Source: a virus
DNA length: 64,000 nt
IMG/VR virus record: IMGVR_UViG_3300029425_000240
Reading direction: 5' to 3' (one strand)
The position numbers and the translations under genes are program-made. How positions within the stretch are numbered: position 1 is the stretch's first letter; each line of letters begins with the position of its first letter. This document shows positions 1 to 64,000 of the stretch, in pieces. The notes beneath the pieces were generated by a model. The model did no database searches. It was not told the origin of the DNA and worked only from the letters and a program-made list of their open reading frames with translations.

Positions 1-316
1 CAGACTCTTCAACTTTCTTTAAAAACTCCCTATTTTCGAGTTTCATGATTTCGTCTTCGTTTTTGCAGGTCTTTACTATTTTCCATTTTGTTTTATTTAT
101 TCTGATTGCCTTTTCTATGGATTCGCAATATTTCGGACTTTTGCCAATAATATAACAATGACATGGGCCAGCATCCTTCCCTTTTAACTCTCGTACGCTA
201 CTCAAACCGGCCGCGTTGTTAAGTATATACATTTTGATGCCAATTCCCTGCATCTTTCCAGGTTCGTATTTGTTTGCTCCTTTCTCAGCAATGATTATGA
301 TTTTTGTTTTTGCCAT
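1..316 (-). CDS. hypothetical protein, C-terminus cut by window edge (N-term MAKTKIIIIAEKGANKYEPGKMQGIG...)
   Basis: Minus-strand frame open to position 1; ATG at 314-316 with AAGGTGAA RBS; absent from ORF track because there is no stop inside the window. Confidence 0.4.
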   Translation of the reverse strand, partial: MAKTKIIIIAEKGANKYEPGKMQGIGIKMYILNNAAGLSSVRELKGKDAGPCHCYIIGKSPKYCESIEKAIRINKTKWKIVKTCKNEDEIMKLENREFLKKVEES

Positions 317-327
317 TTGTATTCACC

Positions 328-615
328 TTAATTATCATCAATATCATCCATATAATCATCAGCATCAATATTGTCACCAGGTGGAACCGTCTGGAATCCA
401 TTTGATACGTTTACATGCCCGCGTATCTGGTCATTTGATAAACGAATACCGTTTGATGTGCTGCCATAAATATAGTTTTTATAATCAGTAGAAACCCCGT
501 TATCTTTAACGGCAAAAGACATAAAAGAAACCACACCAAGCGTTTTACAAAGGTCGTTTAGCTCTTCTGCCTTTTTTTGAATATGCTTTTTAAATACATC
601 CTGTCTGTTGTACAT
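328..615 (-). CDS. hypothetical small acidic protein (95 aa)
   Basis: AAGGAGATGATTAT-ATG RBS; stop abuts RBS of downstream gene; acidic C-terminus IDADDYMDDIDDN; no recognisable domain. Confidence 0.45.
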   Translation of the reverse strand: MYNRQDVFKKHIQKKAEELNDLCKTLGVVSFMSFAVKDNGVSTDYKNYIYGSTSNGIRLSNDQIRGHVNVSNGFQTVPPGDNIDADDYMDDIDDN

Positions 616-627
616 ATAATCATCTCC

Positions 628-1560
628 TTAATATTGTTCTGTCATTTCGTCAAGGAACTCGTCGAAATCATCCTCATCGCTATAGGATTGAACGCTATTC
701 GCTATATTTGGATGTGCGTCAGTGTGTGCGGTTGTCATGGTTTTATTGTTTGACAATTCGAATGAATCTTCTTTTATCTTGTTGTTATTATCTTTGGAGC
801 CAGGCTCAATACTCTTTGCCTTATCATTTATCAGGGCCTTGTGCTCAGTATTTTTTACGATATCTGCTGGTTCTGCTTCATGCTTTTCTGTAGGCAGCTC
901 AACATACCTGGATTCATTATCATCTTTTACATTGTCCCATAAACTCCGTTCATCAGTGTCAACCGTGTCATCTGTTATTCCTTTTTTTTGTTTTTCTTTT
1001 AGTTTAGCTCCTCTGCTTGCTGTTTTTGTCAACTCGCCGACAAAGTCGGACTCGTTACCAGATTCTATTAAAGTTCTCGTCGTCACATCAGGGCTTTTGA
1101 GTTCTGTTTGGGTGCATTTATCTCTTTCTTTTTTTGTCTGTCTTATTTCTTTCTCATCTCTTCCACCCTGAAATTTTCGTGACATTTCATTGAAAAACGA
1201 TGTATCCCCATTGACACAGTACTCTTCAAGAAAAACACCGCAAAGATATTGACGTAGTACGACTTTAATGAAATTGTTTCTGTATCCTGGTGTTATTTTA
1301 TGCAGCAAGGAAATCGCATCAGAGTCTTCCTTTCCATCCAGTACCACATGATAGTGATAATACTTCCGGAAGCTCGTCTTTGGATACTTGGCGAGCCTTT
1401 TATCATTCGTGTGTAATAATTTGACTTTATACACTTCGCCACGGGCATAAGAATTTAGTACTTGCCTGGTTGTTTCAGGAAAGGAAACTTTCCCTGTTTT
1501 ATACAGGCCAACCAGGTCCATGTCATGATAGGAATACAGTTTTACTTCTACCTTCATCAT
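628..1560 (-). CDS. hypothetical protein: folded N-domain plus K/E-rich disordered tail with acidic C-terminus; coupled to parM-like gene (possible segregation adaptor)
   Basis: ATGA overlap with upstream actin-like ATPase gene; C-terminus DEDDFDEFLDEMTEQY; adaptor role is inferred from synteny only. Confidence 0.5.
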   Translation of the reverse strand: MMKVEVKLYSYHDMDLVGLYKTGKVSFPETTRQVLNSYARGEVYKVKLLHTNDKRLAKYPKTSFRKYYHYHVVLDGKEDSDAISLLHKITPGYRNNFIKVVLRQYLCGVFLEEYCVNGDTSFFNEMSRKFQGGRDEKEIRQTKKERDKCTQTELKSPDVTTRTLIESGNESDFVGELTKTASRGAKLKEKQKKGITDDTVDTDERSLWDNVKDDNESRYVELPTEKHEAEPADIVKNTEHKALINDKAKSIEPGSKDNNNKIKEDSFELSNNKTMTTAHTDAHPNIANSVQSYSDEDDFDEFLDEMTEQY

Positions 1561-2717
1561 TCACTTTTACCTGTCCTCTCTTTTCTCAATCGTCTATAAG
1601 CGGACATATAATATCCCCTTGCGTTTGCGTAATAAATTGGAAGCTCGTTTCCATCGTTTCCAGGAATAATCTTCAAATCTTCCAATCCTGATAACGTCTC
1701 CCTGAAATATTGAATCCATGCTGCACCGGTTCCACCAGTCACAACAAGTACATCGTAATCGGTGAAATATTCTGCCATTTCATACAGTTTCTTCGCCGCC
1801 TGCGTTGCCACTTCCTTGCACGCCTTTTCAATGTATCCGTCCAACGGGATTTTTTTACTGGTCATCTGCCGGATATCAACCACCTTGAAATATCCGTCTT
1901 TCATGTATTTCCTCATTTGTGGAATACGGATATCCATCTGATAATCTTTAAAAATATACTCAGCCGCCGTCTCCAATACTCGTTTCATTCCGAGATTGTT
2001 GATAGATTCCTCCAAAACCTTCTTCCTATTGATGATTCCGTATGGGTCAAACGTGCCAAATCCAATATCAGCGATGATGATATTTTCTGCCATCAATTCT
2101 TTAGCTTCATCTCGTCGTTCTCCTTCATCATTGAACAGAATGGAATTTAAGGTTCCGGCTGGCTGAGACATGACGCTCACATCACTATTTCTTAAATTGT
2201 TTTCAAAACGAATCCATCTACCAGTACCGATTTTTACCTCATAAACACCCTGTGCTGTGAATGCGCTTTTGATTTTCGGCGCATCTGCTTTCAGGTATGC
2301 GGCTGGAAGTCCAGTTTGGATAAATGGCTTAATCTGTGGCCCTCCCTCTCTTACTTCATTGCTCATCAATCCGATAGCTACAGCCGTCCTGGCAAGAATG
2401 ATGAATTCCTTTGTAAAATATCGGTTTCTGTCAAACGTAGAACCTGTATCGTTAGTATCATCGGCTCGGACAAGGTCCTGTGCTTTTGTTCCAATCATAT
2501 ACAGGCCTTCTTCATCCCTATAATAGATATCCTCTTCATCTACCGACATCAGATTGCTTTCAATCTGTTTAACATAAGACGGAAAGCAAAACCTTTTATT
2601 CGGAGACATTCCCTTTACTCCTGAAAAACCAATATCGACAGCAATGACCCAGTGTGACACCATTGGGTTTTTACATGCAATAATTTCCTGTGCTGTATTA
2701 AATGCTTTTAAATCCAT
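1557..2717 (-). CDS. parM: actin-like ATPase, ParM/StbA (Alp) plasmid-segregation family
   Basis: Actin-fold phosphate-1 motif AVDIGFSGVKG near N-terminus and VVTGGTGAAW motif near C-terminus; GAGGAGG RBS; 386 aa. Confidence 0.7.
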   Translation of the reverse strand: MDLKAFNTAQEIIACKNPMVSHWVIAVDIGFSGVKGMSPNKRFCFPSYVKQIESNLMSVDEEDIYYRDEEGLYMIGTKAQDLVRADDTNDTGSTFDRNRYFTKEFIILARTAVAIGLMSNEVREGGPQIKPFIQTGLPAAYLKADAPKIKSAFTAQGVYEVKIGTGRWIRFENNLRNSDVSVMSQPAGTLNSILFNDEGERRDEAKELMAENIIIADIGFGTFDPYGIINRKKVLEESINNLGMKRVLETAAEYIFKDYQMDIRIPQMRKYMKDGYFKVVDIRQMTSKKIPLDGYIEKACKEVATQAAKKLYEMAEYFTDYDVLVVTGGTGAAWIQYFRETLSGLEDLKIIPGNDGNELPIYYANARGYYMSAYRRLRKERTGKSE

Positions 2718-2790
2718 TTTTATCCTCCTCTTTTTTCTGCAGTTGTAATTTCAAAACTAAGCAATATATGCTGTGCATTTCCTGTTCTCT

Positions 2791-2806
2791 TTTAATATGC
2801 AGAAAA
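2791..2806 (-). promoter_or_regulatory. conserved upstream box (coding-strand TTCTGCATATTAAA), parM operon
   Basis: Family consensus TT(T/C)nGCATATTnnA; 77 nt upstream of ATG 2717, just after terminator 2843-2888. Confidence 0.5.
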
Positions 2807-2842
2807 AATTGCAGAGTGTTATATGATTTATTTTTTTTTATA

Positions 2843-2888
2843 CAAAAAAAAGAGAGCCGTATATTTTTGGCTCTCTTTTCCTTTTTTT
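2843..2888 (-). terminator. rho-independent terminator (bidirectional hairpin AAGAGAGCC..GGCTCTCTT)
   Basis: 9-bp stem, A-run before and T-run after; ends the giant-protein operon after 2887-3636. Confidence 0.6.
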
Positions 2889-3636
2889 AGAATTGTTTTT
2901 TATAAATAGAATATGTAACAAGTGCAATGCCTACTGCTAATAATACCATAAACACAAGTTTTATGCGGTTTGCAAGAGAACTTGGTTTTTCGTCTTCCTT
3001 CTCTGCTTGCTCCTCTTCTGGCGTTACTATGATTGTATTATCGTCTTTAGACGTACTCATATCGGAAGATGCATTACTATCTGTACTTGCATCCGATGAT
3101 TGTTCGCTGTTCGTACTGTCTGAAACATTTTCAGAGTCTTCTGTCTGACTGTCTTTACTATTTTTTTCAGAAAGTGCCTGTTTCTGGTCATATGTCAAAT
3201 ATGGATTGTCTTCTTCTTTCATTTCTCCATCTTTGATTCTTTGTTGTACAATTTCTTTTGCATTTTTATCCAACGCTTTCATGTTATCGCCAGTCATATT
3301 GTCAATAAAATCCTGAGCCGCTGGTGTCCAGTCGTAATCAGAATCCATATATCCCATGTTATACATTCGCTTGCAGTATTCTTCATACTCGTAAGATGAT
3401 TGAAATAATGATTTTGGACGATAAAAAGACTGCGTATACTCTTCGTCTTTCGTGTAATCATAATCACCATTCGTCGCACTTGTATCTTCTTCTCCATTAT
3501 CATCTGTAAACGTCGTAGAGTCTTCTTGTTCCGCAGCAAATGCTGGTACTACCAATGCTGACGCTACTATAGTAGAAAACATGAAAGAAACTATGATTGT
3601 TCCGGTTATTAACACTGTCATGTATTTTTTTTTCAT
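2887..3636 (-). CDS. secreted acidic Ser/Asp-rich protein with C-terminal TM anchor
   Basis: N-terminal signal peptide (MKKKYMTVLITGTIIVSFMF...AFA), low-complexity D/E/S-rich middle, C-terminal hydrophobic stretch plus KKQF; GGAGG RBS 8 nt before ATG. Confidence 0.55.
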   Translation of the reverse strand: MKKKYMTVLITGTIIVSFMFSTIVASALVVPAFAAEQEDSTTFTDDNGEEDTSATNGDYDYTKDEEYTQSFYRPKSLFQSSYEYEEYCKRMYNMGYMDSDYDWTPAAQDFIDNMTGDNMKALDKNAKEIVQQRIKDGEMKEEDNPYLTYDQKQALSEKNSKDSQTEDSENVSDSTNSEQSSDASTDSNASSDMSTSKDDNTIIVTPEEEQAEKEDEKPSSLANRIKLVFMVLLAVGIALVTYSIYKKQF

Positions 3637-3656
3637 TTTTTTACCTCCATCAAGAA

Positions 3657-5432
3657 TTACAACCCAGGATATCTTCCGAAATGAGCAAATCCTGAATAGT
3701 TATTTATTTTAATAGCTTTTCCTGGCGCATGGTATATTCCGTCTGTATATCCTCCAGTACAATGAAGCCAATATTTTGTACCATTTACAGTTCCTATATA
3801 AATTCCCACATGGTCTTCCCCGCCAGCATTGCCGGGCCAATGCTTTTGTCCGACATCTCCTGGTATAAGTTGACTTTCTGATATCTCTGTAAACGTGCTT
3901 GAAATTGATGGAGTTGCCCAATCCGCAGCCGACTGCCCTTCTTTAGCTGCTACTCCAGACCTCCAATAGCACTGACCTACAAATGATGAGCAATCAAGAT
4001 ATTTGGGACTTTCATATGACGGTGAGTTCCTTGCGTTCATATCATACGTCACGCCATACAGCATAACTCCCTGCTGTATAATCTCACGCCTTTCTTTTGT
4101 CACTTTACTATCCCATGTCGCCATACACTTTTTCAGTATCTCTTTCATATCATCCGGCAATTGTCCCATGTCCAGGTTTCCAGAACCACCGCCAGAGCAT
4201 TTATAATTTTCAAATACCTTTTGATAAAACTTCTGGTCCGAATATTTATATTTGCCATTTTCATCATCAGCATTAGCTCTTTCTTCACCATGGGCGATTA
4301 CTTTTGCATAAGCCTCAATGATAGAGTCATAATCCACCTCTTCTTTTTCTGCGGATTGGTTTTTACTACTTGACGCCTTGTTGTTACAATAGTCCGTAAA
4401 TGTAACAAACCCGGTTTCTTCATCAAGTTTTAGTGGCGACCTATTATATTGATTTTTTATTGCTTTAGAACTTCCACCAAATTCAAATCCCTGGACAACA
4501 CATATCAATGAATCAGTATTATAAGGTGATGGATAGACTGCTTCTTCCACTATATTCGCAAAGGCCTTTGCCGCGGCATCTATGGATTCCTGCACTGTGT
4601 ATTTTCCAGCCTCTTTTTTCTTATTTGCTAGGTTTAGCCTTTCATCTTCTCCATATTCGTCTTTCGGCGAGACATTTGCTTTGCTGCTTACCGGAGTAAC
4701 GTCTCCGTTGCTTGTATCTGCCAGCCATGAACCATTGATATGAAATAAATCAAACTTATCGCTGCCCTCTCCTTTTATATCTTTTTTCATGGCTTCATAC
4801 TCATCTTTATGCTCATTAAACCTTGCTTGCGCAATTGCCTTAAATATCTCCTTATACGTTTTAAAACCATTATCTTCCGCCGCTTTGTCCATCAGGTCTT
4901 CATACTTTGCAACCTCATCAGACAAAACCGCTTCGCAGCTATTACTCAGCTCAACTGTTTCATACATTCCTTCAAATTCATTCCAATTCGTAGAAGAGTA
5001 AAAATCTTTCATTTCTGATTCTGTATCTTCATTTTTCCAAAATATTGGCGTTTTTGTTCCATCAGTATTTAAATCAGATATATTATAAATCCCCTCCGCC
5101 AAAGCGAACGGCATGCCTCCGACGGTTAATCCCGCCCATTCGTATGCTTTATAATGAAACGTAGATAATCCTTTCATTATTTTTTCCAATGCTTTTTTTT
5201 CTTTTTTTGGCATTGTCGTTGGTGTTGGGGTCGCTTTTTTTTGCCCGGATTTATTTGCTTTTGATTTGACGGTTGAAGTTCCTGTAGTAGAGGCCACAGC
5301 CGCATAAACCGGTACGCGAGACGCGGCAATACTTGTGAGTATAAGTGCTAAAACAAGGATTATGGCCACGACTCCCGCAATTAAGCGTTCTCTATGTTTA
5401 TTTTGTTTTTGTTTTTTTCTCAATTTTATCAT
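3657..5432 (-). CDS. membrane-anchored NlpC/P60-family cell-wall peptidase
   Basis: C-terminal ~120 aa has the NlpC/P60 Cys...His...His arrangement (YLDCSSFVGQCYW ... HVGIYIG ... HCTGG); N-terminal TM anchor; start re-assigned to ATG at 5432 (track starts at 5480 upstream of the GGTAGGAGG RBS). Confidence 0.7.
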   Translation of the reverse strand: MIKLRKKQKQNKHRERLIAGVVAIILVLALILTSIAASRVPVYAAVASTTGTSTVKSKANKSGQKKATPTPTTMPKKEKKALEKIMKGLSTFHYKAYEWAGLTVGGMPFALAEGIYNISDLNTDGTKTPIFWKNEDTESEMKDFYSSTNWNEFEGMYETVELSNSCEAVLSDEVAKYEDLMDKAAEDNGFKTYKEIFKAIAQARFNEHKDEYEAMKKDIKGEGSDKFDLFHINGSWLADTSNGDVTPVSSKANVSPKDEYGEDERLNLANKKKEAGKYTVQESIDAAAKAFANIVEEAVYPSPYNTDSLICVVQGFEFGGSSKAIKNQYNRSPLKLDEETGFVTFTDYCNNKASSSKNQSAEKEEVDYDSIIEAYAKVIAHGEERANADDENGKYKYSDQKFYQKVFENYKCSGGGSGNLDMGQLPDDMKEILKKCMATWDSKVTKERREIIQQGVMLYGVTYDMNARNSPSYESPKYLDCSSFVGQCYWRSGVAAKEGQSAADWATPSISSTFTEISESQLIPGDVGQKHWPGNAGGEDHVGIYIGTVNGTKYWLHCTGGYTDGIYHAPGKAIKINNYSGFAHFGRYPGL

Positions 5433-5534
5433 CCTCCTACCGCTTACAAACACAGCTTGCGGTTTCCTTGCCTGACGCAATGACGGGCGGAGTACTCCGC
5501 CCGTACCACAATCACGCGTCGAACATACACAATA

Positions 5535-8500
5535 TTACGACTGTAGCATTGCCTGAATAGTAGCGATATCTGAATCCATCTCGGCTAAACGCTGTGCTTT
5601 ATATTGTGCACCAGGCCTTTCGTAATTCGTAATAAAGAATTCGCCTGCTTCTCTTGCAGTCGTACATGCATAGAATCCTTCTACTCCGCTCGGGGACCAA
5701 TCACTCGTATCTTCCGTAAATTCGCATTCCAAACGTTTTAGCTGGCCTTCAAGCGTATTGTACTGATATCCATTTGCATTACACCATTGAACAAGTTTTG
5801 TTCTGCGTCCAAACGACCATTGAGTTAAGCCATATCCAGTACCGCCAGTTTCTTCTTCTGTATAATTGAATGAGCACTCTCTATAGATATTTACCAATAC
5901 TCCCATTGCCTGTTCAGAGGTTAATTTTCTCGACATTTTTGTTGTCAGGAATTCATATACTTCTTTAGCAACTTTTGCTTGGTCTCCATCCCACGTTCCA
6001 GGATTGAAACTGTCTGTGGTAGAATTTTCTCCTTCTGAGCATGTTCCACTCAGACTCTTATAATAATCCGGCTTTTTAATATACTGGATTGTTCGTTTTA
6101 GCGTATTCTCTTTAGCTCTATATGTATCTGCACTTGCGTCACTGCTTTCATAGTTAGGGTTTTCCTTATCAAAATCATCTACTCCATAGATGTTTTTCTC
6201 CCACCAGTCATCAAGATTTAACAGACTATCAAAATGCAGGGTAATAACTGCTCCACTGTACTTTGTATGGCCCGGACACGGTGCATACTTTGTTTCATAA
6301 ACGATGTTTCCATCCGAGTCCGTTTTATATCCGGTGTAGTATTCGATTTGGATATCTCCGTGCTCGTTTCTGACTTGTCTTGTCTTCGTTTCCATAACCG
6401 GTACTTGATAAGACATACCATCGGTATTATTTTGACCAACAATCCTTCCATCATCGTTATATACTGGATTGATTGTTCCGTCTGGGCCTGCATGGTACTG
6501 CTTAACGGCTGTTCCCGTGATAATATGTGAAGCATTAAAAAGACCAATCAAAGCCGAATATCTCAAATCATCATAGCCGCCTGCTTTGTAATTTGTCAGG
6601 TCTAAGCCTTTTTCATTCAGGTATTCTATCAGCTTCCATTTATCATCAACTTCTTTATCCGTCATACCTTTTTGATATGTGTCGTTTGTTTTTGCCTCGT
6701 CAAAGCCGGAAGCATCTTTTTTGCTAATGATTGTGCTTTTTGTTGAAGTACTAGAACTTGCCTCAAAATCAAACATAGCCATTACCATAGAAATCAGCTC
6801 TTGATTATTATTATAGAATCCATACACTTCACCTTTTGCATCTGCTTTTACATATCCTTCCGGAGTAGGTGTTGGGGTAATACCATCTGGTACTTTTTGC
6901 TCTTCCGGAAAAGTGTAGTATATGTTTTTATCTCTGTTTAAAATGTCGCGATAAACATCCTGGTCTATTTCCTGACGATACAGGATATCGGCATTTACGC
7001 TTACCGACGAAGCAGCTGAACCAGTTCCTATCGTTGATGAATCAAATGTTCCATCCAAAATACTTCCCATATTTGTTGCAGTAGTAGGAATCAATCCATT
7101 TCCATTCAATCCTGCAGGTTTAGAGCCATAACCAATAAATTCTGCAAAATCTCGGTGGCTTCCTAAGTGATGTCCATATATTCCTTCTTGCTCTGCTGGA
7201 TAACCAGTATCTTTCCAAGCCTTTTCATCCGCAATAATAATGTACATAGTATTGGATGCTGGTTGGCTGCCTATTGTGAACTCGTTATTAAATTCCACTT
7301 TAAGGACATCTCCTACTTTTCCCCAATACGAGCCAAAAGCCGCCATATACATCTTTGTTCCGTTCTGGTCGACGACAGCGTAATTTCCATTGCCTTCAAC
7401 TGTTACCTTGTTATCCAACGCCTGTTGCCGTGTTCCGGAAGCCCAATTACCATGAATATATTGGTATGTAAACTCATAATTCCACCAGGTCCCCTCAGTC
7501 ACATCATATAACCCCTGAACCTTAGAACTATCACCCTTTTGTAGCTGTGGTGCATTCATCGTTGAGCCATCTGTACCAGACGCCGAGCCTGTGCTTGACG
7601 TTCCACCAAAATGATTCGATAATTCACTTCTGAACGAATTGTGGCACAAGGTTAAGACGTCAACCATTTCTTGTAAAACTTCAGTAGTGTCTTCATCGCC
7701 TGCATCATAATAGACTTCATTTCCTGCGTTCTTCACATATGAAATAATGCAAAGGATGATTGCCAATACAATAATCAATGCTATGATTATAGGTCCTAAT
7801 GCTGCTACTAATGCTGAAATCAATGTCTGTATCAACTTTATCGCAGCCTGGATTGCTTTAATCGCGGCCTTTTGCGCTACTTTGGCGACTTTTAAAACGC
7901 CTTTTCTGACAACTTTCGTGCCTTTCATCCGTAATTTTTTTACACCTTTTTTTAGCGTTTTTTTAAGTCCGTTTTTCCTAAGATACTGGAAACCTTTTCT
8001 CGCCGCTCTTCCGCCCATATGAACTGCATGAATACCTGCTTTTGCACCTCTATATCCTGCGACCGCAGCATTTCCTATTGACTTTCCAAGCCTGATTGAG
8101 GAATTTAGCAACCTTCCAGCGTTCTCTCTCATCCATTTTATTTTTCTTGATGTGCGATACGCTTTCATAGCAGAGCCAACAATGATTGACTCCATCATGA
8201 GGAGTCCTCGCATCGTATAATCATCGCCCATATATCTATTAGCCAATGATTTTATTTTTCGGTATCCATTTTTAACCGCTTTGACAGCACCTTTGGCATA
8301 TGCCGTTAATGTTGTTTCTGTCAAATTAAGCAAAAACATCCTTCTTTGCAGTTTAAATACATTTCTTATCAACTCTTTCGTTTCTTTTGAAGTTGTTCCT
8401 GCTTTTAATAATTTTTTTAGCGCCTTTTTATCTGACGGAAGTCCCCTTGCCTGAAGCACATATGGCAGCGCGGCAGCATAAAACGCTCTTTCTACTTTGA

Positions 8501-11500
8501 AATCGCCTATGCTCTGGTCCCCGAGCACACCTTTTCGTATAATTTTTTCTCTTGTATTTTCATATACATTCAGATAATCCGTTATTGCACTTGCTGCTTC
8601 TGGAGACAATCCGCCGCCAGCCAGAAGTTCTTTTAATGTATCTGTATTCTCAGTAAGACCAAGGTGCTTAAGTTTTGCCTTTGCGTCAAACAGATATTGA
8701 CGTTCAATATCGCTCAAATAGCGTGTTTCCAAAAACACATTCATTTGATAAAACTGTTTGCTGTTTCCACTGATTGATGTCAATATTTTATCGTAATTTG
8801 CAACCAGCGTATTTAGGTCTAATTTCAAATCAATCGACTTCATATTAGCTGCTGCGCCTGCAAGCAGCTGTGCTCGAAAGACTGAATGCATTGCCATTTT
8901 TTGTTTAAAAATAAGCTGAGAGACTTTGCCTTTGTTTAATGCTTTCTGGTACAAAAGTCCACTATACGATTCTGTTACTTTGTTTGATATAAACTTATCT
9001 CCAACTTTCACAAAATCTGCGTCTGTAATAGGCTGGTTTAATGCTGGGGCTATTGTCATCGCCATTGTCATTTGTTTTGCATTGACCTTAACATCTCTTT
9101 TAATATGGAATTCCAGGCCAGCCAACGTTTTGGTCGTTCCTATGCTTCCATCCGTACTTATATCAAGGACAGTGCCTGTAGCCGTATAAATCTTGCCGCC
9201 ATATACAGCCGCGTTTTTCCAACCAACAAAAGCTCTGTCTTTGTCTACTGAATATACGTTCAATACAATTCCATCTATTCTGATAGTCCCGTCAGAACGG
9301 ACTGTGTATCTTTTTGATTTTCCATTTCTGGATATAGTTACCTGATTTCCTTCTTTTAGGACAAACATTCCAACGTCTGTGAAATTTGAGTTCTTTACGA
9401 CGCCTGGAATTCCCAGTGTATGTATAGACGGTCTCGTTATATTAAAATTCTGTGTTGCGCCAGATGAGGTTGGTCCCACTGGGCCAGATGTAACGCCTGG
9501 AACGTTCAATCCGGAACGAGTCCCCGCTGCTATCTCTCTCGCATTCGCAAGAGCCTGCTCTACATTTATCTTTATCGTTTCTACATCAGCCTGACCTGCC
9601 AAAGCATAGGAATCGGCGATTTGTTTTCCGCTTATCTGCGTTGCTGCCTGCGCACTGTTCACTGCACTGGCATATGCAGCAAGTTCGCTGGCCGACATGA
9701 TTGATGCATCTTTCAGCATCACCATACCTTCCGCTTTGTCCGTAGCAGTCTTTGCGGCATCAGAGGTGGCCTTTGCAGCTTCTCTTGCCGCTAACGCGGC
9801 TGCTACTGCAGTTACAGCTGCAGCTCCGGACACAGTACCTCGTACAGTATGTGTCTGACCTGAGCCTGACGGTACTGTGATTTCAATAACTTTCGTTTCG
9901 TCCTTTTTTTTGATAGATTGAAGGCCATTTTTACTTTCACTCGCAACCGAAGAACCTCTCTTTTGTGGATACACCACATCAGTTTTATCAGACTTTAAGA
10001 CACGGTTTTCGGTGACTTTTCTGTCAGCCTGTCCATCCTTTCTGCCAACGTAGCTATAGGTCTCTCCTGGACCGTATGGTTCTTTCCTCTTCTCATCTAC
10101 TGGAGCCTGTCCCGAAGATTCATATGAATCCCTGCTATATGTCTGCTTTCGTTCATTGATGCCGCCAGACGCCCTATCCGCATCTTGATTTTCTTGATTA
10201 GCAGCCCTATTCCTGAGAACCTCTTCAATAGCACTCGCTCCAGGCTTTTCATCCCGATGGTTTCCTACATCTTGCCGCTGGTCATGCGTCATTGTTTTTG
10301 CTTCGGAAGGCTGGTGACTGTCCCCATCTAATCCTGGATATTGATTCGAGGCAGTATGTGAAGCTGGCATCTGAGAGATTGGTCTTCGGACAATGTTATC
10401 GGCCTGGAACCTTTCACTTTTAGATAAATCATCTACTGCAGATTGACGCCTAGATGTCACCTCTGATGCACTATGTTCTCTTGTACTACTCTTTTCATAT
10501 TTTCTTTCTACTTCTCCAATTCCGTCAGAGAATGGTGGCTGCACACTTCCTGTATGCTTATCCGCAAGCCCCTGTCTTTCCAGATTTTCATAACCACGGT
10601 CTTTATGCTCGGCTTCTCTCTGTCCAGCCATTTCATATGAACTGCTTACATATCTTTTTGCATTTTCTGAAGCCGGTTCAGCAGACGGACGTTTATCTGC
10701 GCCAAAGTTTAAGACAGAGTGTGAATCTCCATTTTCTTTTCTTGCGATGCTGTCCGTACTATTCGCTGTGGCATCATAGGCTCTTCTTTCATTCCGTGCT
10801 ACGAATGTCGAAGATTGGTCTTCATTCTTAGTAGCATCATATGCCTTGGGTTTAAACGATGCGTACGTATCCTCACCGGTATCCTTGTGAGATTGAATAT
10901 CAGCAGATTCCCGTTGCCCAGCCTGCTCATATGAATCATTAATGTATTTTTTACTTTCTGATGCTTCTCTTTTATATTGTGCGGTTCCATTTGACGCGTT
11001 TCCTGAGTCTGGATTGCTGATGGCATTCCCGTCATATACTGATTCCTTTTCATGCTGAGGAATGCTGCTCGCTTTATACGGTTCGCTGCTATTCGGCTTA
11101 TCGAATCCCTGTGTGCTTCTATAACCTTCTGTATCATGCTCTCTGCGTTTTTCTACAATAGAGCCATCTGACTCCGCGTGTTTGTTTATACCGGCATCCT
11201 TCTTGTATATAAAACCTTCGTTATATTCACTGCCTTGATTTGGTCCAACCCTTTCAGTATTGCGATTTGTGTGGTTATTCTCAGCTTCATATAAACGGTT
11301 TTCCTTATCAGTACCACCATAACCTCCGTCATATTGATGGCGCTTATAAGTTTCACCAGTATCTCTTTGTCCAGACTTCTCATACGAATCAGATATATAT
11401 TTGTTTTCCGATTCAGTCCTTCTTGTATTATCTACTGCCGCTTCTGAGCCTGCCTCTGAATGATATTGAGACGTATCCTCAGCCTTCTTTCGGTCAAGTA

Positions 11501-12848
11501 CGCCAGCACCCACCGAATCCTCACGGCTTCCCCGCGATGACTGGTACCTTGATTCGTTATGAACGTTTGCACGATTTCTTTCATCCCTTACCTCGGGTCT
11601 GTCCTGTCCAAAAAAATCAGAATAAGTATCTCCTTTTACAACATGACTTACATCCTGAGCGCTTTTCGTGTTAAGTTCTTCATGACCAGATATTTGTTCT
11701 ACATTTTCCCGCTTTGGTTCAAATACTTGAGGACCAGTTCTATTTATGTCTTCTGTAATATGGGAATCTTTTTCCGCATAGTCATTTGTGATACGAGAAG
11801 AATACTCATTTGTCGCAGACCTGTTATTATCTTTCTTTTCAGGCTCCGGCCTTTCATCTCTCTTATCATTCTTATGCGACCTGTCTTGTGCATCTGATAA
11901 TGTGTCATTGTCCTTGGTCTGCATCTGCTGATACAAATCAGACGACTTTCGAGCTTCGCGCTCGTACCCAGACGCTGAACGTGGATTCAAACCCTCGTGC
12001 GACGTTAAAATTGAAGTATTTGCCTCATGAGCGGATTCTTGCCGGTCATGGATTTCCCGTTCTTCGTTAAACGTATCTGGTTCATAATACTGAGTTTTAC
12101 TCTCATTGTGTTTTGTCAATTCGTCCGAAATATTACCTTTCACCACATTTGTAACATCATCTGCACTTTTACTCTTATCGTGTATACTTGTGATATTAAC
12201 AGTTGTTTCAGGTCTCTCAGCCAGTTCCTTTTGCCTTAAAGCTTCTCTTTGCCGTTGCTGTTCTTCAGCCCTGGCCATGGCCTCTCCACGTTCGTCTTCA
12301 AGTTTGGATTCCAGAGACATACGATGCTCATTATCATATCGCTCCTGTTCCGCAGCACGAGACAATGCTTCACGGCGTTCTTCGTCAAGATGAGCCCGCA
12401 TCTCGTCACCTTTTCGGTATTTTTCACTGTCCCTCTGGTTTCCGGTATGTTCTCCACCTACGATATTCTTTAAAACTTGGTCTTTCGTTGAAAGCCCCTG
12501 TGGTTCTTCCGGTCCTGGCTCCTCTTCGCCCTCTTCTACCTCTTCATCTGCAGAGGCATCTTCAATGGTTCTTTCACCATGTCCATCTTCTTGTCTCTCA
12601 AGCTGAAGTTCTCGCAGATATTCATAAAATTCCGGATACTTATCTGGAATTTCTAAAATTTCCGCATTATCAAAAAGTTCATCCAGGTCGACTCTGCTTA
12701 AAGCCTCATCTGCCGCTTTAAAGCTAATCCTTTCCTCGTCTGATATATCTGGGGAATCCTGTTTTCCGTCTATATCTATCATATCCAGACATAAACCTCT
12801 CTGAAACAGATTGGCCAATAAGCTTATATATTCTTCTTTTGGCAACAT
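5535..12848 (-). CDS. giant (~2440 aa) multidomain membrane protein: disordered acidic/Arg-rich N-terminal ~1000 aa, Ala-rich helical region, Lys-rich amphipathic segment plus single TM, C-terminal peptidoglycan-hydrolase region ending in a phage-tail-lysozyme/SLT-like domain (GYGLTQWSFGRR...)
   Basis: Single uninterrupted frame; start re-assigned to ATG 12848 after GGGAGGTGAAAAGG RBS; K-rich segment then LISALVAALGPIIIALIIVLAIILCIISYV TM; architecture resembles VirB1/PrgK/TcpG-type conjugation hydrolases (inference). Confidence 0.75.
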   Translation of the reverse strand: MLPKEEYISLLANLFQRGLCLDMIDIDGKQDSPDISDEERISFKAADEALSRVDLDELFDNAEILEIPDKYPEFYEYLRELQLERQEDGHGERTIEDASADEEVEEGEEEPGPEEPQGLSTKDQVLKNIVGGEHTGNQRDSEKYRKGDEMRAHLDEERREALSRAAEQERYDNEHRMSLESKLEDERGEAMARAEEQQRQREALRQKELAERPETTVNITSIHDKSKSADDVTNVVKGNISDELTKHNESKTQYYEPDTFNEEREIHDRQESAHEANTSILTSHEGLNPRSASGYEREARKSSDLYQQMQTKDNDTLSDAQDRSHKNDKRDERPEPEKKDNNRSATNEYSSRITNDYAEKDSHITEDINRTGPQVFEPKRENVEQISGHEELNTKSAQDVSHVVKGDTYSDFFGQDRPEVRDERNRANVHNESRYQSSRGSREDSVGAGVLDRKKAEDTSQYHSEAGSEAAVDNTRRTESENKYISDSYEKSGQRDTGETYKRHQYDGGYGGTDKENRLYEAENNHTNRNTERVGPNQGSEYNEGFIYKKDAGINKHAESDGSIVEKRREHDTEGYRSTQGFDKPNSSEPYKASSIPQHEKESVYDGNAISNPDSGNASNGTAQYKREASESKKYINDSYEQAGQRESADIQSHKDTGEDTYASFKPKAYDATKNEDQSSTFVARNERRAYDATANSTDSIARKENGDSHSVLNFGADKRPSAEPASENAKRYVSSSYEMAGQREAEHKDRGYENLERQGLADKHTGSVQPPFSDGIGEVERKYEKSSTREHSASEVTSRRQSAVDDLSKSERFQADNIVRRPISQMPASHTASNQYPGLDGDSHQPSEAKTMTHDQRQDVGNHRDEKPGASAIEEVLRNRAANQENQDADRASGGINERKQTYSRDSYESSGQAPVDEKRKEPYGPGETYSYVGRKDGQADRKVTENRVLKSDKTDVVYPQKRGSSVASESKNGLQSIKKKDETKVIEITVPSGSGQTHTVRGTVSGAAAVTAVAAALAAREAAKATSDAAKTATDKAEGMVMLKDASIMSASELAAYASAVNSAQAATQISGKQIADSYALAGQADVETIKINVEQALANAREIAAGTRSGLNVPGVTSGPVGPTSSGATQNFNITRPSIHTLGIPGVVKNSNFTDVGMFVLKEGNQVTISRNGKSKRYTVRSDGTIRIDGIVLNVYSVDKDRAFVGWKNAAVYGGKIYTATGTVLDISTDGSIGTTKTLAGLEFHIKRDVKVNAKQMTMAMTIAPALNQPITDADFVKVGDKFISNKVTESYSGLLYQKALNKGKVSQLIFKQKMAMHSVFRAQLLAGAAANMKSIDLKLDLNTLVANYDKILTSISGNSKQFYQMNVFLETRYLSDIERQYLFDAKAKLKHLGLTENTDTLKELLAGGGLSPEAASAITDYLNVYENTREKIIRKGVLGDQSIGDFKVERAFYAAALPYVLQARGLPSDKKALKKLLKAGTTSKETKELIRNVFKLQRRMFLLNLTETTLTAYAKGAVKAVKNGYRKIKSLANRYMGDDYTMRGLLMMESIIVGSAMKAYRTSRKIKWMRENAGRLLNSSIRLGKSIGNAAVAGYRGAKAGIHAVHMGGRAARKGFQYLRKNGLKKTLKKGVKKLRMKGTKVVRKGVLKVAKVAQKAAIKAIQAAIKLIQTLISALVAALGPIIIALIIVLAIILCIISYVKNAGNEVYYDAGDEDTTEVLQEMVDVLTLCHNSFRSELSNHFGGTSSTGSASGTDGSTMNAPQLQKGDSSKVQGLYDVTEGTWWNYEFTYQYIHGNWASGTRQQALDNKVTVEGNGNYAVVDQNGTKMYMAAFGSYWGKVGDVLKVEFNNEFTIGSQPASNTMYIIIADEKAWKDTGYPAEQEGIYGHHLGSHRDFAEFIGYGSKPAGLNGNGLIPTTATNMGSILDGTFDSSTIGTGSAASSVSVNADILYRQEIDQDVYRDILNRDKNIYYTFPEEQKVPDGITPTPTPEGYVKADAKGEVYGFYNNNQELISMVMAMFDFEASSSTSTKSTIISKKDASGFDEAKTNDTYQKGMTDKEVDDKWKLIEYLNEKGLDLTNYKAGGYDDLRYSALIGLFNASHIITGTAVKQYHAGPDGTINPVYNDDGRIVGQNNTDGMSYQVPVMETKTRQVRNEHGDIQIEYYTGYKTDSDGNIVYETKYAPCPGHTKYSGAVITLHFDSLLNLDDWWEKNIYGVDDFDKENPNYESSDASADTYRAKENTLKRTIQYIKKPDYYKSLSGTCSEGENSTTDSFNPGTWDGDQAKVAKEVYEFLTTKMSRKLTSEQAMGVLVNIYRECSFNYTEEETGGTGYGLTQWSFGRRTKLVQWCNANGYQYNTLEGQLKRLECEFTEDTSDWSPSGVEGFYACTTAREAGEFFITNYERPGAQYKAQRLAEMDSDIATIQAMLQS

Positions 12849-12862
12849 CCTTTTCACCTCCC

Positions 12863-13279
12863 TTAATCTGAATTTTTTGCTGCTGCAATAATCTCCGACA
12901 GCCTTAGTGTATGGATATTACGAACTTTAAACATCTCGTATTTTCTCGGGTCATCCAAAATCACATCAATTTTATTTGTCATTGCATAAAGTATTGCATA
13001 TGCTTCATCTTCCGATAATATTTCATCATTTCCGATAATACTTCGGAGAACTATCTTACTCGTTTTAAGCTCTGCTCTTTTGATTTCGCTCCTGAATATC
13101 TTTAGACTGTCTAAATCCAGGTTCTTCGCAAAATAGTCGTATATCTCCGAAGTCGTGTAGACCTCATCGTATAGATTCAAAATCAGGTATTCATAGCCTG
13201 AACGAAATAAAGTCTGTATAATTTCTTTATCAGCAATGAGTGCAGATTTTGCTTCTGGCAAATCACTGTATTTTGTCAA
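12863..13279 (-). CDS. hypothetical protein (138 aa), first gene of the giant-protein operon
   Basis: TTG start preceded by AAGGAGGAAAGGAAA; conserved box 98 nt upstream; no recognisable domain. Confidence 0.5.
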   Translation of the reverse strand: MTKYSDLPEAKSALIADKEIIQTLFRSGYEYLILNLYDEVYTTSEIYDYFAKNLDLDSLKIFRSEIKRAELKTSKIVLRSIIGNDEILSEDEAYAILYAMTNKIDVILDDPRKYEMFKVRNIHTLRLSEIIAAAKNSD

Positions 13280-13373
13280 TTTCCTTTCCTCCTTGCCTTT
13301 GCTTTTTCTTTTTTTTGCATTTTGTGGTTGTCACCTGTTGCTATTTCAGAAACAGGAATTAATTACCGCTTAT

Positions 13374-13389
13374 TCTAATATGCTAAATT
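13374..13389 (-). promoter_or_regulatory. conserved upstream box (TTTAGCATATTAGAA), giant-protein operon
   Basis: ~98 nt upstream of TTG 13279. Confidence 0.5.
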
Positions 13390-13480
13390 TTTTAAAAAAC
13401 GAATGCATTTTGTACACAAAAAAAAGAGAGGTAAGGTTTTGTCCTCATCTCTCTCCTTCCCTATTTTTTTTTCGTTTTTT

Positions 13481-13730
13481 GCTATCTTGATAGCTCACGC
13501 TTCGCGCTCGTGATACCTTGCCGTATCGGCTCGGTACCAATTTGCGCAGCAAATGTCAAACGAAGCCGTAAGGCTGAGTGGTTCGGCGAACTTGCGTTCG
13601 TCATCACCAGACGTTGACTGCCGTCCAGCAATGAAGCGTGTTTCGAATGGGGATTCAGACCCGCGTGCGAAGTTAAGACCTGAACCTTTGACCCGCGGAC
13701 GACTTTTTGTCAGCCGGGGGTTTTCGCCCT
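13481..13730. repeat. mosaic hairpin-repeat cluster R1 (modules C-A-B)
   Basis: GGTACCAATTTGCGCAGCAAATGTCAAACGAAGCCGTAAGGCTGAGTG (module A) and GTGCGAAGTTAAGACCTGAACCTTTGACCCGCGGACGACTTTTTGTCAGCCGGGGG (module B) recur at other loci; module B forms the last ~20 codons of ORF 13673-14497. Confidence 0.7.
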
Positions 13731-14497
13731 TCGTAAATACTTTGTTTCATTGCTGTATCTAGCGCTATAGCCCATATCACTCCAAAGCACATTGCGCTTA
13801 GCATAAAAATACTTGCGCCCATATTCACGAACAGTCCTGAAATGCAAGCAACAGCAGAAACTAAAGCATTTGCCCAATTTCTTTTCAATAGAAAGATAAG
13901 CAACACAATTAGCATCCCTGCAATTGGAAAATACGCCAACCACCCTTGCTGCAATGGGCTTAACATTAAATGACAGTCTCCTACATGTAAAATTTCAAAA
14001 ATGGCTTTTTTTACTTTTTCGAAATACCATGCACCTTCTCCTGCATTATTAAAGACAGAATCCCACTGCTTATCGTTTAAATACAGCGCCATTTTAAACA
14101 ATGATTTTTTATTTTGTACATTGTCTGGCAAATTTAATGCAAATAAAAACGCATGGCGGTTTGTTTTAAATGACAGCACGTATTCAAAATTCGACATCAC
14201 GCGCTGTAGCTTACTGTTCCATGTATACGCTGTATTAACAAGATAATTTATAAAATACGTGATTAACAACATGATTCCAATATACACCGGAAAGAATAAA
14301 TTTACTTTTGCTGTTTCCGTCTTTTTTTTATTCTTTTTTATCCCTATTACCCAAAATAGTCCCTTCACCGTTGACCCGATAATCACTGCCGAACAAAAAG
14401 CGACAAAAATAACAGACCATGCGATTGACGTTGCACCAAAATATTTTTCAAAGAAATAAGAAGACTCAGCAAGCAACGATTTTAATATTCTCAACAC
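13673..14497 (-). CDS. polytopic integral membrane protein (274 aa)
   Basis: GTG start after AAGGAGGG RBS; at least 5 hydrophobic helices; last ~20 codons lie inside repeat module B (13641-13730), so the true C-terminus is uncertain. Confidence 0.5.
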   Translation of the reverse strand: MLRILKSLLAESSYFFEKYFGATSIAWSVIFVAFCSAVIIGSTVKGLFWVIGIKKNKKKTETAKVNLFFPVYIGIMLLITYFINYLVNTAYTWNSKLQRVMSNFEYVLSFKTNRHAFLFALNLPDNVQNKKSLFKMALYLNDKQWDSVFNNAGEGAWYFEKVKKAIFEILHVGDCHLMLSPLQQGWLAYFPIAGMLIVLLIFLLKRNWANALVSAVACISGLFVNMGASIFMLSAMCFGVIWAIALDTAMKQSIYEGRKPPADKKSSAGQRFRS

Positions 14498-15030
14498 ATC
14501 CCTGCCCTCCTTATGTCTTCGAAAATCTTACAAATTGACTCCCTGCATTTTGAACTTGGATGCAGTGTGTCCAGATTTGAAAAATAGAATTTCGACAATT
14601 CAATTATCATAAGTTCAACATATCTTTGTTCCTTTTCTGTCATCTCCCCTCTTTCACTTATATCTTTAAACCATACAGCCGCATCCATATATTGTTTTAC
14701 TTTTTCCTCCGCTACAGCATTGACTTTTTGTTCTACCTGTGCAGTTCCTTTTTCTGATTTTTTTCTTTCTTTTTCTTTCTTATCTTCGTCACTCCAGAGG
14801 TCGTCTTCTGTGGATTCATCTTCATCAACAATCTCATCATCTCTGTTATCTTTATACATCCACATGCGGTCCGTTTCGTCTTCGCACTTTTTATCAATCT
14901 TTGCCTGCGCATGAGATGCAATAAGAGCCTCTCCGCTCTCATTATCAACAAACTCCATGTCTGAATAATCAGCTATATGCTCTACCAATGGATTAATTAC
15001 TTTTCTGCTTTTTTTTCTTCCTCTGGACAT
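14491..15030 (-). CDS. hypothetical acidic protein (179 aa)
   Basis: GGGGGAAATAAT-ATG RBS; overlaps helicase stop; D/E-rich middle. Confidence 0.5.
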   Translation of the reverse strand: MSRGRKKSRKVINPLVEHIADYSDMEFVDNESGEALIASHAQAKIDKKCEDETDRMWMYKDNRDDEIVDEDESTEDDLWSDEDKKEKERKKSEKGTAQVEQKVNAVAEEKVKQYMDAAVWFKDISERGEMTEKEQRYVELMIIELSKFYFSNLDTLHPSSKCRESICKIFEDIRRAGMC

Positions 15031-17192
15031 ATTATTTCCCCCATGTTTTTTAGTTTTTCTTTTAATCTTGTTATCCTGTTCCTCTTAAAACGATTACTTG
15101 CGGCAGTCTGTAAAGCATCATTAACCACTATAAGGACAACGCTCTTGCGCGCCCTGGAAATCGCTGTATTCACCATATTCCTTGTTAACAATGAAACTGG
15201 CTTATCCGGGAGCATAATATAAATATCATTATATTCGCTTCCCTGGCTCTTATGGATGGTAATCGCATCTGCGTGTTCCATGTCCACCGCATCATCTTTG
15301 TTTATATCTATTACTTTATCTTCACCCTGCATCCTGACTTTAACTGGATTTGTCAGCGTTTCAATAAATCCAATATCACCATTACAATACCCGGAATCGT
15401 AATTATTTTTTGTAAAAACAACCTTGTCTCCAATCTTAAAATGGTCTCCGTGAAACCAGATACCGGGTTGTTCCACATCCTCAAATTCTTTATTTAAAGC
15501 CATCGTACCGACCACGCCCTTTTTGGTCGTGGATAAAATCTGCGTATTGTGAGGGTCGCCGTGATACCGTGATTTTAAATAGGCCCTGGCTTCCTCTTCC
15601 GACTTACATGTTCTTACCACAAATGATTCATTTTCAATGAAATTGCTCTTGCCAGCAAGCACTTTCCCGCAGTTATCAATAACCGCTGAGCCTTCTCCCT
15701 GACGCATGATTTTTTTGAGTTTCACCTTTGGTATAACGTCTGAATCAATCATATCTCTTAAAACTGCACCACATCCAACACTTTCAAGCTGGTCAGGGTC
15801 TCCGCTTAGAATCAGTTTTGCACCTGATTTGACAGCTTTCAAAAGATGATATATCAGGTCTGTATCTACCATCGACATTTCATCAACTATAATAAGTTTT
15901 TCATTTAATGGGTTCTCCTCATTCTTACCGGCATCATCCGGCATATATGGATTCAACTCAAGCATTATATGTATTGTTGAAGACTCATGCCCTGAATGCT
16001 CTTTCAGCACACCTGCTGCACGTGCAGTTGGTGCGCACAGCCGTATCTCTTCATCTGGGTGTCTTTTTTTAAAAAGGTCAATAGCGCCACAGATTGTATG
16101 CGTTTTTCCGGTTCCGCCTCGTCCAAGGAGCAAGACAACACTGTTTTTATCAAAACTTTTCAGAAATTCGAGCTGTTCTTTATTGTATTTATCTTTGATA
16201 GATTCAAATACCTCTTCCTTTGTTCCCATCTCGGTATTTATCTGCATCAACCTGCTAATCTGGAACGCGATATCGGCCTCCTTATCCATTGTCCGGATAA
16301 ACCCAAGCATGCCATTTTCACAATACACGCTCTTCATATCTACAAGAGTCGCCAAAAGGTAATATGGAGACACAACATAATCCTTCCATGCTGAATATCG
16401 ATGAAGCCTCGCACAATTGATATAAAAATCTTTCAATTTGATTGCTGTGTTTCCAGACTGTTCGTTATTTACCAATACCTGATATATCATTGACCTGACC
16501 CGTTCTGTAGACAAATATCCAAAGCCGAGGTCCTTTGCAAAATTATCTGCGACCTGAAAATCCAGTTCCATTTTTTGCAAGACAGCATAAGGGTTCTGAC
16601 ACAATTTTTCTTCTGCTTCCAGCCCATACCATGCAGTCAGCATATCTATTTGCGGATACCCGATTCCATACTTTTGATACTTTTTTACGAGATGGTCTTT
16701 TTCCATCATCGCTCCCACTGTCTCTTTAAGTTCAGACAAGTAACGCTTTGAGCCCTTCAGTCCTTTCCAGAATTCCTTGTCATTCCACACATCAGAAAGC
16801 CTGCTTATGTCACCATCAACAGCATCCAGTATTCGGTTTGCAGTTTTACTTGATATTCCTTTCACCTTCACCAATAGCGTTTTTGCATATTCTTCGTCGT
16901 TATAATTAATACACGTATATGCTACCCGGTTCATGTATTTTTCTTTTACATATTTTGTAATCTTTTCAATCTTCAATTCACGAAAATCTATCTTCAAAAT
17001 CTTGTCCATATTATCTGCTGCAAATTCTGTAGTAATCGGGACACCTGGGACAACATCCGGGATTTTTCCGGCGCACAACGCTTCAAATCGCGGGCAGTCT
17101 TTATCGTAATCACTTTTAAATAAAAATTCAGCATACCCGTCACTACAACGGTCTATTAAAAAATCGACAATCCTACCTCTTACTGGAATCAT
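14997..17192 (-). CDS. RecD-like SF1 DNA helicase
   Basis: Walker A GRGGTGKTHTI, motif LILSGDPDQL, C-terminal IHKSQGSEY (RecD/TraA-type helicase motifs); start re-assigned to ATG 17192 after AAAGGAG (track starts at 17225). Confidence 0.75.
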   Translation of the reverse strand: MIPVRGRIVDFLIDRCSDGYAEFLFKSDYDKDCPRFEALCAGKIPDVVPGVPITTEFAADNMDKILKIDFRELKIEKITKYVKEKYMNRVAYTCINYNDEEYAKTLLVKVKGISSKTANRILDAVDGDISRLSDVWNDKEFWKGLKGSKRYLSELKETVGAMMEKDHLVKKYQKYGIGYPQIDMLTAWYGLEAEEKLCQNPYAVLQKMELDFQVADNFAKDLGFGYLSTERVRSMIYQVLVNNEQSGNTAIKLKDFYINCARLHRYSAWKDYVVSPYYLLATLVDMKSVYCENGMLGFIRTMDKEADIAFQISRLMQINTEMGTKEEVFESIKDKYNKEQLEFLKSFDKNSVVLLLGRGGTGKTHTICGAIDLFKKRHPDEEIRLCAPTARAAGVLKEHSGHESSTIHIMLELNPYMPDDAGKNEENPLNEKLIIVDEMSMVDTDLIYHLLKAVKSGAKLILSGDPDQLESVGCGAVLRDMIDSDVIPKVKLKKIMRQGEGSAVIDNCGKVLAGKSNFIENESFVVRTCKSEEEARAYLKSRYHGDPHNTQILSTTKKGVVGTMALNKEFEDVEQPGIWFHGDHFKIGDKVVFTKNNYDSGYCNGDIGFIETLTNPVKVRMQGEDKVIDINKDDAVDMEHADAITIHKSQGSEYNDIYIMLPDKPVSLLTRNMVNTAISRARKSVVLIVVNDALQTAASNRFKRNRITRLKEKLKNMGEIICPEEEKKAEK

Positions 17193-17226
17193 TGATGATA
17201 TGCTCCTTTCCTGTCCTTTCTGCAAA

Positions 17227-17242
17227 ATCAGTATGCTGAATT
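17227..17242 (-). promoter_or_regulatory. variant box (TTCAGCATACTGAT) at topB/helicase junction
   Basis: 46 nt upstream of helicase ATG 17192; CATAC variant. Confidence 0.3.
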
Positions 17243-17255
17243 TTTTTCGATGATA

Positions 17256-19904
17256 TTATTTTTGCGGTTTCTTTTTTCTCTCTGTGTCTGCGAATTCCAT
17301 ACCTCTTGTAAAATCGTCTTTTAAGGTTATATAGGCATTAAATGTGTTTCCACCTTTACTTTTCAAATCCTTTTTGAGGCCTGTCTTTTTCTTTTCAAGC
17401 AAATCCTTCATATCTTTTTCTGTCAATACGACCTTATCGCCTGGAAGCATTCTCCAAATCTGAAAATCGCACTTACCGTCTTTTTTATCTGCGCAGGAGA
17501 AAGCCTTGTCTGTTGCAACAATTGGCTTTCCGCATTTCGGACACTTGAGACCGGTATCTTTTGCAATGCTATGTTCCCATTCCAGTTTTCCATCTTTCAT
17601 TATCAGACTGGCATTAAAGGATGTACCATCTTTTTTCTTAAATCCTTTGATTGTTCCGGTAGACTGCCCAGAAAGTAATTTTTTCACCTGTGTATCTGTC
17701 AATGTTTTTCCACAGATTTTCGTCCAGAATATGAAACCGCACTCGTCGTCATCGCATTTATAAGACATAGGAGTCTTAACCAGAGGCTTTCCACACTTTG
17801 GACACGTCAAGTCTGTCTTACTTTCAAATGGAGCCCATGTAATTTTATGTTCTTTATTTAGTATTAACGCGGCAGAGAAAGTGCTCCCATCTTTCTTCTT
17901 AAAACTCATAACTTTCGTAGCCTTTCCGTTCAGCATATCCGCCATATCCTTATCTGTAAGGTCTGTTCCTGCAACACGTTTAAATACGGAAAAATCACAG
18001 TCAGGATAACCGCTGCAGCCGTATCCTTTTGGCAGGGCAACGACAGGTTTTCCGCATTTCGGGCATTTGCCGACCTCTTTTCTGTTTCCTGCAGCCACTT
18101 TCTGGATTTCCATTCCTTCCAGTTCTTTTAAAGCCTGATATACATAATCAATGACCTTTTCATAGACTTCATCATATGTCTTGGTGCCTTCACGTATATC
18201 ATTCATATATACTTCCCACTGTGCAGAAAGTTCAGGGCTTACAATAGAACTGCTGCCAAGATTCTCTATGTAACGTTTACCGGAATCTGTAATATGGAGG
18301 CCCTTTCCTTTCCCAGACTTTACGTCATCAATATATCCAGTAGAAACTAGTTCGGAAATGATTGCGGCTCTGGATGACGGCTGGCCAATGCCTCCTGCTT
18401 TCTTCAGCGCCTTCTTAAGCTCTGTCTCATCAGCCGCCATATATTTCTGGACATTCTCCATCGCTTTAATAAGTGTTGCCTGTGTAAAGCGCGCAGGCGG
18501 CTTGCTTACGATTTCGTGCAAGGATGTTTCTTTTTCTTTTAATTTCTGCCCCTTTTTAAAGTCTGGAAGCGGTGTCTCCTTTGGCTTTGAGGTAAGGACT
18601 GTAAAGCCAGGATTCACAACTTTGGAGCCGGTGCAGGAAAACTTAATATTATTGTCAGTCAGCACTGCTTTTGTTTTCTCTTCTTCCAATGGAGGGAAGA
18701 ATATTGCAAGAAATCTTTTGAAAATCATTTCACAGATATGCATTTCGTCCATTGTTAAATTACCGAGTGCTGCTGTATCGCCTGTCGGGATAAGCGCATC
18801 ATGCGAGGATTTCTGCACTTCAACATCATTTACAAATCGTTTATTCCCCTGTGCAGCAGCGATTGCTTCCGGGGTAACCGTTTTCACTGCTGCAGAAAGA
18901 CTCGGCATAGCCTCTACCGCTTTCAGTAATCTGGCAAAGTCTTTTGATTTTTCGGTAGACACATACCTTCCATCAGTTCTTGGATATGAAATAAGCTTAT
19001 GTCTTTCATACAGAGACTGAATCAGCTCCAGAGTCTTTTCCGGGGTATATCCATACTTAGAACCGGCTTCGACCTGGATGTCGGTTAATTTATATAACTG
19101 GTCCGGCTGCGTTTTCTTTGCTGTTTTTTCAAAACTCAGCACCTCCGCTTCACCGCTTAATGTAGTCAGAACTTTCTGGGCTTCATTTTTATCAGCATAA
19201 GACACTGCCTTGCCTTCATCGTCAATCATATATGCAGCAACTTCCGGGTTTTCTGTTACGATTGCCGGCTGATATGCCGTCTTAGAGCTAAATCCGTCAA
19301 TTGCCTTACAGTTGTCATACACGAGTTTTAATGTTGGCGCCTTAACTCGTCCAACCTTCATCAAAAAACCTGATTTCACTGTATATGCGACAGTCATATT
19401 AAAACCAATCAGCCAGTCGAACCGGCTTCGGATTCTAAAAGACTGTGTCATTCCTACATCACGTGGATTTGTATGATAATCTGTCAGGTTATTCATTGAT
19501 TTCATGATTCCAGCCGGCGTCAGGTCAGATTCAAAAAATCGGTAAGTCTTATAATTCTGCAGCCCGAGGTATGTTTCAATCAGGTCATAGATACCGTTAC
19601 CTTCCACATCACTATCGGTACCGACAATGATTGCATCGTATTTAACTTTTTTTAACTGTTCTTTTAAGTCTTTTACTTTGTTATCTGTCAAAATTCCAAC
19701 CCTAAACGGGTTCGGAATCATTGGCAGCTTTCGGTCTGCCCATTTTACATCCCAGTCTTCATATTCTTTTGGTTCACATAAACGGCAGATATGTCCGGCG
19801 AGAGCGAAAAAATCAATATCGCCGAGCGGCTTATTGCTTGCATTATAAGCAGCCTTCACCGATTTCATAGCAGATGGCTTCTCCGCCAGATATAAATATC
19901 TCAT
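17256..19904 (-). CDS. topB: DNA topoisomerase III (type IA) with C-terminal zinc-ribbon repeats
   Basis: Toprim start MRYLYLAEKPS, type IA core, four C-terminal CPKCGK-type Zn ribbons; AAGGAGGG RBS. Confidence 0.85.
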   Translation of the reverse strand: MRYLYLAEKPSAMKSVKAAYNASNKPLGDIDFFALAGHICRLCEPKEYEDWDVKWADRKLPMIPNPFRVGILTDNKVKDLKEQLKKVKYDAIIVGTDSDVEGNGIYDLIETYLGLQNYKTYRFFESDLTPAGIMKSMNNLTDYHTNPRDVGMTQSFRIRSRFDWLIGFNMTVAYTVKSGFLMKVGRVKAPTLKLVYDNCKAIDGFSSKTAYQPAIVTENPEVAAYMIDDEGKAVSYADKNEAQKVLTTLSGEAEVLSFEKTAKKTQPDQLYKLTDIQVEAGSKYGYTPEKTLELIQSLYERHKLISYPRTDGRYVSTEKSKDFARLLKAVEAMPSLSAAVKTVTPEAIAAAQGNKRFVNDVEVQKSSHDALIPTGDTAALGNLTMDEMHICEMIFKRFLAIFFPPLEEEKTKAVLTDNNIKFSCTGSKVVNPGFTVLTSKPKETPLPDFKKGQKLKEKETSLHEIVSKPPARFTQATLIKAMENVQKYMAADETELKKALKKAGGIGQPSSRAAIISELVSTGYIDDVKSGKGKGLHITDSGKRYIENLGSSSIVSPELSAQWEVYMNDIREGTKTYDEVYEKVIDYVYQALKELEGMEIQKVAAGNRKEVGKCPKCGKPVVALPKGYGCSGYPDCDFSVFKRVAGTDLTDKDMADMLNGKATKVMSFKKKDGSTFSAALILNKEHKITWAPFESKTDLTCPKCGKPLVKTPMSYKCDDDECGFIFWTKICGKTLTDTQVKKLLSGQSTGTIKGFKKKDGTSFNASLIMKDGKLEWEHSIAKDTGLKCPKCGKPIVATDKAFSCADKKDGKCDFQIWRMLPGDKVVLTEKDMKDLLEKKKTGLKKDLKSKGGNTFNAYITLKDDFTRGMEFADTERKKKPQK

Positions 19905-19918
19905 TTTTTATTCCCTCC

Positions 19919-20170
19919 TTATAAAATCTTGATTGTTTGATTAGTTATCTTTGTAATTTTTTTTAAAATCTTTTTTTCTTCCTCTGTCTGAGGCTTTGGC
20001 TTATGTTCGCTGTACCAAAGCAAATACAGGTAATATCTTTCTGGATTTTTTTCAATATAATCAAAAACGTCTTCCTCTGACGGAATATATCCATCGTTTT
20101 CCATTTCAATCTTTTCCAGTTTATCCATTAAGGCATCAAAGTCATGCTCTGTTATTTCAATATGTTGCAT
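19919..20170 (-). CDS. hypothetical small protein (83 aa), first gene of topB-helicase operon
   Basis: AAAGGAGAGAAAGAT-ATG; conserved box 41 nt upstream. Confidence 0.5.
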   Translation of the reverse strand: MQHIEITEHDFDALMDKLEKIEMENDGYIPSEEDVFDYIEKNPERYYLYLLWYSEHKPKPQTEEEKKILKKITKITNQTIKIL

Positions 20171-20206
20171 ATCTTTCTCTCCTTTTTTTTATTTTTGCGG
20201 TTTGCC

Positions 20207-20222
20207 TTCAATATGCCGAATT
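20207..20222 (-). promoter_or_regulatory. conserved upstream box (TTCGGCATATTGAA), topB-helicase operon
   Basis: 41 nt upstream of ATG 20170; follows terminator 20255-20305. Confidence 0.5.
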
Positions 20223-20254
20223 TTTCATTTTTCGAACGGAGTAAAAATGTTTTT

Positions 20255-20305
20255 TTTGCAAAAAGAAAGGGCACCGCGTATTTTATACGCGGTGCCCTTT
20301 CTAAC
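20255..20305 (-). terminator. rho-independent terminator after coupling-protein gene
   Basis: Hairpin AAGGGCACCGCGTA-TTTTA-TACGCGGTGCCCTT with flanking A/T runs. Confidence 0.65.
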
Positions 20306-20313
20306 CAACAATG

Positions 20314-22863
20314 TCAATCATTATCATCATCATAATCATCAAAATCTACATCGTTATTTTTTTGTGAAGCCATACAATGAGCACCATTTTTACATCCTTT
20401 TTTTAATTCTTCAAATTTATCTTCTGACAGGATATCATTAACTTTATATAAATCCTGTCTGGATATGTTTCCTCGTTTTTTCTTGGATATTGACAACTGT
20501 AATCGTTCTGCTACTTTAACGATATTACATTGGTCATTCTTTGCGCCGAACCAGCACACATGTCCATCACTGATTCCGTTGCAGGCAACGGCTAAATCCT
20601 CAAATTCCCCGTCGTGTTGCTCAAAAGCCCTGTTTATCAGACCTTTTGCAAGAGCAATATCCATATTTTTTCCGTCAAACAATATCGTTGTTTCGTCGTT
20701 ACCCATAGACATCTGGATTGTGTCTTCCAGTAATTCACTGTACTTTGTAATCATTGAATTCCTTGTTTTGTTATTATCTGCATCCTTAATCAGATAATAT
20801 CCATCTTCTTCCGGATAGTTGACCAGAATTCCGTCCAGCACTTCTTCCAGTGTTTTAGGCTGGTACTTTTCGCTTACTGTATCATTATTTTCTTCCTGCT
20901 CGGCTATCTCCTCATATTCTACTGACTTATCAACGCACGAAAACTCTTCGTCCTGCTCCAGGAAATAAAAGTTTTTTTCATCCCCATCACCTGTTTTCAT
21001 AAACTGTGGATGCTTTTCCAGTGGATATTTACTATCATAAAATGGGTCGATTCCTCGCATCATGACAATACATTTGTCAAACGGCATGGTCATTATCTCA
21101 TCTGGAAGCATCAATTCACGTCCTGTTTGGTTAAACGATAAATTGCCTCCGCTCTTGCCCACGGGCGTGGATTTACTTCTCGACGTGATGGTACCTTTTC
21201 CAAGTTTTTTACTGAAATAATCTGCCGTAGTCTGCTCATTTGTACCAAGACAGATTGCGGTGTCACAGTTACCGATGATTGTCTCATAGTCATCCTTATA
21301 CAGCATTTTTATCTGTGCAATAGACTGCAGGACAATTGTTGTTGATATATTATATTTTCGGCAAGTGGAAATCTTCTGTGGGAATTCCGGAATCTTGCCG
21401 ATGTTGGCGAACTCATCGAGCAGGAACCTTACATGATATGGAAGCCGGCTATTCGGTATTGTGGCACCCTTATAATATAAAGATTCAAACATCTGAGAGA
21501 ACAGCATGGAAATCAAGAAGTTAAATGTGCTGTTCGTCTGCGGAATGATTGCAAAAAAGCACGTCAATTCATCACCCACCTTCTCCAGTTCCACGTTATC
21601 ATCATCTGTCAGATTCTGGATTGCCGGAATACTAAATGGGTTCAGTCTAACAGCAGCTGAAATCAAAATGGATTTCAACGTTTTTGTTCCACCAAGTTTG
21701 AACGTCTTATAGTTGGTGAGGCAAAGTGAAGTTTCTATTTTATCACGCAGCCTTCCAATTTCTTTTTGGTCCGTAACCTCCACAGCATCCAGCACCGTCT
21801 GTTTCTTTCCTGTCTTTTTATCTGTAATTGTTTTTTTACCGATTTTTTTTGTTCCATCAAACAATTCATCAAGTGGCATATCTATAGAGAAGCCAAATTC
21901 AGACGATGGCTTCTGCCCTGGCCGGCCGTTTTCATCCATCTGTGCCAACTGTACCATCCACAAAATGGTTGAGAACTTCCTAAACTCTGCATCAGCAATA
22001 TCAACAAGATAAAATACCAGCGCTGAGAGCAAAGCCTTTTCCGATTTATCCCAGAACGGGTCGCCGCTTTTTTGGTCCGGACCTGTTGTGTTTGAAATAA
22101 AACAGTCCACCAGAATACTGACATCTGTTTCGCTCCTGACGTATCGGAATGGATTGTACTTATTTGAATGAGACATATCGACCAAGTTAAATACTTTTAT
22201 CTTATACCCATTCTCAACCAATACGTTATGCATTGATTTCAGAAGCTCTCCGGAAGGGTCTGTTACTATGTAAGAGCAGTTCATCTGTAATACGTTTGGC
22301 TTTATAAAAAATCGTGATTTACCAGTACCAGCACCACCGACAATAAAAACATTGTTATTCAAATGTGTTTTCATATCAGCTGTTGACAGCCTTACCAATT
22401 CCGATTCTATCATGTTAGGGTTTCCTGGTACTGGTGGTGTCTTTTTATTGTTCAGGTTTTCCCCACCCATTTTTTTTGTCAGACCAGGCTCGTCACTAAA
22501 AGTCTTTTCACCAAACGGCTCCGAATGTCCTTGGTTAAATTCTTCAACTTTCTTATTCCAATGAGCCGAGCCGGCCTCTTTACCGGCCGCATCATGTTTC
22601 CATTTTTGCTCATATATCATGAAAAGCGCTACACCAATCCAATATATAAACGTCCATCTCAAGCATGTACCCCAGCTTACCGGATTTAACCAATAGAAGA
22701 TACCAAAATGGGATACCGCTTCCACTGCTGAAAAAATACTTGCTCCATCCTGTGTATGCTTCTGATAGCCAAATGCACCAGCTATCATCAGGCCAATAAA
22801 CCACAAGATGCCATACAAGACAAAGGCAAGCTTTTTCTGTTCAAGTTCTTTATCATCTTTCAT
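20314..22863 (-). CDS. type IV secretion coupling protein (VirD4/TraG/TraD family ATPase)
   Basis: N-terminal TM helices, Walker A VGGAGTGKSRF, large TraG/TraD-type domain; GGGAGGGG RBS. Confidence 0.8.
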   Translation of the reverse strand: MKDDKELEQKKLAFVLYGILWFIGLMIAGAFGYQKHTQDGASIFSAVEAVSHFGIFYWLNPVSWGTCLRWTFIYWIGVALFMIYEQKWKHDAAGKEAGSAHWNKKVEEFNQGHSEPFGEKTFSDEPGLTKKMGGENLNNKKTPPVPGNPNMIESELVRLSTADMKTHLNNNVFIVGGAGTGKSRFFIKPNVLQMNCSYIVTDPSGELLKSMHNVLVENGYKIKVFNLVDMSHSNKYNPFRYVRSETDVSILVDCFISNTTGPDQKSGDPFWDKSEKALLSALVFYLVDIADAEFRKFSTILWMVQLAQMDENGRPGQKPSSEFGFSIDMPLDELFDGTKKIGKKTITDKKTGKKQTVLDAVEVTDQKEIGRLRDKIETSLCLTNYKTFKLGGTKTLKSILISAAVRLNPFSIPAIQNLTDDDNVELEKVGDELTCFFAIIPQTNSTFNFLISMLFSQMFESLYYKGATIPNSRLPYHVRFLLDEFANIGKIPEFPQKISTCRKYNISTTIVLQSIAQIKMLYKDDYETIIGNCDTAICLGTNEQTTADYFSKKLGKGTITSRSKSTPVGKSGGNLSFNQTGRELMLPDEIMTMPFDKCIVMMRGIDPFYDSKYPLEKHPQFMKTGDGDEKNFYFLEQDEEFSCVDKSVEYEEIAEQEENNDTVSEKYQPKTLEEVLDGILVNYPEEDGYYLIKDADNNKTRNSMITKYSELLEDTIQMSMGNDETTILFDGKNMDIALAKGLINRAFEQHDGEFEDLAVACNGISDGHVCWFGAKNDQCNIVKVAERLQLSISKKKRGNISRQDLYKVNDILSEDKFEELKKGCKNGAHCMASQKNNDVDFDDYDDDND

Positions 22864-23953
22864 CTACCAGCCCCTCCCTGTCTTGTCTATATCCTTTCGC
22901 AAATTGTTTTATATGTTGTTCATGCATCTGTTTATAATCCTGCTTATCCTGCTTAGACATCTTGTACGCTTGGATATCTTCTATCTTGTAATCCCGACAT
23001 ACCCGCATCCGCATCAAAGAATAAATCGCTTTTCTTTCGCGGTCTCCATAGTCCTCAAGATTGTTTACCATCTTTCCAATTTCATCAACAGAAGGGATGT
23101 CGCTTAAATTTAGTATATCCAATGCTTCTCTTTTTTTTAGCATTAGAGGGGATTCCCGTAAACTTTTACGCGTCATATCCTTGCTCATCACATCGGCGAG
23201 TTCTCCATAAAAAACTTTCACAGGAAATTCTTTTCCATTCATCGTATTCAGAATTTCACTCAATACTTTACGCTCATAATCCGGGTCATTTTTTGGAATA
23301 AAACGTCCTTTTTTTAATGGATTCATACTGATTGCTCCATTTTTGTCAACTCTTATTCCACGCGTCCCTGCTTCGCTCCCTAAAAATACAACGCCATCAT
23401 GATTTAGCGCCTTTGAAGCCTGGTTGATGGCATAGCGCCAATACAAATTCTGTGATACGAAATGTTTTTTGCCAACTTCCGTGGTTTCTTCTTGCTTTAT
23501 TGTATCCATCGCGTTTTTAAATATATATTCTTTATTTTCTGCAAGCAAAAAGCTAATCCTTCCATCCTCTCCGATGGACTGCTTATAATCCACTCCTGCT
23601 TCCTTAAGAAAATCTATCATACCTTTTGCTTCGCTGTGCGAAAATCCTCCATACTGCACCAGTTTTTCTCCAAGCACCAAATGTGGCTGAATTTCCATGT
23701 ATTTTTCTCTTTGTTCTCGTGGATATATTAAAACCAAGTTTCCAGCAATATCCAACAGCCATGAGTCAAAAGCATCATTTATATCTGTTTCTTTTAATAT
23801 TTTTTGAGCCAGTCCTTTATCTTTCATATCAAGGACCACTGCATCAACTCCGCGATTGTAATGGATGCATTGAGCAAGAGTTTCTGCATGTCCGTTTTCA
23901 TTTACTTCCTGTCTGGCTTTAAAATATCTGTACAAAATATCTGTTGTCGCCAT
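22853..23953 (-). CDS. hypothetical protein (366 aa) co-transcribed upstream of coupling protein
   Basis: Start re-assigned to ATG 23953 (MATTDILYRYF...) after AAAGGAGG; the track ORF extends to 24247 across the promoter box; no relaxase HUH motif recognised. Confidence 0.55.
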   Translation of the reverse strand: MATTDILYRYFKARQEVNENGHAETLAQCIHYNRGVDAVVLDMKDKGLAQKILKETDINDAFDSWLLDIAGNLVLIYPREQREKYMEIQPHLVLGEKLVQYGGFSHSEAKGMIDFLKEAGVDYKQSIGEDGRISFLLAENKEYIFKNAMDTIKQEETTEVGKKHFVSQNLYWRYAINQASKALNHDGVVFLGSEAGTRGIRVDKNGAISMNPLKKGRFIPKNDPDYERKVLSEILNTMNGKEFPVKVFYGELADVMSKDMTRKSLRESPLMLKKREALDILNLSDIPSVDEIGKMVNNLEDYGDRERKAIYSLMRMRVCRDYKIEDIQAYKMSKQDKQDYKQMHEQHIKQFAKGYRQDREGLVDER

Positions 23954-23978
23954 ATATTTTTCCTCCTTTATCTTTATC

Positions 23979-23994
23979 TCCAATATGCAAAATA
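23979..23994 (-). promoter_or_regulatory. conserved upstream box (TTTTGCATATTGGA), coupling-protein operon
   Basis: ~30 nt upstream of ATG 23953. Confidence 0.5.
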
Positions 23995-24032
23995 AAAAAA
24001 ATATCGGCACGGCTAGGTTAAAAAGGGATTCA

Positions 24033-24046
24033 TTTCGCATATTAAA
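24033..24046 (+). promoter_or_regulatory. conserved upstream box, plus orientation (TTTCGCATATTAAA)
   Basis: 45 nt upstream of plus-strand ATG 24088; orientation follows gene strand. Confidence 0.5.
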
Positions 24047-24087
24047 AGAAAGAAATAAAAAATATCGGAAAAAGGAGTTAAAATACA

Positions 24088-24768
24088 ATGGGAATATTAA
24101 ACGATTATGAAGATGTCCTGCTTGGAAACCGGCAGCGCATACCGACAAGCTATTTTTTGTTTGACAAAAAGGGAAACGAGAGGATTGCACTTTCTGTAAT
24201 CCGATATGCGATAGAGAATTTATTAGGATGGGATATCCACAATGCAATAAAGCTATTTAATAAAAATTACATTTCATTTATGAAACTTGACCAGATGGTA
24301 AAATACATTGCGTTTCCATCTGATGTTACCAAGGATGATACAGAATATATACTTTATCTTCTTTATCCTCGCTATGTGGATTACGACGTAAAAAGGTATA
24401 CACTTCGTGTATATGATAAGGTAATGGCAGGAGAGGGGCGATACCCAAAGGACTATATGTACGGATACTTAGGTATGCTTCGCGCCAAAATATGTCTTCA
24501 ATACGTAATCAACAAAACATGTATGTTCAAATCAGAAGATGAACTATACAGGTTCTTTTCTTCAAAAGAGTGTATTAAATATTTAAAACAAAATAAATTA
24601 TATCAATTATATATCAGTTTTTACGCAACACCGCTGGAATACATGCACGACAGCATGCCGTCTGCAGTGAAAAATGATTTTCTTTTTCATAACTATATGT
24701 TCATGTCAAAATATGAACAATTAGAGGATATAAAGCGGGAATCCTCGGCAATTAAATTACCGAGATGA
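24088..24768 (+). CDS. hypothetical protein (226 aa), plus-strand island
   Basis: AAAAAGGAG RBS; plus-oriented conserved box 45 nt upstream; own terminator. Confidence 0.55.
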   Translation: MGILNDYEDVLLGNRQRIPTSYFLFDKKGNERIALSVIRYAIENLLGWDIHNAIKLFNKNYISFMKLDQMVKYIAFPSDVTKDDTEYILYLLYPRYVDYDVKRYTLRVYDKVMAGEGRYPKDYMYGYLGMLRAKICLQYVINKTCMFKSEDELYRFFSSKECIKYLKQNKLYQLYISFYATPLEYMHDSMPSAVKNDFLFHNYMFMSKYEQLEDIKRESSAIKLPR

Positions 24769-24805
24769 AAGCGCGAAATAAATAAAAGTATCGTTTACGA
24801 TTTTT

Positions 24806-24842
24806 ATCTTCGTGTCCAGATATGGATGCGAAGATTTTTTAC
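24806..24842 (+). terminator. rho-independent terminator after plus-strand 226-aa gene
   Basis: ATCTTCG..CGAAGAT stem followed by TTTTTT. Confidence 0.55.
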
Positions 24843-24886
24843 TTCCATACAGAAATTTTTCGCAAAAAACGACCGGTCTGTAAATT

Positions 24887-24901
24887 TTTCGGCATATTAA
24901 A
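24887..24901 (+). promoter_or_regulatory. conserved upstream box, plus orientation (TTCGGCATATTAAA) in front of tnpB
   Basis: 35 nt upstream of tnpB ATG 24933, after terminator 24806-24842. Confidence 0.5.
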
Positions 24902-24932
24902 TATGTAATGAAAAGGCAAGGAGGTGAGACGA

Positions 24933-26534
24933 ATGGCAAAGGCGAGAAGACGCAAAGATACGCAGTTTGAAACTTCTATGACGAAAAGTGTATTTCTGTA
25001 TGGCAGCCCGAATAAAGACAAATCTAAAATCATCCGGGATATGCAGAATGAATTTACAAAGATGGTAAATGGATATATCAGACTCCTTGCGGGTAATGAT
25101 AAATTTACACTTCAAATCGTAAAAAATGATAAGAAGAGCAGTGACATCCGCAAGTTTGAAAAATCCATCCGTCCGAAAAATGCAAATTCTGCATTCTCTC
25201 AGAATGCCTTTGACATGGCGGTGACCCATCTTTCTAACCGTATGGATAGCATCCGGCAGGATATGTATACAGAAGAACAGTCAGTCTTTACATCATCAAA
25301 AGTCCTGTTTGCAATGTCCATTGATTCCAAGACGAAGTCTGAGATGCTGAGCACTATGAAACAGATTGCGTCTAAAACAAAGAAAGACAAGGCTTTCTAT
25401 GAAGACTGTATCAGTATCCTGAATGAAATGTCAGACGACGAGTTTACATTTAAACAGGTGGAATTCATGGATATGTATATCAGTTTATCAATGGAATACC
25501 GTGTCCCAGAATTAAGACGGGCGCATATGCCTCTTGACAGCAGGCTGATGAAGATTGAAGTATCAACAGATACCGTCATGCCATATGTGATTAAGATAAG
25601 CGACGCTTTACATAAAAACGCAGAAAGAATCGTAATACCGATTAACACAAGCAGACATCCTGCCAATAAAATCAAATCACATAAAATGGCCGGTACGGTC
25701 ATGGCGTCAATTGATGAAAACGGAATCCTGCAGGTCGGATGGAGTTATGAGTCAAAAATGAAACAGCCAAAGACTTCAAATGTGGTAGGCGTTGATGTCG
25801 GTATCTCTGACACACTGCATACATCTGAAGATAAAGCAATCGGCAGCATGAAGCCGGTGATTGCTTTTTACCACGATACAGTGGAAAAGTCATTCGCTTC
25901 GCTGTCTGACATGAGAAATAAAAAACGCAGTATCAGCCATTACCTGCGAAGACATAAGGCCCTTCCGGAAGATGTGAGACGTTCTCTCATCAAAAAGATG
26001 GACCGGCTTGACCAGATGATTCAAAAGGCTGATGCCCCATACCGCAAGAAGCGCTGCTATTATGAAACACTTGACCATGAGATTAAATCAAGCATAGACA
26101 GATATATAGAATCAATCTCACATGATACCCTGACAGTCCTAGAAAAACTGGATATCAGGGAATTTAACAAAAGCCGTAAGTCTAACGGTATGATGTCAAC
26201 ATTTGCGAGAGGGAAGCTGCAGAAGAAGCTCATGGAGACTTTAAACTGGTATGGCTATGATTTCAAGGAAATTATACCGGATTACACCAGCCAGACATGT
26301 CCGGTATGCAGCCATCTTGAAAAAGACAACCGCAATGGCAAGTCTTTTAAATGCAAGTGCTGCGGATATGAAGCGGATGCGGATTATGTTGGAAGCCTGA
26401 ACATCAAGGCAAGAATCGACGACCAGGAAATACAGGAGATATGCGAAAAGTATAAGTATAAACATAATGAGTTACAGAAGAATCTTAAGATGATATACAA
26501 ATCACGTAACGACCAATACAAAGCAGCGGCCTGA
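24933..26534 (+). CDS. tnpB: TnpB-like RNA-guided endonuclease (IS605 OrfB / Cas12-ancestor family), RuvC triad intact
   Basis: RuvC-I VGVDVGISD, RuvC-II LTVLEKLD, Zn finger CPVCSH...CKCCG, RuvC-III ADADYVGSLNI; ATG 24933 after AAGGAGGTGAGACGA (track starts at GTG 24924); no adjacent tnpA. Confidence 0.8.
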   Translation: MAKARRRKDTQFETSMTKSVFLYGSPNKDKSKIIRDMQNEFTKMVNGYIRLLAGNDKFTLQIVKNDKKSSDIRKFEKSIRPKNANSAFSQNAFDMAVTHLSNRMDSIRQDMYTEEQSVFTSSKVLFAMSIDSKTKSEMLSTMKQIASKTKKDKAFYEDCISILNEMSDDEFTFKQVEFMDMYISLSMEYRVPELRRAHMPLDSRLMKIEVSTDTVMPYVIKISDALHKNAERIVIPINTSRHPANKIKSHKMAGTVMASIDENGILQVGWSYESKMKQPKTSNVVGVDVGISDTLHTSEDKAIGSMKPVIAFYHDTVEKSFASLSDMRNKKRSISHYLRRHKALPEDVRRSLIKKMDRLDQMIQKADAPYRKKRCYYETLDHEIKSSIDRYIESISHDTLTVLEKLDIREFNKSRKSNGMMSTFARGKLQKKLMETLNWYGYDFKEIIPDYTSQTCPVCSHLEKDNRNGKSFKCKCCGYEADADYVGSLNIKARIDDQEIQEICEKYKYKHNELQKNLKMIYKSRNDQYKAAA

Positions 26535-26835
26535 AACGAGTATGCAGAAAAGAAATAGTCTCTGACTATTACACCTTCTGTCGAAAGCTTCAGGCCCATA
26601 GGAGCCTCGTCGTGTCCTGCTGTAGCATGTCTGCAGCCGGGCCTCTGTCCAGGGATAGTTCTGGTGCATATGCTTGCATATGTGTCGGTTGTATTTCTCG
26701 CAGGTAAAAGTAATTGTTTTACCTGGTGTCTTCGGATACTCGGTAATTCATATTTATTCTGGTAACGACTCCGGCAAAGCCGGGGAGTTATCAATTTCCG
26801 AGAGGTTCACAAAGCGTGCAAGATTAAAAAAAGCA
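26535..26835 (+). ncRNA. candidate TnpB guide (omega/right-end) RNA scaffold
   Basis: ~300 nt ORF-poor structured region directly 3' of tnpB, with hairpins caggtaaaag..cttttacctg (26700-26726) and ccggcaaagccgg (26771-26783), then a strong terminator; by analogy to IS605-family omega RNAs. Confidence 0.35.
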
Positions 26836-26862
26836 AGAGGGCTGCCCTCTTGCTTTTTTATT
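26829..26862. terminator. bidirectional terminator between tnpB/omega region and dnaN-like gene
   Basis: GCAAGAGGGC-TGC-CCTCTTGC stem with A-run upstream and T-run downstream. Confidence 0.65.
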
Positions 26863-26885
26863 ATGTTAACTTTTCTATTTTTATC

Positions 26886-28037
26886 TTATTCGCGTTTTCT
26901 TGGAAGCACACAGTAAACATATTCGTTACTGTCCCCACAGCACATCCAGATTGGCGCTTTCGGTCCAATCACTCCGATTGTAATTTTGTCCTTAGGATAA
27001 ATGCTTGCTGCTTCTTTCAGAAAATCCGGGTTAAAATAAGCAGGCTCTGGAACTTCTCCGACTGTCTCAGCCTCAATCTTTTCTCCATACTGAGAAAGAC
27101 CGATTCCTCCAATCTCGAGTTCTTTTTCTTTGAATTTCAGCATCGCTGATGAGTTCACTCCAGATGCCCCGGTCTCCTGAAGTACATACTGAACACAGGA
27201 GATGGATTCAATAAAGTCTCTCTTGTCAATTGTGATAGAGAATTTGCAAGCGTCTTTTCCGATTTCTCCGTCAATCATTCGCTGTACGGCCGGATATTTT
27301 TTATCCAGGACCGGAATGCACACATGCTTTTTACTGTAATCCATATATAATTTTCCGCTATCGATAGTAATATCGATATTAGCATCATCATCTGATGCAT
27401 CTACAATGTCAATCATTGTCTTAAACTGCTCAGGCGGAACAATCACAGTTCCGGTGTAGTCTCCATTCTTGACAGCATATGCAGTTCGCTGAGCCACGCG
27501 TAAGCCATCAAGGCATGTAATCGTAAGAGCCAGCAGCCCGTCCTCATCTTCACGGATATTCAGATGTACGCCATACCCTGCATTTGTCTCCTCACGGCTT
27601 GCAGCAAAAATTGTTTCTGCAACCATTTTCTTTAATGTTGCAAACGGAAGCGCAACCTTCGGTGTATCTTTTTCAGGCTTTGCTACGTCATTAAATACAA
27701 CATCAACTCTTGTGAGTACAGTCTTGGCATTTCCGTCTCTGTACATCATGGTCATAGCGTTGCCATCATCACTTGATGATGCAGAGATTTTTCCGGTGCA
27801 CTTTCTAAGACTAAAGATGTTAAGTTCTGAAAATGACACGACAAACTCTCCATCTTCTCCATCTGTCAATTCAACCTGGACGATGCATCCAATATTACCA
27901 TTTGTAGATAATTCCAGGATATTTCCTTTTACCTCCATCTTAACAACGGCCATTTCGTTGATACCGTTTTTCTTTACAGCTTTTCCAATTGTTGCGATTG
28001 CTCCTCTAAATGTCTCATAGTCTGTTTTAAATTTCAT
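26886..28037 (-). CDS. dnaN: DNA polymerase III beta sliding-clamp (DnaN)-like protein
   Basis: 383 aa, N-terminus MKFKTDYETFRGAIATIGKAV typical of beta clamps, three-domain length; GAAAGGAAAAAATATT-ATG. Confidence 0.6.
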   Translation of the reverse strand: MKFKTDYETFRGAIATIGKAVKKNGINEMAVVKMEVKGNILELSTNGNIGCIVQVELTDGEDGEFVVSFSELNIFSLRKCTGKISASSSDDGNAMTMMYRDGNAKTVLTRVDVVFNDVAKPEKDTPKVALPFATLKKMVAETIFAASREETNAGYGVHLNIREDEDGLLALTITCLDGLRVAQRTAYAVKNGDYTGTVIVPPEQFKTMIDIVDASDDDANIDITIDSGKLYMDYSKKHVCIPVLDKKYPAVQRMIDGEIGKDACKFSITIDKRDFIESISCVQYVLQETGASGVNSSAMLKFKEKELEIGGIGLSQYGEKIEAETVGEVPEPAYFNPDFLKEAASIYPKDKITIGVIGPKAPIWMCCGDSNEYVYCVLPRKRE

Positions 28038-28090
28038 AATATTTTTTCCTTTCTTTTTTTAGCTATTTTAGCTATATTTTGTTTAGCATC

Positions 28091-28106
28091 TTTAATATGC
28101 CAAATT
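28091..28106 (-). promoter_or_regulatory. conserved upstream box (TTTGGCATATTAAA), dnaN-like gene
   Basis: 58 nt upstream of ATG 28037. Confidence 0.5.
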
Positions 28107-28202
28107 TGATTGTCGCTAAAAAACACCAGAGCAGCATCTCCAGCCTGAGACTTCTGTCCTTTGTTACTGACTTCCCGGATTTGCCGGACTCATTTCCAGA
28201 TA

Positions 28203-29072
28203 TCAGACTGCCATTCTTTTTTCTCTTTCTTCTGCTTTTTCTTTGAGCAGATTTTTAAGTTCCATCATGCTATTCACTCTATATTTATCCATCAATTGTT
28301 TTTTTACATCAAAAGTATCAACACTTTCGATACGCAGCCCATTTTCTTTTTCCTCTTTTTTTGTAATCCCCCATTTCTCAGTCAACGTGTCATAATAAAT
28401 CTTCCCAATCGAAGTATCGCAAAAAATCCATTCTGCATAGTTTCGATACGAACTCTGCCAAAAATACGCATAGTTTACAACGCAGGCTTTTTTATTTTGT
28501 TCCATCTTTTTCATCCTGCGGTAACTTCCGGTGCAGTCTATAAACGTTTCTTTTAGATTTTCCAGACTGTTCTTATCTGTAAAATTTTCACCGCACTTTT
28601 TAGCCATTCTTTTTATATCAAAATATGAATTATCAATAGATTTATACTTGGATTCAATGATATCATTATTCAGCATCGAAATAATAGAATATGGTTTGCA
28701 AGAAACTATAATCCCGTCATATTTTATAAAATAATCAGACACAGCTCTTGCCATTTCCTTCTTTTCCATACCATTTCTTAATTCTTCAAGCGTTACTCCA
28801 ACTTTTCTTAATGTTTCCGGTCTTCTCTTTCTTTCATCTTTACAAACGATGTTCAATTTGGCACAAGGGTCAGAGTTTGCAATGAATTTTCCGATTATAT
28901 TAATAACATCGCCATTCTCAAGAACATCTTCCACATAATAGGTTTCTGCTTCGATACGCAGGATTTCTTTACCTACGCTAAATATATTCAAAAAAGTAAT
29001 ATTACGAGAGCCTCTAATCATATTTTCCACATTTTTTGTTTCATATTTTGCCGTTTCTGTCATAAATGCCAT
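28203..29072 (-). CDS. hypothetical protein (289 aa)
   Basis: GGAGGAATAAGGT-ATG RBS; no domain recognised. Confidence 0.5.
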   Translation of the reverse strand: MAFMTETAKYETKNVENMIRGSRNITFLNIFSVGKEILRIEAETYYVEDVLENGDVINIIGKFIANSDPCAKLNIVCKDERKRRPETLRKVGVTLEELRNGMEKKEMARAVSDYFIKYDGIIVSCKPYSIISMLNNDIIESKYKSIDNSYFDIKRMAKKCGENFTDKNSLENLKETFIDCTGSYRRMKKMEQNKKACVVNYAYFWQSSYRNYAEWIFCDTSIGKIYYDTLTEKWGITKKEEKENGLRIESVDTFDVKKQLMDKYRVNSMMELKNLLKEKAEEREKRMAV

Positions 29073-29104
29073 ACCTTATTCCTCCATACCTTCTTATGCG
29101 TTTA

Positions 29105-29200
29105 TCTCGATACCCCACCAGCTCTGCCGGATTCGTTACCAATTTGCGTAGCAAATGACAAGCGAAGCCGTAAGACTGAGTGCAGAGATTAAAATTAGTA
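29105..29200. repeat. repeat locus R2 (module A copy)
   Basis: CGTTACCAATTTGCGTAGCAAATGACAAGCGAAGCCGTAAGACTGAGTGCAGAG: ~90% identical to module A at 13536 and 34193. Confidence 0.65.
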
Positions 29201-29226
29201 TGCCAAAAAAAAGAAACCGGAGATAT
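29193..29226 (-). terminator. rho-independent terminator after 29255-30448 gene
   Basis: ACCGGAGATATCTCCCCGGT imperfect stem, T-run on minus strand (plus A-run 29194-29203). Confidence 0.45.
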
Positions 29227-29254
29227 CTCCCCGGTCTTATATTTTTTGAAAGCA

Positions 29255-30448
29255 TTATCTTATCAGAGCGCGCCCTAACTCCAACTCATAGCGACGCTTT
29301 CCGCCGTCATATCCGCTGCTTGTATGCTTTTTGTTTTTTATATTAAATATCCCTGTCTTTATTACATCTGAAGCCATAGCGATTGGCGTATCAGTGTTAA
29401 TAGATGACATGTAAGTTACAAACCTCTCTTCTGCTTTTTTTGGAACAAGTCCTTTTTGCAGCACGTTTTTAATGATATCATTTGCTGTAATATTTAGATT
29501 TAAATCTGCCGTATAACATACTTCGAATCGTTTAATGATGTTATCGGCAATCTCGTCTCCGGACATCTTAGTACGATGGTTAACTTCCATACTGTCAAGG
29601 ATATACAGCCTGTTATCAATCTTTACTGCAAAATCGACGCGCATGCTCTTTCTCCCAGATAATGTATCCTGGAACAAAATACATACCGGGATTCCGTCGG
29701 AACGCAACCGGGCAGGTTTGCATCTAAAAGTAAAGCTTAATGCTGGCTGTCTTTTTATCTGCTCTAGGTATGCAGACTCAAACAGCATACTCCTTCCGCA
29801 TTTATTATATAGACATCTAGCAATCTCTACCGCAGAAATCTGATTCTCACCATTCATAGATTTTAGCCCAACAAGCCGTGCATATACTTTTTTTCTGGCA
29901 CGGACCGGTTTATAATGAATACCGATAAGCTCATCTGTCCGCCTTAATCTTCCGGCCAGTGTTTTCAATGTGTCCGGTGATGAGAAATGATTTACCGTTA
30001 TAGGAGGTTCTTTTGTTTTTCCTTTGTTCATACAGTCATCAACAATATTCTTGCGGCTGTAATCGTTCAGCGTTCTGCTGTTTACTTCACGGCTTGGGAT
30101 ATAGCGTATTCCGTCAATCTCATAAAAGCACTCGGATTTATTGATGATATAGCACATTTTATCAGGCAATTGTTCAAAAATCGTCTCCTGTTTTCCAGTA
30201 CTTACGGATGTGACCAGCATTTCCAGCCCTCCTGTTTTTATTTCCTTTGCCTGATAGATTTTTGCTTTTTTAAAATCAATCTTTGTCGATTTTATTGCAG
30301 AAGAATAGTCTTCCCATAAATCTTTCAGGCCTTCCATATTAAATGTTCTCAAATTAATTTCCCCTTTCTTATTTGTTTTTGTTTCACATTTAATATGAAT
30401 GTTTTTCGTTTCATCAAAAAAGCAGCGGAGCTCATGCCGCTGCCTCAT
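29255..30448 (-). CDS. hypothetical protein (~397 aa), possibly replication-associated
   Basis: Track ORF begins at 30493 inside the SSB-like acidic-tail codons; first ATG after the SSB-like stop is 30448 (MRQRHELRCFFDE...), weak RBS; start uncertain. Confidence 0.45.
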   Translation of the reverse strand: MRQRHELRCFFDETKNIHIKCETKTNKKGEINLRTFNMEGLKDLWEDYSSAIKSTKIDFKKAKIYQAKEIKTGGLEMLVTSVSTGKQETIFEQLPDKMCYIINKSECFYEIDGIRYIPSREVNSRTLNDYSRKNIVDDCMNKGKTKEPPITVNHFSSPDTLKTLAGRLRRTDELIGIHYKPVRARKKVYARLVGLKSMNGENQISAVEIARCLYNKCGRSMLFESAYLEQIKRQPALSFTFRCKPARLRSDGIPVCILFQDTLSGRKSMRVDFAVKIDNRLYILDSMEVNHRTKMSGDEIADNIIKRFEVCYTADLNLNITANDIIKNVLQKGLVPKKAEERFVTYMSSINTDTPIAMASDVIKTGIFNIKNKKHTSSGYDGGKRRYELELGRALIR

Positions 30449-30452
30449 ATAG

Positions 30453-31307
30453 TTACTCTGAGTCTTCGTTCTCATCATCGTCTTCTTCGTCATCCGGAGC
30501 CAGGTTCGGAAGTCTAAGATATTCTGTATCGTATGAAAGGACTTCCAGTGTCCTTCCCCTTACGTCATACTCTTCGCCGCATACTCCACAGGTATACTGT
30601 TCTTTAAATTTTCTTGCCTGCAGGGCGCCATCTACAAATACGAGGGCACCTTTTTCAAGATTCTGGTAATCTTCAATAGATTTGTCACCATAAGAGTACA
30701 CCCACGGATAGTCTGTTCTTTCGTACATTTCATTTCCGCCCTTTGGACAATACTTACGGTTGATAGCCAGCTGGAATCTTGTATACGGCTTTCGTCCTCC
30801 CTGCAGCTCCCCGTGGATAGGAGAGTTTGTTAAATTACCAAGCACAAACACACGGTTTGCATCCTCTTCGTTTGCATGCAGATACTCGTACGCTGCCTGT
30901 TCGGTTTCAAACTTCTCCTCTACTCTTAGCGTAATTGGATATACAAAAATCTCATTACCGCCGGATTTTGGCTTTCCGTTTCTTACGCATGCATCAACTC
31001 TTCGGTTGACCGCATTGCAAAACGGACACTCTGCTTTTTTATCTTTTTCTCTTGTTGCTAAAAATCCTGTCATTTTTACAACATCCCATAACTGCAATGT
31101 ATCCATCACATCAAGGATTTCTTTTTCCTGTGTTCTGGCACAAAAAGAAACACTGTTTAATTGATAACCGCTTGTAGCCTTGTCGTACTCTCTTCCACTC
31201 ATAATCGTTGTAAGACCAACGATTCCGGCTCTTCCGTCAACTGTGTCTTTGAATTTTGGTTCCTTTCGTACCAGCGCAAGAACACTCACATAATTATGTC
31301 TTGCCAT
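30453..31307 (-). CDS. SSB-like protein with acidic C-terminal tail and two Cys-x2-Cys pairs
   Basis: N-terminal OB-fold-like pattern (NYVSVLALVRKEPKFKDTVDGRAGIVGLTTI), C-terminal DDEEDDDENEDSE tail as in SSBs; CPFC / CGVC motifs; GAGGAGG RBS. Confidence 0.45.
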   Translation of the reverse strand: MARHNYVSVLALVRKEPKFKDTVDGRAGIVGLTTIMSGREYDKATSGYQLNSVSFCARTQEKEILDVMDTLQLWDVVKMTGFLATREKDKKAECPFCNAVNRRVDACVRNGKPKSGGNEIFVYPITLRVEEKFETEQAAYEYLHANEEDANRVFVLGNLTNSPIHGELQGGRKPYTRFQLAINRKYCPKGGNEMYERTDYPWVYSYGDKSIEDYQNLEKGALVFVDGALQARKFKEQYTCGVCGEEYDVRGRTLEVLSYDTEYLRLPNLAPDDEEDDDENEDSE

Positions 31308-31377
31308 ATTTTTTCCTCCTCTTTTTTTTCTATAGTTTTCTTTCTTTTAGAGAGTCTTTTTTTTCTTTTCTCTATTC

Positions 31378-31393
31378 TCCAATATGCAAAATA
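31378..31393 (-). promoter_or_regulatory. conserved upstream box (TTTTGCATATTGGA), SSB-like operon
   Basis: 75 nt upstream of ATG 31307; overlaps T-run of terminator 31391-31432. Confidence 0.5.
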
Positions 31394-31432
31394 AAATAAA
31401 AAAGGTACATCGTAGCATTTCGCGATGTACCT
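31391..31432 (-). terminator. rho-independent terminator after SPFH gene
   Basis: GGTACATCG..CGATGTACC 9-bp stem plus T-run that merges into the next promoter box. Confidence 0.65.
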
Positions 31433-31465
31433 TTTTCTTATTTTTTTTGTCTATTGCAGCGCCTG

Positions 31466-32530
31466 TCAGTCAGTTTCGTCCTTATGCATATCATGGACCA
31501 TTCCCGCATTAGTCATCGCCGACTGCATACTTACTTTCGTCCTTGGTGTTTTCATGCAGGCATCCTCAGACACCGTCTTTTTGACGCATTTTTCTTTTCG
31601 GATTTTTTCCGCTTCGGCATTTGAGAATTCCTTTTTAGGTTCCTTTGTTGCTCCCCAAAAAGCCTCGCCGGCAATCGCTGCAGGCCCGACACCTTCTGCC
31701 AGATTATTTGGGATAAAGATTTTTGTAGCCCGGCCATCGGCCACATCCTTCATCGCTTCAATAGATTTTAAACGTAAAATATTTTCATTTACGCCTGACT
31801 CCGCAAGCCTTCTAAGTCCTTCTGCTTCTGCTTCATATACAAGCCTGATAGCCTCCGCCTGGCCTTTCGCAAGAGCAATTTTTGCGTCTCTCTCAGCTTC
31901 TGCGTCAAGCAGTTTCGCCTGCTTATCACCTTCTGCCCTGGATACTACAGATTCTTTATGTGCCTGTGCTTCCAATACGGTCTGGCGTCTTTCTCTTTCA
32001 GCCCTCATCTGCTTTGTCATGACCTCTTCAATCTCTTTCGGTGGCTTGATATTTTTGACCTCCACGCGTGATACCTTAATACCCCATTCATCAGTTGCTT
32101 CATCAAGCACATCCTGCATCTGGCGGTTGATATCTGCTCTCGAAGACAGTGTCTGGTCTAATTCCATGGCGCCAATAATACTTCTGAGAGTCGTGGCTGT
32201 CAAATTCTGTAAACCAGTGATAGGTTTCTCAATTCCATATGTATACAATTTTGGGTCGAAAACACTTGCATACACGACAGAATCGATACTAATTGTGACG
32301 TTATCTTTTGTGATAACATCCTGTGGCGGAAAATCGTACACCTGTTCCTTGATGGAGATTTTCTTTACAATCTTATCAATGACTGGAACTTTCACATGCA
32401 GGCCAGCCTCCCACGTTGTGCTGTATTTTCCAAGGCGCTCAATAATGTAGCATGCCTGCTGAGGGACGATACGTATCTGGTTCGCCAGGAATACAATGAT
32501 TATTACTAGAATAACTATAACAAAAAACAT
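31466..32530 (-). CDS. SPFH/band-7 (stomatin/prohibitin/HflK-C-like) membrane protein
   Basis: N-terminal TM, SPFH core, then Ala/Glu-rich coiled coil (AEAERDAKIALAKGQAEAIRL); AGGAGG RBS. Confidence 0.75.
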   Translation of the reverse strand: MFFVIVILVIIIVFLANQIRIVPQQACYIIERLGKYSTTWEAGLHVKVPVIDKIVKKISIKEQVYDFPPQDVITKDNVTISIDSVVYASVFDPKLYTYGIEKPITGLQNLTATTLRSIIGAMELDQTLSSRADINRQMQDVLDEATDEWGIKVSRVEVKNIKPPKEIEEVMTKQMRAERERRQTVLEAQAHKESVVSRAEGDKQAKLLDAEAERDAKIALAKGQAEAIRLVYEAEAEGLRRLAESGVNENILRLKSIEAMKDVADGRATKIFIPNNLAEGVGPAAIAGEAFWGATKEPKKEFSNAEAEKIRKEKCVKKTVSEDACMKTPRTKVSMQSAMTNAGMVHDMHKDETD

Positions 32531-32743
32531 ATTTTATCCTCCTGTGTGTTTTGTTGCCGATAACCGAAACAGGAATTTAAAGTGTTGATACAATGGCCAG
32601 TTGTCGCAAGCACGTTGTTTATGTCCCGGGTCTCTATGTACAATATGATAAATATTTGGAAGAACAGTGTATTTGTATATAAAAAACGTATAAAAAAAAA
32701 ACATGGAGGTCATCCTAATCGGCAAGCCGATTACTCTGACCTC

Positions 32744-32897
32744 GAGACAAGACATATACACTGCAAAATCGCGGAAGGTTCTATCCGCTCCGATACTGGA
32801 TATCCTATAAGTTTTCTTAAAATTCATATATATCGTGATATCCAGTATCTTCGCGTTCCAGATATATGAAGATTTTGCAGTGTACATGTCTTGTCTC
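32744..32897. repeat. 154-bp nested inverted repeat (27-bp outer arms, 13-bp perfect inner arms, AT-rich centre): candidate origin / oriT / operator
   Basis: Outer arms GAGACAAGACATATACACTGCAAAATC (32744-32770) and its complement at 32871-32897 (26/27); inner GATACTGGATATC (32792-32804) / GATATCCAGTATC (32837-32849); 32-bp AT-rich core. Confidence 0.7.
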
Positions 32898-34042
32898 AGC
32901 TTTTTTCTTTCGTTAGTGCGGGCGTGATTCATATATTCTAAAAGTTTTGACATGTTGAGTGTTATTACGATGCGTGATGTCGCTTTACCGGATAAATCAC
33001 ACCCTTCGTTAATGGGCTGCATTCCCAGTTGCCATCTCAACGTTACACCTTGCAAAAAGTAAATTTATATTTCGTAACCTTACGTTTTGAAAGGCGGCCT
33101 TTGGCCGCCATGCAGCCCAGAGGAGGAGGGAGCTGAGCAGATTGACATAGCTTCTCCTTGCGAAAAAGCGCAGACTCTCCCTATAATGGTATGCGTCTGC
33201 GCGGAAGAAGGATAACGCTATGCCATTCTGCTCAGATTTTATGTAGCCCGTCGGAATCGGTCGCTTCACATCATGACGGTCTTAGATAGCAGTCGCACTC
33301 ATCGAAAAACTTATCGAAGAGTTTATCGGAAAGCGCAACCCTGCAGTTCAAATCAGCCGTGCTGATTTTGGCGTAGTCTAAATTATACATTTCTTCTGTA
33401 CAATCTATGGCACATCCCACACGCCATGATGTTTCCATCATCCTACAGGTCCCGACAGCCCGCAAGCTGCCTGTGCATTTGTGCTTCACTTCCTCCTGTT
33501 GCGGTTTTATTACATCAACTGTATATACAATTTGTCTTTATTTCCGCGGATTCCGTTATCCACAAACTCCCCCGCGTCCTACTCTTAACCAGGTTTCCAC
33601 CCGTGCTTTCGCATCTTACGCATACAACTACGTATTAGGCAAAGGGCTTGCAACGCACTACACCCCCTTAGGTCATCGGATAGTCTAAGACCAAACTATT
33701 TTTTCCGCTCCCTGCTCGACTTTTGCCGCTCGGCAACACTTAACGTTGTTTTAGTAACCAGATTGGTCCTTGCTCTGCATTACTGCAGCATATGTCTCGT
33801 TCTCATCACGTTTTTTTTATTATTTTTGCTGATTTTGTCTTTCTTTTTTTATCTTTATGCAAAAAAAACAATAATTAACGTCCTCTTGGTAGAGGTGACA
33901 CCTCAATATTCAATTTGACCGCGTGATATTTCCACAAATTTCCTGCCTCCTTTTATTTCTTTTTTTTCGCTTCTTTGTACAATATCAGTAAGGTCCTTCA
34001 GGACTTTTTGTAAAGTTCCTGGCTGTCATCTGTATCATCAGA

Positions 34043-34058
34043 ATCAATATGCAGAATA
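34043..34058 (-). promoter_or_regulatory. conserved box (TTCTGCATATTGAT) inside the 2-kb noncoding region
   Basis: No annotated CDS downstream; AAAGGAGG-type RBS and a ~20-codon TTG/GTG mini-ORF follow ~75 nt later; may drive a leader or noncoding transcript. Confidence 0.35.
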
Positions 34059-34117
34059 ATTTGTGAACCGGACGGATTTTTTTATTTTTTTTAAAAATCA
34101 TCGACGGGAGGAAAGCC

Positions 34118-34560
34118 CTCGTCCAACTTTGATACCTCGCCGGCTTTGCCGGAGTCGGTACCAGAGCACGCATGATACCTTGTCGCATCGGCTCGTTACC
34201 AATTTGCGCAGCAAATGTCAAGCGAAACCGTAAGGCTGAGTGCAGAGAATAAATATGATACTTCGTGCTTCGCACTCAGTACCAGAATGAATATGATAAC
34301 TCAGGCTTAGCGCCTTCGTTACCAGAATAAATATGATGCCTCACCGGCCTTGCCGGATTCGGCACCAGAGCACGCATGATACCTCGCCTGCTTTACAGGA
34401 CTCGGCACCAGATTAAAAATGATAACTCAGGCTTAACGCCTTCGTTACCAGAATAAATATGATAACTCGCCGTTACCGGCTCGTTACCAAGCCTCGCAGA
34501 GGCTGACAAGCGAGCATAGCTCGCGGTATCATGAGCCTGTATGACAGGCTACTTATTTTT
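34118..34560. repeat. tandem hairpin array R3 (~10 units, period 39-45 bp)
   Basis: Unit = ~27-nt conserved block (C)GGTACCAGA-ATAAATATGATAACTC alternating with short 4-5-bp-stem hairpins (GCCGGCTTTGCCGG, GTGCTTCGCAC, AGGCTTAGCGCCT, CCGGCCTTGCCGG, CCTGCTTTACAGG, GCCGTTACCGGC); one unit carries a module A insertion. Confidence 0.75.
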
Positions 34561-35565
34561 TTTCGTTCTTTTCCATCCTTCCGACATGTCCATGTCATCG
34601 AACTCCTCATACATGTCGTCATCTTCATTTCCATCATCACCCATGACTGGTATGTAATTATCCTCCAATGCTTTTTCCTGTGCGATAATATAAGGGTACA
34701 ATTGTGCAAACTGTTTATTATTTTTTAGCTTTGTGGTAATGCGTGATATCTTACGTTTTACTTTTGGAATATTACTGCCTGGAATCTGTTCTGCAATCTC
34801 ACGATAACTGGAGTGCTTTTTACTTGAATTCTCAGGATTTAACAACAGTTCTAAGAGATTAAGCTCTTCGTCCGTCAATACATCCTTAAGGATTGTTTTT
34901 AAGTTTTCCTCTGATTCTGATTCAATAACAGATTCTTCCGGTCCTTTAATTGATGCTGTATAGTCTGCGCCCGCATCAATTAATGCTTCGTATGAGACGC
35001 TGTCTTTTTTTGACATTAAATCAAGAGTATTCTTTACGGTCGCTTCTGACAGCCCTGTCAGGCTCATGATTGTCTCAATGTCCTCTGCATTTAATCCATA
35101 TTGTTTGCAGTAATTCTGCGCGCCATTGATTTTTTTCATGGCATTCGCATAATATACAGAGGTTTTTCTGAAATTTTTGCTTGCATAATCGCTTACCACA
35201 TGGCGAATCCATGGCGCTATGAACGTAGTGATAGCACCTTTGTCAGGGTCGTAATTTTTTAATTCCGAAAAAATCTTAATCCACACATCTTGAACAATGT
35301 CTTCCTGGTGATATCTGTTCTGCATAAGTGTGCGATAGTTATCCCAAAGTGTTTTATAAACGTAATTTTTGATAAAATAGTATATCTGCGTAAATGCGTC
35401 CTGTACCGTTGCGTTGTCGCCTGCTTCAAGCGCCATATGGTATACTTTGACCAGTTTATTAATCTCTTGTGGGTCGTATTTTCCATTTGAACTGTAGACT
35501 ACCTTCTTTTCTTCTAATAGTTGAGTATTATCGGCAGCATTCATCTTTGTCACTGACGTGTCCAT
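34549..35565 (-). CDS. sigma-70 family RNA polymerase sigma factor (element-encoded), acidic C-terminal extension
   Basis: Region-2-like DIVQDVWIKIFSELKNYDPDKGAITTFIAPWIRHVVSDY, region-4 HTH SYREIAEQIPGSNIPKVKRKISRITTKL; ATG 35565 after AAGGAGGAG. Confidence 0.65.
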   Translation of the reverse strand: MDTSVTKMNAADNTQLLEEKKVVYSSNGKYDPQEINKLVKVYHMALEAGDNATVQDAFTQIYYFIKNYVYKTLWDNYRTLMQNRYHQEDIVQDVWIKIFSELKNYDPDKGAITTFIAPWIRHVVSDYASKNFRKTSVYYANAMKKINGAQNYCKQYGLNAEDIETIMSLTGLSEATVKNTLDLMSKKDSVSYEALIDAGADYTASIKGPEESVIESESEENLKTILKDVLTDEELNLLELLLNPENSSKKHSSYREIAEQIPGSNIPKVKRKISRITTKLKNNKQFAQLYPYIIAQEKALEDNYIPVMGDDGNEDDDMYEEFDDMDMSEGWKRTKKNK

Positions 35566-35824
35566 CAAAAAACTCCTCCTTGTTGATTTCTGGCTTTAAC
35601 ATCTTTTTTATAGTTTCACGATAGCTCCTCTCCGGCACCGATTTGATGTCACTCTTATCTATCTGACATAAACTTTCTCCCATCTTTTTTAATTCTTTAG
35701 TAGTTTCTTCTAATGGTTTATATTTGGAACTCCATTCTTTCCAGATAGTTTCAAAGTCATAACTTTCGTTCCCAGCAATATATTCTGCTAGATTTTTCAT
35801 TGCTGAATACATTGTTTTTCGCAT
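35528..35824 (-). CDS. hypothetical protein (98 aa), overlaps and is co-transcribed with the sigma factor gene
   Basis: ATG 35824 after AAAAGGAGG (track ORF starts at 36103 inside the previous gene); C-terminal DKDECCR; 38-nt overlap with the sigma gene. Confidence 0.45.
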   Translation of the reverse strand: MRKTMYSAMKNLAEYIAGNESYDFETIWKEWSSKYKPLEETTKELKKMGESLCQIDKSDIKSVPERSYRETIKKMLKPEINKEEFFDGHVSDKDECCR

Positions 35825-35860
35825 ATTCTTCGGCCTCCTTTTCAGGTCTTCGTGTTCTAT

Positions 35861-35876
35861 GTTAATATGCCGAAAA
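35861..35876 (-). promoter_or_regulatory. conserved upstream box (TTTCGGCATATTAAC), sigma-factor operon
   Basis: 41 nt upstream of ATG 35824, follows terminator 35895-35938. Confidence 0.5.
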
Positions 35877-35894
35877 CAATATGAAGGATTACGT

Positions 35895-35938
35895 TTTTTT
35901 TGCAAAAAAAAGAGCAGGAATATAAATCTCTGCTCTTC
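35895..35938 (-). terminator. rho-independent terminator after 35952-37028
   Basis: AGAGCAG..CTGCTCT stem followed by T8 on minus strand. Confidence 0.6.
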
Positions 35939-35951
35939 GTGTTGCTTAGAA

Positions 35952-37028
35952 TTATTCGATTGAATTATCGTCCTCGGTGTTATCAGTTTCAGCAGCATCA
36001 GAGCTGCTTGTTGAACTTTCCTGACTGTTAATTTGAACTTTTTTATAAATGCTGGTGACAACATCCTCCTCAAATAAAAGGTACTTTTTTCTTTCAATTT
36101 CATATTTCGAAAGTCCTTCTTTTTCCGATTTGTCTAGCTTTTCATACCTTTTTTCCAGGTCCGTTTTTGTCGCAACGCCATCATTCTTTATAACCGATGC
36201 GATAAAGAAAATTTTATAAAGACTATGCTTTGCCTGTTCATATGTTGCATTTGGGTCATCTTTCTGGATGACTTCCAGCTCTCTTTGGATAAGGCTTTCC
36301 GGAAGCTGAATGAATGTAGTCTGTTCCATCATCGTATCAATCAGTGAATTTATCGTATGTTCCCTTGCAATTTCTTTGGCCTCTCCGCTTGCATCGTTTT
36401 TTAATGCGGAACACATATCATGCACACTGTCGTATTCTGTATTGTTCTGAATGTAATCGTCGGTAACTGGATATGGCATATTCAAAATATCAGATATCGT
36501 TATGTCTACTGATGCATCTTCAACACCATTAAAATTTGTATCCGTTACCCTTACAGTGTCTCCTTTTTTAGCGTTATTCAATGCAGTATATACGTCGTCA
36601 CCGTATATCTTCGAGTTGTCGCTGTATGCCATTTTAAAATTACTTTTAACTTCTTTTACTTTGCCTTTTTGCGTTACTGTATAATCCACAATAAGAGTGA
36701 TATTATCGTTACTGTCTAATTGCACTGAACCTAATCGGTCTGCAGTTTTATCGAGCTGTTCATACATAACATCTTGCACATTATCATCTGTGACCTCAAT
36801 ATTATCCAAGTCTTCTGTGATGTCAATGTCTGAAAATGATTCTGGAAGCGAAACATATGATGTCATGTCAATCTCTGATAACAGTTCTGGACTTTTCACC
36901 TTTGAAACTGTTTCCTCTGTCTTTTGCGGCTCAAGCCCAGCATTCTGCCTGTTTATGTATAAACCGGCAGAGATAAAGCATGTGGCTCCAGCAAAAAAAC
37001 ATAAAAACACAACTATTTTTTTTACCAT
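35952..37028 (-). CDS. secreted hypothetical protein (358 aa)
   Basis: Signal peptide MVKKIVVFLCFFAGATCFISAG; GAAGGAGAG RBS; acidic C-terminus. Confidence 0.55.
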   Translation of the reverse strand: MVKKIVVFLCFFAGATCFISAGLYINRQNAGLEPQKTEETVSKVKSPELLSEIDMTSYVSLPESFSDIDITEDLDNIEVTDDNVQDVMYEQLDKTADRLGSVQLDSNDNITLIVDYTVTQKGKVKEVKSNFKMAYSDNSKIYGDDVYTALNNAKKGDTVRVTDTNFNGVEDASVDITISDILNMPYPVTDDYIQNNTEYDSVHDMCSALKNDASGEAKEIAREHTINSLIDTMMEQTTFIQLPESLIQRELEVIQKDDPNATYEQAKHSLYKIFFIASVIKNDGVATKTDLEKRYEKLDKSEKEGLSKYEIERKKYLLFEEDVVTSIYKKVQINSQESSTSSSDAAETDNTEDDNSIE

Positions 37029-37030
37029 TT

Positions 37031-38269
37031 TTATTGACTCTCCTTCTCTCTGTTTAATCTTTCGTTCTGTTTTGACGCTGCTTCAGGGTCAGCCATCACG
37101 ATATTACTGTTTGAAGCATTTTTTTGTATTGCAAGAAGATTACCGCAGTTTCCTGATATACTTAATTTGTCACCGTTTGTTGTTGCCCCCATCAGTACAC
37201 CTTCAAATGAATCCGAGTCTGAATTGATTTCCAACTTGCCATTTAAGGACTCGCAGCCATTGTAACAATCAGTAAAATTTATTACGGATTCTGGAATCGT
37301 TGCTCCCGTCAGCAATCCGGTACATCCTGCATATGCTGCGCTGATTTCTTCTATACTTTTCGGGAATTTTACCGCTTCTTTAATATTGATACAGTCTTTA
37401 TATGTTTCGTTCATGTAGATAACACTATCAGGTATTGTCGTTGCCTCCCTCAGGTTTGTGCACCCAGAATATAGTCCAGAGACGTTCGTCAGATTACTTG
37501 TTTTATCAAGACTGATTGGGCTTTGGAGTGAAATGCAATCGGCATATGTGTATTTCATTGATGACACATTGACCGGGATGATGTCTGCTTCTTTTAATGC
37601 AGAGCAGCCAGAGAATGCATAATCCATAATTTTTAAATTCGAGCACTGGAAATAATCAGGAGTCTTCTCTATTGCCGTACATCCTGCGAATGTGCTCTTC
37701 ATTGTCTTTAACGTTTTTGGCAAATTGTCGCAGTATACCAGATTTTCATTCCCCTCAAACCAGTTGTCCATATTCTCGATTTTTAGTGAATCGTCAATAT
37801 ACACATGGGAATATGTACTTGATGACCACGGAAACGTTGTGAAGTTTGTAATATCCCCCTTTCCTGTGAATTCCAAATCTCCATTTGAATAGCATGTCAC
37901 TTTTGCGCTTTTCTCATTTGGATATCCGATATTTTCTTCAAGTACCGGTTCTCTTGTGATGTCAACAATGACTGTTGCCGACTGTCCTTGAGCCTCAATA
38001 TTCACTTCACAAGATGCTCCGTTTTCTGCAGCAGTAGTTGTTTTTGAAGAAAAGTCATTTATCTGCACAACCTTACCCGCCTCAGTGGTTCCAGTCACTT
38101 TAAACATGTTTTTAGATAACGACCCTCCCGGTCCTACCTTTCCAACGAATTCAGCCTGCAGTCCGGTTATCTCAGGGTCTTTGTTCATTTCTTTTGATAT
38201 TTGTGTGTATCCAATCATCCCAACTGCAACAACGGCAACGGCGATGATTGCTTTTATTTTGTTGTCCAT
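37031..38269 (-). CDS. membrane-anchored BspA-type leucine-rich-repeat (LRR_5) surface protein
   Basis: Repeated Cys-containing ~22-aa units (FAGCTAIEKTP.., FSGCSALKEADI.., YSGCTNLREAT.., YAGCTGLLTGAT..); start set to MDNK ATG 38269 after AAGGAGAGG. Confidence 0.6.
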   Translation of the reverse strand: MDNKIKAIIAVAVVAVGMIGYTQISKEMNKDPEITGLQAEFVGKVGPGGSLSKNMFKVTGTTEAGKVVQINDFSSKTTTAAENGASCEVNIEAQGQSATVIVDITREPVLEENIGYPNEKSAKVTCYSNGDLEFTGKGDITNFTTFPWSSSTYSHVYIDDSLKIENMDNWFEGNENLVYCDNLPKTLKTMKSTFAGCTAIEKTPDYFQCSNLKIMDYAFSGCSALKEADIIPVNVSSMKYTYADCISLQSPISLDKTSNLTNVSGLYSGCTNLREATTIPDSVIYMNETYKDCINIKEAVKFPKSIEEISAAYAGCTGLLTGATIPESVINFTDCYNGCESLNGKLEINSDSDSFEGVLMGATTNGDKLSISGNCGNLLAIQKNASNSNIVMADPEAASKQNERLNREKESQ

Positions 38270-38282
38270 CTCCATCCTCTCC

Positions 38283-39179
38283 TTAGCCAATTTTGAAATC
38301 ATCTAAGTCGTCATCTTCAAAAGATTCACTTTCGATTTCCTGATTTCTTTCTTTTTTGATAATGTGCGAAGTTAAAACCGGAGCGCTTGACCCGCGGACG
38401 ACTTTTTGTCGGCCGGGGATTTCCTGTTCTCCATTAATAATCCGCGCTTCCCTCCTGTGGCCAGTTCTTAGACTCGGTGCCTCCTGTTTCTTATCAGTAT
38501 TAACGTTATCTAAAAGTTCCTGTGTGCTGTTATACTCTTCGTCTTCTTCCTCATCTTCTTCCTCGTCTTCTTCATACTCATCCTCTTCATTCGTCGGCAA
38601 TTTGTCAGCAAAACTTGATTCGTTATCGAACTCAGGGCGTGAATTTAAGCCTTCATGAAAAGCTGAAACCGCAGGACCTGGCTCACAGACGATATCATCG
38701 GCCGAGTCCCCTTCGCTCTTTGCTGATTTATTGTGACTCTCTCTTGCTTTTTCTCGTTCCGGTTTCTCTTTAACATCTTCATGAGCGTTATTTCTATTTC
38801 CAATGTTTAACGCCTTTTTTATCGCGTTATTATGCATCTTCATGATACTTGTATCACTGTCAACATTGATACCCTCCAATGCAGTCTCATAATCACCCTG
38901 GTCTTCTTTAAGGAAGTTAAGGGCATTGATAATCAGATTATACATATACTGATTTCCAGTATAAATATCAGCCAGCTGTTCAAGCGTGTCCTCAATGTTT
39001 CCAGTGTTTTCAAAACATTCCTGGAAATTTTCTGCATAATCGTCTGCAAGCAGTTTCTTATTTCCTGATGCTTCACTCTCTTCCTGTGAGCCCATTTTTG
39101 CCAATTTAACAAACAGAGCGAAACCAATCACGACGCAAGAAACACCGGCTCCGATTAAAATAATCACTGTATTGTCCAT
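38283..39179 (-). CDS. TM-anchored acidic low-complexity protein (298 aa); C-terminal region carries repeat module B in frame
   Basis: N-terminal TM (IILIGAGVSCVVIGFALFV), EEDEYEEDEEEDEEEDEEY run; AAAGGAGGAG RBS; repeat 38364-38418 inside the CDS. Confidence 0.5.
   Translation of the reverse strand: MDNTVIILIGAGVSCVVIGFALFVKLAKMGSQEESEASGNKKLLADDYAENFQECFENTGNIEDTLEQLADIYTGNQYMYNLIINALNFLKEDQGDYETALEGINVDSDTSIMKMHNNAIKKALNIGNRNNAHEDVKEKPEREKARESHNKSAKSEGDSADDIVCEPGPAVSAFHEGLNSRPEFDNESSFADKLPTNEEDEYEEDEEEDEEEDEEYNSTQELLDNVNTDKKQEAPSLRTGHRREARIINGEQEIPGRQKVVRGSSAPVLTSHIIKKERNQEIESESFEDDDLDDFKIG
38362..38420. repeat. repeat locus R4 (module B copy inside CDS 38283-39179)
   Basis: GTGCGAAGTTAAAACCGGAGCGCTTGACCCGCGGACGACTTTTTGTCGGCCGGGG; read in a different frame from the copy in 13673-14497. 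Confidence 0.65.
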
Positions 39180-39241
39180 TTTTCTACTCCTCCTTTATGC
39201 GTGCCCATCAGTAATGAGTAAATTACCGATGGGCTGTACTA

Positions 39242-41110
39242 TTATTTTTTGAAATTTTCAGACAATGATGCTACAATGTCGTCGACATCTTCAGCAGCGG
39301 CATTTTTCTTGAAATATGACCTTGCTGCAATCCTGTCATCTTTTGTACTGTAAAATTTGACATCATTGTACTTTGTGTTAAGTTTCCTCAGAATCTGGTC
39401 TTTTAGCGCTGCGCTTCTTGATACTTCAACGTAGTTTGTCTCTCCGATACGGATTCTAACTTCAAGAGCCCCGTCATTGTATACAACAAATTCTGCATTT
39501 GGGGCATGAAATTTTTTGATTTCAGCATCGGAATACTGCTCATAATAAGAAATCAGGTCCTCCGGTGTCAGGATATGCCCGATTTCGTCCAGCTGCTTCT
39601 GGATACTTTCCGCGCGTTCTTCTACTTTTTTAACTTCATCTGCTACCTGGCTTTTAACCATGTCTTCAATATTGCTTTCAATCTTTTTGATTTCACGGTC
39701 CTTCTTTCCAATGGAATCAGAGAGTTCTTTGATTTTTGATTCTTTTGTGACAATTTTTTCTGTTAATTTTTTCTCCAAGGCAATCTTCTGTCCTACCAGC
39801 TGCTGCACTTTCTGCTTCATTCTGAACACTTCTTCTTCCGCTTCGTTATCAGTTTTTCCCAGAGCATTCTGTCTATCCTGCAATGCAGCCAGCTGCTTTG
39901 CGAGCTGCTGCAGATTCAGTATATTTTTTGTATCCCTTTCCTCATATTCTTTGATTTTATTCTGCATCTCCTCTTCATGCTCTTTTACTTTCGCCTCTTC
40001 TGACTTGATTTTCTCCTGAAGTGCAGCCCTTTCTTCTTCCAATACAGCAACCTGTTTTTGTAGTTCTGCCTCTTTTTTCTGCATCTCTTTTTCTTTCTGT
40101 TCCATTTCATTTTCACGCTCAGCGACAGCCTTCTCTCGCTCAGATACCATTGCTGTTTGTTCTGACAAAATCTGCTGTACGTCTGACGCAAAGTCCGCGG
40201 AATCTTTCTTTTTTAGCGTTCTTTCATATTCCTTCATGCATGCAACTAGAGCCGTTCTGCATAAATCCAGACGCTCTTTTGTTTCATCCGGTGCGTATTT
40301 GTCTGGGCTTGAATACGTTCTTACTTTGAATACTTCATTGTCTGCGTCATAAGCAGCCATCAATTCCGGATAATTTGCATTGATGTAGGAAACATATATC
40401 GTGCCGGCATCATTATCTGCCGGAGTAGATACGGAAACCAGAATCTCCGCATCCAGAGGAAAAAAGATACAGTCTGTTGTAATTTTTTCTTTTTCGTCGG
40501 TGAGGATAACTTCATTTCCATTTAATGTCCCACCAATTTCAGCTGCTAAATCACGGAAAATTTTTTCCGCAAATTTGCGATGCTCTTCCTCATAGTCCTC
40601 TGTATCCTGCATCGTAGTGGATACCGCATGGTATGCATTATCCACGTGTACAAGATTTACGTTTTCTTCCGGGTTATAGTCTTCCTCTTTGGCCTCAACA
40701 TCTTTTTCAAGAAAGTTTACGCAGTCGTTCTCAAATGTCACCACAGCGTCCTGCATCGCATCAATGATTTCTTCTGTTGTTTTTACTGCTTCTTCTACTG
40801 TCTGGTATGAAAAAAACTTTGAAAACGCAAATACCTGGCCGCTTACATATACATTACATCCGGAATATTTTTCCATCATCTCCTGCTGAAACTCTTCTAC
40901 GGATTCTTCGGAAATCGGATACTTATATTCCTGCGTACCTTTGATTTTTACTGTATTTGGGGCACACTCAATCGCAATGCTTATACCTTTAATGCCTGTC
41001 TTTAATTCTGCATTAATCGTAATCTTGCTGTCCCCCTCTTCAATACTTGATGTGCCGGGAATATATGATTTGATTTCCTCTGCCATCCCAATTAAATAAT
41101 TTTCTGCCAT
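39242..41110 (-). CDS. long coiled-coil protein (622 aa)
   Basis: E/K/Q-rich heptad-like central region; GAAAGGAGAAAG RBS; conserved box 54 nt upstream. Confidence 0.55.
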   Translation of the reverse strand: MAENYLIGMAEEIKSYIPGTSSIEEGDSKITINAELKTGIKGISIAIECAPNTVKIKGTQEYKYPISEESVEEFQQEMMEKYSGCNVYVSGQVFAFSKFFSYQTVEEAVKTTEEIIDAMQDAVVTFENDCVNFLEKDVEAKEEDYNPEENVNLVHVDNAYHAVSTTMQDTEDYEEEHRKFAEKIFRDLAAEIGGTLNGNEVILTDEKEKITTDCIFFPLDAEILVSVSTPADNDAGTIYVSYINANYPELMAAYDADNEVFKVRTYSSPDKYAPDETKERLDLCRTALVACMKEYERTLKKKDSADFASDVQQILSEQTAMVSEREKAVAERENEMEQKEKEMQKKEAELQKQVAVLEEERAALQEKIKSEEAKVKEHEEEMQNKIKEYEERDTKNILNLQQLAKQLAALQDRQNALGKTDNEAEEEVFRMKQKVQQLVGQKIALEKKLTEKIVTKESKIKELSDSIGKKDREIKKIESNIEDMVKSQVADEVKKVEERAESIQKQLDEIGHILTPEDLISYYEQYSDAEIKKFHAPNAEFVVYNDGALEVRIRIGETNYVEVSRSAALKDQILRKLNTKYNDVKFYSTKDDRIAARSYFKKNAAAEDVDDIVASLSENFKK

Positions 41111-41159
41111 TATTTCTTTCTCCTTTCAAACTATCTAAATCAAAATTAATTTTCTCTAA

Positions 41160-41175
41160 GATAATATGCCAAATA
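41160..41175 (-). promoter_or_regulatory. conserved upstream box (TTTGGCATATTATC)
   Basis: 54 nt upstream of ATG 41110; after terminator 41215-41260. Confidence 0.5.
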
Positions 41176-41214
41176 ATTTCAAGAATCGTTGCTTTTTTGC
41201 GCATTTTTTTTACC

Positions 41215-41260
41215 GACAAAAAAAGCCCTCATCTGTGAATAAATGAAGGGCTTTTTCTAT
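41215..41260. terminator. bidirectional hairpin terminator
   Basis: AAGCCCTCAT..ATGAAGGGCTT stem flanked by A and T runs; separates surface-protein operon from coiled-coil operon. Confidence 0.55.
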
Positions 41261-41280
41261 CTATTTTTGCTAGTTTCCTA

Positions 41281-41380
41281 TCGGCTGAGCGCTTTCTGCT
41301 TGATACCTCGCCGTATCGGCTCGGCACCAGATTAAAATTGATAACTCTCCGTTCGACCCGGTACCAGATTAAAATTAATT
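41281..41380. repeat. repeat locus R5 (two module C units)
   Basis: GATACCTCGCCGTATCGGCTCGGCACCAGATTAAAATTGATAACTC...GGTACCAGATTAAAATTAA, ending on the stop codon of 41375-42235. Confidence 0.6.
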
Positions 41381-42235
41381 TTTCTTTTTCTTCTTATAAA
41401 TCAGCACTCCTGCGGCAGCACCAAGACAAACAACAATCAGCGCTCCGATTGCGATGATATTGTTCTCATCTCCTGTTTCTACAACATTATTCTGAACTTC
41501 CACGTTTCCTACTGCTGTATCAGCGGCTGCCTGTTCAGGCTGTGAATTACCTTCTGTTTCTGTCGCTTCAGGCTGTGCTGTATTGTCTTCCGGTTTTGCC
41601 TTTGGGGTAGCGGTTGGCTTCGGCGTTGCAGTCGGTTTTGGAGTTGCCGTTGGGGTTGGCGTTGCAACTTCGTTGACGGTACAGGTGTAACCTTCTACTG
41701 TCTTCATGTCTCCATCTGCACCAAGAACCGTGTAAGAGATATCGTAAGTTCCAGCCTCTTCATTGTCTACCTCATCGGTATTTAATGTTACGGAACTTAC
41801 ATAATCATCGAATGTACATCCGGATTCTGTAGGCAGTTCATCCCCTTTGTCAATCTCGATATCTTGCATGCCCTCTACATGTGATGCCAACTCAGGTTTT
41901 ACGGTGCATTTTACAGTTGCAGTCCTGTCTGTGCCATGGCTGTCTTTAAAAGTGTATTTAACATCATATTCACCCGGCTCGCTTGTATGTACACCACTGA
42001 TATCAGGTGTTATAGAATCAATATTGATATTTGATTCGGTACCTTTGAACTCTTCCTCTACGGATGGGAGGTCTTCTTTTTCGTATACCGTGATAGCCGG
42101 CAGGCTGGATATCGTTTTCGTCATATCCTGCTCATATTTTTTTTCTGCTACTTTTTTCTGGTATACAGTATAGCCCCCAGCGCCTCCAGCGGCTAAAACT
42201 GCAACAAGCACTACAGCAATTAATCCTTTTTTCAT
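41375..42235 (-). CDS. cell-surface protein with Thr/Pro linker and C-terminal sorting signal (VVETGDENN + TM + KKKKKN)
   Basis: Signal peptide; TPTPTATPKPTATPKPTATP linker; tripartite C-terminal sorting-signal architecture. Confidence 0.6.
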   Translation of the reverse strand: MKKGLIAVVLVAVLAAGGAGGYTVYQKKVAEKKYEQDMTKTISSLPAITVYEKEDLPSVEEEFKGTESNINIDSITPDISGVHTSEPGEYDVKYTFKDSHGTDRTATVKCTVKPELASHVEGMQDIEIDKGDELPTESGCTFDDYVSSVTLNTDEVDNEEAGTYDISYTVLGADGDMKTVEGYTCTVNEVATPTPTATPKPTATPKPTATPKAKPEDNTAQPEATETEGNSQPEQAAADTAVGNVEVQNNVVETGDENNIIAIGALIVVCLGAAAGVLIYKKKKKN

Positions 42236-42314
42236 TACGTTTTCCTCTTTTCTATGAATTTTTATGTATGAGGCAGTCTGTGCTGCCTCATGTAATGGTT
42301 ACATCGTTCCGTTC

Positions 42315-45300
42315 TTATCTTTTAATGAATTTCTTCAGTGAAATAAATGCTGCTGCAAGTGCCGCCGTGATTGCAGCCCCTGCTATTGCAATGATACCCA
42401 TATTATCGTCGCCGGTTTTTACTCCGCTCGTTGTGGCAACATCGCTTCCCTTCTCTGTTGCTCCTGAACCGGAACCATCAAGAGTCGTAGATGTATTTCC
42501 GTTCGGGGCTGGGGTATTATCTGTTACATCAGACGCTCCGTATTTCTTTAATTTGGTCTTGCCTTCTTCCAGGTCATTTTTGATGGCATCTTCTGTTGTG
42601 TCTGAGTTAATCTTTTCTACGTAAGAATCAAACACTTTCTGTGCATCTTCTTTCTTGTCTGAAGGGACTGTATCAAGCATTTTCTGGAGTGTACTGATTG
42701 CGTCTGCCCTTAACTGCGCAAGTTTTGATGCATCTGCCGTGCTGCTCGCATCAACCCCTGCGTCTTTCAGTGCCTGCTGACATCCATCAACAAGTTTATT
42801 GATATCATCTTCTGACGTTGCTTTGTTGATTTTGTCTGTGTAAGTATCGATAATCTTGTTCGAAGTATCTGTAGGATTTGTTACCATTGCCTTGATTTTT
42901 GCTATCGCATCCGTTTTTGCTTGTGCAAGTTTTGCTGCTGCGTCCTGCGCGTTTACAAGCTTCGCAAGGTTGTCTTTGGCAAGGTTGTAACATTTTTCCA
43001 TTGCTGTTTCATTTTTTGCTTTGTTAATGTTCTCTTTCTGCTTGTTGATTACTTCCTGTGCTTTCTGAGAATATGTATCATCTGTAAATTTGTACTCTGT
43101 AAGGAGTGCATCCAGCTTATTGTTAAATGCAGACCGCATTGATGTCAGGTATGCATTGTTGTAATCCGTTTTTGCCTGGGCGTAAATCTTAGAGCATTCA
43201 GATGCAGACTGTGCATTTTCAATGTTTGCTTTCGCAGTGCTGATGATGCTGTTCATATCTGCTGTTACATACTCAGACTTCACTTTTGACTCAAGAACAG
43301 ACAATTTACTTAATGTGTCTGCTTTCACTGATGCAAGTTCTTTGTCTTTTTTGTAAGCATCTGTAGTTGTCTGTACGTCAGATTTAAATTCCTCTACTAT
43401 ATCTTTTACTTCATCCTCTGTTGCAGCATTCTCTATTTTTTTCAGTGCGGCACCAGCCAGCTGCTGAATTGAGGCCTTCAGTTCTTCGTCAGACTGATTG
43501 TCTACAGTATTCTGAATCTCTTTCTTGGCGCTCTCTTTCACTGAACTCAGACCCTCATTATTTGTAATTTCATCTTTCAGGTCCTTGATTTCGCTTTTAG
43601 CATCACTGACAATAGTCTCTACTTCTTCTGCAGATGCTGCGGCATCAATTTTTTTAAACACCTCGTCTTTAATCTGACCTTTCTTGTCTGTTACTTCTTC
43701 ATTGTCACTTGTAATCTCATCAAGTGCTTTCTGGATTTCTGACTTTGCATCTTCTTTTACTTTTGTGAGGTCTGCATCTGGGGTTCCGTTCGTAGCTTTT
43801 ACGTAAGCGGCATAAGCCTCTGCTTTTGTTTCTCCAGAAATTGTTTCACCGGCGCGTCCGGTAAGATATGCTGTAAACTCATCCACGTCGCTCGTGATAG
43901 CCTTATGGATATCTGAAATCTTATCTTCTCCATCAGAAATATCACTTGGTGTGCCGAGTAATATGATTTCGTCAATTGTTTCCGTTGTATCGCTGTCTGG
44001 AGCAATGCCCTTAAGGTCTTTATACAAAGCAAACATTGAATCCATGTCACCTTCAATCGCAGCTTTCACATGGGCAAAAGCGCTGTCTGCGGAATTTGTT
44101 ACGGAATCAATTTCTTTCGCTGTTGTGCATGTATCGAGTTTGAAAATTAATGAACCGTATACATTCTGCAGTACGGTTGTTTTATCCTTGATTCCATCCA
44201 TAGCAGCATTGATTTTCTTCTTCGCCTCGCTCTTCAGCGCATCAATAGATGAATTATCCTGCGCAGCGATTTTTTCGATGCTTTCAATTCCTTCATCCAT
44301 TGCCTGCTTAGCGTCTTCAACTGTTTCGGATTTCTTGATTTTTGCGACTGCGTCTTTTAAGACATCGTTTGCCATGTTTTTCTGCGCATCAGTGACAAAT
44401 TCCATGGACTCAAATTTACTATACATTTCGCCAACATATCCGTTTTTAGTTACATAAAGCTGCTGGTCATTAAGGATTGATGCGGCTGTTTCTGTCAGTT
44501 TATCCAACACTGCCTGCATCTCTTCTTCATTTTTCTTCTTGTTGATTTCTGCTTTTGCTGCTTTTACGGCTTCATCCCATTTGCTTTTGAAATCTTTTTC
44601 GGTAAACTTACCTTTTTCAATCTCGCCGGCTTTTTCACACATCTGTTTTCTCAGTTCCTTAAGGACCGGGTCTTCAGATACTGCACACTGTTTATTTACA
44701 ATCTTAGTGGTACCATCAACTCCTTTGATGATGTAAGAAATCGTATACACTCCGATTGTGTTTTTGTCTACTTTTGAAGTGTCAAGTGATACAGATACGA
44801 CTTTTGTATCATCATAGGAAACGCGTGGACTCGGAAGGTCATCTCCAAGCTGGATTTCAATATCGTCAAGCCCTTCCACATATTCATCAAGGCTTCTCTT
44901 CTCTTCCTCTGCAGAATCTGAATCTGTTGTTACGTCTCCTGGGGTATCCGGGTTTGTTGTATCAGACGGCGTTTCTTCTGTAGTTGAGTCATCTGCTCCG
45001 TTCTGGTCTTCGTCTTTAGTAACTGAATCTGTGTCGTTTGGTGAGTCTGTAGCACCTGTCTCATCTGGATTTTCCGGTTGTTCGGATACCGCTTTAAAAA
45101 GAGTAGTCGGAATCGCTGTTGTTCCGCCTGCGCTGATGTATACCGTATCAGCCTCTGCAATTGTTCCGCATACAGCAAAATCTTCATCTTTACTGCTATC
45201 TGCAATCAGTGCACGTCTGATATCCCGTCCTGGCATAAAAGCGTCCTCTCCATAAACACTTTCAAATGTCAGAGCAACCTGGTATTTTGATGCAGCAATC

Positions 45301-45743
45301 GCTTCTGCACTTTCATCTTTGGTAAGTTCGGCTACCTTATCTACCATATCCATTTCGCAATTGTAAATAGAACCTGTATCTACCTCGCTGCCATTGATAT
45401 ACTCGTTTAATGAATCCGCATATCTTCCAAATACATCATCAGAAAAAACAATGTTGCTCAGTTTAGGTCCGAAATCGTCTGGTGTATCTGCGACTTTTGC
45501 ACTCTCGTCTGTTGCATAGTCAATCATTTTCTGGACAGCTGTATCAGTATCCTGTTTATCCTGGCTCTCCTCATCGTTCTGCTCTGCCTCAGACGCTCCT
45601 CCTTCTGTTTCTGGGACCTCAGCTGCGGTCTCCTCTACTGCGGTAGACTCGGAACCGTCTTCCGCTGCCATAACTACTGTGCCTGGCACAGCCATTGTTG
45701 CTGACATGCCTAAAAGCATGGCTGAAATAACTTTATTTTTCAT
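42315..45743 (-). CDS. large (1142 aa) alpha-helical/coiled-coil surface protein with C-terminal sorting signal (GVKTGDDNM + TM + KKFIKR)
   Basis: Signal peptide MKNKVISAMLLGMSATMAVPGTVVMA; long A/K/E/D-rich helical body; TAGGAGAT RBS. Confidence 0.65.
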   Translation of the reverse strand: MKNKVISAMLLGMSATMAVPGTVVMAAEDGSESTAVEETAAEVPETEGGASEAEQNDEESQDKQDTDTAVQKMIDYATDESAKVADTPDDFGPKLSNIVFSDDVFGRYADSLNEYINGSEVDTGSIYNCEMDMVDKVAELTKDESAEAIAASKYQVALTFESVYGEDAFMPGRDIRRALIADSSKDEDFAVCGTIAEADTVYISAGGTTAIPTTLFKAVSEQPENPDETGATDSPNDTDSVTKDEDQNGADDSTTEETPSDTTNPDTPGDVTTDSDSAEEEKRSLDEYVEGLDDIEIQLGDDLPSPRVSYDDTKVVSVSLDTSKVDKNTIGVYTISYIIKGVDGTTKIVNKQCAVSEDPVLKELRKQMCEKAGEIEKGKFTEKDFKSKWDEAVKAAKAEINKKKNEEEMQAVLDKLTETAASILNDQQLYVTKNGYVGEMYSKFESMEFVTDAQKNMANDVLKDAVAKIKKSETVEDAKQAMDEGIESIEKIAAQDNSSIDALKSEAKKKINAAMDGIKDKTTVLQNVYGSLIFKLDTCTTAKEIDSVTNSADSAFAHVKAAIEGDMDSMFALYKDLKGIAPDSDTTETIDEIILLGTPSDISDGEDKISDIHKAITSDVDEFTAYLTGRAGETISGETKAEAYAAYVKATNGTPDADLTKVKEDAKSEIQKALDEITSDNEEVTDKKGQIKDEVFKKIDAAASAEEVETIVSDAKSEIKDLKDEITNNEGLSSVKESAKKEIQNTVDNQSDEELKASIQQLAGAALKKIENAATEDEVKDIVEEFKSDVQTTTDAYKKDKELASVKADTLSKLSVLESKVKSEYVTADMNSIISTAKANIENAQSASECSKIYAQAKTDYNNAYLTSMRSAFNNKLDALLTEYKFTDDTYSQKAQEVINKQKENINKAKNETAMEKCYNLAKDNLAKLVNAQDAAAKLAQAKTDAIAKIKAMVTNPTDTSNKIIDTYTDKINKATSEDDINKLVDGCQQALKDAGVDASSTADASKLAQLRADAISTLQKMLDTVPSDKKEDAQKVFDSYVEKINSDTTEDAIKNDLEEGKTKLKKYGASDVTDNTPAPNGNTSTTLDGSGSGATEKGSDVATTSGVKTGDDNMGIIAIAGAAITAALAAAFISLKKFIKR

Positions 45744-45811
45744 TTCTTTTATCTCCTATTTTTTTTGCTTTCGCATATTTTTTTGCTGGTTCTTTTAGAA
45801 CTATCTGCAGG

Positions 45812-46078
45812 TATCATTTGTCAGCGGCTAAAGCCTACTGCGTTCAGCCTTTACGAGACTTGGGTAGACGCGAGCACAGCTCGCGGTATCATCAATTGAT
45901 AACTCGCCAGCAGAGCCGGACTTGTTACCTGACTTCGAACGGGGATTCCGGCCCGTGTGCGAAGTTAAAACCGGGACATTTTACCCGCGGACGACTTTTG
46001 GTCGGCCTGGGGCTTTTCGCTCTCCGTTGATAACAAAAGGGTTTGTTCCGAGTTACCAATCGGCCGTATATGCCATGC
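45812..46078. repeat. repeat locus R6 (modules C-like plus B) inside the long 5' UTR of the 1142-aa surface-protein gene
   Basis: CGCGAGCACAGCTCGCGGTATCATCAATTGATAACTC...GTGCGAAGTTAAAACCGGGACATTTTACCCGCGGACGACTTTTGGTCGGCCTGGGG; a plus-oriented copy of the promoter box (TTTCGCATATTTTT, 45768-45781) lies just 5' on the plus strand. Confidence 0.65.
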
Positions 46079-46093
46079 CTGCATGTTCTCTAT

Positions 46094-46109
46094 ATTCAAT
46101 ATGCAAAAT
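46094..46109 (-). promoter_or_regulatory. conserved upstream box (TTTTGCATATTGAA) with GTGTTACA 17 nt further upstream
   Basis: ~355 nt upstream of ATG 45743 with repeat cluster 45812-46078 in between (long structured 5' UTR). Confidence 0.45.
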
Positions 46110-46149
46110 AAATTTTTTTTTGTAACACTTTTTCTTGACAATTTATTTT

Positions 46150-46192
46150 TGTCAAAAAAAAGATGACCGGACATTATATCCAGTCATCTTTT
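46150..46192 (-). terminator. rho-independent terminator after sortase gene
   Basis: AGATGACCGG..CCAGTCATCT stem plus T-run on minus strand. Confidence 0.5.
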
Positions 46193-46197
46193 TGCAC

Positions 46198-47034
46198 TCA
46201 TTCCGGTTCTACTCTTACGCCCTGTACTACAAATCTTGTTGAAGAATCGCCTGTACATGTTGAAAGTGTAACAATCTTATCAGTTTGTTTAAATTGATAA
46301 TCTCCTGTATTTATCAGCGATTTTGCCTTCATACTTTCACCATATTCAATAGTCTCTTTTCCCGGGCCCTTAATCAAAGTGTACGTATCGCCATCCACAT
46401 TTGCCACATACATCGCAAAAATCTTATATTTATATGCTTCTTTTGGCGTGATTACCCAGAAGTATGGACTTTTATCAATGGTCTCCTGCAGCTTATATTG
46501 TTTTAATGTTCCGAACATAGAACCATTCTTCATATTGTGCCCATAAACTATGGTATTCTGGTCGGAAAAATCTTTTGTGTTCTTGCAGTCAACAAAAATA
46601 GAACCTGCGAAAATAGATTCTTTTTTGTATGTGTGATGTAAATAAAAATCATTATCACTTCCCTGGACAATCGGGTAATTAATGTTTGGTAAAGCCTCCA
46701 TATAAAGCCAACCTGCTACATCTTGATTAATGCTCTTCAACTCATCAAAATTAATTTCCAACGGTGACGTCCAATGTTTGGTCTCATGTCCTTTTGCGTC
46801 TTTCAGTTTTTTTACATCCTCCGCGTCCGCATCTCTTTCTTTGACAACCGTGTCTGCAATTTCGTTGTACTCATCGACACCCGCTTTGTATTCCATCATG
46901 ATAGAATATAATTTATAACCAGAGACAGCGGCGACCGTAATCGCAACGACAAAAATCACAATCAAGACAACGTCGCTGGCTGTCATCTTCTTTTTTTTAT
47001 TTTTTCTGCTTTCTTTCGCTCCTATCTTTTCCAT
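46198..47034 (-). CDS. sortase (class-B-like transpeptidase)
   Basis: N-terminal TM anchor, His motif IVYGHNM, catalytic Cys in TLSTCTG, downstream Arg (STRFVVQGVR); GAGGAGG RBS. Confidence 0.75.
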   Translation of the reverse strand: MEKIGAKESRKNKKKKMTASDVVLIVIFVVAITVAAVSGYKLYSIMMEYKAGVDEYNEIADTVVKERDADAEDVKKLKDAKGHETKHWTSPLEINFDELKSINQDVAGWLYMEALPNINYPIVQGSDNDFYLHHTYKKESIFAGSIFVDCKNTKDFSDQNTIVYGHNMKNGSMFGTLKQYKLQETIDKSPYFWVITPKEAYKYKIFAMYVANVDGDTYTLIKGPGKETIEYGESMKAKSLINTGDYQFKQTDKIVTLSTCTGDSSTRFVVQGVRVEPE

Positions 47035-47100
47035 TCAGGCAGCGTCCTCCTCTCGTCTGTTTTCAGAAAAAAGCAGGCTGAATATATCAGCCCGCGCTGC

Positions 47101-48336
47101 TTATCTTCCGATAAGACTATTCAGATAATTATACAGTTCAGTGCTTGTTGCCTCGTCATAATCTTGTCCGTCTGTTGTACTAAATCCAGAACTTACAAGA
47201 TGATTGTAAGCATCAATAAACGGAATGCTCAGGTTCTGATACATGTAGGTATTAAATGTTGAAATCTTCTGGTTTGAAGTGGTGCTTTCAGCAGATACCG
47301 GTCCCACTGCTACAAAATAAACAGAGGCCCCTTTGTCCTGCCACTCTTTCGCTTTTGTATTGATGGAAGATGCGTAAGCCTGGTAGTTATCAAGGTCGTT
47401 AATGCCCATACTGATAAATATTTTTGTTCCATTTCCAATCTTTGTATCTACATCCGGGTATGCCGTGTCTGTCATCCATGAAAAATCACCAGATGCAGAG
47501 CACTCCCATAAATCAGACTGCCCGCTAGCGTAGTTTGCCATCGTTCGGAATCTCTCATCACCAAGGAAAATTACCTCTGCTGGCTCCTGTGACTGTGAGT
47601 CTGAGTCCGCAACAGTAGTATCACCGGTGTTCTCGGCTTCCGTACTGTCTGTTTCATTATTTGCATCAACAACATCCGTGTTCTCTTCTGTATTTGGTAT
47701 GTCTGTTGGTATTGGAGTGGCAGTAGGTAATGGCTTTGGCGTTGAAGTCGGCATGGCATCGTTTTCATCTGTACTGCCATCTTCATCTTCGTCAGTGGAA
47801 TCACTGTCTGCATCAGCACTGTCTGCACCGTCGTCGGTCTCCGTACTGTCGTCACCGAAGTCTTCTTCGTAGTCGCTGTCTTCACTTGCGCTGTCAGCCT
47901 CAGGCGTCGGTGTCTCTGTTACTTCGGCTGTTTGCTGCTCCTGATGCGTTCCTTCATTATTTCCTTTTAATTTCTGGTATGTACATACGCCTGCCGCTGC
48001 TACGGCCGCTGCGACAATGATTGCAATGATAATGATTTTCTTCTTTCCGCCGTTTTCTTCTTCATCGTCATCGTCGTCATAATCATAGTCATCTTCTTCC
48101 TCTTCCTCGTCATGGATTATTTCTTTTTTCTCCTTTTTGGTATTTGTCCTTTCAGTGCCCGCTGCGTTGTTAGACGTAGTCTTTCTTTCAGGTTTTTTAT
48201 TAACCCGGGTCTCTGCTTCCTCCTCTCCTTCCGGCTCTTCCGGTTCTTCATCAAGGTCGTCATTGGTTCCGCCTATCATAAAGTCCTCATCTTCATCATC
48301 TTCTTCGAGATTGTAATTCTTATCTTCGTCTTTCAT
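47101..48336 (-). CDS. acidic membrane protein with C-terminal SGNH/GDSL-hydrolase-like domain (nucleophile Ser replaced)
   Basis: Central TM (IIIIAIIVAAAVAAAGV); blocks VIFLGDERF (GDS -> GDE), GIND, DGQD resemble SGNH blocks I/III/V; AGGAGG RBS. Confidence 0.45.
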   Translation of the reverse strand: MKDEDKNYNLEEDDEDEDFMIGGTNDDLDEEPEEPEGEEEAETRVNKKPERKTTSNNAAGTERTNTKKEKKEIIHDEEEEEDDYDYDDDDDEEENGGKKKIIIIAIIVAAAVAAAGVCTYQKLKGNNEGTHQEQQTAEVTETPTPEADSASEDSDYEEDFGDDSTETDDGADSADADSDSTDEDEDGSTDENDAMPTSTPKPLPTATPIPTDIPNTEENTDVVDANNETDSTEAENTGDTTVADSDSQSQEPAEVIFLGDERFRTMANYASGQSDLWECSASGDFSWMTDTAYPDVDTKIGNGTKIFISMGINDLDNYQAYASSINTKAKEWQDKGASVYFVAVGPVSAESTTSNQKISTFNTYMYQNLSIPFIDAYNHLVSSGFSTTDGQDYDEATSTELYNYLNSLIGR

Positions 48337-48375
48337 TATTTATTTTTTCCTCCTGTTCTTTCTCTGATATCGTTT

Positions 48376-48391
48376 CGATGTATGCAAAACG
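48376..48391 (-). promoter_or_regulatory. variant box (TTTTGCATACATCG)
   Basis: 45 nt upstream of ATG 48336; abuts hairpin 48391-48422. Confidence 0.35.
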
Positions 48392-48424
48392 GCCAGCGCA
48401 ACAGAAAACTGTCGCGTTGGCCGG
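48389..48424 (-). terminator. hairpin terminator after lepB
   Basis: 14-bp stem GGCCAGCGCAACAG / CTGTCGCGTTGGCC (one mismatch, one wobble); short T-run. Confidence 0.45.
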
Positions 48425-48516
48425 AAGGAGTCCTGCATATCGACATCTTTTATTTTAGCATGCCCGTCTAGACCGGGCCCTGCCCATCAGAGAGTCGTTA
48501 CAGGGTTGTTATTTTG

Positions 48517-49089
48517 TTACTTTACCACCTTGAACCCCTTCCAATACCTGAAAGAAGCCTTGGCTACTATTTGGTCAGCGGATACATATGGATTATCCCA
48601 ATACCGTGAATCTGCGGATTCATTCCTGTTGTCTCCCAACATGAAATAGCATCCCTCAGGGACATTGAATTCCATATCGGGTTCTGTCTCCATTTTTTCA
48701 CGGATAAACGAATCATCGAGTGGAGTGGAACTGTCATTGATGTAGACCTTTCCTTTTTTGATTGTTACTTTTTCCCCTGGTAGACCGATGATTCTTTTAA
48801 TATAAATCATGCTCGGGTCATCCGGGAAATGAAACATAACAATATCAAATCTTTCCGGGTCGTGTCCAAACTTATAGGCGAGACGGTTGCCGATTACCCT
48901 ATCGCCAGTCATCAGTGTGTTTTCCATTGATTCGGATGGAATATAAGCATTCATAAGTACCTGCGTATATAATACGACCATTGCAACCATTGTCATAACG
49001 GCTATCGTCAGGTATACAACTATAGTATGCCGAATATTTTTTAAATCGTTCGTTTTTTCTTCTTCTTTTTTAACTTTATCTTCTTCCAT
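48517..49089 (-). CDS. lepB: signal peptidase I
   Basis: SESMENTL (Ser box), KRIIGLPGE, GDNRNESADSRYW motifs; N-terminal TM. Confidence 0.8.
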   Translation of the reverse strand: MEEDKVKKEEEKTNDLKNIRHTIVVYLTIAVMTMVAMVVLYTQVLMNAYIPSESMENTLMTGDRVIGNRLAYKFGHDPERFDIVMFHFPDDPSMIYIKRIIGLPGEKVTIKKGKVYINDSSTPLDDSFIREKMETEPDMEFNVPEGCYFMLGDNRNESADSRYWDNPYVSADQIVAKASFRYWKGFKVVK

Positions 49090-49107
49090 AAAATTTTCCT
49101 CGCCTTT

Positions 49108-50490
49108 CTATTCTGTTCCTTGTGCAGTCTGTCCCGTGATATTGGAATCATCGTAGACTATAATCGGCCAGTTGTCCTGAAATGTGGTGAATATTGCATT
49201 CATAGATGTCTCATCAACAGCAATGCATCCCTGTTTTACACCATTCGATGTTGCCGTTGCTGAAATATCTTCGTTTCCGGAGAAACCAGGCATCGCCGCA
49301 GTATCATCAAACTGATAAACAGCACCATCTCCGAAATACATGATATTTTTTGTACCGTCTTCTGCTGCTGCCTCTCTCAGCTTTAATCTATAGAATCCGG
49401 ATGAGATGTCTGTGCCAAGCCTTGCCTGACATTGAACCACTGGATTTCCATCTACGTATAAGACCACGCTTCCATGTGACTTATCAATTTCCAGATAAGA
49501 ATGACCGATGTCGTCTGAATTCCTGCTGACTGTACTCTGGCTGTATGTTGGATTCACAACATCAATTGTCTTATCTGTAATCATCTGTTTTAAATCCTGT
49601 GCCGTCTTTTTTATATCTATCTGCCACCCATAATCGCCTCCGGAAATGCTGGAAGTCCGATTATCATAGGTAACAAAGCTTCTTTCATTTCCAATTGTAT
49701 CATATTTTTCCGCTAATGATTTCACATACTCTTCAATCTTTTTCTGGCTCAGTTTAAAATCTTTACTGAGCATATTCTTTCTTATCGTTTCAACATCCAC
49801 AGTTTCTTTTCTATCCCCAAAGTCATATGTTATGATAACATCTTTGATTGAGTTTAAAAAGTCACACTGCTTTTGCAATTCTTTTTCATCTGTTTTTTCT
49901 GCTTCTTTGTAGCATCCTTTGTCTTCAAGGTTTACGCTCTTGTGCCATTGCCTTATGGACGTTTCTATCACCTGTTTTGCTTTCTCCCTGTCGAGTTCAG
50001 TTCCTATGACCTGCTGCGCTACCTGGTAAAACCCATCTGTGTCAACGATACGTGCGCTCTCAGGGCTCACCATATTGTGCATACATTTTAATTTCGCGAT
50101 TGCTTTTTGTATCTTTGCTGAATCTATCGCATAACTTTCCTCATCAAGATTATGTTCCTTTATTTCTGGCATAAACCATAATCTATAATCTTGATTGTTG
50201 ATGATGTCCACTAGTCCTTCTTTTCCATTGAACGTCATTCCTACATCTTTTGCAGTTAGTTTTTCGACCCCTCCATTCCTCGTATCTATGGCGATTGCGT
50301 AACTGCTGACTTCTTTTGATAACAGTGCCTCGGCCTCGTCAACCGTCTTAAACGCACAATGAAAACCGTTGATTGTAGTGCCTATTTTAAAATGTGTCTG
50401 AAAATACGCCATTCCCAGAAAATAGGATGTGCCCAGTATAATACATAGCGCGCATAACATTGTAATGATTATCTTTCTTGTTGTCTTCAT
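49108..50490 (-). CDS. membrane-anchored protein with C-terminal L,D-transpeptidase-like (YkuD-type) region
   Basis: N-terminal TM; C-terminal ...SHGSV...KQGCIAVDETS resembles the YkuD active-site region; start re-assigned to ATG 50490 after AAGGAG (track starts at 50511). Confidence 0.4.
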   Translation of the reverse strand: MKTTRKIIITMLCALCIILGTSYFLGMAYFQTHFKIGTTINGFHCAFKTVDEAEALLSKEVSSYAIAIDTRNGGVEKLTAKDVGMTFNGKEGLVDIINNQDYRLWFMPEIKEHNLDEESYAIDSAKIQKAIAKLKCMHNMVSPESARIVDTDGFYQVAQQVIGTELDREKAKQVIETSIRQWHKSVNLEDKGCYKEAEKTDEKELQKQCDFLNSIKDVIITYDFGDRKETVDVETIRKNMLSKDFKLSQKKIEEYVKSLAEKYDTIGNERSFVTYDNRTSSISGGDYGWQIDIKKTAQDLKQMITDKTIDVVNPTYSQSTVSRNSDDIGHSYLEIDKSHGSVVLYVDGNPVVQCQARLGTDISSGFYRLKLREAAAEDGTKNIMYFGDGAVYQFDDTAAMPGFSGNEDISATATSNGVKQGCIAVDETSMNAIFTTFQDNWPIIVYDDSNITGQTAQGTE

Positions 50491-50521
50491 TTTTTTTCTG
50501 CTCCTTTGCATATCGTTTTCT

Positions 50522-50537
50522 TACAGTATGCAAAAAA
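50522..50537 (-). promoter_or_regulatory. variant box (TTTTTTGCATACTGTA)
   Basis: 36 nt upstream of ATG 50490. Confidence 0.35.
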
Positions 50538-50546
50538 CAGTCTGTT

Positions 50547-51212
50547 TTATGATGCGTATTTCTTTAAAATCTCATAATATTCATTAATCTTTTCTGCCTC
50601 TTCATTGCTGCCGCCGGCATCCGGATGTGCGGTCTTCATAAACTGTCTTCTACGTTCTTTCAGTTCTTTTTCTGTAAAAGGCATCTGAAGTTTATAAAAT
50701 TCAAGTGCCATTTCATAATCGCTCTTCGTATTTGCTCTTCCAGAATAGTTATAAGAATAATCTCTCTGACCGGTTCCGGTATTGTTGTAACCATAACCGG
50801 CATTTCCGGAATTATATCCGTAACCGCTATAACCATAATATCGACCACCCTGCTGCTGATTTTGGTATCTTTGGTATCCATTTTCAGCGTTACTATATGT
50901 GTTATTGCTATCGCTATTATTGTCATGTGTATATGAATAATGGTCTTCTGCATTTGCATCGTTTCCTAATGCATACAAAATCATTCGGCAAATAAATGAA
51001 GGGATTATTATCAGAACTGAAAGGACAAGACCAAGAAGAGGATAGATAACCAATACAGAGAACAGTACGATAAAAACGTTCATGCCGTCTTTATTCACAG
51101 CAATCCAATGGCCGGTCATAATGATGCACATGACGATAGTGATAATTCGCGCAATATCCGGCGCATGATAGCCGATTACAGTGAGAATCTTTTTTAGGAT
51201 ATTTTTAGCCAT
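50547..51212 (-). CDS. membrane protein with Q/N/Y/G-rich low-complexity region and C-terminal J-domain (HPD motif)
   Basis: Two N-terminal TM helices; NNTYSNAENGYQRYQNQQQGGRYYGYSGYGYNSGNAGYGYNN; C-terminal LEFYKL...AHPDAGG...INEYYEILKK J-domain; sigmaA-like promoter upstream. Confidence 0.6.
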   Translation of the reverse strand: MAKNILKKILTVIGYHAPDIARIITIVMCIIMTGHWIAVNKDGMNVFIVLFSVLVIYPLLGLVLSVLIIIPSFICRMILYALGNDANAEDHYSYTHDNNSDSNNTYSNAENGYQRYQNQQQGGRYYGYSGYGYNSGNAGYGYNNTGTGQRDYSYNYSGRANTKSDYEMALEFYKLQMPFTEKELKERRRQFMKTAHPDAGGSNEEAEKINEYYEILKKYAS

Positions 51213-51245
51213 CTTCTTTCTCCTTTCTTTCTATTTTCTATTTAT

Positions 51246-51274
51246 ATTATACGTCATTTTTGAGATTGCTGCAA
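51246..51274 (-). promoter_or_regulatory. sigmaA-like promoter (TTGCAG-17-TATAAT) upstream of J-domain protein gene
   Basis: Near-consensus -10 TATAAT (minus strand) 17 nt after TTGCAG; ~30 nt 5' UTR; the conserved element box is absent here. Confidence 0.45.
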
Positions 51275-51343
51275 ATTTTTGCGGGTTAAAAGAAAAAATT
51301 ACCTAACTCACGATTAAAGTCACGAGAATGCGGAGGCTAATTT

Positions 51344-51378
51344 TTCAAAATGTCTACACGATGTGTAGACATTTTGAA
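51344..51378. promoter_or_regulatory. perfect 35-bp palindrome TTCAAAATGTCTACAC-GAT-GTGTAGACATTTTGAA (candidate operator)
   Basis: 16-bp perfect arms, 3-bp centre, ~70 bp upstream of the sigmaA-like -35; dimeric-regulator-site geometry. Confidence 0.45.
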
Positions 51379-51461
51379 CAGACTAAAACCGTGAACACCC
51401 CTCCCGACTACGTTACAAGAAATGGTAGCTTTGTCGGATGAGGTGTTCTGCGCTAAAGTTA

Positions 51462-51502
51462 AATAAAAAAAACAGGCTCGTTGATTGAGCCTGCCTTTTA
51501 TT
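51462..51502 (-). terminator. rho-independent terminator after pilin-like gene
   Basis: CAGGCTCG-TTGATT-GAGCCTG stem, A8 before and T-run after. Confidence 0.65.
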
Positions 51503-51508
51503 TAATCA

Positions 51509-51883
51509 TCATGATGTTCCATCAAGTCTAGTATCGTTAATCTTGGTAGTATCAATCACTGTGCTATCAAGTCCAAGATTTTTAACAACAGCCGCTACTC
51601 CCATAAGTGCAATTCCACAAACTGCTGTTTGTACCGCATCAGCTTTAGAATCCGCATCCGAACGTTTTGTGGCAAGGATAAACTGAATAACAGCCCAGAC
51701 AAAAATTGCAGCGCCTACAAATTTAAACATGGAACACATTAAGCTAATTAAGTTTGACATAACAGTCTTTGCTGTCACTGCTGCAAATGCCGGCACAATA
51801 AACATCATGCTTCCCAGCACCATTATCGCCAGGCACCATGCCACCTTCTTATAGTCAATCTTTCTTTTTGCTTTATTTTGCAT
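51509..51883 (-). CDS. small three-helix membrane protein (124 aa), possibly VirB2/TrbC-like pilin
   Basis: Signal-like TM1 plus two further hydrophobic helices; size and topology fit conjugative pilins (weak inference); CAGGAGG RBS; own terminator. Confidence 0.4.
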   Translation of the reverse strand: MQNKAKRKIDYKKVAWCLAIMVLGSMMFIVPAFAAVTAKTVMSNLISLMCSMFKFVGAAIFVWAVIQFILATKRSDADSKADAVQTAVCGIALMGVAAVVKNLGLDSTVIDTTKINDTRLDGTS

Positions 51884-52042
51884 TGGCCTTTCCTCCTGTT
51901 AGATTTTTTTGCGCTTTCTTTTGCGCATCTATATATTTATTTTGCAAAATCCAGGTGCTTTTAAAAATCGGGCCGGAGGATTACCAATTGAGGCAAAGCC
52001 CTGTTTTTTATCCCGCTTTTTTGCATCTCTTTTGCATCCATA

Positions 52043-52058
52043 TACAATATGAAAAATA
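52043..52058 (-). promoter_or_regulatory. variant box (TTTTTCATATTGTA) with GTGTTACA 17 nt further upstream
   Basis: ~165 nt upstream of ATG 51883; the 45-nt context is near-identical to box 46094-46140. Confidence 0.4.
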
Positions 52059-52109
52059 AAAAAATTTTTGTAACACTTTTTTGACCAACTTTTGAAAAAA
52101 AATTTTTTC

Positions 52110-52838
52110 TTATTTTTCTAGCTGAATCTGAGCGAATGTTTCTCCAATTGGCTCACGGATAACCAAATCTGCATGCATATCACGCGGTGACGGGGTTTTG
52201 TTAATCACCACCAGATGATTACCGTAAAAATAGTCAATCAAACTGGCGGCAGGCCAAACAGAAAGTGATGTTCCTCCAATGATTAGCACTTGCGCTTCAC
52301 GGAGTGCCCTTGCAGCCTTGGCCATAATACCGTCATTGAGATTTTCTCCATATAGTACTACATCAGGTTTAACGATTCCGCCGCATTCACAATGCGGTAC
52401 TCCATCAGAATCCTTAATGTAATCAAGGCCGTATGCCTTTCCGCATTTCGTACAATGGTTGCGGTATACGCTTCCATGCAGTTCCAGTACATTTTTACTT
52501 CCGGCCATCTGATGCAGATTGTCAATGTTCTGCGTAATAATAGCCTTAACTTTTCCAGCTTCTTCCAGCTCAGCTAATTTTAAATGTGCAGCATTTGGCT
52601 TTGCTGCATCGCATAACATTTTATCACGGTAAAATTTAAAAAATTCTTCCGGGAATTTTTTAAAGAACTGTTTGCTTAAGATTGTCTCTGGTGAATATTC
52701 GTATTCCATATTATACAGCCCGTTTTGGCTTCTGAAATCCGGGATGCCGCTTTCTGTTGAGACCCCTGCGCCTCCAAAAAATACAATGTTATCGTGGTTA
52801 TCGATTAGTTCCTGCAACTTCTCTACTTCTTTCGTCAT
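52110..52838 (-). CDS. Sir2-family NAD-dependent protein deacylase (sirtuin)
   Basis: GAGVSTESGIPDFR Rossmann motif, Zn ribbon CTKCGK...CECGG; start re-assigned to ATG 52838 (MTKEVEKL) after GAAGGAGG. Confidence 0.8.
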   Translation of the reverse strand: MTKEVEKLQELIDNHDNIVFFGGAGVSTESGIPDFRSQNGLYNMEYEYSPETILSKQFFKKFPEEFFKFYRDKMLCDAAKPNAAHLKLAELEEAGKVKAIITQNIDNLHQMAGSKNVLELHGSVYRNHCTKCGKAYGLDYIKDSDGVPHCECGGIVKPDVVLYGENLNDGIMAKAARALREAQVLIIGGTSLSVWPAASLIDYFYGNHLVVINKTPSPRDMHADLVIREPIGETFAQIQLEK

Positions 52839-52864
52839 TTCTTTTCCTCCTTCTTTTTTATATT

Positions 52865-52880
52865 TACAATATGCAGAATT
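52865..52880 (-). promoter_or_regulatory. conserved upstream box (TTCTGCATATTGTA), sirtuin gene
   Basis: 31 nt upstream of ATG 52838. Confidence 0.5.
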
Positions 52881-52932
52881 TCTTTCCTGAAATACGCACA
52901 ATTTTCTCTGTATGCAAAATAAGAGGCAGCCG

Positions 52933-53535
52933 CTATTCTTCGGCTGCCTCTTCACTCTTTTCTTTTTTCTGCTCTTCTTTCTTGCTTAAAAGACTGTATA
53001 TATTTTTATTTCTATCCAGTGCTATCAGGATAAATGCTGTATCTGTGTCGTTTTTGTACATCTTTGCCATTTTTCTATTGAGTGTAAATTCCTGATAATA
53101 CACATTTTCCTGTTCATCCTGAATCTTTACAGTTAGTTTGCCAAAATTTGTTCCATAGCCCGGCATCACATGATGCACTTTAACATCTCTTATCGTGTAC
53201 TTTCTTTCTTTGACTATCTTGTCAAGTTTTTTATCCACAACAGCAAAGCGGTATGTATTTACAATAACAATCATGACAAACACAGCAAGAGTGATAAAGA
53301 AATAAATGGTTATTTCTGATTTCGATTTTACATGGATATAAATATATACGATAATAAATGCAATCCCAATTATTGACCATAGAACAGATGCCAAAAGCTC
53401 CCTGCTTATTTTTTTATGCATTATATCTTCTATATATTCATGCTCTTCGTCATCTGGTGGATGAAGGCCAGCCACTTTGCTGATTGGCAGTTCACCCCTG
53501 CCGGTCATTCTGTTAAAAAAATTATCTTTCTGCAA
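52933..53535 (-). CDS. hypothetical membrane protein (200 aa) downstream of ftsH
   Basis: TTG start after GGGGAGGAAATTAG; two TM helices; K/E-rich C-terminus. Confidence 0.45.
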   Translation of the reverse strand: MQKDNFFNRMTGRGELPISKVAGLHPPDDEEHEYIEDIMHKKISRELLASVLWSIIGIAFIIVYIYIHVKSKSEITIYFFITLAVFVMIVIVNTYRFAVVDKKLDKIVKERKYTIRDVKVHHVMPGYGTNFGKLTVKIQDEQENVYYQEFTLNRKMAKMYKNDTDTAFILIALDRNKNIYSLLSKKEEQKKEKSEEAAEE

Positions 53536-55345
53536 TTTTTCTAATTTCCTCCCCTGTGAGTGTTTCCTTTTTCATAAGTTCTTCTGCAATATCCCGCAGC
53601 CTGTCAATGTTTTCTTTCATTAGTATCAGAGACTGCTCCTGAAGCGCCTTTGCGAGTTTGACCGCCTCTTTTGTAATGACTTCCGGCTTTACATCGAGAT
53701 TATCCAGATTCAGCAGTCCGAACTCATCATTCATGCCATATTCTACAATCATTTTCTTGATGATGTCTGTAGCCTTTTCAATATCATTTGATGCCCCGGT
53801 TGTAACTCCTTCCTCTTCGCCGTTGCTCTCTGTCAGCAGTGCTTCAGCGTTTCTTCCTGCATACAGCATGATTACCTGCTCTTTTAATTCTTTGACTGTG
53901 AATAATCCAAGTTTCTTTGGAGTGATAAAGGTTGCGCCTCCAGCACCAGATGTTGACGGGATGATGGATGCCTTTGTCAGGTCCTGACCAAGCAGGAGCC
54001 CTGCCAGCGCATGTCCTGCTTCGTGCCATGCTACGACTTCAATATTATTTCTTTCACCGTTCCTTCTTAAATGCCCTTCCATTAACTGTTTCATCCATGC
54101 TTCATCAAGGATTTTTCTGTCGATGATTCCGTTATTATCTCTTGCTGCAATAATAGCCGCTTCGTTTAATACAGTCTTGATTGTCGCCGGGCTGCTGCCC
54201 ATGGTTTCTTTTGCAAATGCATCAAAATCAACGTCCTCGGCAAATTTCTTGTTATTCGTATAAAGGTCAATAATAACCCTTCTTTCTTTTGCGCTTTCCG
54301 GAAGGCTGACTGCAAAATGGTTATCAAATCTTCCTGGTCTTGTCAGCGCCGGGTCCAGGTCTTCCAGTCTGTTTGTTGCTGCAATCACCACAACACCATT
54401 GCTTCCGTCAAATCCGTCCATCTCTGAAAGCAGCGTGTTCAGCGTCTGTCTGTCATAATTATTCTGTTTGGAGTGCCTACGGCCGCCCATGGAGTCAATC
54501 TCATCAATAAAGATGATGCATGGTGCATTGTTCTTTGCGTCGTCAAAAAGTTTTCTCATTTTGCTCGCTCCAACACCGACATACTTTTCATCAAAGTCTG
54601 AACCGGACGTTGCAATAAACTTTACTCCGGCTTCTCCTGCCACAGCCTTTGCCAGAAGTGTTTTTCCTGTTCCTGGAGGGCCGTAAAGCAGCACACCTTT
54701 CGGTATATCTGCGCCTGCTTCTTTATATTTATCCGGATTTTTCAGGAAGTCAACGACCGTCATGAGGTCTTCTTTTACCTCATCCAGGCCGGCAACGTCT
54801 TTGAATTTAACATTGCTTTTTTGTTCTTTCTTTCTGGTTGATTTTATGGAACCAATACCCATTATCTTTGTCATTGCATAGAATAAAGCGGCATACATAA
54901 GTAACTGAACTGCCATCATAATCGGCGTTTCATATTTCTTGAGCATTCCTGATTCTTTAACTTCTACGCCCTGCTCCAGCATATCTACTTTGAAATCATC
55001 GTATTTTGGATTTGACGTTGTATATTCTTTATCTTTTTTGTCATAGGCAGTGATGGTCTCGTCATCTTCATTCCACTTGATTTCCTTAATCTGCCCCGTA
55101 TCCACCATATCCAGGAATTTTTCATATTTTATTTCTTTTGGCTTTCCTGGCCTTCCAGGACCCGAACCGACATAAAGCCCAGCTCCAGCGGTAACTATCA
55201 GAACGGCCAGCATGATATATGAAATAATTTTTACTATCTTATCTTTCCCGGGACCCTTTCCTGCTGTTCCATCGTTCCTGCCGTTATCTCTGTCTGTTAC
55301 GTTTGACTTCACCGTATCTTTTTTTACGTTGTCTTTTTTTCTCAT
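53522..55345 (-). CDS. ftsH: FtsH-type membrane-bound ATP-dependent zinc metalloprotease
   Basis: TM1 - extracytoplasmic domain - TM2 - AAA+ (GPPGTGKT, Walker [12 protein letters not shown]) - M41 protease HEAGHAL. Confidence 0.85.
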
Positions 55346-55384
55346 TTTTCTATTGTTTCCTTTCTGCTATATTTTTTTTCTAAC

Positions 55385-55400
55385 TGTAATATGCAGAATC
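55385..55400 (-). promoter_or_regulatory. conserved upstream box (TTCTGCATATTACA), ftsH
   Basis: 45 nt upstream of ATG 55345. Confidence 0.5.
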
Positions 55401-55538
55401 TTTTGATTTCCGTTCGTTTTTTGCGAACAAAAAACTTGGAGATGATTCTCCAGGTTAGTCTTTGCACATAGCGAGAATTCTTAAGGCTTCAGCAAATATG
55501 GCAAAAAAGCTGCCGCGAAGCGGCAGCTTGCAAGAAAG

Positions 55539-56444
55539 TCAAACTATTTTATGCAAGGTGTATGTTTTTGCATCCTTTTTTCCCGTTCCTTTTGTATATG
55601 GCTTTACATATCCGACTTTCCCGGATGCATAATGACGGTAATGACCGCGGACAGTCCAGGATTCAGTCAGTCTCTGATGCGGCTTGCAGGCAAGACGATG
55701 TATTGTCTCCTCATTAAGCGAAACGATTTTCGTTCCGTTTAATACAATTGCCTTTTGTCCATATTGTCCATACTTTACATTTTCGTGATGCGATATGGCT
55801 TGCTCCTGTTTCATTTGGTTTGAAGGTTCTACCTGTTTGATTTCAGGGTTTTTGCTAATGTAGTTTAGCATTCCTATTGTCTTTAAGAACATACGAAATT
55901 CATCAAAAGTATCATTCATCAAATTATTACAATCTGACGAAACAAAATCTCGATATCCTATTCCGTTTTCGTTCGGCATTAAAGCACACGGCATGTCCAT
56001 ATCTCGGATTACAATTTTGGGATATGTTCCAGTGCGAGAACTGTTTGGATAAATAGTAAAACAAGCATTATAATAATATGTGGGATTATTTTCCTTTCTA
56101 ATATCAATAAAAGATTCCACTATGATGTCGTAACTATTTTCCCCAACATTTGTAACATTGAATACCATAGAAAATATTGAATCATCTTTATGTTCAATAA
56201 ATACCCCATTATTTAATATAGGCAAATATTGTAGTTGCTTATTCGCCAAATCAAGACGACTTATCTCTAATTCTACACGTTCTTTATCGACAATGATTTT
56301 ATCCATCTTTTCAGCTTTAGACATAAGACTTTTCAGTTTGATATCTGACTTCTTTTTCTTCTCTATTATCTCGTTCATTCTAATCTGTTCAAATATCTTT
56401 TCCTGCATTTTTCCTGCATATCCCTTTTTTCTTTTGATTTTCCT
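55539..56444 (-). CDS. hypothetical basic protein (~300 aa)
   Basis: Track ORF starts at GTG 56486 inside the promoter box; first ATG at 56444 (MRKIKRKKGY). Confidence 0.5.
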   Translation of the reverse strand, partial: RKIKRKKGYAGKMQEKIFEQIRMNEIIEKKKKSDIKLKSLMSKAEKMDKIIVDKERVELEISRLDLANKQLQYLPILNNGVFIEHKDDSIFSMVFNVTNVGENSYDIIVESFIDIRKENNPTYYYNACFTIYPNSSRTGTYPKIVIRDMDMPCALMPNENGIGYRDFVSSDCNNLMNDTFDEFRMFLKTIGMLNYISKNPEIKQVEPSNQMKQEQAISHHENVKYGQYGQKAIVLNGTKIVSLNEETIHRLACKPHQRLTESWTVRGHYRHYASGKVGYVKPYTKGTGKKDAKTYTLHKIV

Positions 56445-56487
56445 CATTGTTTTTCTTCCTTTCTTTGTAAAAATTTTCTTTGTCACC

Positions 56488-56503
56488 TCTAATATGCCGA
56501 ATC
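56488..56503 (-). promoter_or_regulatory. conserved upstream box (TTCGGCATATTAGA)
   Basis: 48 nt upstream of ATG 56444. Confidence 0.5.
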
Positions 56504-56570
56504 GCTATTTTTACAAGAAAAAATGCCGCCGCAAAATGCGACGACATGTCATAGCTAAGTCATAGAATTA

Positions 56571-57068
56571 TTATGCCATTTTTTTGTAAACTTCCAGAAG
56601 TTGTTTAACTTCTTCAGACTCGCAACACTTTTCTAATGCTGTAATACAATCCAATATTGGCGTGCTGATTCTTACCTGAACCTTTAAAGGACCACATTTG
56701 TTATCTTTTGATTTAACCTCAAATACTGCATAAATCCCATAGAATCCATCCTGATTTTTCACATCAAGGAATTCATCTGAATGTTCTAATTGCATCTGAT
56801 GTTCACAAGAAACATTCTGCAGCCATTTCAGGAGGGTTGTTGCTTCACTTTTAGAGTCCACAATTATCATAACGTTAATTGTATCGTCTGCATTTAATGC
56901 CGCATCAATTCCGGTTTTGCAATCTGGCCTTTTTATAAATCCATCAGTTGATACAATCGCCACTTTTGAAAAACGTGCTGCCTCGCCAATCGCGGCATCC
57001 ATACACCACATTGCCCGCTGCATGTATTTATAGTGTTCTCCATAGAATTTTTCTACTGATTTCTCCAT
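56571..57068 (-). CDS. hypothetical protein with possible RelA/SpoT-like nucleotidyltransferase fold
   Basis: ATG 57068 after AAAGGAAAATGAT (track starts at TTG 57095); pattern FIKRPDCK...DDTINVMIIVD...GFYGIYAVFEV...LKVQVRIST loosely parallels small-alarmone-synthetase motifs; tentative. Confidence 0.45.
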   Translation of the reverse strand: MEKSVEKFYGEHYKYMQRAMWCMDAAIGEAARFSKVAIVSTDGFIKRPDCKTGIDAALNADDTINVMIIVDSKSEATTLLKWLQNVSCEHQMQLEHSDEFLDVKNQDGFYGIYAVFEVKSKDNKCGPLKVQVRISTPILDCITALEKCCESEEVKQLLEVYKKMA

Positions 57069-57099
57069 ATCATTTTCCTTTCTTTGCTGATTCAATAAA

Positions 57100-57115
57100 A
57101 GTTTTCATTCTTAAT
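57100..57115 (-). promoter_or_regulatory. conserved upstream box (ATTGACATATTAAG)
   Basis: 36 nt upstream of ATG 57068. Confidence 0.45.
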
Positions 57116-57177
57116 ATGTCAATTCTCCATTTTTACAAAAAAAAATACAGCCAAAAGTTCTGGCTGTATCAAAAAAC

Positions 57178-57396
57178 TTAAACCTGCTGGCAGATTTCTC
57201 CATATCCATAGCATCCGCCCCCCTCTGCGTCCACAGTCCAATGTGGCATATTGTTGTCATCTACCCAAAAATATGCATCATGTGCCGCAGTTATGACTCT
57301 GGCAGCATTTGGATTGAATTCGCCATCCACAAAAAATTTGTCTCCTTTTCTTATTTTCTGAATAGTCTCTTCCGGCATTAGGATGTATTTTACCAT
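57178..57396 (-). CDS. hypothetical small protein (72 aa)
   Basis: GAAAGGAGAAAAAAGAA-ATG; own box 58 nt upstream. Confidence 0.45.
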   Translation of the reverse strand: MVKYILMPEETIQKIRKGDKFFVDGEFNPNAARVITAAHDAYFWVDDNNMPHWTVDAEGGGCYGYGEICQQV

Positions 57397-57449
57397 TTCT
57401 TTTTTCTCCTTTCTTTCTTTATATAAATAATATCATATATCTGTAATAA

Positions 57450-57465
57450 AATAATATGAAGGATT
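57450..57465 (-). promoter_or_regulatory. variant box (TCCTTCATATTATT)
   Basis: 58 nt upstream of ATG 57396. Confidence 0.4.
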
Positions 57466-57534
57466 TCTATTTTTACAAAAAAAACAAGCGCCGCCGAAGG
57501 CAGCGCCCGTCTCTAATCACATTAAAAATTTCCC

Positions 57535-58290
57535 TCAATCCCACAACGCGAAAAAATATTTCTTCGTTAAATCAAACACCTCATCTTTGCATTTTTCTCT
57601 ATACGCCATCAGTCGCTTCTCCTCTTCCATATGCAGCCGGCTGATTTCTTCATACTCTGGCAGTTCACTCATAAAATGCATTCTTCTGGAGCCTGTCTTT
57701 TTTGTTTTTTCTTTTTCTTCTTCTGTTTCCAGGCCTTCCCCAAAGAAACCATATTTCTCATTAAACTCTTCGAATGCTTTTGAATATTCTTTTTCATATT
57801 TATTTTTTTCGCTGCAAGTCTCTTCGTCAAGTTCCCGCCAGAGGAAAATCATCCGGTCAAGGATTTTATCCCATTCTTTATGGCAAGCATCGTTCTGCAT
57901 TATGCCATGCTCGTCAGTATAATTTTCACCGAGCATCGCCGGGCTTCCCATCCGGTTATCTTTCAGATACTGCAGCATTGCCGGCATCAGTTCTTCTAGA
58001 TATGTGTACATGCTCCACACATCAGAGTCAGCAAAACCTCTTTTTGCTCTTTGCTTTGACCATTTGATGCATCTGAAGAAATGTTTGATTTTTGCTAACA
58101 TTCGGGATTTTTTCCCAAGCCCGCACATTACGAATCCATTTCCATTCCAGATATTCAGCAGAGAATCATCTTCGTACATCTTCTTATTGCGGCGCTGCTT
58201 GCGCGAAGGCCGTTTGCAGGTGGAGGACTTTGTCTTTAGACTTCTTTTTGGTTTGGTTTTTGTTTTTGTTTTAAGCTTCTTTTTAAGCAT
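57535..58290 (-). CDS. hypothetical protein with highly basic N-terminus (251 aa)
   Basis: AAAGGAGATG RBS; KKKLKTKTKTKPKRSLKTK N-terminus; overlaps upstream gene stop. Confidence 0.5.
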   Translation of the reverse strand: MLKKKLKTKTKTKPKRSLKTKSSTCKRPSRKQRRNKKMYEDDSLLNIWNGNGFVMCGLGKKSRMLAKIKHFFRCIKWSKQRAKRGFADSDVWSMYTYLEELMPAMLQYLKDNRMGSPAMLGENYTDEHGIMQNDACHKEWDKILDRMIFLWRELDEETCSEKNKYEKEYSKAFEEFNEKYGFFGEGLETEEEKEKTKKTGSRRMHFMSELPEYEEISRLHMEEEKRLMAYREKCKDEVFDLTKKYFFALWD

Positions 58291-58675
58291 TTTGAATCAT
58301 CTCCTTTTCAGGGCGTATGTATCCTTCGTGTTGCCGTGTATATCGCATATATTCATGCTTAGCAAAAGAATTTCTTTTCAGCAAAGCTGTGACATCGCTG
58401 GACAGAAAACATACTGTTTCGGTGTGCGTGTTACTGTTCTGACGGTATTGAAGTCCAAGGTATTTGTTTTCGGCATGCTTAGCAATCCAGTCTGCATCCA
58501 GAACAATAGTTTCACACGTGTGGTCTGAGAGAATCTCCTGGTTTGCTGCATTTTTGCCGTCTGACAGGAACCAATACAGGTTCTGTGCATTTCGTATACC
58601 TTTCTCGTCTTCTGCTACTGCGTGGCAGATTACGAAAAAAGTTGAGTTATCCAAGACTAGTATTTTTTCAGGCAT
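58283..58675 (-). CDS. hypothetical protein (130 aa)
   Basis: AAAGGAGAC RBS; box 31 nt upstream. Confidence 0.5.
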   Translation of the reverse strand: MPEKILVLDNSTFFVICHAVAEDEKGIRNAQNLYWFLSDGKNAANQEILSDHTCETIVLDADWIAKHAENKYLGLQYRQNSNTHTETVCFLSSDVTALLKRNSFAKHEYMRYTRQHEGYIRPEKEMIQNA

Positions 58676-58701
58676 TTTTTGTCTCCTTTGTTTTTTCTAT
58701 A

Positions 58702-58717
58702 TATGATATGCGGGATT
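58702..58717 (-). promoter_or_regulatory. variant box (TCCCGCATATCATA)
   Basis: 31 nt upstream of ATG 58675. Confidence 0.4.
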
Positions 58718-58740
58718 TTTTGGAGAGAAGAAAAATTTGC

Positions 58741-58772
58741 GAAAAAAGAGCCTGCAGAATTTCTGCAGGCAA
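58741..58772 (-). terminator. rho-independent terminator after 59-aa gene
   Basis: Perfect GCCTGCAGAA-T-TTCTGCAGGC stem immediately after TAA, T-run on minus strand. Confidence 0.65.
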
Positions 58773-58787
58773 AATTGCTTCACGGAG

Positions 58788-58967
58788 TTATCTTCCGTAC
58801 TGGAAATCTCCGTTAGAATCCACGAACTCATCCCACCAGTCCTCGCCGTCAAAGACCTCATATCCGGTTGCATGGCAAAGTTCAGAGTTTCCGTCCACAT
58901 CAAAACGCTTATCAAACGGCATTTCCTCAAGGTGGCGGCGTTCTTTCCAAAATTCATGTTCGTTCAT
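58788..58967 (-). CDS. small acidic Trp-rich protein (59 aa: MNEHEFWKERRHLEEMPFDKRFDVDGNSELCHATGYEVFDGEDWWDEFVDSNGDFQYGR), below ORF-track threshold
   Basis: AAGGAAAAAAAGAT-ATG, TAA stop immediately followed by a perfect hairpin terminator; own conserved box; the overlapping 86-aa track ORF (58697-58957) is the wrong frame and runs through the next promoter. Confidence 0.45.
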   Translation of the reverse strand: MNEHEFWKERRHLEEMPFDKRFDVDGNSELCHATGYEVFDGEDWWDEFVDSNGDFQYGR

Positions 58968-59006
58968 ATCTTTTTTTTCCTTTCTTGAATGGTATTGCTA
59001 GATACA

Positions 59007-59022
59007 TCTAATATGCGGAAAA
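59007..59022 (-). promoter_or_regulatory. conserved upstream box (TTCCGCATATTAGA)
   Basis: 45 nt upstream of ATG 58967 (59-aa ORF). Confidence 0.45.
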
Positions 59023-59052
59023 TTTTCTCTACTGAAAATTCAGAAAGTTTTA

Positions 59053-59093
59053 GAAAAAAAAGAAACCGCCGTCTACTGGAACTAGACGGCGGG
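59053..59093 (-). terminator. rho-independent terminator
   Basis: CCGCCGTCTA..TAGACGGCGG stem plus T12 on minus strand. Confidence 0.55.
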
Positions 59094-59125
59094 CATAAGC
59101 CAGTTTAAAGATTCCTGAAAAACAT

Positions 59126-59154
59126 TTGCTTATACAGGAATTTCTTGCTATACT
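59126..59154 (+). promoter_or_regulatory. sigmaA-like promoter (TTGCTT-17-TATACT) on plus strand
   Basis: Correct 17-bp spacing; drives the plus-strand small ORF 59267-59410 through a ~110-nt leader containing a GAGGAGG..CCTCCC hairpin. Confidence 0.4.
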
Positions 59155-59266
59155 GTTATGCATAGGAAGCCGGAATTACGGCAGGCGGTTTATCTCCTCC
59201 AAAGCAGCAACATCGCTGAGGAGGTTCATCCTCCCAGCTTTATTTTTACAAAGGAGGGTGATGCGT

Positions 59267-59410
59267 ATGTACGAAAAACTCGCTCTTGAGTTAACTGCGT
59301 TAGCTTTTTTGTTTCAGTGTATCCGTTTTATATGGAAAATTGAAATTGAGCGTTACAAGATGCGTAAGAAAAAACCGTCGACTACTGCCAATAGACGACG
59401 GAAGAAATAA
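59267..59410 (+). CDS. small hydrophobic/basic protein (47 aa: MYEKLALELTALAFLFQCIRFIWKIEIERYKMRKKKPSTTANRRRKK)
   Basis: AAAGGAGGGTGATGCGT-ATG on plus strand, ~110 nt downstream of a sigmaA-like promoter TTGCTT-17-TATACT; below track threshold as a separate ORF. Confidence 0.3.
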   Translation: MYEKLALELTALAFLFQCIRFIWKIEIERYKMRKKKPSTTANRRRKK

Positions 59411-59716
59411 AATTACATCATAGTAATATTGGAGATAGACCGTTTGCACGGCTTCCTATATTTATATATATCATACTCCCCCGCGCTATCAAAGTCAAGC
59501 GCGGGTTTCCCATTCGCTCTATCTTTTTTACTCCATTTTTTTATTTCGCTCCTCACTTCGCAACCTGATTCCCCGTCATTCTCACCAGCCCTTCCATATC
59601 CCGGTTCAGCCTGTCCAACGATTCCTTGCTCGGCCTTCTCTCTGGCGGGACCTTTACCAGTTCCGCCCAGCCGCCGCTTTTGCTCAGTTCTTTTTCCAAT
59701 ATTTTTCTTATTTCCA

Positions 59717-60592
59717 TCAAGATTCCTCACAAATTTTTCTCGAACCAGCACCTTCAATTTTAGAGCAAACAATACTGGTCATTTTTACAGCGCGTTTCTT
59801 TCCTTTTTTATTGCGCTCTACTGTTACATATGTTAACATCTTACATCTGATTTGCAAAGTTCGCTCTTTTCCAGGCTTAAACAGCCCTCTCATTTTTACC
59901 TGTTTGTCAACTTTAATAAGAACATCTTTTTTGAAGTCGTAATGTTCATACGTGACCATATCACAATCACTGGAAACATATGCGGATTTAATTCTTACGA
60001 CATCGTAATCGCTTCTGTTGCGATTAACATCCCACTTAGAAAACTGCATGTAAATTGTTTTATTATCAAAACATTCTAATTCTTTAATATAATCTTTTCC
60101 CGGTGGCAAATCTGATATATCATTGTACTCATTTTTTCGTTGCCCTTTCTTCCACATTGAAAAGCAGCGAAAACCTAATCCCTTTTTTCCAGCATCTTCT
60201 GATTGTTTAGTTTCTGAAATCTGATATTCATAAAACACTCCATCCAGCTGGAGTGGCAAAACGCCATTTATTTCCGTTAAATTAATACGTTTCTTTAAGT
60301 CTTTGTTGATTGCTGTCCAAAAACGTCCAAATATCTTTACCGGAATTTGTTCTTCGTCAATTGAATTGCATTTAATAATTTTAATTGAATGAAACATTAT
60401 GGTATCACAGATTTTATTTCCAATTCTTCCAGGCATTAAAGCCCAATCGTCAGATTCTATTAATACATTGTGACCAATCCAGGGTTCTAGCTCGTCAATA
60501 TAACCGCTGCTTTTCTGCAAGCTTGAAAAATCAGTATTTTGCTTATTCCTTACCGTTGGTTTTGTTAGTTTGTTTTTGAATTTTTTATTCAT
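59717..60592 (-). CDS. hypothetical protein (291 aa), paralogue of 62435-62938 product
   Basis: AGAGGAG RBS; N-terminal ~110 aa aligns with 62435-62938 protein (YIDELEPWIGHNVLIESDDWALMPG vs YVEELEPLLGAVIVLECDDWVFIPG; GFRCFSMWKKG vs GFQCFSMGKVG). Confidence 0.55.
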   Translation of the reverse strand: MNKKFKNKLTKPTVRNKQNTDFSSLQKSSGYIDELEPWIGHNVLIESDDWALMPGRIGNKICDTIMFHSIKIIKCNSIDEEQIPVKIFGRFWTAINKDLKKRINLTEINGVLPLQLDGVFYEYQISETKQSEDAGKKGLGFRCFSMWKKGQRKNEYNDISDLPPGKDYIKELECFDNKTIYMQFSKWDVNRNRSDYDVVRIKSAYVSSDCDMVTYEHYDFKKDVLIKVDKQVKMRGLFKPGKERTLQIRCKMLTYVTVERNKKGKKRAVKMTSIVCSKIEGAGSRKICEES

Positions 60593-60629
60593 CTTTTACT
60601 CCTCTTGCGTGCATTTCTGCCCGCTTTTC

Positions 60630-60746
60630 TCACACTGCTCCCGCAATCGCCGGGTTCATCTTTTCTGTCTTTCCATAATGTCTTACTTTATTTGCATCAA
60701 GAATTTTCTTGAAATATTCTTCTACCTTTTCTTCTACGCTTGGCAT
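60630..60746 (-). CDS. very small protein (38 aa: MPSVEEKVEEYFKKILDANKVRHYGKTEKMNPAIAGAV)
   Basis: Strong GGAGGCAAAAAT-ATG RBS, two conserved boxes upstream; below track threshold. Confidence 0.3.
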   Translation of the reverse strand: MPSVEEKVEEYFKKILDANKVRHYGKTEKMNPAIAGAV

Positions 60747-60776
60747 ATTTTTGCCTCCTTTTTTTGTCTTTCTGCA

Positions 60777-60792
60777 TGTAATATGCCGCGAA
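60777..60792 (-). promoter_or_regulatory. conserved upstream box (TCGCGGCATATTAC)
   Basis: 36 nt upstream of ATG 60746. Confidence 0.45.
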
Positions 60793-60823
60793 TTTCAAAA
60801 AACCTTATTTTTTTGCGGATTTT

Positions 60824-60839
60824 TTCGCTTGAGGTTAAT
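60824..60839 (-). promoter_or_regulatory. conserved upstream box (TTTTGCATATTAAC), tandem with 60777-60792
   Basis: Second copy 47 nt further upstream, just after terminator 60858-60892. Confidence 0.45.
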
Positions 60840-60857
60840 ATGCAAAACGCAGAGAAG

Positions 60858-60892
60858 AGTGGAACGTCCAAAGAAAAAGCCCGCAGCAAAAG
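60858..60892 (-). terminator. rho-independent terminator after 60914-61174
   Basis: GCCTGCAGC-UUUU-GCUGCGGGC stem (one wobble) plus T-run on minus strand. Confidence 0.55.
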
Positions 60893-60913
60893 CTGCAGGC
60901 GTGAGATTTTTTT

Positions 60914-61174
60914 TTAAAGCCTTTCGCACATCTTCTGATGGCCCTTATCTTCGTAGTAGTTCTGCCCCATCCATGTCAGCTGCCCAACCTGTACAACGCC
61001 ATATCGGGTTGTTTCATCGAAAACAAGCCCTCTGTCCAGCATCAGTTTCAGGGTATACTTAACTTCTTCTTCGCTAACCTCAGCAGATTTGAAATCATTG
61101 ACTCCAAAGATATCCTTATCGCTTTCTGCGATAGTTTTAACGATGGAATTAATCAGTTTCCAATTTCTTTTCAT
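60914..61174 (-). CDS. hypothetical small protein (86 aa)
   Basis: CAGGAGGC RBS; terminator right after stop. Confidence 0.45.
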   Translation of the reverse strand: MKRNWKLINSIVKTIAESDKDIFGVNDFKSAEVSEEEVKYTLKLMLDRGLVFDETTRYGVVQVGQLTWMGQNYYEDKGHQKMCERL

Positions 61175-61200
61175 CTTTTTTTGCCTCCTGTTTTTAGTAT

Positions 61201-62301
61201 TTATATTTTTACCACTTCAAAATCGCAAGAATTAAAATATTCCGCTAATTCACTTTCGCTTATCGTGGAAGTAGTAAGATTTTTATACACAAGAATATAA
61301 CAATCTTTTGTAATCACTCTCCCGCAACGGCCGTATTTATCATAATCATCATAATAATCTTTATATATAACATCTTTGCTTCGTGACATATGATTTTTAT
61401 GAACTTTCATCTCCCTCAACACCGACGGGTAATCATCCCCAACAGAAGGTTTTAGTTCCAAAAATATATTTGCATTATAAGGAAATCCTAAATGTATATA
61501 AACATCCCATCCATTTACCTCAAATGTTGTTTTTTCTATCACAAATCCGTTATTTTTTAATTTTTCATATAATTTATTTAAATACGACTTCTTGCCTAAA
61601 ACTTTAGATTGCTTCTTACTCAGCGTCTTGATACTTGAATCTATATCTCTAATTTTATTAGAAATCTCCCACTTCTTATTTCTATATTTATTTTCCGGTT
61701 CATTTAATTTGTCTATTTTAGACTCGCATTCATTGTATTTCTGCTGGATTTCTTCGTATTCTTCTTTTTCTAACTTAGTTTGACTATAATTGCTTGTTTT
61801 CCAATCGTCGTAACTCCGGCTCATTAAGTACGGATTATTGCACATTTTGCGATATTCAGCGCATTTATTTTTCAAGTACTCAATTTCATCTTTATGCTCT
61901 TCGTGCTCCTTTTTCTCAAGGTCAGAAAATTCTTTTTCTTTTACCTCGTGTTCTTCTTTTTCTTTTTGTAGTTCAGTAATCTGTAGTTCAATATCACTTA
62001 TTCTTTCATCGCAATCTTCAATGCGCTTTTTATAGCCTTTCATTAATTCTTCTGGTTCTTTGAATAATTGCCTTATAACTTTTTCTTTGACCTCAGTTTT
62101 CATAAAATCGGCCTGCATTCTGTTGTGTTCAGGAGTATCCGATGGCTCGCAAAAATTATTAACGATGACGTTATAGAGCTGAATATGGCCCGTCCTAAAC
62201 CATTCTTGAGCCATTAGCCAATCCGTGTATTTTTTATCATTCGCCAAAACCTCTACCGGCTGGCCTTTATACTTTCCGAATGTAATTAATTCAGCGCTCA
62301 A
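61201..62301 (-). CDS. coiled-coil protein with DUF3820-like N-terminus (FGKYKGQPVEVL...YTDWL)
   Basis: TTG start after AAAAGGGGAAG; N-terminal FGKYKG motif as in DUF3820 / Qsr-type proteins; E/K-rich coiled coil. Confidence 0.5.
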   Translation of the reverse strand: MSAELITFGKYKGQPVEVLANDKKYTDWLMAQEWFRTGHIQLYNVIVNNFCEPSDTPEHNRMQADFMKTEVKEKVIRQLFKEPEELMKGYKKRIEDCDERISDIELQITELQKEKEEHEVKEKEFSDLEKKEHEEHKDEIEYLKNKCAEYRKMCNNPYLMSRSYDDWKTSNYSQTKLEKEEYEEIQQKYNECESKIDKLNEPENKYRNKKWEISNKIRDIDSSIKTLSKKQSKVLGKKSYLNKLYEKLKNNGFVIEKTTFEVNGWDVYIHLGFPYNANIFLELKPSVGDDYPSVLREMKVHKNHMSRSKDVIYKDYYDDYDKYGRCGRVITKDCYILVYKNLTTSTISESELAEYFNSCDFEVVKI

Positions 62302-62336
62302 AGTATCTTCCCCTTTTTATGTTTTTTTTGCTTTAT

Positions 62337-62352
62337 TTTAATATGCCGAACA
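62337..62352 (-). promoter_or_regulatory. conserved upstream box (TTCGGCATATTAA)
   Basis: 41 nt upstream of TTG 62301. Confidence 0.5.
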
Positions 62353-62434
62353 TTTTTCTTTTTTGTCGTTTTTTAGAGCCATTTTTTTCTTTTTACAAAA
62401 AAAAGGCAGCCGCCGGCTTCGCCGGCGTCTGCTC

Positions 62435-62938
62435 CTATCTGTCTCCAACTTTCCCCATGGAAAAGCATTGAAACCCAATGTTTTTCTTTACGAATTTGCC
62501 ATTTATCCCGTCAATAAAGACCTTGTGTTCATATACTCTCCCGCGCACATGAATCGGAGTCCTTCCATGGATGCCTGATTTATATTTGTCTATTTTTCCT
62601 TTCAGTCCAAGACGTTCCCTGAAATCAGCATCCACAGCCGTCCAGATTTTCTTTGAAATTTTCACCGGACATTCAACTCCTCTGCTTGCCGGACACTTGA
62701 CAAGCTTCACAGATTTCAGCAGTAACTTCTCGCACGGCATACCGCCAAGCTCTCCGGGGATAAACACCCAGTCATCACATTCCAGAACAATCACTGCGCC
62801 AAGCAGCGGTTCCAGTTCTTCCACGTAGCGCTTACCTTTCGGAATCTCAGCAAATTCTTTTCCGAATTTCTTTTTTCTTTCTGGTTCAGTTTCCAATTTG
62901 TTTTTATGTATATACTTTTCATCTCTATTGCGGCTCAT
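62435..62938 (-). CDS. hypothetical protein (167 aa), short paralogue of 59717-60592 product
   Basis: AAAGGAGAGG RBS; shared N-terminal domain with 59717-60592. Confidence 0.55.
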   Translation of the reverse strand: MSRNRDEKYIHKNKLETEPERKKKFGKEFAEIPKGKRYVEELEPLLGAVIVLECDDWVFIPGELGGMPCEKLLLKSVKLVKCPASRGVECPVKISKKIWTAVDADFRERLGLKGKIDKYKSGIHGRTPIHVRGRVYEHKVFIDGINGKFVKKNIGFQCFSMGKVGDR

Positions 62939-62975
62939 TTTTTTTGCCTCTCCTTTTCTTTTTATTTTTTATATA

Positions 62976-62991
62976 CCCAATATGTCAAATT
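62976..62991 (-). promoter_or_regulatory. conserved upstream box (TTTGACATATTGGG)
   Basis: 43 nt upstream of ATG 62938; follows terminator 63001-63033. Confidence 0.5.
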
Positions 62992-63000
62992 TCTGCCGAC

Positions 63001-63033
63001 AAAGAAAAAAAACGGCCGGAAAAATTCCGGCCA
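63001..63033 (-). terminator. rho-independent terminator after LRR gene
   Basis: GGCCGGAA-AAA-TTCCGGCC stem plus T-run on minus strand. Confidence 0.6.
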
Positions 63034-63043
63034 GACTTAAAAA

Positions 63044-64000
63044 TTAAAGTGAAAATGATGATTTTCCGCCTGTTATATCTTTCTGTGCTTCGCAGATGTA
63101 CGCCATCACAGTTGTGAGGCCTTTTTCTTTTGCTTTTTTGTAAGTATCATCTAATGCTTTTGGTGTCATGATACCAAGCTTGATAAAATCAATCAGTCCA
63201 GTCTCATCATTTAATTCCATGTACATTGCGATAATGTTCTTGCTGACTCTTCTGAGATATGTTTTAACTGCATCGTTCGGGCATTCTTTTATTGTTTTTA
63301 TCGCAGTCTTCCACTTGATTTCCGGCTGCATTCCATAATCATACAGTAATTCTTCGCATTTTTCTCTGAATGATGGGATTGCAAGCCGTGTGTCTAATGT
63401 GGCAGCATCTGCTGTAACAATATATCTTGGCATGAAAACCGTTGCAGCTGGCTTTTTGATTTTAATATATATAGGGCTGTTATCTGGTATCGTATTTGAC
63501 GTTATTGCTTCTGCGATACCATAAGGCATGTTATCCGATGACAGTGTGACGCTATCCATACCAGGAAAGCTCTGTCTTCCGATATATTTTAACGATGCCG
63601 GCAGTGTAACCTCCTTAATACAACTCTGCTTGAACGCATAATCCATAATTTGCGTCAGTCCTTCATGAAAAGTCACTTTGCTGATTGCTGTTCCAAGAAA
63701 TGCACTTTCTCCAATTATTCTAACTTGCGACGGAATTTCAATCTCATGAAGCATGCTGCATTGCATAAACAACCTGCAATCATGTCCGATGCCTATTTCC
63801 TCAATGCCATGTCCAAAATCTACTTTTTGTAATTTATTACACAGACAGAAACACTTCGGCATCAAGACCCTCAGTGAATCAGGAAAATATACCTCCTCAG
63901 CCTCACTGAGAATGAATGCATACGATGTAATAGTTTCAATTCCATCAGGAATATGTACTGTTCCAGAAATAGCCGATGGATATTTAACTAAAACCAACCC
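63044..64000 (-). CDS. BspA-type leucine-rich-repeat (LRR_5) protein, N-terminus beyond window
   Basis: Repeated ~22-aa units with conserved Cys/Phe (ITSYAFILSEAEEVYFPDSL, IGESAFLGTAISKVTFHEGL, IMDYAFKQSCIKEVTLPASL); frame open to window end. Confidence 0.55.
   Translation of the reverse strand, partial: GLVLVKYPSAISGTVHIPDGIETITSYAFILSEAEEVYFPDSLRVLMPKCFCLCNKLQKVDFGHGIEEIGIGHDCRLFMQCSMLHEIEIPSQVRIIGESAFLGTAISKVTFHEGLTQIMDYAFKQSCIKEVTLPASLKYIGRQSFPGMDSVTLSSDNMPYGIAEAITSNTIPDNSPIYIKIKKPAATVFMPRYIVTADAATLDTRLAIPSFREKCEELLYDYGMQPEIKWKTAIKTIKECPNDAVKTYLRRVSKNIIAMYMELNDETGLIDFIKLGIMTPKALDDTYKKAKEKGLTTVMAYICEAQKDITGGKSSFSL

Follow-up and report, generated by a model that had tools for sequence, protein, structure and literature searches.

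A TTYnGCATATTR box as a candidate private promoter class of a sigma-encoding, plasmid-like element from the human gut

Composite or extended -10 elements are read by group-3 sigma factors such as sigma32 (CCCCATnT) and sigma28/sigmaD (GCCGATAA), and -10-only promoters are used by T4 gp55 (TATAAATA) and streptococcal ComX (the cin-box). In Bacillus subtilis, plasmid pBS32 carries both a sigma factor, SigN (ZpdN), and its regulon (PMC6751061), and the gp34/gp33 late promoters of SPO1 have the sequence CGTTAGA(N17-19)GATATT (quoted in PMC3601020). Here, we describe a box that stands before nearly every transcription unit of a 64,000-nt window (the whole stretch of DNA that was analysed), which belongs to a conjugative, plasmid-like element with a length of 82 kb or more. 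As with SigN and pBS32, a large plasmid would steer the host core polymerase to its own promoters with its own sigma-70-family factor, and the sigma gene would have a promoter of its own class, giving positive feedback. SigN promoters have -35 and -10 parts and serve a limited regulon concerned with DNA damage and cell death, whereas the box lacks a -35 and stands before almost all units, those with partition, replication-type and transfer genes among them. The proposed redirection of the host polymerase by the sigma factor of a mobile element also recalls SPO1 gp34/gp33, with a late -10 (GATATT) one base apart from the CATATT of the box; unlike SPO1, the element is conjugative and plasmid-like, and neither a conserved -35 nor a temporal cascade is evident. 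With the promoters of sigma32, sigma28/sigmaD, T4 gp55 and ComX the box has in common that specificity resides mostly in a -10 region of 8-12 bp, that the core begins with a base other than T and that the region 2.4/3.0 helices probably read an upstream extension. It differs from them in its sequence (TTYnGCATATTR), in a sigma factor that belongs to no named subfamily (it matches only the NCBIfam superfamily model TIGR02937) and in a class that covers the whole replicon, not a stress or motility regulon. The Bacillus sporulation sigma factors sigmaE, sigmaK and sigmaG likewise have promoters whose core starts with CATA, and a loose resemblance to the sigE/sigK class had been proposed in the initial annotation of this DNA. 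That resemblance fails in detail, as the bases after CATA do not fit sigmaE or sigmaK and there is no sporulation-type -35; only the sigmaG-type CATnnTA agrees with the CATATTA of most copies, without its -35.

The element sits on scaffolds of up to 403 kb and is uncultured; it was found only in human-gut metagenomes, where it is common. Homologues of its sigma factor (40-84% identity) were likewise found only on human-gut metagenome contigs, with shared gene order. No sequence similarity to the sigma factor was detected among PLSDB plasmids, and phage records gave none by tblastn, with profile-level matches to PHROG sigma families only.

TTYNGCATATT occurs 21 times in the window against 0.91 expected and none of 100 shuffles reached 21, so that the motif is denser than chance allows, as had been claimed. 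By itself, the core GCATATT shows only ~2-fold enrichment (28 versus 15 expected), and the flank of the box therefore matters. Requiring a purine at the following base (TTYNGCATATTR) leaves 18 copies, while the total with variants is about 29, close to the 'about 27' units of the initial annotation. The variants comprise CATACT boxes (at 17230, 29197, 49024 and 50525), G-less boxes with T or A for G (at 30392, 35878, 52046, 57113, 57453 and 62979) and a loose copy at 60780. An unbiased 7-mer test of intergenic DNA returned three signals only, namely T-runs, the box and the ribosome-binding site, and the intergenic coding strand of the window contains 26 CATATT versus four TATATT and three TATAAT. 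In 52 kb of unrelated conjugative loci, the sole control outside the element family, no box was found.

The box looks like a composite of an extended and a core -10 element. Numbered from the predicted transcription start (our own assignment), its upstream extension reads T(-17) Y(-16) Y(-15) n G(-13) and its core reads C(-12) A(-11) T A T T(-7), with R n A usually coming next. Neither A(-11) nor T(-7) changes, even in the variants, C takes the place of T at -12, and both C(-12) and G(-13) are near-invariant. The predicted +1, 7 nt past the last T, is a purine at 27 of the 29 sites in the window (binomial P = 4e-5) and, when the lineages are taken together, at 48 of 50 non-redundant sites, and is mostly preceded by T. 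The box is asymmetric and non-palindromic, with an A-rich stretch immediately 5' of it and no TG at -15/-14. The reported lack of a conserved -35 was borne out by a Gibbs sampler, which upstream of the boxes recovered only T-runs (5.1 bits versus 3.7-4.0 in shuffled controls). CGTTCG- or CGAACG-like sequences occupy the -35 position in a minority of copies; GTGTTACA-17-CATATT occurs twice, as reported (46098 and 52046), and TTGCAA-16-CATATT, an approximation of a sigmaA-like -35, stands before the sigma operon.

All 18 TTYNGCATATTR copies are intergenic, in a window with 10.8% intergenic DNA (P ~4e-18), and each points the same way as the gene that follows, which is the opposite of a motif scattered through genes without strand bias. 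The placement on the coding strand thus holds, although of three plus-oriented copies claimed earlier only two are convincing, at 24033 (DUF4046-like gene) and 24888 (tnpB). The orientation flips with these two plus-strand genes, which rules out a replichore-polar word. Three perfect antisense TTYNGCATATT copies (16881+, 35817+ and 45769+) are followed by C or T; two of the three contain AATATGCGAAA on the minus strand, which at 35817 is the start-codon context of a small ORF. The distance from box end to start codon is mostly 28-124 nt (initially given as 30-100 nt), and the described overlap with the preceding terminator is reflected in a run of at least five Ts within 45 nt upstream of about two-thirds of the boxes. 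Intrinsic terminator T-runs directly 5' of so many boxes argue for fresh initiation at each. Units contain 1-4 genes; the description as single genes or short operons is roughly right but not universal, with units of up to ~10.5 kb in the window and an operon of ~11 kb just beyond its edge.

The boxes lie on the minus strand except where marked +. Box TTCTGCATATTA (2794-2804) precedes an actin-like (ALP/ParM-type) gene (1557-2717), and TTTAGCATATTA (13377-13387) heads the ~10.5-kb unit, which comprises 12863-13279, a 2437-aa hydrolase-domain protein, an NlpC/P60 protein and 2887-3636. Variant TTCAGCATACTG (17230-17240) stands before a RecD2-like helicase unit, TTCGGCATATTG (20210-20220) before an 83-aa gene and topoisomerase III, and TTTTGCATATTG (23982-23992) before a 366-aa gene and the type IV coupling protein. 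Divergent from the last is TTTCGCATATTA (24033-24043, +), before the DUF4046-like gene (24088-24768, +); TTCGGCATATTA (24888-24898, +), with AAAAAACGACCG upstream, lies within a 2085-bp TnpB insertion, 34 nt 5' of tnpB. A DNA polymerase III beta-like clamp gene follows TTTGGCATATTA (28094-28104). Variant TTTGGCATACTA (29197-29207) is located immediately past a terminator hairpin, before 28203-29072, and the weak variant ACATTCATATTA (30392-30402) in the predicted overlap (30453-30493) of the SSB gene and ORF 29255-30493, while another TTTTGCATATTG (31381-31391) adjoins a terminator T-run before the SSB-domain gene. Box TTCTGCATATTG (34046-34056) is 3' of the sigma gene and is followed by a long leader and a 72-aa gene. 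A second TTTGGCATATTA (41163-41173), whose position is kept in lineages down to ~40% sigma identity, precedes a four-gene unit (622, 298, 414 and 358 aa).

Further along, TTTTGCATATTG at 46098-46108, with GTGTTACA 17 nt 5' of CATATT, is separated by a 354-nt leader from a 1142-aa gene. Variant TTCGGCATACTA (49024-49034), with AAAAAACGAACG upstream, falls inside the predicted 5' end of a signal peptidase ORF; TTTTGCATACTG (50525-50535) precedes 49108-50490 and TTTTTCATATTG (52046-52056), with GTGTTACA upstream, precedes 51509-51883, both being variants. A Sir2-family gene is preceded by TTCTGCATATTG (52868-52878) and an FtsH-like gene by TTCTGCATATTA (55388-55398), again with AAAAAACGAACG upstream. 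Three boxes share the upstream sequence TTGTAAAAAT: TTCGGCATATTA (56491-56501) before 55539-56447, variant ATTGACATATTA (57113-57123) before 56571-57068 and variant TCCTTCATATTA (57453-57463) before 57178-57396. The remaining boxes are TTCCGCATATTA (59010-59020) before an 86-aa gene (58697-58957), the pair TTTTGCATATTA and CGCGGCATATTA (60780-60847), spaced by 57 nt, before a 38-aa ORF and gene 59717-60592, TTCGGCATATTA (62340-62350) before 61201-62301 and variant TTTGACATATTG (62979-62989) before 62435-62938.

Host-type promoters are few. The initial annotation had recognized only two sigmaA-like sites, and both exist: TTTGCA-18-TATAAT (51246-51275, -) before 50547-51212 and the extended -10 promoter TTGCTT-17-(TGc)TATACT (59126-59154, +) before a plus-strand 49-aa peptide gene. 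A third (59498-59470, -) faces this peptide gene. Scans for sigma-70-type sites gave no excess over shuffles (33 versus 50, 54 versus 55 and 48 versus 49).

The proposed reader of the box is a 338-aa protein (34549-35565, -), whose assignment to the sigma-70 family is confirmed by matches to Pfam Sigma70_r2 and, over residues 71-283, to TIGR02937. It looks like a three-domain sigma factor (regions 2, 3 and 4): its AlphaFold model, of moderate confidence only (pLDDT 70.5, pTM 0.36), gave Foldseek matches to SigB, SigA, sigmaS and sigma28 over ~260-316 columns, most of its length. The NCBIfam sporulation sigma models did not reach cut-off, with weak SigH matches only, far below it. In region 2.4, PWI(K/R)H is aligned to WWIRQ of SigA (HMMER), and His122, invariant across the family alignment, is therefore at the position of sigma-70 Q437. 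In E. coli sigma-70, the change Q437H suppresses a T-to-C change at -12 (PMC2613000), and by analogy His122 could read the C at -12. The same region also aligns with RpoH (…EY..RNWR versus …DY..KNFR). The helix-turn-helix of region 4.2 is well conserved; were region 4 to bind DNA in a sequence-specific manner, the lack of any -35 motif would come as a surprise. No further candidate for a polymerase came to light in the window, and its large unannotated proteins had no family, PHROG or PDB matches.

The sigma gene is the second of an operon that begins with a conserved 98-aa ORF (35528-35824, -), which overlaps the sigma gene start. This ORF had no match in family searches and could be a cofactor or regulator; an ORF of 88-99 aa is present at the equivalent place in lineages L001, L011, L013 and L017. 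Two tandem boxes, TCCTTCATATTG and TTCGGCATATTA (35864-35888, -), 14 nt apart, stand before the operon. The 14-nt tandem is also present in the 79-80% lineages, L001 and L017 have a single box and L011 has a box with TATATT 14 nt upstream; all lineages that were checked, the most distant with 72% sigma identity, have a box before the operon. We identified no LexA-controlled sigmaA promoter there. If the partition and replication genes and the sigma gene itself are all sigma-dependent, the model gives no account of how expression starts.

In lineages with 54-80% sigma identity, unique boxes number 50 on the sigma strand versus two on the other, and the box forms an island of identity amid diverged orthologous intergenic DNA. 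It is kept across elements of 30-41% G+C, presumably in different hosts, and always together with the sigma gene, although this co-occurrence could reflect mere shared ancestry of the elements. In the ~40% clade, CATATT is located ~30 nt before the ribosome-binding site with T or C replacing G at -13; support is weaker in this clade, with CATATT in 16 of 30 upstream regions and no strand bias in a crude count of the pattern. Two sigma factors of ~42% identity from a related element (loci L004-L006) have N141 changed to Ala in the helix aligned to sigma-70 region 3.0, and this change and that of G(-13) suggest covariation.

The boxes are probably promoters read by the host core RNA polymerase together with the element's own sigma factor (34549-35565), and we infer from the sequence a promoter class that is private to this element family and has the box as its main recognition element. 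The holoenzyme would bind the box, with sigma region 2 capturing A(-11) and T(-7), the invariant His at the Q437 position reading C:G at -12 and the region 3.0 helix reading the upstream extension. Each transcript would have a 20-120 nt leader and 1-4 genes and end at the next intrinsic terminator. The box before the small ORF and sigma gene would provide positive feedback, and the few host sigmaA-type promoters would serve other functions. A dedicated class, possibly tied to the element's sigma factor, had been suggested at the outset, and every sequence-level test run speaks for it: intergenic placement, A(-11) and T(-7), the purine at +1, the lack of a -35, the lack of enrichment of sigmaA-type sites, the presence of the box in syntenic sigma-carrying elements and before the sigma operon, and a sigma residue favouring C at -12.

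It is unlikely that the box is instead the promoter of an alternative sigma factor of a Clostridia host (sporulation-type sigmaG/E/K-like, sigmaH-like or heat-shock-like), with the element's sigma controlling something else. The -10 elements of group-3 sigma factors commonly start with C (CATA-type), CATATTA conforms to the sigmaG-type CATnnTA at 37 of 50 sites, and the alignment of region 2.4 with RpoH means that similar specificities could exist in hosts. However, neither a sigmaG-type -35 (GnATR) nor any other was found, sigmaE CATACAnT and sigmaK CATAnnnTA misfit box positions 9-13, and the box is retained with the sigma gene across the 30-41% G+C range of presumably different hosts and stands before the sigma operon itself; sporulation or stress control of partition, replication and transfer genes would also be odd.

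We give little credence to the boxes being weak host sigmaA promoters helped by the A-rich DNA just 5' of them or by an element-encoded activator bound at the flank. CATATT does match TATAAT at four of six positions, including A(-11) and T(-7), the most critical bases of any sigma-70-family -10, and some copies have an approximation of a sigmaA-like -35, such as that before the sigma operon. Against this, sigmaA prefers T at -12, where C is near-invariant, as is G(-13); CATATT outnumbers TATAAT 26 to 3 on the intergenic coding strand, a TG at -15/-14 is missing, the window's true sigmaA-like promoters have another appearance (a TTGnnn -35 and either TATAAT or TGcTATACT) and the asymmetry of the box sets it apart from most activator sites. 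A role other than promoter, either as a repressor or silencer operator or as an RNA processing or stability signal at cistron 5' ends in long transcripts, is highly improbable. Such transcripts are conceivable with nearly all genes on one strand, and the box has a fixed position relative to the start codon, but it is non-palindromic, the spacing of A(-11), T(-7) and the purine at +1 is that of a -10 element, and terminator T-runs directly precede about two-thirds of the copies. To our knowledge, a cleavage signal of 12 nt and this strictness is atypical of bacterial ribonucleases. If the box is indeed read by the element's own sigma factor, its presence before nearly all units would give the element a transcription programme separate from that of its host.

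The TTYNGCATATT box occurs 21 times in the window against an expectation of 0.91, and none of the shuffled sequences reached 21 copies; the core GCATATT alone is enriched only about twofold. The next base is a purine in 18 copies, all 18 of which are intergenic and face the next gene (P ∼ 4e-18, as intergenic DNA makes up 10.8% of the window). The three antisense copies continue with C or T, and the minus strand reads AATATGCGAAA in two of them; at antisense copy 35817, AATATGCGAAA is the start-codon region of a small ORF (35528-35824, minus strand, 98 residues) and is kept as coding sequence in the related metagenome locus L011. The candidate boxes number ∼29 when CATACT variants are included, as well as copies in which T or A replaces the G. 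The box recognized in the initial annotation is thus real, its number and coding-strand placement lying far beyond chance. Most boxes end 28-124 nt before an RBS-supported start codon, with long leaders in a few cases (boxes 34046 and 46098). For about two thirds of the boxes, a T-run is located no more than 45 nt upstream, and clear hairpin terminators abut several of them. An unbiased 7-mer comparison of intergenic with genic DNA on the coding strand returned only T-runs, words of the box and the ribosome-binding site. Three plus-oriented copies had been listed; the two at 24033 and 24888 are convincing and precede the only two convincing box-driven plus-strand genes, and the third was not confirmed. 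Chi-like or FtsK-orienting polar words were considered and rejected, because the sites are exclusively intergenic and flip with gene orientation. A well formed variant box with AAAAAACGAACG upstream (49024-49057) falls within the signal peptidase ORF (48517-49089), at its predicted 5' end; the box would be an internal promoter unless the start of this ORF has been annotated too far upstream.

The anatomy of the box was derived from an alignment of 50 non-redundant sites, selected on the core, from the window and related loci. Numbered from the predicted start with the last T of the box at -7, the consensus is T(-17) T/C(-16) C/T(-15) n G(-13) C A T A T T(-7) R n A. All 50 of these core-selected sites have A(-11) and T(-7), and so do the CATACT and non-G variants. 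The predicted +1, 7 nt past the last T, is a purine in 48 of the 50 sites and in 27 of the 29 window sites (P = 4e-5), the predicted -1 is T in 30 of the 50, and the DNA directly upstream of the box is A-rich. No -35 element is evident at a spacing of 16-18 bp, where the position-wise information does not exceed 0.36 bit (a faint bias), and Gibbs sampling for a -35 motif recovered only terminator T-runs, in keeping with the earlier statement that none is conserved. Upstream sequences form minority subclasses only (AAAAAACGAnCG, TTGTAAAAAT and GTGTTACA): AAAAAAC(G/A), ending 21-22 nt before G(-13), is present in seven of the 50 sites, TTGTAAAAAT in three sites (family D9) and GTGTTACA in two (family D19). 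The information content of the box is sufficient without a -35 element, the estimate being inflated by the selection of sites on the core. A sigma-54 promoter was also considered for the TTGCA found in some boxes and was dropped after an informal look at the aligned sites, in which no GG element was visible upstream.

The element encodes a 338-residue protein (34549-35565, minus strand) that had been annotated as its own sigma-70-family factor, and a Pfam region 2 match at this position agrees with that assignment. Residues 71-283 match the generic sigma-70/ECF superfamily model, the scores for all named subfamilies stay below their cut-offs, and there are also a partial FliA/WhiG match and, in PHROGs, profile hits to sigma families of phages. 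The AlphaFold model, of moderate confidence (pLDDT 70.5), displays helical region 2 and region 4 domains with a further helical domain between them (helices at residues 137-186). Its Foldseek neighbours over 260-316 aligned columns are SigB (B. subtilis and S. aureus), SigA, sigmaS and sigma28. As modelled, the protein has the predicted organization of a group-3-like three-domain sigma, with regions 2, 3 and 4 present and region 1.1 and the non-conserved insert absent. In the HMMER alignment to SigA chains, the family motif TTFIAPWI(K/R)HVVS(D/E)Y is matched to FSTYATWWIRQAITRA, which places the invariant His122 at Q437 of E. coli sigma-70 and Ser125 at T440. The substitutions Q437H and T440I suppress a T:A to C:G change at -12 (reviewed in PMC2613000); by analogy, the invariant His122 agrees with the invariant C(-12) of the box. 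The region 4.2 helix is conserved, yet no DNA target for it is visible.

An ORF of 88-99 residues overlaps the start of the sigma gene in every close lineage, and a family search with it gave no assignment. In the window this small ORF and the sigma gene form an operon preceded by a pair of boxes 14 nt apart (35864-35888, minus strand). The pair is retained in lineages with 79-80% sigma identity (loci L039, L053, L056 and L068, near 9680-9700), and L011 has TATATT at the upstream position. The conservation of this tandem suggests special control of sigma synthesis.

Sigma homologues with 40-84% identity are found in syntenic loci comprising surface proteins, the small ORF, the sigma gene, SSB, clamp, coupling protein and topoisomerase III. 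The motif T(T/C)nnGCATATTR recurs upstream of genes in lineages with 54-80% sigma identity and 30-41% G+C; over 247 kb of these, 50 unique copies of TTYNGCATATTR lie on the sigma strand versus two on the opposite strand. Upstream of an orthologous gene for a 620-residue protein, no block other than the box is conserved in five of six lineages (in the sixth, the interval was mis-chosen). All lineages checked, down to 72% sigma identity, have a box ahead of the sigma operon. In the clade at ∼40% identity, for which the evidence is thinner than for closer lineages, CATATT is among the commonest upstream hexamers (16 of 30 regions) and is found ∼30 nt ahead of the ribosome-binding site, with T or C in place of the preceding G. 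Two sigmas of ∼42% identity come from a related element (loci L004-L006) with upstream CATAT-type cores lacking the fixed G. Both sigmas retain the His and the rest of the region 2.3-2.4 motif, and in the helix aligned to region 3.0 of sigma-70 they have YYSAAM..V.AAIN in place of YYANAMKKINGAQN, so that N141 (aligned to E458) is replaced by Ala. It is possible, from the few lineages compared, that the extension of the box covaries with sigma region 3.0. No box was detected in three unrelated conjugative loci that lack a sigma homologue (52 kb, a small control).

The gene-matched orientation, the -11/-7/+1 geometry and the layout of terminator, box, leader and gene, taken together with the low number of host-type -10 hexamers and the joint occurrence, throughout the family, of the box and a sigma gene that itself carries it, lead us to a single promoter/sigma model. 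The box would be a composite of an extended and a core -10 promoter, and its reader would be the host core polymerase carrying the sigma factor of the element. We consider this reading of the sequence data probable. Synthesis of the first sigma molecules is a matter of speculation; it might start at a weak TTGCAA-16-CATATT promoter at the upstream tandem box or arise by read-through. No second RNA polymerase was found on the element, in which proteins of 1142 and 622 residues have no PDB, Pfam or PHROG match.

Recognition by an alternative sigma factor of the host is unlikely. Sporulation -10 sequences also begin with CAT (CATACAnT for sigmaE, CATAnnnTA for sigmaK and CATnnTA for sigmaG, with the cognate -35 elements ATA, AC and GnATR, respectively), and the initial annotation had noted a loose resemblance to this class. 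The resemblance holds in part: a sigmaG-type -10 fits 37 of the 50 sites, but no -35 motif was found, and the sigmaE and sigmaK patterns fail, with positions 9-10 of the box being T T and not C A and position 12 being T in only nine of the 50 sites. Weak sigmaA promoters that depend on an activator are less probable still. Two sigmaA-like promoters that had been pointed out (51275-51246 and 59126-59154) do exist before genes. The intergenic coding strand contains CATATT 26 times against four TATATT and three TATAAT, a scan for sigma-70-type promoters in each third of the window gave no excess over shuffled sequence, and the box has Y(-15), n(-14), G(-13) and C(-12) where a sigmaA extended -10 has TG at -15/-14 and T at -12. 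That the box is a signal of some kind other than a promoter is very improbable; its intergenic position, co-orientation with genes, -10 geometry and co-travel with the sigma gene support, at the level of sequence, the dedicated promoter class proposed initially.

Mobile elements with a sigma factor of their own are well known among phages. Plasmid-borne sigmas are known to us from few cases, such as SigN of pBS32 and the clostridial toxin-gene sigmas, and these have limited regulons. SigN is a plasmid-encoded sigma that reads a plasmid regulon and is subject to positive feedback (PMC6751061). The window has the same layout, with a sigma gene and ∼29 boxes on the element, including those before the sigma operon, and SigN is, by functional analogy, the closest precedent. 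A tblastn search of PLSDB with the sigma (E ≤ 1e-3) gave no match that would indicate homology to SigN, although pBS32 may not be among the records. Phage sigmas such as SPO1 gp34, which uses late promoters of the form CGTTAGA(N17-19)GATATT (PMC3601020), are a second precedent. The box differs from these promoters in that its -10 opens with C, not G, in all sites and its -35 is not conserved, and tblastn against 50,697 phage records returned no match to the sigma. Unlike SigN and the phage sigmas, the proposed system covers nearly the whole element, has no -35 and has a sigma that falls into no described subfamily. Literature searches, which extended to plasmid sigma factors and giant gut plasmids, returned no work on this element or on the motif.

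The genes of the window are almost all on the minus strand and its G+C content is ∼40%. They include a VirD4/TraG-type coupling protein (20314-22863), an actin-like ALP partition-type gene (1557-2717), topoisomerase III, a RecD2-like helicase, SSB, a DNA polymerase III beta-like clamp, an NlpC/P60 protein, an FtsH-like protease, an HflK-like protein, Sir2, sortase, signal peptidase, an LPXTG protein, a TnpB protein and a protein of 2437 residues with a lysozyme domain at its end. This content points to a plasmid-like conjugative element of Firmicute type. Among the conjugation and plasmid genes sought, neither a relaxase nor a replication initiator was identified, and Rfam and tRNA scans of the window returned nothing. 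The element continues past both ends of the window, as do the boxes, with PrgI and VirB4-like genes just outside on one side and a split NrdD, an HNH gene and RtcB on the other. Past the low-coordinate end, PrgI-like, VirB4-like and other type IV secretion genes occupy ∼11 kb (L026, 10900-19900); no box lies between 8757 and 19973 of this locus, so not all transcription units are short. Past the high-coordinate end (L029, 1-2982), the NrdD frame is divided into several ORFs with an adjoining HNH endonuclease gene, followed by RtcB; the split looks like a homing-endonuclease or intron-type interruption, and boxes are also present at these genes.

A single scaffold of 403,581 bp (ERZ28636248 scaffold_1) holds the window and its flanks, with an element part of at least ∼82 kb, and the contigs on which this sigma or a relative of it is encoded have lengths of up to 235-427 kb. 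An identical sigma protein is listed in 239 blocks of the protein-collection index, and the related loci derive from human-gut metagenome assemblies. A sigma profile found nothing in 185,579 species-representative genomes, where the coupling protein matched only relatives of 36-37% identity in Oribacterium and, in a Blautia MAG, a fragment of 45 residues. Against PLSDB, its best matches reach only ∼34-42% identity, and megablast of 20 kb of window DNA against phage and plasmid collections gave no match. In the searches made, no member of the element family was found among cultured or species-representative genomes, in PLSDB or in the phage collection. FtsH copies with 48% identity to the FtsH-like protein are carried by plasmids of ∼240-300 kb from Clostridium botulinum, C. 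sporogenes and C. difficile. The family may represent undescribed giant gut plasmids. The 'Inocle' elements of oral streptococci, compared by description only, differ in G+C content (24-32% versus ∼40%) and habitat (oral cavity versus gut), and the window was not assigned to them.

Several other features of the window were observed. A 2085 bp insertion (24726-26810) consists of tnpB (24933-26534) and ∼275 nt of downstream non-coding DNA, and carries its own box with AAAAAACGACCG upstream. It is missing from L015, a locus that is otherwise 98% identical and has the same sigma sequence, and among the 24 longest contigs examined, the exact TnpB protein occurs at this site only. A family of non-coding repeats that are composite, partly tandem and unrelated to the box is located at 13504-13724, 29103-29182, 34125-34513, 38341-38423, 41301-41384 and 45934-46016, with weaker copies at 11974-12056 and 26740-26810. 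They are built of units of ∼40-43 nt such as GAGTTATCATATTTATTCTGGTAACGA and an ∼80 nt block (CACTCAGCCTTACGGCTTCG..GACATTTGCTGCGCAAATTGGTAMCGA). Most copies occupy long intergenic gaps and leaders, with weaker ones within genes (11974-12056 and 38341-38423). They resemble the right end of the TnpB insertion and have no Rfam match; they might be derived from IS ends, or be structured RNAs or single-strand DNA signals. The sole perfect match to the Gram-positive LexA box, CGAACN4GTTCG (13587-13600), adjoins a repeat copy ∼200 nt upstream of the box at 13377; a scan allowing two mismatches gave eight matches against 15 expected, with none at the sigma operon.

The region 59126-59498 is among the few places with host-type promoters. 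A gene for a hydrophobic and basic peptide of 49 residues (59261-59410, plus strand) lies there behind a sigmaA-like extended -10 promoter and is faced by a convergent sigmaA-like site, TTGACT-17-TATGAT (59498-59470, minus strand), a layout that resembles a type I toxin-antitoxin pair. The sigmaA-like promoter at 51275-51246 has a near-perfect 31 nt palindrome, CAAAATGTCTACAC-ATC-GTGTAGACATTTTG (51346-51376), ∼70-100 nt upstream of it, possibly an operator or a terminator; for the downstream gene (50547-51212), only a faint DnaJ-like match was obtained.

A broader reading, to which we give an even chance, is that members of a widespread family of very large, extrachromosomal conjugative elements (on scaffolds of ∼100 to >400 kb) in uncultured human-gut Firmicutes transcribe practically all of their genes with a private, previously uncharacterized three-domain sigma and a composite 12 bp -10 box, with C(-12) read by the His at the Q437 position and with no -35. 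The private system would cover the partition, clamp and SSB, transfer and surface-protein genes, and even the resident TnpB insertion. Such an element would be transcriptionally insulated from host sigmaA, as are some phages, and its sigma and box could form a compact orthogonal pair for Gram-positive synthetic biology. With the box, one putative promoter class precedes nearly all transcription units of a very large, probably conjugative element that is common in human-gut metagenomes. If the sigma reads the box, the pair would offer a natural case of region 2.4/3.0 residues setting specificity at -12 and -13, and the box would serve as a simple marker to find and delimit the family in metagenomes. 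Gene expression on the element would then be separated from the housekeeping transcription of the host, and it could be switched as a block, with a bearing on plasmid cost, host range and transfer.

Follow-up and report, generated by a model that had tools for sequence, protein, structure and literature searches.

Within a window of 64 kb, which is the whole stretch of DNA analysed (64,000 nucleotides), a giant gene lies inside a Gram-positive T4SS operon. The following genes were delimited:

20314..22863, minus strand: VirD4-type coupling protein in the same operon block (Pfam T4SS-DNA_transf, E 7e-70)
12863..13279, minus strand: acidic cytoplasmic protein of 138 aa, directly upstream of the giant gene, whose ribosome-binding site its stop codon adjoins
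5535..12857, minus strand: giant ORF (ORF list and translation; GGGAGG before the ATG; 2437-aa database copies)
3657..5480, minus strand: TM-anchored NlpC/P60-type endopeptidase, 607 aa as listed (Pfam NlpC/P60), likely start M17 at nt 5432
2887..3636, minus strand: acidic secreted protein of 249 aa with a signal peptide, a C-terminal TM and a pI of 4.2

In the program-made ORF list, the giant ORF comprises 2440 aa from a GTG at 12857, with its stop codon at 5535-5537. An ATG at 12848 is preceded, with a spacing of 8 nt, by a GGGAGG Shine-Dalgarno sequence that the GTG overlaps, and many database copies of the protein begin with MLPKEEY and are 2437 aa long; this ATG is likely to be the true start (2437 aa). 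A preliminary description of this DNA had placed a giant protein of 2440 aa at 5535-12848, which the ORF list, the Shine-Dalgarno sequence and the database copies bear out: its coordinates agree with the likely ATG start and its length with the GTG start. None of the NCBIfam models matched the protein, and the window gave no match when scanned for Rfam families and tRNAs.

Upstream of the giant gene lie genes for VirD4, Topo III and a RecD2-like helicase, and downstream genes for the NlpC/P60 protein, an actin-like protein, VirB6-like proteins, PrgI/VirB3 and VirB4; the PrgI/VirB3, VirB4 and multi-TM VirB6-like genes, located just past the start of the window, were read from longer contigs carrying the same genes. 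The same gene order was found in L005-L007 (~45% identical) and in L008/L009 (~25% identical). A VirB8-like (NTF2) gene was not found in the locus, and in four lineages the surroundings of the giant gene are free of capsid and tail genes. The 138-aa protein is syntenic and is 44% identical in the L006 lineage. The 249-aa protein is also syntenic in relatives, and its signal peptide and pI fit the downstream secreted acidic protein described earlier. The separate downstream NlpC/P60 peptidase of that description was supported as well: the 607-aa protein matched Pfam NlpC/P60 with 22.8 bits, slightly under the cut-off of 23, it carries a TM at aa 33-51 and a Cys-His-His triad (DCSSF...DHVGIY...LHC), and its homologues match NLPC_P60, CHAP and Amidase_5. 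Furthermore, the element codes for sortase-dependent Ig-like surface proteins.

From the N to the C terminus, the giant protein is made of a 160-aa domain, a hydrophilic stretch of ~840 aa, a beta domain, a helical domain, a basic juxtamembrane region, a TM and a 732-aa ectodomain:

12378..12857, minus strand: conserved N-terminal domain, aa 1-160, present in the majority of full-length relatives (alignment A5)
9858..12377, minus strand: hydrophilic, probably disordered region, aa 161-1000 (composition; indels in relatives)
9078..9410, minus strand: all-beta domain, aa ~1150-1260 (phmmer mapping; AF2 strands with pLDDT 73-80)
8358..8990, minus strand: helical domain, aa ~1290-1500 (AF2 helices with pLDDT 71-90 at aa ~1349-1509)
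7836..8357, minus strand: polybasic helical juxtamembrane region, aa 1501-1674, pI 11.5 (composition)
7734..7835, minus strand: single TM segment, aa 1675-1708 (hydropathy peak 3.38; flank charges)
5988..7733, minus strand: ectodomain without fold assignment, aa 1709-2290 (invariant columns in alignments A1 and A2)
5538..5987, minus strand: C-terminal muramidase-type lysozyme domain (PF18013 at aa 2295-2424)

The N-terminal domain consists of a helical part followed by an acidic linker and the sequence LSxKDxVxKNIV(E/G)GEHTGxxRDSEKY; residues F15, L21, A49, D54, L58, K70, Y71, F74 and H134 are invariant in alignment A5. Pfam scans of 14 members and a PDB profile search gave no credible match for this domain family. 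Over aa 101-1000, Kyte-Doolittle means range from -1.3 to -1.9, with 16-31% D+E, 13-20% K+R and 16-33% S/T/N/Q, and the segment plots on the disordered side of the charge-hydropathy boundary. Both composition and charge-hydropathy position agree with the ~1000-aa disordered, E/R/D/S/N/Y-rich N terminus reported earlier, and aa 161-1000 are probably disordered. As judged from alignments, this region is fast-evolving and prone to indels: all indels of at least 5 aa in the close relatives P0003, P0053 and P0058 fall within aa 255-906, and P0058 is 78% identical to the giant protein in aa 161-1000 vs 98% in the ectodomain. In P0060, two extra indels lie just beyond aa 1000 and one lies in the ectodomain.

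Five copies of a short motif, motif A (consensus K-Y-I-x-D-S-Y-E-x-A-G-Q-R), are present in the giant protein. Copies 1-4 are located at aa 490, 641, 739 and 910 (nt 11390, 10937, 10643 and 10130), and the fifth at aa 1082 within an Ala-rich segment. These copies and those of a second motif, motif B, are as follows:

12129..12176, minus strand: motif B copy KSKSADDVTNVVKGNI, aa 228-243
11625..11672, minus strand: motif B copy NTKSAQDVSHVVKGDT, aa 396-411
11361..11402, minus strand: motif A copy 1 KYISDSYEKSGQRD, aa 486-499
10908..10949, minus strand: motif A copy 2 KYINDSYEQAGQRE, aa 637-650
10614..10655, minus strand: motif A copy 3 RYVSSSYEMAGQRE, aa 735-748
10101..10142, minus strand: motif A copy 4 TYSRDSYESSGQAP, aa 906-919
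9585..9626, minus strand: motif A copy 5 (the anchor) KQIADSYALAGQAD, aa 1078-1091, directly N-terminal of the beta domain

The pattern [DS]SYxxxGQ occurs five times in the giant protein compared to 0.003 times expected (20,000 shuffles, with a maximum of one per shuffle), and a six-frame translation revealed none elsewhere in the window, so that it is unique to the giant ORF. Degenerate internal repeats had been described for the N terminus, including at least four spaced copies of (K/R)Y(I/V)xDSYE. The spaced repeats are real, far above the shuffled expectation, and their count is five; long internal repeats did not hold up, since self-BLAST of aa 1-1010 gave no matches, and the repeats are thus short motifs. 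Across 23 relatives examined, 20 carry motif A, with 65 copies in total and a spacing of 48 to ~170 aa; most relatives have 1-10 copies. The motif persists while the intervening linker diverges and gains or loses segments, and a copy at the anchor position, GK(Q/E)(I/V)ADSY..AGQ.DAET, was present in 11 of the 23. Motif A is not universal, because it is absent from three relatives (P0073-75) and because a distant clade carries other motifs. By eye, motif B-like copies were seen in P0062 and P0068.

The all-beta domain, which falls into no known family, occurs once or twice in relatives according to phmmer mapping. The helical domain has an internal repeat of the form (L/R)GL(T/P).(N/D)...LK.LL..G.L and is kept throughout the family, distant clade included (E 2.4e-9, P0090/P0091). 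Foldseek searches of the PDB with the cytoplasmic-region folds, including the beta domain, gave nothing below E 1e-3. The AF2 models have mean pLDDT values of 50 and 55 and are poor outside three domains, so the ectodomain and the N-terminal domain are left without an assigned fold. In these models, motif copy 5 is not docked onto the beta or the helical domain and its region appears as a low-confidence helix.

Only one hydrophobic segment (aa ~1675-1708) is found in the giant protein. The 30 residues preceding it contain 9 K+R and no D+E, and the 30 residues following it 1 K+R and 8 D+E. This charge asymmetry and the single hydropathy peak agree with the single TM that had been noticed after a poly-Lys segment, and the topology is predicted to be N-in/C-out with one TM and a strong positive-inside bias. 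The cytoplasmic arm would then comprise ~1,670 aa. A C-terminal extracytoplasmic region had been announced at ~850 residues; the region stands, at a length of 732 aa instead.

The ectodomain contains the conserved motifs YYDAGDEDT..QEMVDVLTLCH, FYNNNQELISM..FDF, LFNASH and CPGH...AVITLHFD. For aa 1709-2290 (~580 aa), no sequence or fold match was found in the PDB, and the AF2 model of the ectodomain (9 sequences, pLDDT 50) is usable for the lysozyme only. The possibility that Ecto1 (aa ~1770-1960) is a 3D/DPBB domain like the C terminus of the distant clade was rejected (hhalign probability 0.06%). The C-terminal domain matched PF18013 (Phage_lysozyme2) with an E value of 1.8e-23 and 83.7 bits, against a gathering cut-off of 28.2. 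By sequence it is similar to phi29 gp13 (E 3.5e-6 and 8e-11), which is also its sole PDB fold match (probability 1.0, TM-score 0.68 with the AF2 model). A phage-tail-lysozyme or SLT-like domain had been proposed at this end: the former is confirmed by PF18013, and the latter gives way to the muramidase type of gp13 and PrgK. Glu2327 (nt 5877-5879) is invariant in alignment A1 and aligns with E45 of gp13 and E573 of PrgK. This catalytic Glu and GYGL.QW are invariant throughout the family, the distant clade included, which argues for retained catalysis. No LytM or CHAP domain was detected by Pfam in the giant polypeptide.

PrgK of Enterococcus faecalis pCF10 is a characterised T4SS muramidase of the DELTA class with an intracellular N terminus, a single TM and an extracellular C terminus; it carries LytM, MUR and CHAP domains in one chain, and phi29 gp13 is the fold match of its MUR domain (PMC11323569). 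PrgK matches PF18013 with an E value of 2.6e-29. The giant protein and PrgK are both encoded in a T4SS operon and share a layout, predicted for the giant protein, of an intracellular N terminus, one TM and a hydrolase outside. In both, the hydrolase carries PF18013 with its catalytic Glu and has no PDB fold relative other than gp13, and the juxtamembrane region is polybasic. The intracellular domain of PrgK consists of 253 aa with 28% K/R and a net charge of +49, compared to +42 for aa 1420-1672 of the giant protein. A sequence relationship between these two basic regions was considered and rejected, as the similarity reflects compositional bias only and is not significant; outside PF18013, no significant sequence similarity between the two proteins was found. 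Three differences set the giant protein apart. Firstly, its cytoplasmic part is about six times longer and additionally has an N-terminal domain, an array of motifs in a disordered stretch, a beta domain and a helical domain, which confirms that its size and huge cytoplasmic disordered domain are unusual, as had been remarked. Secondly, it lacks the LytM and CHAP domains of PrgK, and the Cys-peptidase is encoded by the neighbouring gene. Thirdly, unlike PrgK it has ~580 aa of ectodomain without a fold match.

Other T4SS hydrolases, namely CwlT (ICEBs1), TraG (pIP501) and Orf14 (Tn916), combine glycosidase and peptidase (NlpC/P60 or CHAP) activities in one protein, whereas in the giant system the two activities are split over two TM-anchored proteins. 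CwlT, TraG and Orf14 are about 330-370 aa long with little or no cytoplasmic domain, and the giant protein is about 7 times larger. The lysozyme of phi29 gp13 (PDB 3csr/3csq; solved chains of 159 and 324-334 residues, full length 365 aa) has the same fold and catalytic Glu, but gp13 is a soluble virion protein in a phage context, without TM or cytoplasmic arm. In addition, gp13 has a C-terminal LytM domain (PMC11323569). Membrane anchoring is a feature of every known Gram-positive VirB1 homologue (PMC12857230).

The giant-protein family is small and uncharacterised, with ~15 clusters at 50% identity among 1.84 billion representatives. Exact or near-exact copies are present in hundreds of assemblies, on contigs of up to 380-416 kb. 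Since no relative was found among GTDB species representatives, the host is known solely from one NCBI Blautia genome. On known plasmids searched by tblastn, the lysozyme domain alone gave matches, on two Enterococcus raffinosus megaplasmids. The family resides on very large human-gut Bacillota elements that resemble the 'Hodor' megaplasmids. According to the paper describing them, Hodor elements are conjugative megaplasmids of human-gut Bacillota that encode VirD4, VirB4, a VirB6 that is difficult to detect, a ParM-like protein, sortases, TnpB and a separate helicase, with 'Phage_lysozyme2 domains frequently identified'; their defining features are Rep_3, ParA and ParB, a size of >300 kb and a surface module with a ~7,300-aa protein (bioRxiv 10.64898/2026.02.21.707213). 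The elements carrying the giant protein match this inventory and size, a circumstantial likeness; the Rep_3, ParA and ParB markers are absent from the window. The giant protein is not described in the main text and searchable supplementary text of the paper, where 'giant' refers to two secreted S-layer/MBG proteins of about 7,300 and 2,642 aa (bioRxiv 10.64898/2026.02.21.707213). The family marks the conjugation module of such very large, abundant elements.

Combined, these results make it probable that the giant gene encodes a conjugative T4SS peptidoglycan hydrolase of the PrgK type (VirB1-like) equipped with a putative docking arm. The channel-hydrolase assignment follows from the Pfam domain, gp13 fold, Glu, topology and polybasic segment shared with PrgK; the VirB1/PrgK/TcpG-type assignment made from the sequence at first reading is thus supported by operon context, PF18013 and topology. 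The enzyme type itself is already known; a PrgK-type hydrolase with a hugely expanded cytoplasmic arm is new. The protein would be held in the donor membrane by its one TM helix with the N terminus intracellular, and the ectodomain, through its gp13/PrgK-type lysozyme (Glu2327), would open the thick wall locally at the site of channel assembly. The neighbouring membrane-anchored NlpC/P60 endopeptidase probably cooperates with it, and the pair may represent a split form of the muramidase-plus-peptidase single proteins PrgK, TraG and CwlT. Inside the cell, the linker evolves fast through indels and duplication with motif A retained in most relatives, and the arm may act as a flexible multivalent docking platform that holds a cytoplasmic factor at the wall-opening site; this factor could be the coupling protein, the relaxosome, the helicase or the actin-like protein, which is co-conserved. 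Alternatively, the arm could couple hydrolase activity to the state of the machine. Multivalent docking is our best guess from the behaviour of motif A, because it occurs above chance, is unique to the ORF, is present in 20 of the 23 relatives and persists in a diverging linker. The link between cytoplasmic substrate processing and a channel across the 30-100 nm Gram-positive wall has yet to be explained; no role is assigned to the intracellular domain of PrgK, and these systems have no known counterpart of VirB10 (PMC11323569, PMC12857230). An intracellular part grown about six-fold, with countable motifs and three conserved domains, provides handles for finding the cytoplasmic partner.

A bolder and unlikely extension of the PrgK-type hydrolase is that the protein is the missing trans-envelope organiser: the motifs of the arm would capture copies of a conjugation factor, and the TM and ectodomain would couple this capture to wall opening, as a VirB10-like relay on a PrgK scaffold. 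Candidates for capture under this reading are the coupling protein, the relaxosome and the tip of the co-conserved actin-like filament. If true, such a filament could move a plasmid of >300 kb up to the channel.

Somewhat less likely again is a protein that works mainly as a trans-envelope coupler: it would connect the wall channel with the cytoplasmic ATPases or the substrate by passing on signals or energy, and hydrolysis would be secondary. The protein is bitopic, its parts on either side of the membrane both include large conserved domains, and its gene is kept in the operon core; Gram-positive systems have no known VirB10 homologue and a so far unidentified component likely fills this role (PMC12857230). 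However, no similarity to VirB10/TrbI was found (no Pfam match, including the TrbI beta-barrel, and no fold match), and the support is architectural only. PrgK shares this topology, with no such role demonstrated.

We regard as very unlikely a third reading, in which the protein is mainly an adhesin or wall anchor whose ectodomain binds donor or recipient peptidoglycan and stabilises mating pairs. Some systems use inactive VirB1 homologues as adhesins (PMC12857230), no catalytic role is assigned to ~580 aa of the ectodomain, and between two lineages the giant protein is ~44% identical vs 82% for VirB4; such much faster evolution is expected of a host-envelope-specific part. The invariance of the catalytic Glu and GYGL.QW speaks against this reading, and adhesion could be served by the sortase-dependent Ig-like surface proteins of the element.

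Finally, a phage-derived tape-measure or tail-lysin, from a prophage tail module or remnant, that would measure the tail or be ejected to pierce the wall is highly improbable, and this origin is largely refuted. Tape-measure proteins with a C-terminal lysin do have a similar layout (a long helical stretch, one or more hydrophobic segments and an end that degrades the wall), and several of the top BFVD fold matches are tape-measure proteins (best E 7.6e-4), but these matches are not superposable (TM-scores ~0.1, rmsd 36 Å, over long helices of low pLDDT) and thus reflect generic helix similarity only. The preliminary description had named a tape-measure protein with flanking tail genes as the finding that would reclassify the locus as phage-derived: no PHROG or Pfam tape-measure profile matched, tblastn against 50,697 phage records gave no match, IMG/VR contigs held no relative and the conserved neighbours are all conjugation genes. 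As for names, PF18013 is called 'phage tail lysozyme' and the Blautia homologue WP_146207128.1 is named 'phage tail tip lysozyme' at NCBI, but PGAP gives the latter name equally to bona fide PrgK. This automatic name mislabels conjugation hydrolases and contributes to the viral classification of such elements.

The giant protein is encoded by an uninterrupted minus-strand ORF (5535..12857) of 2440 codons counted from a GTG, from which its residues are numbered. The preliminary description had placed the gene at 5535-12848, and these coordinates fit the probable true start because a GGGAGG ribosome-binding site, overlapping the GTG, lies 8 nt upstream of the ATG at 12848 and because many database copies have 2437 aa and begin MLPKEEY. 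The neighbouring genes are the following, those beyond the window start being taken from longer contigs with an identical 310-aa gene:

Upstream, same strand: VirD4 coupling protein (E 7e-70), Topo III-like topoisomerase, RecD2-like helicase and three small proteins
Downstream within the window: NlpC/P60-type protein, TM-anchored, with the DCSSF / DHVGIY / LHC triad (22.8 bits, cut-off 23)
Downstream within the window: secreted acidic protein carrying a TM at its C-terminus
Downstream within the window, 1557-2717, minus strand: actin-like ALP_N protein
Downstream within the window, 628-1560, minus strand: 310-aa protein, its gene overlapping the ALP_N gene
Downstream beyond the window start: two small genes, a multi-TM VirB6-like protein, PrgI (VirB3), an 815-aa VirB4 and three more multi-TM paralogues

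A matching gene order surrounds the relatives P0061, P0114 and P0070, and the distant relative P0091 is also flanked by the core (coupling protein and helicase before it, NlpC/CHAP and actin-like protein after it). This gene context settles the class of the giant protein as a T4SS component.

PrgK of plasmid pCF10 (871 aa; L010 11609-14224) matches PF18013 (E 2.6e-29, aa 544-719) and CHAP. It was reported to have an N-terminal domain inside the cell, which AlphaFold predicts poorly, a TM helix (residues 254-274) and a muramidase active domain with catalytic Glu573, whose only fold relative in the PDB is phi29 gp13 (Sun et al. 2024, PMC11323569). The giant protein agrees on each of these points (intracellular N-terminal part, TM, lysozyme, gp13-only fold, catalytic Glu). 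Its sole Pfam match is PF18013 Phage_lysozyme2 (aa 2295-2424, E 1.8e-23), and the model of this lysozyme (pLDDT 83-93) has gp13 as sole fold match (E 3.6e-5, probability 1.0, TM 0.68); sequence searches also matched gp13 alone. Glu2327, invariant across the family, aligned with gp13 E45 and PrgK E573. The 253 cytoplasmic residues of PrgK are 28% K/R with a net charge of +49, and the last 253 of the giant protein 23% with +42; no significant similarity between the two was found beyond PF18013. Combined, the T4SS gene context and the PF18013 match, Glu2327 and gp13 fold shared with PrgK bear out the earlier proposal of a VirB1/PrgK/TcpG-type T4SS hydrolase, and the sequence data support a PrgK-type T4SS muramidase that is split from its peptidase partner and carries an exceptionally large modular cytoplasmic arm.

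That the giant protein is instead a phage tape-measure protein, which the preliminary description had tied to flanking tail genes, is very improbable: PHROG and Pfam gave no tape-measure match, tblastn against a phage collection returned nothing, IMG/VR contained no relative and no tail genes lie near the gene. Several tape-measure proteins did top the list when the cytoplasmic model was compared with viral models by Foldseek, but with TM-scores of ~0.1 and an rmsd of 36 A over low-confidence long helices, and we read these matches as a generic long-helix resemblance. PGAP names PrgK a 'phage tail tip lysozyme'; this label on conjugation hydrolases, bona fide PrgK included, may cause conjugative elements to be classed as viral.

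The PrgK-type protein has a strongly hydrophilic stretch at aa 101-1000 (Kyte-Doolittle means -1.3 to -1.9; D+E 16-31%, K+R 13-20%), which the charge-hydropathy boundary assigns to the disordered side. Residues 1001-1700 have an ordinary composition and grow very basic nearer the membrane (net charge per 100 aa over aa 1501-1700 of +15 and +23; pI 11.5 for aa 1501-1672). The single hydrophobic segment (aa ~1675-1708, hydropathy peak 3.38) is preceded by 30 residues with 9 K+R and 0 D+E and followed by 30 with 1 K+R and 8 D+E; these flank charges predict an N-terminus inside and a C-terminus outside. The ectodomain counts 732 aa, fewer than the ~850 extracytoplasmic residues given earlier. AF2, with shallow alignments, was confident only for a beta domain (aa ~1158-1234), part of a helical domain (aa ~1349-1509) and the lysozyme; neither the cytoplasmic model nor the N-terminal domain had a counterpart in the PDB or Pfam. 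The ectodomain part at aa ~1770-1960 was rejected as a 3D domain.

The repeats are short motifs rather than long repeats, self-BLAST detecting no longer ones in aa 1-1010. The pattern [DS]SYxxxGQ occurs five times (aa 490, 641, 739, 910, 1082), against a mean of 0.003 and at most one per shuffle of the N-terminal 1100 aa, and six-frame translation of the 64-kb window shows no copy outside this protein. Another motif, K.A.DV(S/T)(H/N)VVKG, lies at aa 231 and 399, with the related IVGGEHTG at aa 132. The longer form of the first (motif A, consensus K-[YF]-[IVQ]-x-D-S-Y-[E]-x-A-G-Q-[RK]-[ED]) was present in 20 of 23 relatives examined (65 copies, 1 to 10 per protein, spaced 48 to about 170 aa); 11 of the 23 have a copy directly ahead of the beta domain. 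In the relatives P0003, P0053 and P0058 all indels of at least 5 aa are confined to aa 255-906; P0060 has two more (aa 1005, aa 1121), as well as 5 aa inserted in the ectodomain. The expansion by duplication suggested earlier gains support from these linker indels, among them a 186-aa insertion in a close relative that brings an extra motif copy. Identity to P0058 is 78% in the hydrophilic region against 95-98% elsewhere, and to P0060 38% there, 56% across the lysozyme domain and 72-75% across both the ectodomain and the folded part of the cytoplasmic region. We infer that the disordered region behaves as a motif-bearing linker, its fast spacers and conserved motifs being those expected of multivalent docking sites, and the arm would serve in docking or coupling.

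The family is small and its layout conserved. A word-indexed search returned 62 proteins, mostly copies at 96-100% identity that come from human-gut assemblies, their contigs reaching 416 kb; the only named one is WP_146207128.1 (Blautia sp. BCRC 81119, 'phage tail tip lysozyme'). An exhaustive HMMER search of 1.84 billion cluster representatives with aa 1096-2295 gave only 34 matches, about 15 of them full length (1568-2753 aa). Query pieces mapped on relatives gave the order N-terminal domain, variable hydrophilic region, one or two beta domains, helical domain, basic segment, one TM helix, motif YYDAGDEDT..QEMVDVLTLCH, two ectodomain modules and lysozyme. Some relatives have an additional insert after the TM helix, NlpC/P60-like by eye only in P0068, P0074 and P0075 (no Pfam NlpC/P60 match at E <= 1e-3 for P0068 or P0075) and with a weak GDSL match below cut-off in P0062 (23.4 against 32.9 bits). 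The distant clade P0090-P0094 (1166-1504 aa, E 2.4e-9 to 5e-4) retains the hydrophilic N-terminus, basic helical region, TM helix, part of the ectodomain and lysozyme, with an extra C-terminal 3D domain. The hydrophilic N-termini of P0090, P0091 and P0094 are without motif A; another repeated motif, about (K/R)YQxExxNQ(F/Y)LxDAQxxW, was seen by eye, with three copies in P0094. P0085 (1178 aa, from the HMMER search) shares the N-terminal domain, the beta domain and the beginning of the helical domain, and its wholly different C-terminus contains several TM segments but lacks a lysozyme; from this fusion the cytoplasmic module appears portable.

Between the window and the P0114 lineage, identities are 82% for VirB4, 77% for the actin-like protein, 73% for VirD4, 54% for NlpC/P60 and about 44% for the giant protein, which on these values is among the fastest-evolving parts of the conjugation machine.

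Contigs carrying the giant protein reach 380-416 kb. By these sizes and by gene content the element would fit Hodor, conjugative megaplasmids of human-gut Bacillota (bioRxiv 10.64898/2026.02.21.707213): the two agree in having a T4SS whose VirB6 is cryptic, a helicase encoded separately, a ParM-like protein, TnpB, sortase and surface proteins, and their own plasmid-encoded DnaN, SSB, sigma factor and FtsH. The main text and searchable supplementary text of that paper do not describe the giant protein. The element's further genes are:

26886-28037, 30453-31307, 34549-35568, 46198-47034, 48517-49089, 52110-52955, 53522-55345, all minus strand: the element's own DnaN-like clamp, SSB, sigma-70-type factor, sortase, type I signal peptidase, SIR2 and FtsH
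41375-45743: Ig-like surface proteins
24924-26534, plus strand: TnpB/Cas12f-like ORF, 536 aa (TNB domain, E 3e-16)

The last lies amid an otherwise minus-strand region, where GC skew switches sign (24001-26000), and probably represents an IS200/605-type insertion that separates conjugation genes from replication genes; an Rfam scan of the window was negative. No canonical relaxase was seen in the window. Hodor is reported to have a short MOBH-like HD nuclease adjoining a helicase (bioRxiv 10.64898/2026.02.21.707213); candidates here are a 179-aa gene after the RecD2-like helicase (14491-15030, minus strand) and a 464-aa gene before VirD4 (22853-24247, minus strand), both without Pfam match.

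The ALP_N gene and its overlapping partner (~256-331 aa) directly follow both hydrolase genes and keep this place even in the distant clade (L008 15642-17559; 42% and 38% identical, respectively); the pair may form a partition system within the T4SS operon, or its function may be linked to transfer. Four paralogous multi-TM proteins (315, 448, 401 and 359 aa) flank PrgI and VirB4 in locus L001 (12297-13244 and 16278-19941) and look like multiple VirB6-like paralogues within one T4SS; the equivalent of one in relatives has a weak TrbL_2 match. Finally, a syntenic 138-aa acidic (pI 5.0) cytoplasmic protein (12863-13279, minus strand; 44% identical in L006) ends beside the giant gene's ribosome-binding site, and its small size and its location are reminiscent of secretion chaperones or adaptors.

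Follow-up and report, generated by a model that had tools for sequence, protein, structure and literature searches.

The tnpB gene and its product

The stretch of DNA analyzed here (64 kb, taken from a virus record and hereafter called the window) carries a tnpB gene at positions 24933-26534 of the plus strand, preceded by a ribosome-binding site (AGGAGG, 24919-24924). An earlier note, made from the same letters, had counted this gene as one of only two on the plus strand, and indeed the only other convincing plus-strand gene in the window is an open reading frame (ORF) at 24088-24768. This is a plasmid gene with a weak DUF4046 match. The GC skew changes sign at 24-27 kb.

Domain matches, predicted fold, and selection all point to a 533-aa RNA-guided nuclease with the TnpB/Cas12f fold. 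Residues 427-491 match the Pfam family Cas12f1-like_TNB (PF07282) with 59.6 bits (cut-off 26.3), and the NCBIfam model guided_TnpB (NF040570) gives 98.0 bits against a cut-off of 100, aligning with residues 251-494 only. D288 (GVDVGISD), E404 (VLEKLD), and D484 (DADYVG) are invariant in a family alignment of 16 sequences, as are the four cysteines of a CxxC...CxxC zinc ribbon (C456/C459 and C474/C477). The RuvC D-E-D triad is intact and is split by the zinc-ribbon (TNB) domain. An AF2 model of the protein (pLDDT 81) is matched over its full length, with a Foldseek probability of 1.0 but TM-scores of only 0.3-0.44, by AsCas12f, ISFba1 TnpB, and ISDra2 TnpB, and its top matches are Cas12f structures (E 1e-11). 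Members of this TnpB clade are 525-570 aa long, and their large, helical N-terminal half has no match among sequence families. The dN/dS of tnpB relative to its sister lineage is 0.11, and full-length relatives at the 33% level on RefSeq plasmids are annotated as "RNA-guided endonuclease TnpB family protein". As the earlier note held, the protein is an intact TnpB-like nuclease with RuvC motifs and zinc finger, and the conservation of these residues suggests that it is probably active.

Boundaries, ends, and relatives of the inserted unit

The tnpB gene lies within a 2086-bp unit (24725-26810, plus strand) whose limits emerge from blastn comparison of the window with loci that lack it. These alignments are interrupted precisely at 24725 and 26811, with the position ambiguous by 1 nt, and the target is not duplicated, such that the empty site reads CAATTAG/AAAGCG and the occupied site CAATTAG/IS/AAAGCG. 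Megaplasmid contigs with flanks 99-99.7% identical to those of the window and with an identical DnaN lack the unit precisely at TTAG/AAAGCG, and the unit is missing at three of the 10 places listed. Thus, the IS is polymorphic, with some copies of a conjugative megaplasmid from the gut carrying it and others lacking it. Exact matches to DnaN are indexed in 1023 blocks of the collection, and exact matches to TnpB in 370. This TnpB protein was found in many samples at the same site, and the window lineage of the IS occupied a single site in all look-ups. A scan of IMG/VR returned neither the empty-site nor the occupied junction. One contig, P0121, carries the occupied allele with a G variant and ends inside the IS. 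A megablast search of 20-32 kb against phage and plasmid collections gave no match, and a tRNA scan likewise found none.

Insertion changes the end of the plasmid gene at 24088-24768. Its native product of 217 aa becomes one of 226 aa, in which the tail past the point of insertion (DIKRESSAIKLPR) comes from the left end of the IS. Among homologues of the 217-aa protein, the C-terminal tails are hypervariable.

The last bases ahead of the unit, TTAG (24721-24724, plus strand), belong to the plasmid gene and lie outside the IS. We assign them as the transposon-adjacent motif (TAM), or target. Of 51 distinct contexts, 50 have TTAG 17-19 nt 5′ of the left-end hairpin. This subterminal hairpin (CTCGGCAATTAAATTACCGAG, 24744-24764, plus strand) is kept in all family copies and is immediately preceded by a DNA guide, AATC (24740-24743), that is complementary to TTAG, a rule that we tabulated across contexts. 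We rejected an alternative in which the TAM is TTT and the IS begins with AGGA, because the empty-site target ends in TTAG, to which the AATC guide is complementary.

The right end has the same layout, wherein the guide GATA (26735-26738, plus strand) precedes a hairpin (CTCGGTAATTCA...ATTTCCGAG, 26739-26802) with arms at 26739-26750 and 26794-26802, and the last bases of the IS are TCAC (26807-26810), the transposon-encoded motif (TEM). The two hairpins resemble each other, both are kept in more than 35 contexts, and their stems covary (for example, GTCATT/AATGAC versus GTAATT/AATTAC). Right-end guide and TEM also change together across the family, since 45 contexts combine GATG with TCAC and eight combine CATG with TGAC, which is a compensatory change. 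The register used for these guide pairings is presumably that of IS608. The principle that DNA guides pair with the TAM at the left end and with the TEM at the right end has been described (PMC10055086).

The block 24725-26810 is also conserved in other sequence contexts, and the family as a whole was found with 35 distinct flank pairs. Its nearest relatives are sister copies of 2041 bp at five other sites, which are 97.8-99.8% identical to each other and 92% identical to the window copy. Longer members with the same ends (2.3-2.4 kb) carry a Y1 tnpA gene between the left end and tnpB, and Pfam Y1_Tnp was detected in 45 of the loci retrieved (E 1e-38 to 1e-43). The absence of tnpA remarked in the earlier note was borne out by tblastn and by Pfam searches of small ORFs, neither of which revealed tnpA anywhere in the 64-kb window. 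Because Y1 TnpA is missing here but present in relatives with the same ends, the window copy is a nonautonomous derivative rather than an autonomous IS605. Family copies occur several to a genome, often at contig ends, in Lachnospiraceae genomes, and at nine places on one Pontibacillus megaplasmid.

Several features set the window copy apart. An additional AG (24725-24726, plus strand) separates the TAM from the canonical left-end start (GATAT...), such that sister copies read TTAG/GATATAAAGCGG and the window copy reads TTAG/AG/GATATAAAGCGG; the spacing between TAM and hairpin is consequently 19 nt versus 17-18 nt elsewhere. The right-end guide is GATA instead of GATG, a variant present in other copies too. 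Furthermore, the loop of the right-end hairpin holds a 43-nt hairpin unit (26751-26793, plus strand) that is missing from the sister copies and corresponds to one unit of a repeat array at 34125-34520 on the minus strand (92% over 36 nt to 34165-34130). Its junction, TTCA/TATTTATTCTGGTAACGA, resembles the junction ATCA/TATTT... of the array. This repeat unit seems capable of inserting into a hairpin loop, where it folds into a hairpin of its own and leaves the right-end stem arms intact. The extra AG and the 43-nt insertion are restricted to copies at the window site. Together with the GATA guide, they might impair TnpA-mediated excision or omega-RNA function.

Transcription signals and the predicted omega RNA

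An element-type promoter box had been noted ahead of tnpB. The exact box, TTCGGCATATT (24888-24898), lies 45 nt ahead of the tnpB ATG and, together with CGCAAAAAACG (24861-24871), forms a bipartite promoter-like element (24861-24898, plus strand) inside the IS. The window holds 13 copies of the box with at most one mismatch (two expected), 12 of which are on the minus strand ahead of genes, and most share an upstream GCAAAAAA(C)G motif. Within the IS family, the box occurs only in plasmid-resident sublineages, which live in box-using elements, and is missing from other sublineages. The putative promoter box is not accidental and travels with the IS sublineage to other sites. Since the mobile unit contains the box and carries it along, having its "own promoter box" and being an IS insertion are not alternatives.

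The proposed terminator-to-terminator arrangement held in part, as hairpins are present on both sides, at 24806-24840 and 26827-26859, but only the first belongs to the unit. This terminator-like hairpin with a T run (plus strand) was identified by a terminator scan within the left end, is conserved in loci L010 and L001, and probably shields the IS from read-through out of the 226-aa ORF. The second is the plasmid's own bidirectional terminator, common to the 217/226-aa ORF and dnaN. It was found unchanged at the empty site and so is not part of the unit, although it is likely to be the 3′ end of the tnpB/omega-RNA transcript.

Downstream of the tnpB stop lies about 280 nt of structured, conserved noncoding sequence, annotated as an omega-RNA scaffold (26529-26810, plus strand) that extends from the stop codon, or from a point ahead of it, to the right end. 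RNAalifold yields 45 consensus pairs, 32 of which are supported by compensatory changes. Of the alignment cells, 93.8% are paired, versus 34-46% when the partners are slid, and none of 500 shuffles reaches the observed values. A covariance model built without the window clade matches 26589-26810 with 92.7 bits (E 1e-24). The closing helix joins 26602-26608 with 26802-26808, the minimum free energy fold of the window sequence gives the same helices, and the conserved covarying structure terminates exactly at the IS right end. From this covariation, we interpret the 3′ region as a right-end-derived omega-RNA scaffold, as had been proposed. A recommended check against Rfam HEARO and omega-RNA models found no relevant match, since a permissive search of 24000-27500 (E up to 10) returned chance-level matches only (PyrG leader, plastid 3′UTR terminators) and a search of the whole window at gathering scores returned nothing. 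The scaffold belongs to a family that is absent from Rfam 15.

In TnpB omega RNAs, the guide lies immediately 3′ of the right end (PMC8612924). By position, the predicted guide segment is AAAGCGTGCAAGATTA (26811-26826, plus strand), which is flanking plasmid DNA. The empty allele, TTAG followed by AAAGCGCGCAAGAATA, differs from this guide at positions 7 and 14, so that those empty alleles that were sampled may escape cleavage. The homologues of the 217-aa plasmid protein do not polarize these differences.

Interpretation and comparison with known systems

Taken together, it is very likely that 24725-26810 is a nonautonomous, tnpA-less IS of the IS200/IS605 family, inserted 3′ of TTAG at the end of a small gene on a large conjugative plasmid of gut Bacillota, with TnpB/omega-RNA homing expected from the biology of the family. 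The mechanism can be sketched from family biology (Karvelis 2021, PMC8612924; Meers 2023, PMC10055086; Nety 2023, PMC10278001). The IS-borne promoter would give rise to a tnpB mRNA extending past the right end into flanking DNA as far as the plasmid terminator. TnpB would bind and process the 3′ part to give an omega RNA whose last ∼16 nt (AAAGCGTGCAAGATTA) serve as guide, and the complex would cut DNA in which TTAG is followed by the guide sequence. The expected target is the IS-free form of the same plasmid locus, either a sister copy after excision or an incoming IS-free plasmid, and recombinational repair off the IS-bearing copy would restore or spread the IS. To move to a new site, the IS would depend on a full-length relative that shares its ends and provides Y1 TnpA in trans.

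A less probable view, although one that deserves some weight, is that the genuine IS has been immobilized by its aberrant left junction and interrupted right-end hairpin and persists through TnpB/omega-RNA homing or by hitch-hiking on a successful lineage of the plasmid, which would be a first step to domestication but not a finished one. The confinement of the extra AG and the 43-nt insertion to the window site, the single site of this lineage versus five for the sister lineage, and a TAM-to-hairpin spacing outside the 17-18 nt seen elsewhere are all consistent with such a stranded copy. Weighing against it, the IS differs from its nearest relatives by 8% whereas plasmid backbones with and without it differ by at most 1%, which points to recent arrival of the IS from a donor copy within the same lineage. 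Moreover, the right-end stem arms are intact, the insert makes its own hairpin in the loop, and GATA guides are also found in other copies.

If the ends were dead for TnpA while TnpB and its omega RNA stayed active, a stranded copy could act as a plasmid-borne gene drive or exclusion weapon, wherein IS-free sibling megaplasmids entering by conjugation are cut at TTAG-AAAGCGTGCAAGATTA and destroyed or converted. We consider this improbable. Were it true, the substitutions at guide positions 7 and 14 in surviving empty alleles would be escape mutations, and the plasmid-type promoter, probably read by a plasmid-encoded sigma factor, would place expression of the nuclease under the plasmid transcription program.

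The interpretation favored in the earlier note, a domesticated RNA-guided system with a fixed guide that is wired into the core program of the conjugative element for plasmid or phage competition and is not a recent IS insertion, now appears very improbable. The element-specific promoter type, the lack of tnpA in the window, and the identical TnpB across many samples at one site do speak for it. However, the unit is missing exactly from contigs with near-identical flanks and identical DnaN, its ends and TAM are canonical for an IS, sister copies occupy five sites, relatives encode Y1 TnpA, and the promoter box moves with the IS to other sites. The supposed fixed guide is simply flanking DNA, and searches for the combined TAM and guide gave no exact match in IMG/VR or at any other place in the window. 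Against its own proposal, the earlier note had set the prospect of IS605 hairpins and target-site features accompanied by an accidental box-like sequence; such hairpins and target-site features are what we found, except that the box is not accidental. What looked like an orphan TnpB under its own promoter in a conjugative element is thus a plain nonautonomous IS and is not to be tallied as domestication.

Finally, we give practically no credence to readings as a miniature Cas12f-like effector of a type V CRISPR system or as a TnpB-like repressor with a dead nuclease (TldR), to which the Cas12f structures among the best Foldseek matches and a weak NCBIfam Cas12f2 match (46 bits against a cut-off of 450) might point, given that the D-E-D triad and zinc ribbon are invariant, the guide scaffold is fused to the IS right end, and no CRISPR array occurs within 16 kb (20000-36000), where the sole array is the hairpin array at 34.1-34.5 kb, 7 kb off, with 40-43-nt periods and palindromic variable parts.

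On the reading as a nonautonomous IS, the locus, naturally polymorphic for occupied and empty sites in a widespread megaplasmid, is a setting for studying TnpB-driven homing on plasmids. The well-populated gut Bacillota clade to which this TnpB belongs, with its inferred TAM TTAG and a scaffold outside Rfam, is a candidate for nuclease characterization. As for the host plasmid, pMMCAT was rejected because it is from Bacteroidales. The "Hodor" megaplasmids (PMC12934698) are alike in being conjugative and larger than 300 kb and in carrying ParM, Phage_lysozyme2, and a TnpB IS, but their stated GC content is 44.6-47% versus ∼40% in the window.

Among solved structures, Cas12f (type V-F; AsCas12f, PDB 8dzj and 8j12) has the closest full-length fold and a similar size. 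Unlike Cas12f loci, the window locus lacks a CRISPR array and adaptation genes, and its guide consists of one segment that comes from the flank and is joined to an IS end. It differs from TldR in that TnpB retains all RuvC catalytic residues.

The closest likeness is to IS200/IS605 elements with TnpB and omega RNA, such as ISDra2 of Deinococcus radiodurans, IS608 of Helicobacter pylori, and ISGst of Geobacillus stearothermophilus. Shared features include subterminal hairpins at both ends in place of terminal inverted repeats, integration on the 3′ side of a fixed tetranucleotide that is not duplicated, TAM- and TEM-matching DNA guides located 5′ of each hairpin foot, a Y1 HUH TnpA in autonomous members, a TnpB with RuvC and zinc ribbon, and an omega RNA overlapping both the tnpB 3′ end and the right end, for which the flank supplies the guide. 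The window element differs in its TAM, as a full-text literature search on TnpB, TAM, and TTAG found no paper, and in its longer TnpB with the helical N-terminal half and its scaffold in no Rfam family. Its sublineage appears to have exchanged tnpA for a terminator and a promoter of the host-plasmid type.

In ISfinder usage, nonautonomous ISs with tnpB only form the IS1341 group. Most tnpB genes lie without a nearby tnpA (PMC10055086). The window copy resembles this group in its order of left end, tnpB, omega RNA, and right end without a transposase, and in sharing its ends with autonomous relatives able to mobilize it in trans. It is set apart by its residence on a conjugative megaplasmid whose promoter type it carries, and by the extra left-end AG and the foreign 43-nt hairpin unit in its right-end loop.

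Ends of the unit and its empty site

Relatives of the window TnpB reside in unrelated settings (flanked by a Bro-N gene and a PIF1 helicase gene, or adjoining either a restriction-modification pair or a Band_7 gene), and DNA similarity to their loci is limited to approximately nucleotides 24725 to 26750 of the window. The anatomy of the ends was established from edge alignments and motif scans over 126 loci, which include 35 distinct flank pairs and unit lengths of 1.9 to 2.4 kb. The common left end is TTAG followed directly by GA..GCGGGAATC-[CTCGGCCATTCAATGACCGAG]-ATGAAAGCG..., and the common right end is ...GATG-[CTCGGCCATTCAATGACCGAG]-TAGTTCAC. The left and right hairpins are alike and their stems covary, which is the hallmark of the IS200/IS605 family.

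Of 51 distinct contexts, 50 have TTAG at a distance of 17 to 19 nt on the 5′ side of the left-end hairpin. The left-end guide, AATC, is the tetranucleotide that immediately precedes the hairpin foot, and at the right end the guide GATG accompanies the terminus TCAC in 45 contexts and CATG accompanies TGAC in 8. Each guide is complementary to its motif if read in the manner of IS608, wherein the right-end pair represents a compensatory change; the pairing register follows IS608 work. The complementarity, along with the empty site described below, identifies TTAG as the target motif (TAM) and TCAC as the right-end motif (TEM). The principle of pairing between DNA guides and motifs has been described (PMC10055086). 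Three loci (L108, L111, and L112) carry IS copies with the left flank of one locus and the right flank of another, which suggests either recombination between IS copies or tandem or nested arrangements.

An exact look-up of the DnaN protein listed ten places, seven with the unit and three (L128, L130, and L135) without it. In these three, dnaN directly adjoins the upstream gene, here in a 217-aa version, and the flanks are 99.0 to 99.7% identical to the window, with alignments that break at 24725 and 26811 (1-nt ambiguity). The empty allele reads ...GGACAATTAG/AAAGCGCGCAAGAATAAAAAAAGCAAGAGGGC... and the occupied allele reads ...GAACAATTAG/AGGATAT...GGTTCAC/AAAGCGTGCAAGATTAAAAAAAGCAAGAGGGC..., with no target duplication between them. 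The plasmid gene at 24088 to 24768 (plus strand; weak DUF4046 match) is chimeric in the window. Its native protein of 217 aa ends in ...QLESAQE, whereas the 13 residues that follow QLE in the window (DIKRESSAIKLPR) and the stop codon come from the IS left end and its hairpin. The TAA of the native gene is just before the terminator at 26827 to 26859, and thus this terminator is the plasmid's own.

The collection indexes 1023 blocks for the exact DnaN and 370 for the exact TnpB, which fits presence/absence polymorphism of the unit. Five 2041-bp copies at five different sites (L041 and L044–L047) are 97.8 to 99.8% mutually identical, and the window copy shares 92% identity with them (dN/dS 0.11). 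Divergence is at most 1% between plasmid backbones that carry the IS and those that lack it, but 8% between the IS and its closest sampled relatives, indicating that the insertion is recent relative to the divergence of the IS lineages. The family is present in Lachnospiraceae and Erysipelotrichaceae genomes, often in multiple copies and located at contig ends. Thermoanaerobacter, Virgibacillus, and Pontibacillus harbor more distant members, including nine places on one Pontibacillus megaplasmid, and IMG/VR contigs carry four of the loci.

In members of 2.3 to 2.4 kb, the left end is separated from tnpB by an ORF of 136 to 149 aa that contains DHVHLFV and YIEHQ motifs and matches Pfam Y1_Tnp (E 1e-38 to 1e-43). 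A search with tblastn located this Y1 tnpA beside tnpB in 45 fetched loci and found none anywhere in the window, and therefore the window copy is a tnpA-less derivative. Indeed, tnpA is nearby for only ~25% of tnpB genes, and the tnpA-less state is the commonest for tnpB elements (PMC10055086).

The window copy has several peculiarities. An extra AG separates TTAG from the canonical left-end start, and GATA replaces GATG as the right-end guide. GATA occurs in six contexts of the guide tabulation, some of which are copies at the window site; L062, L063, and L116 also carry it. Furthermore, all copies at this site, and no copies at other sites, carry a 43-nt insertion (26751 to 26793) within the right-end hairpin loop. 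This insert represents one unit of a minus-strand tandem array (about 34125 to 34520; ~9 to 10 units of 38 to 43 nt) that lies just 3′ of the sigma-factor gene. Each array unit combines a conserved GTTATCA-TATTTATTCT-GGTAACGA with a variable palindrome of 14 to 19 nt, whose stems covary (CCGGC/GCCGG, CCTG/CAGG, AGGC/GCCT, and GTGC/GCAC). The insertion junction TTCA/TATTT mimics the array junction ATCA/TATTT, and the 43-nt unit may be a REP-like or PATE-like miniature mobile hairpin.

TnpB and its omega-RNA scaffold

The tnpB ORF (24933 to 26534, plus strand; 533 aa) is preceded by AGGAGG at 24919 to 24924. The C-terminal half of the protein matches Pfam Cas12f1-like_TNB above the cut-off (59.6 bits), the NCBIfam guided_TnpB score of 98 bits is slightly under the cut-off of 100, and the PHROG matches are to 'transposase' families (E 1e-25). 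A profile search of PDB sequences matched only residues ~340 to 499, to TnpB, Cas12f, and CasPhi. With an AlphaFold model (pLDDT 81), Foldseek returned full-length alignments to AsCas12f, CnCas12f1, ISFba1 TnpB, and ISDra2 TnpB (probability 1.0, E 1e-11 to 1e-9), whose TM-scores are low (0.3–0.44). Neither the RuvC residues D288, E404, and D484 nor the CPVC...CKCC zinc ribbon vary among the 16 sequences of a family alignment that spans 57 to 92% identity.

A sub-clade represented by proteins P0077 and P0087, with one member from an NCBI Ruminococcus sp. genome, carries a 20-aa insertion, INVERGIPRSESGNEQERRV, directly after the RuvC-II glutamate motif LEKLD (columns 410–429 of protein alignment A3). 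Locus L001 includes a second, unrelated tnpB (6738 to 8213; 491 aa; OrfB_IS605 and TNB domains) 2 kb from the family copy and beside an EcoO109I-type restriction-modification pair.

For the RNA, 29 distinct 3′ regions were aligned. RNAalifold predicts 45 pairs, 32 of which exhibit compensatory changes; 93.8% of cells are paired, compared with 34 to 46% when partners are slid by 1 to 3 columns, and 0 of 500 shuffles attain the observed values. One helix (26529 to 26533 with 26591 to 26595) spans the stop codon. A closing long-range helix, which covaries, joins GGAGCCUC (26602 to 26608) to GAGGUUC (26802 to 26808) at the extreme right end; most relatives have AACUAC/GUAGUU instead. Two internal stem-loops and the right-end hairpin complete the architecture, and the minimum free energy fold of the window sequence recovers these helices. 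A covariance model built from 25 relatives, excluding the window clade, matches 26589 to 26810 at full length (92.7 bits, E 1e-24) and finds no further full copy within the window. No Rfam family matches the region. The earlier note described the protein correctly, and there is good support that the candidate omega RNA it proposed is a conserved structure.

The host megaplasmid and the promoter motif

The window is part of a Bacillota conjugative element. Its genes, nearly all on the minus strand, encode a type IV coupling protein, topoisomerase III, a RecD2-like helicase, SSB, a DnaN clamp, a ParM-like protein, a sigma-70-family protein, and a 2440-aa protein with a phage-lysozyme domain. Metagenomic contigs from numerous human-gut samples, the longest of 403 kb, encode the exact TnpB and DnaN proteins, indicating that the host is a megaplasmid and is widespread. 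This plasmid is similar to the 'Hodor' class (PMC12934698), but the window GC content of ~40% does not agree with the 44.6 to 47% reported for that class. In a related element (L041, 9379 to 12470), an anaerobic ribonucleotide reductase gene (NRDD) is divided into two ORFs by an intervening GIY-YIG endonuclease ORF, and an HNH/NUMOD1 ORF is nearby; the arrangement resembles an insertion of an intron or a homing endonuclease.

With at most one mismatch allowed, the window contains 13 copies of the box TTCGGCATATT (2 expected), and 12 of these copies are on the minus strand, 25 to 60 nt before start codons. GCAAAAAA(C)G is usually ~17 nt upstream, as at 20210, 35864, 56491, and 62340 (minus strand) and 24888 (plus strand). 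The tnpB copy is likewise bipartite, with CGCAAAAAACG at 24861 and the box at 24888. The bipartite motif is a credible element-specific promoter, which may be read by the element's own sigma-70-family protein (34549 to 35568, minus strand). A stretch of ~1 kb without convincing ORFs (33055 to 34125, minus strand), flanked by a 173-aa ORF and the hairpin array, includes a box at 34046 to 34056 and GC-rich hairpin-forming segments; it matches no Rfam family and could represent either an origin region or a structured RNA.

Within the IS unit, the box is 45 to 52 nt upstream of the tnpB ATG in the window-type, L041-type, and L001/L052-type sublineages, which reside in elements that use the box themselves. 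It is absent from tnpA-bearing and other sublineages. The box is therefore not accidental, yet it travels with the IS. The tnpA-less plasmid sublineage also has a terminator-like hairpin (24806 to 24840, plus strand) between the left end and the ATG, ahead of the promoter. A 15-nt inverted repeat (93% complementary) pairs 24842 to 24856, just upstream of the box, with 24992 to 25006 (tnpB codons 20–25); it could occlude the tnpB 5′ end in read-through transcripts or be due to chance. The earlier note had cited the box as evidence that tnpB is not a recent IS insertion. The box is indeed genuine, but its location inside the unit removes its force as an argument against an IS, and clear IS200/IS605 end hairpins, a TTAG target, and an exact empty site contradict the claim itself.

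Predicted guide, target, and function

The guide predicted from this anatomy is AAAGCGTGCAAGATTA (26811 to 26826). Among all fetched DNA, TTAG-flanked near-matches exist only at the empty-site loci L128, L130, and L135, with differences at positions 7 and 14. No exact match with a TAM was found in IMG/VR, and the window has no other TTAG-adjacent site with four or fewer mismatches. Where the background divergence is ~1%, two differences within 20 nt are suggestive (Poisson P about 0.02). These differences could be escape mutations, or reflect a fast-evolving gene tail; comparison with homologous proteins gave no polarity, as their C-terminal tails are hypervariable.

The window copy belongs to the ordinary, non-autonomous IS200/IS605 elements. 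Its TnpB is intact, its omega-RNA scaffold is genuine, and its insertion in a gut conjugative megaplasmid is polymorphic. The proposal of a domesticated RNA-guided system is unsupported. The function of this TnpB is most likely the established one, wherein RNA-guided cutting of the IS-free allele would promote retention and spread of the IS (PMC8612924, PMC10055086), with a guide RNA that would be processed from the tnpB transcript, as described for such systems (PMC10278001).
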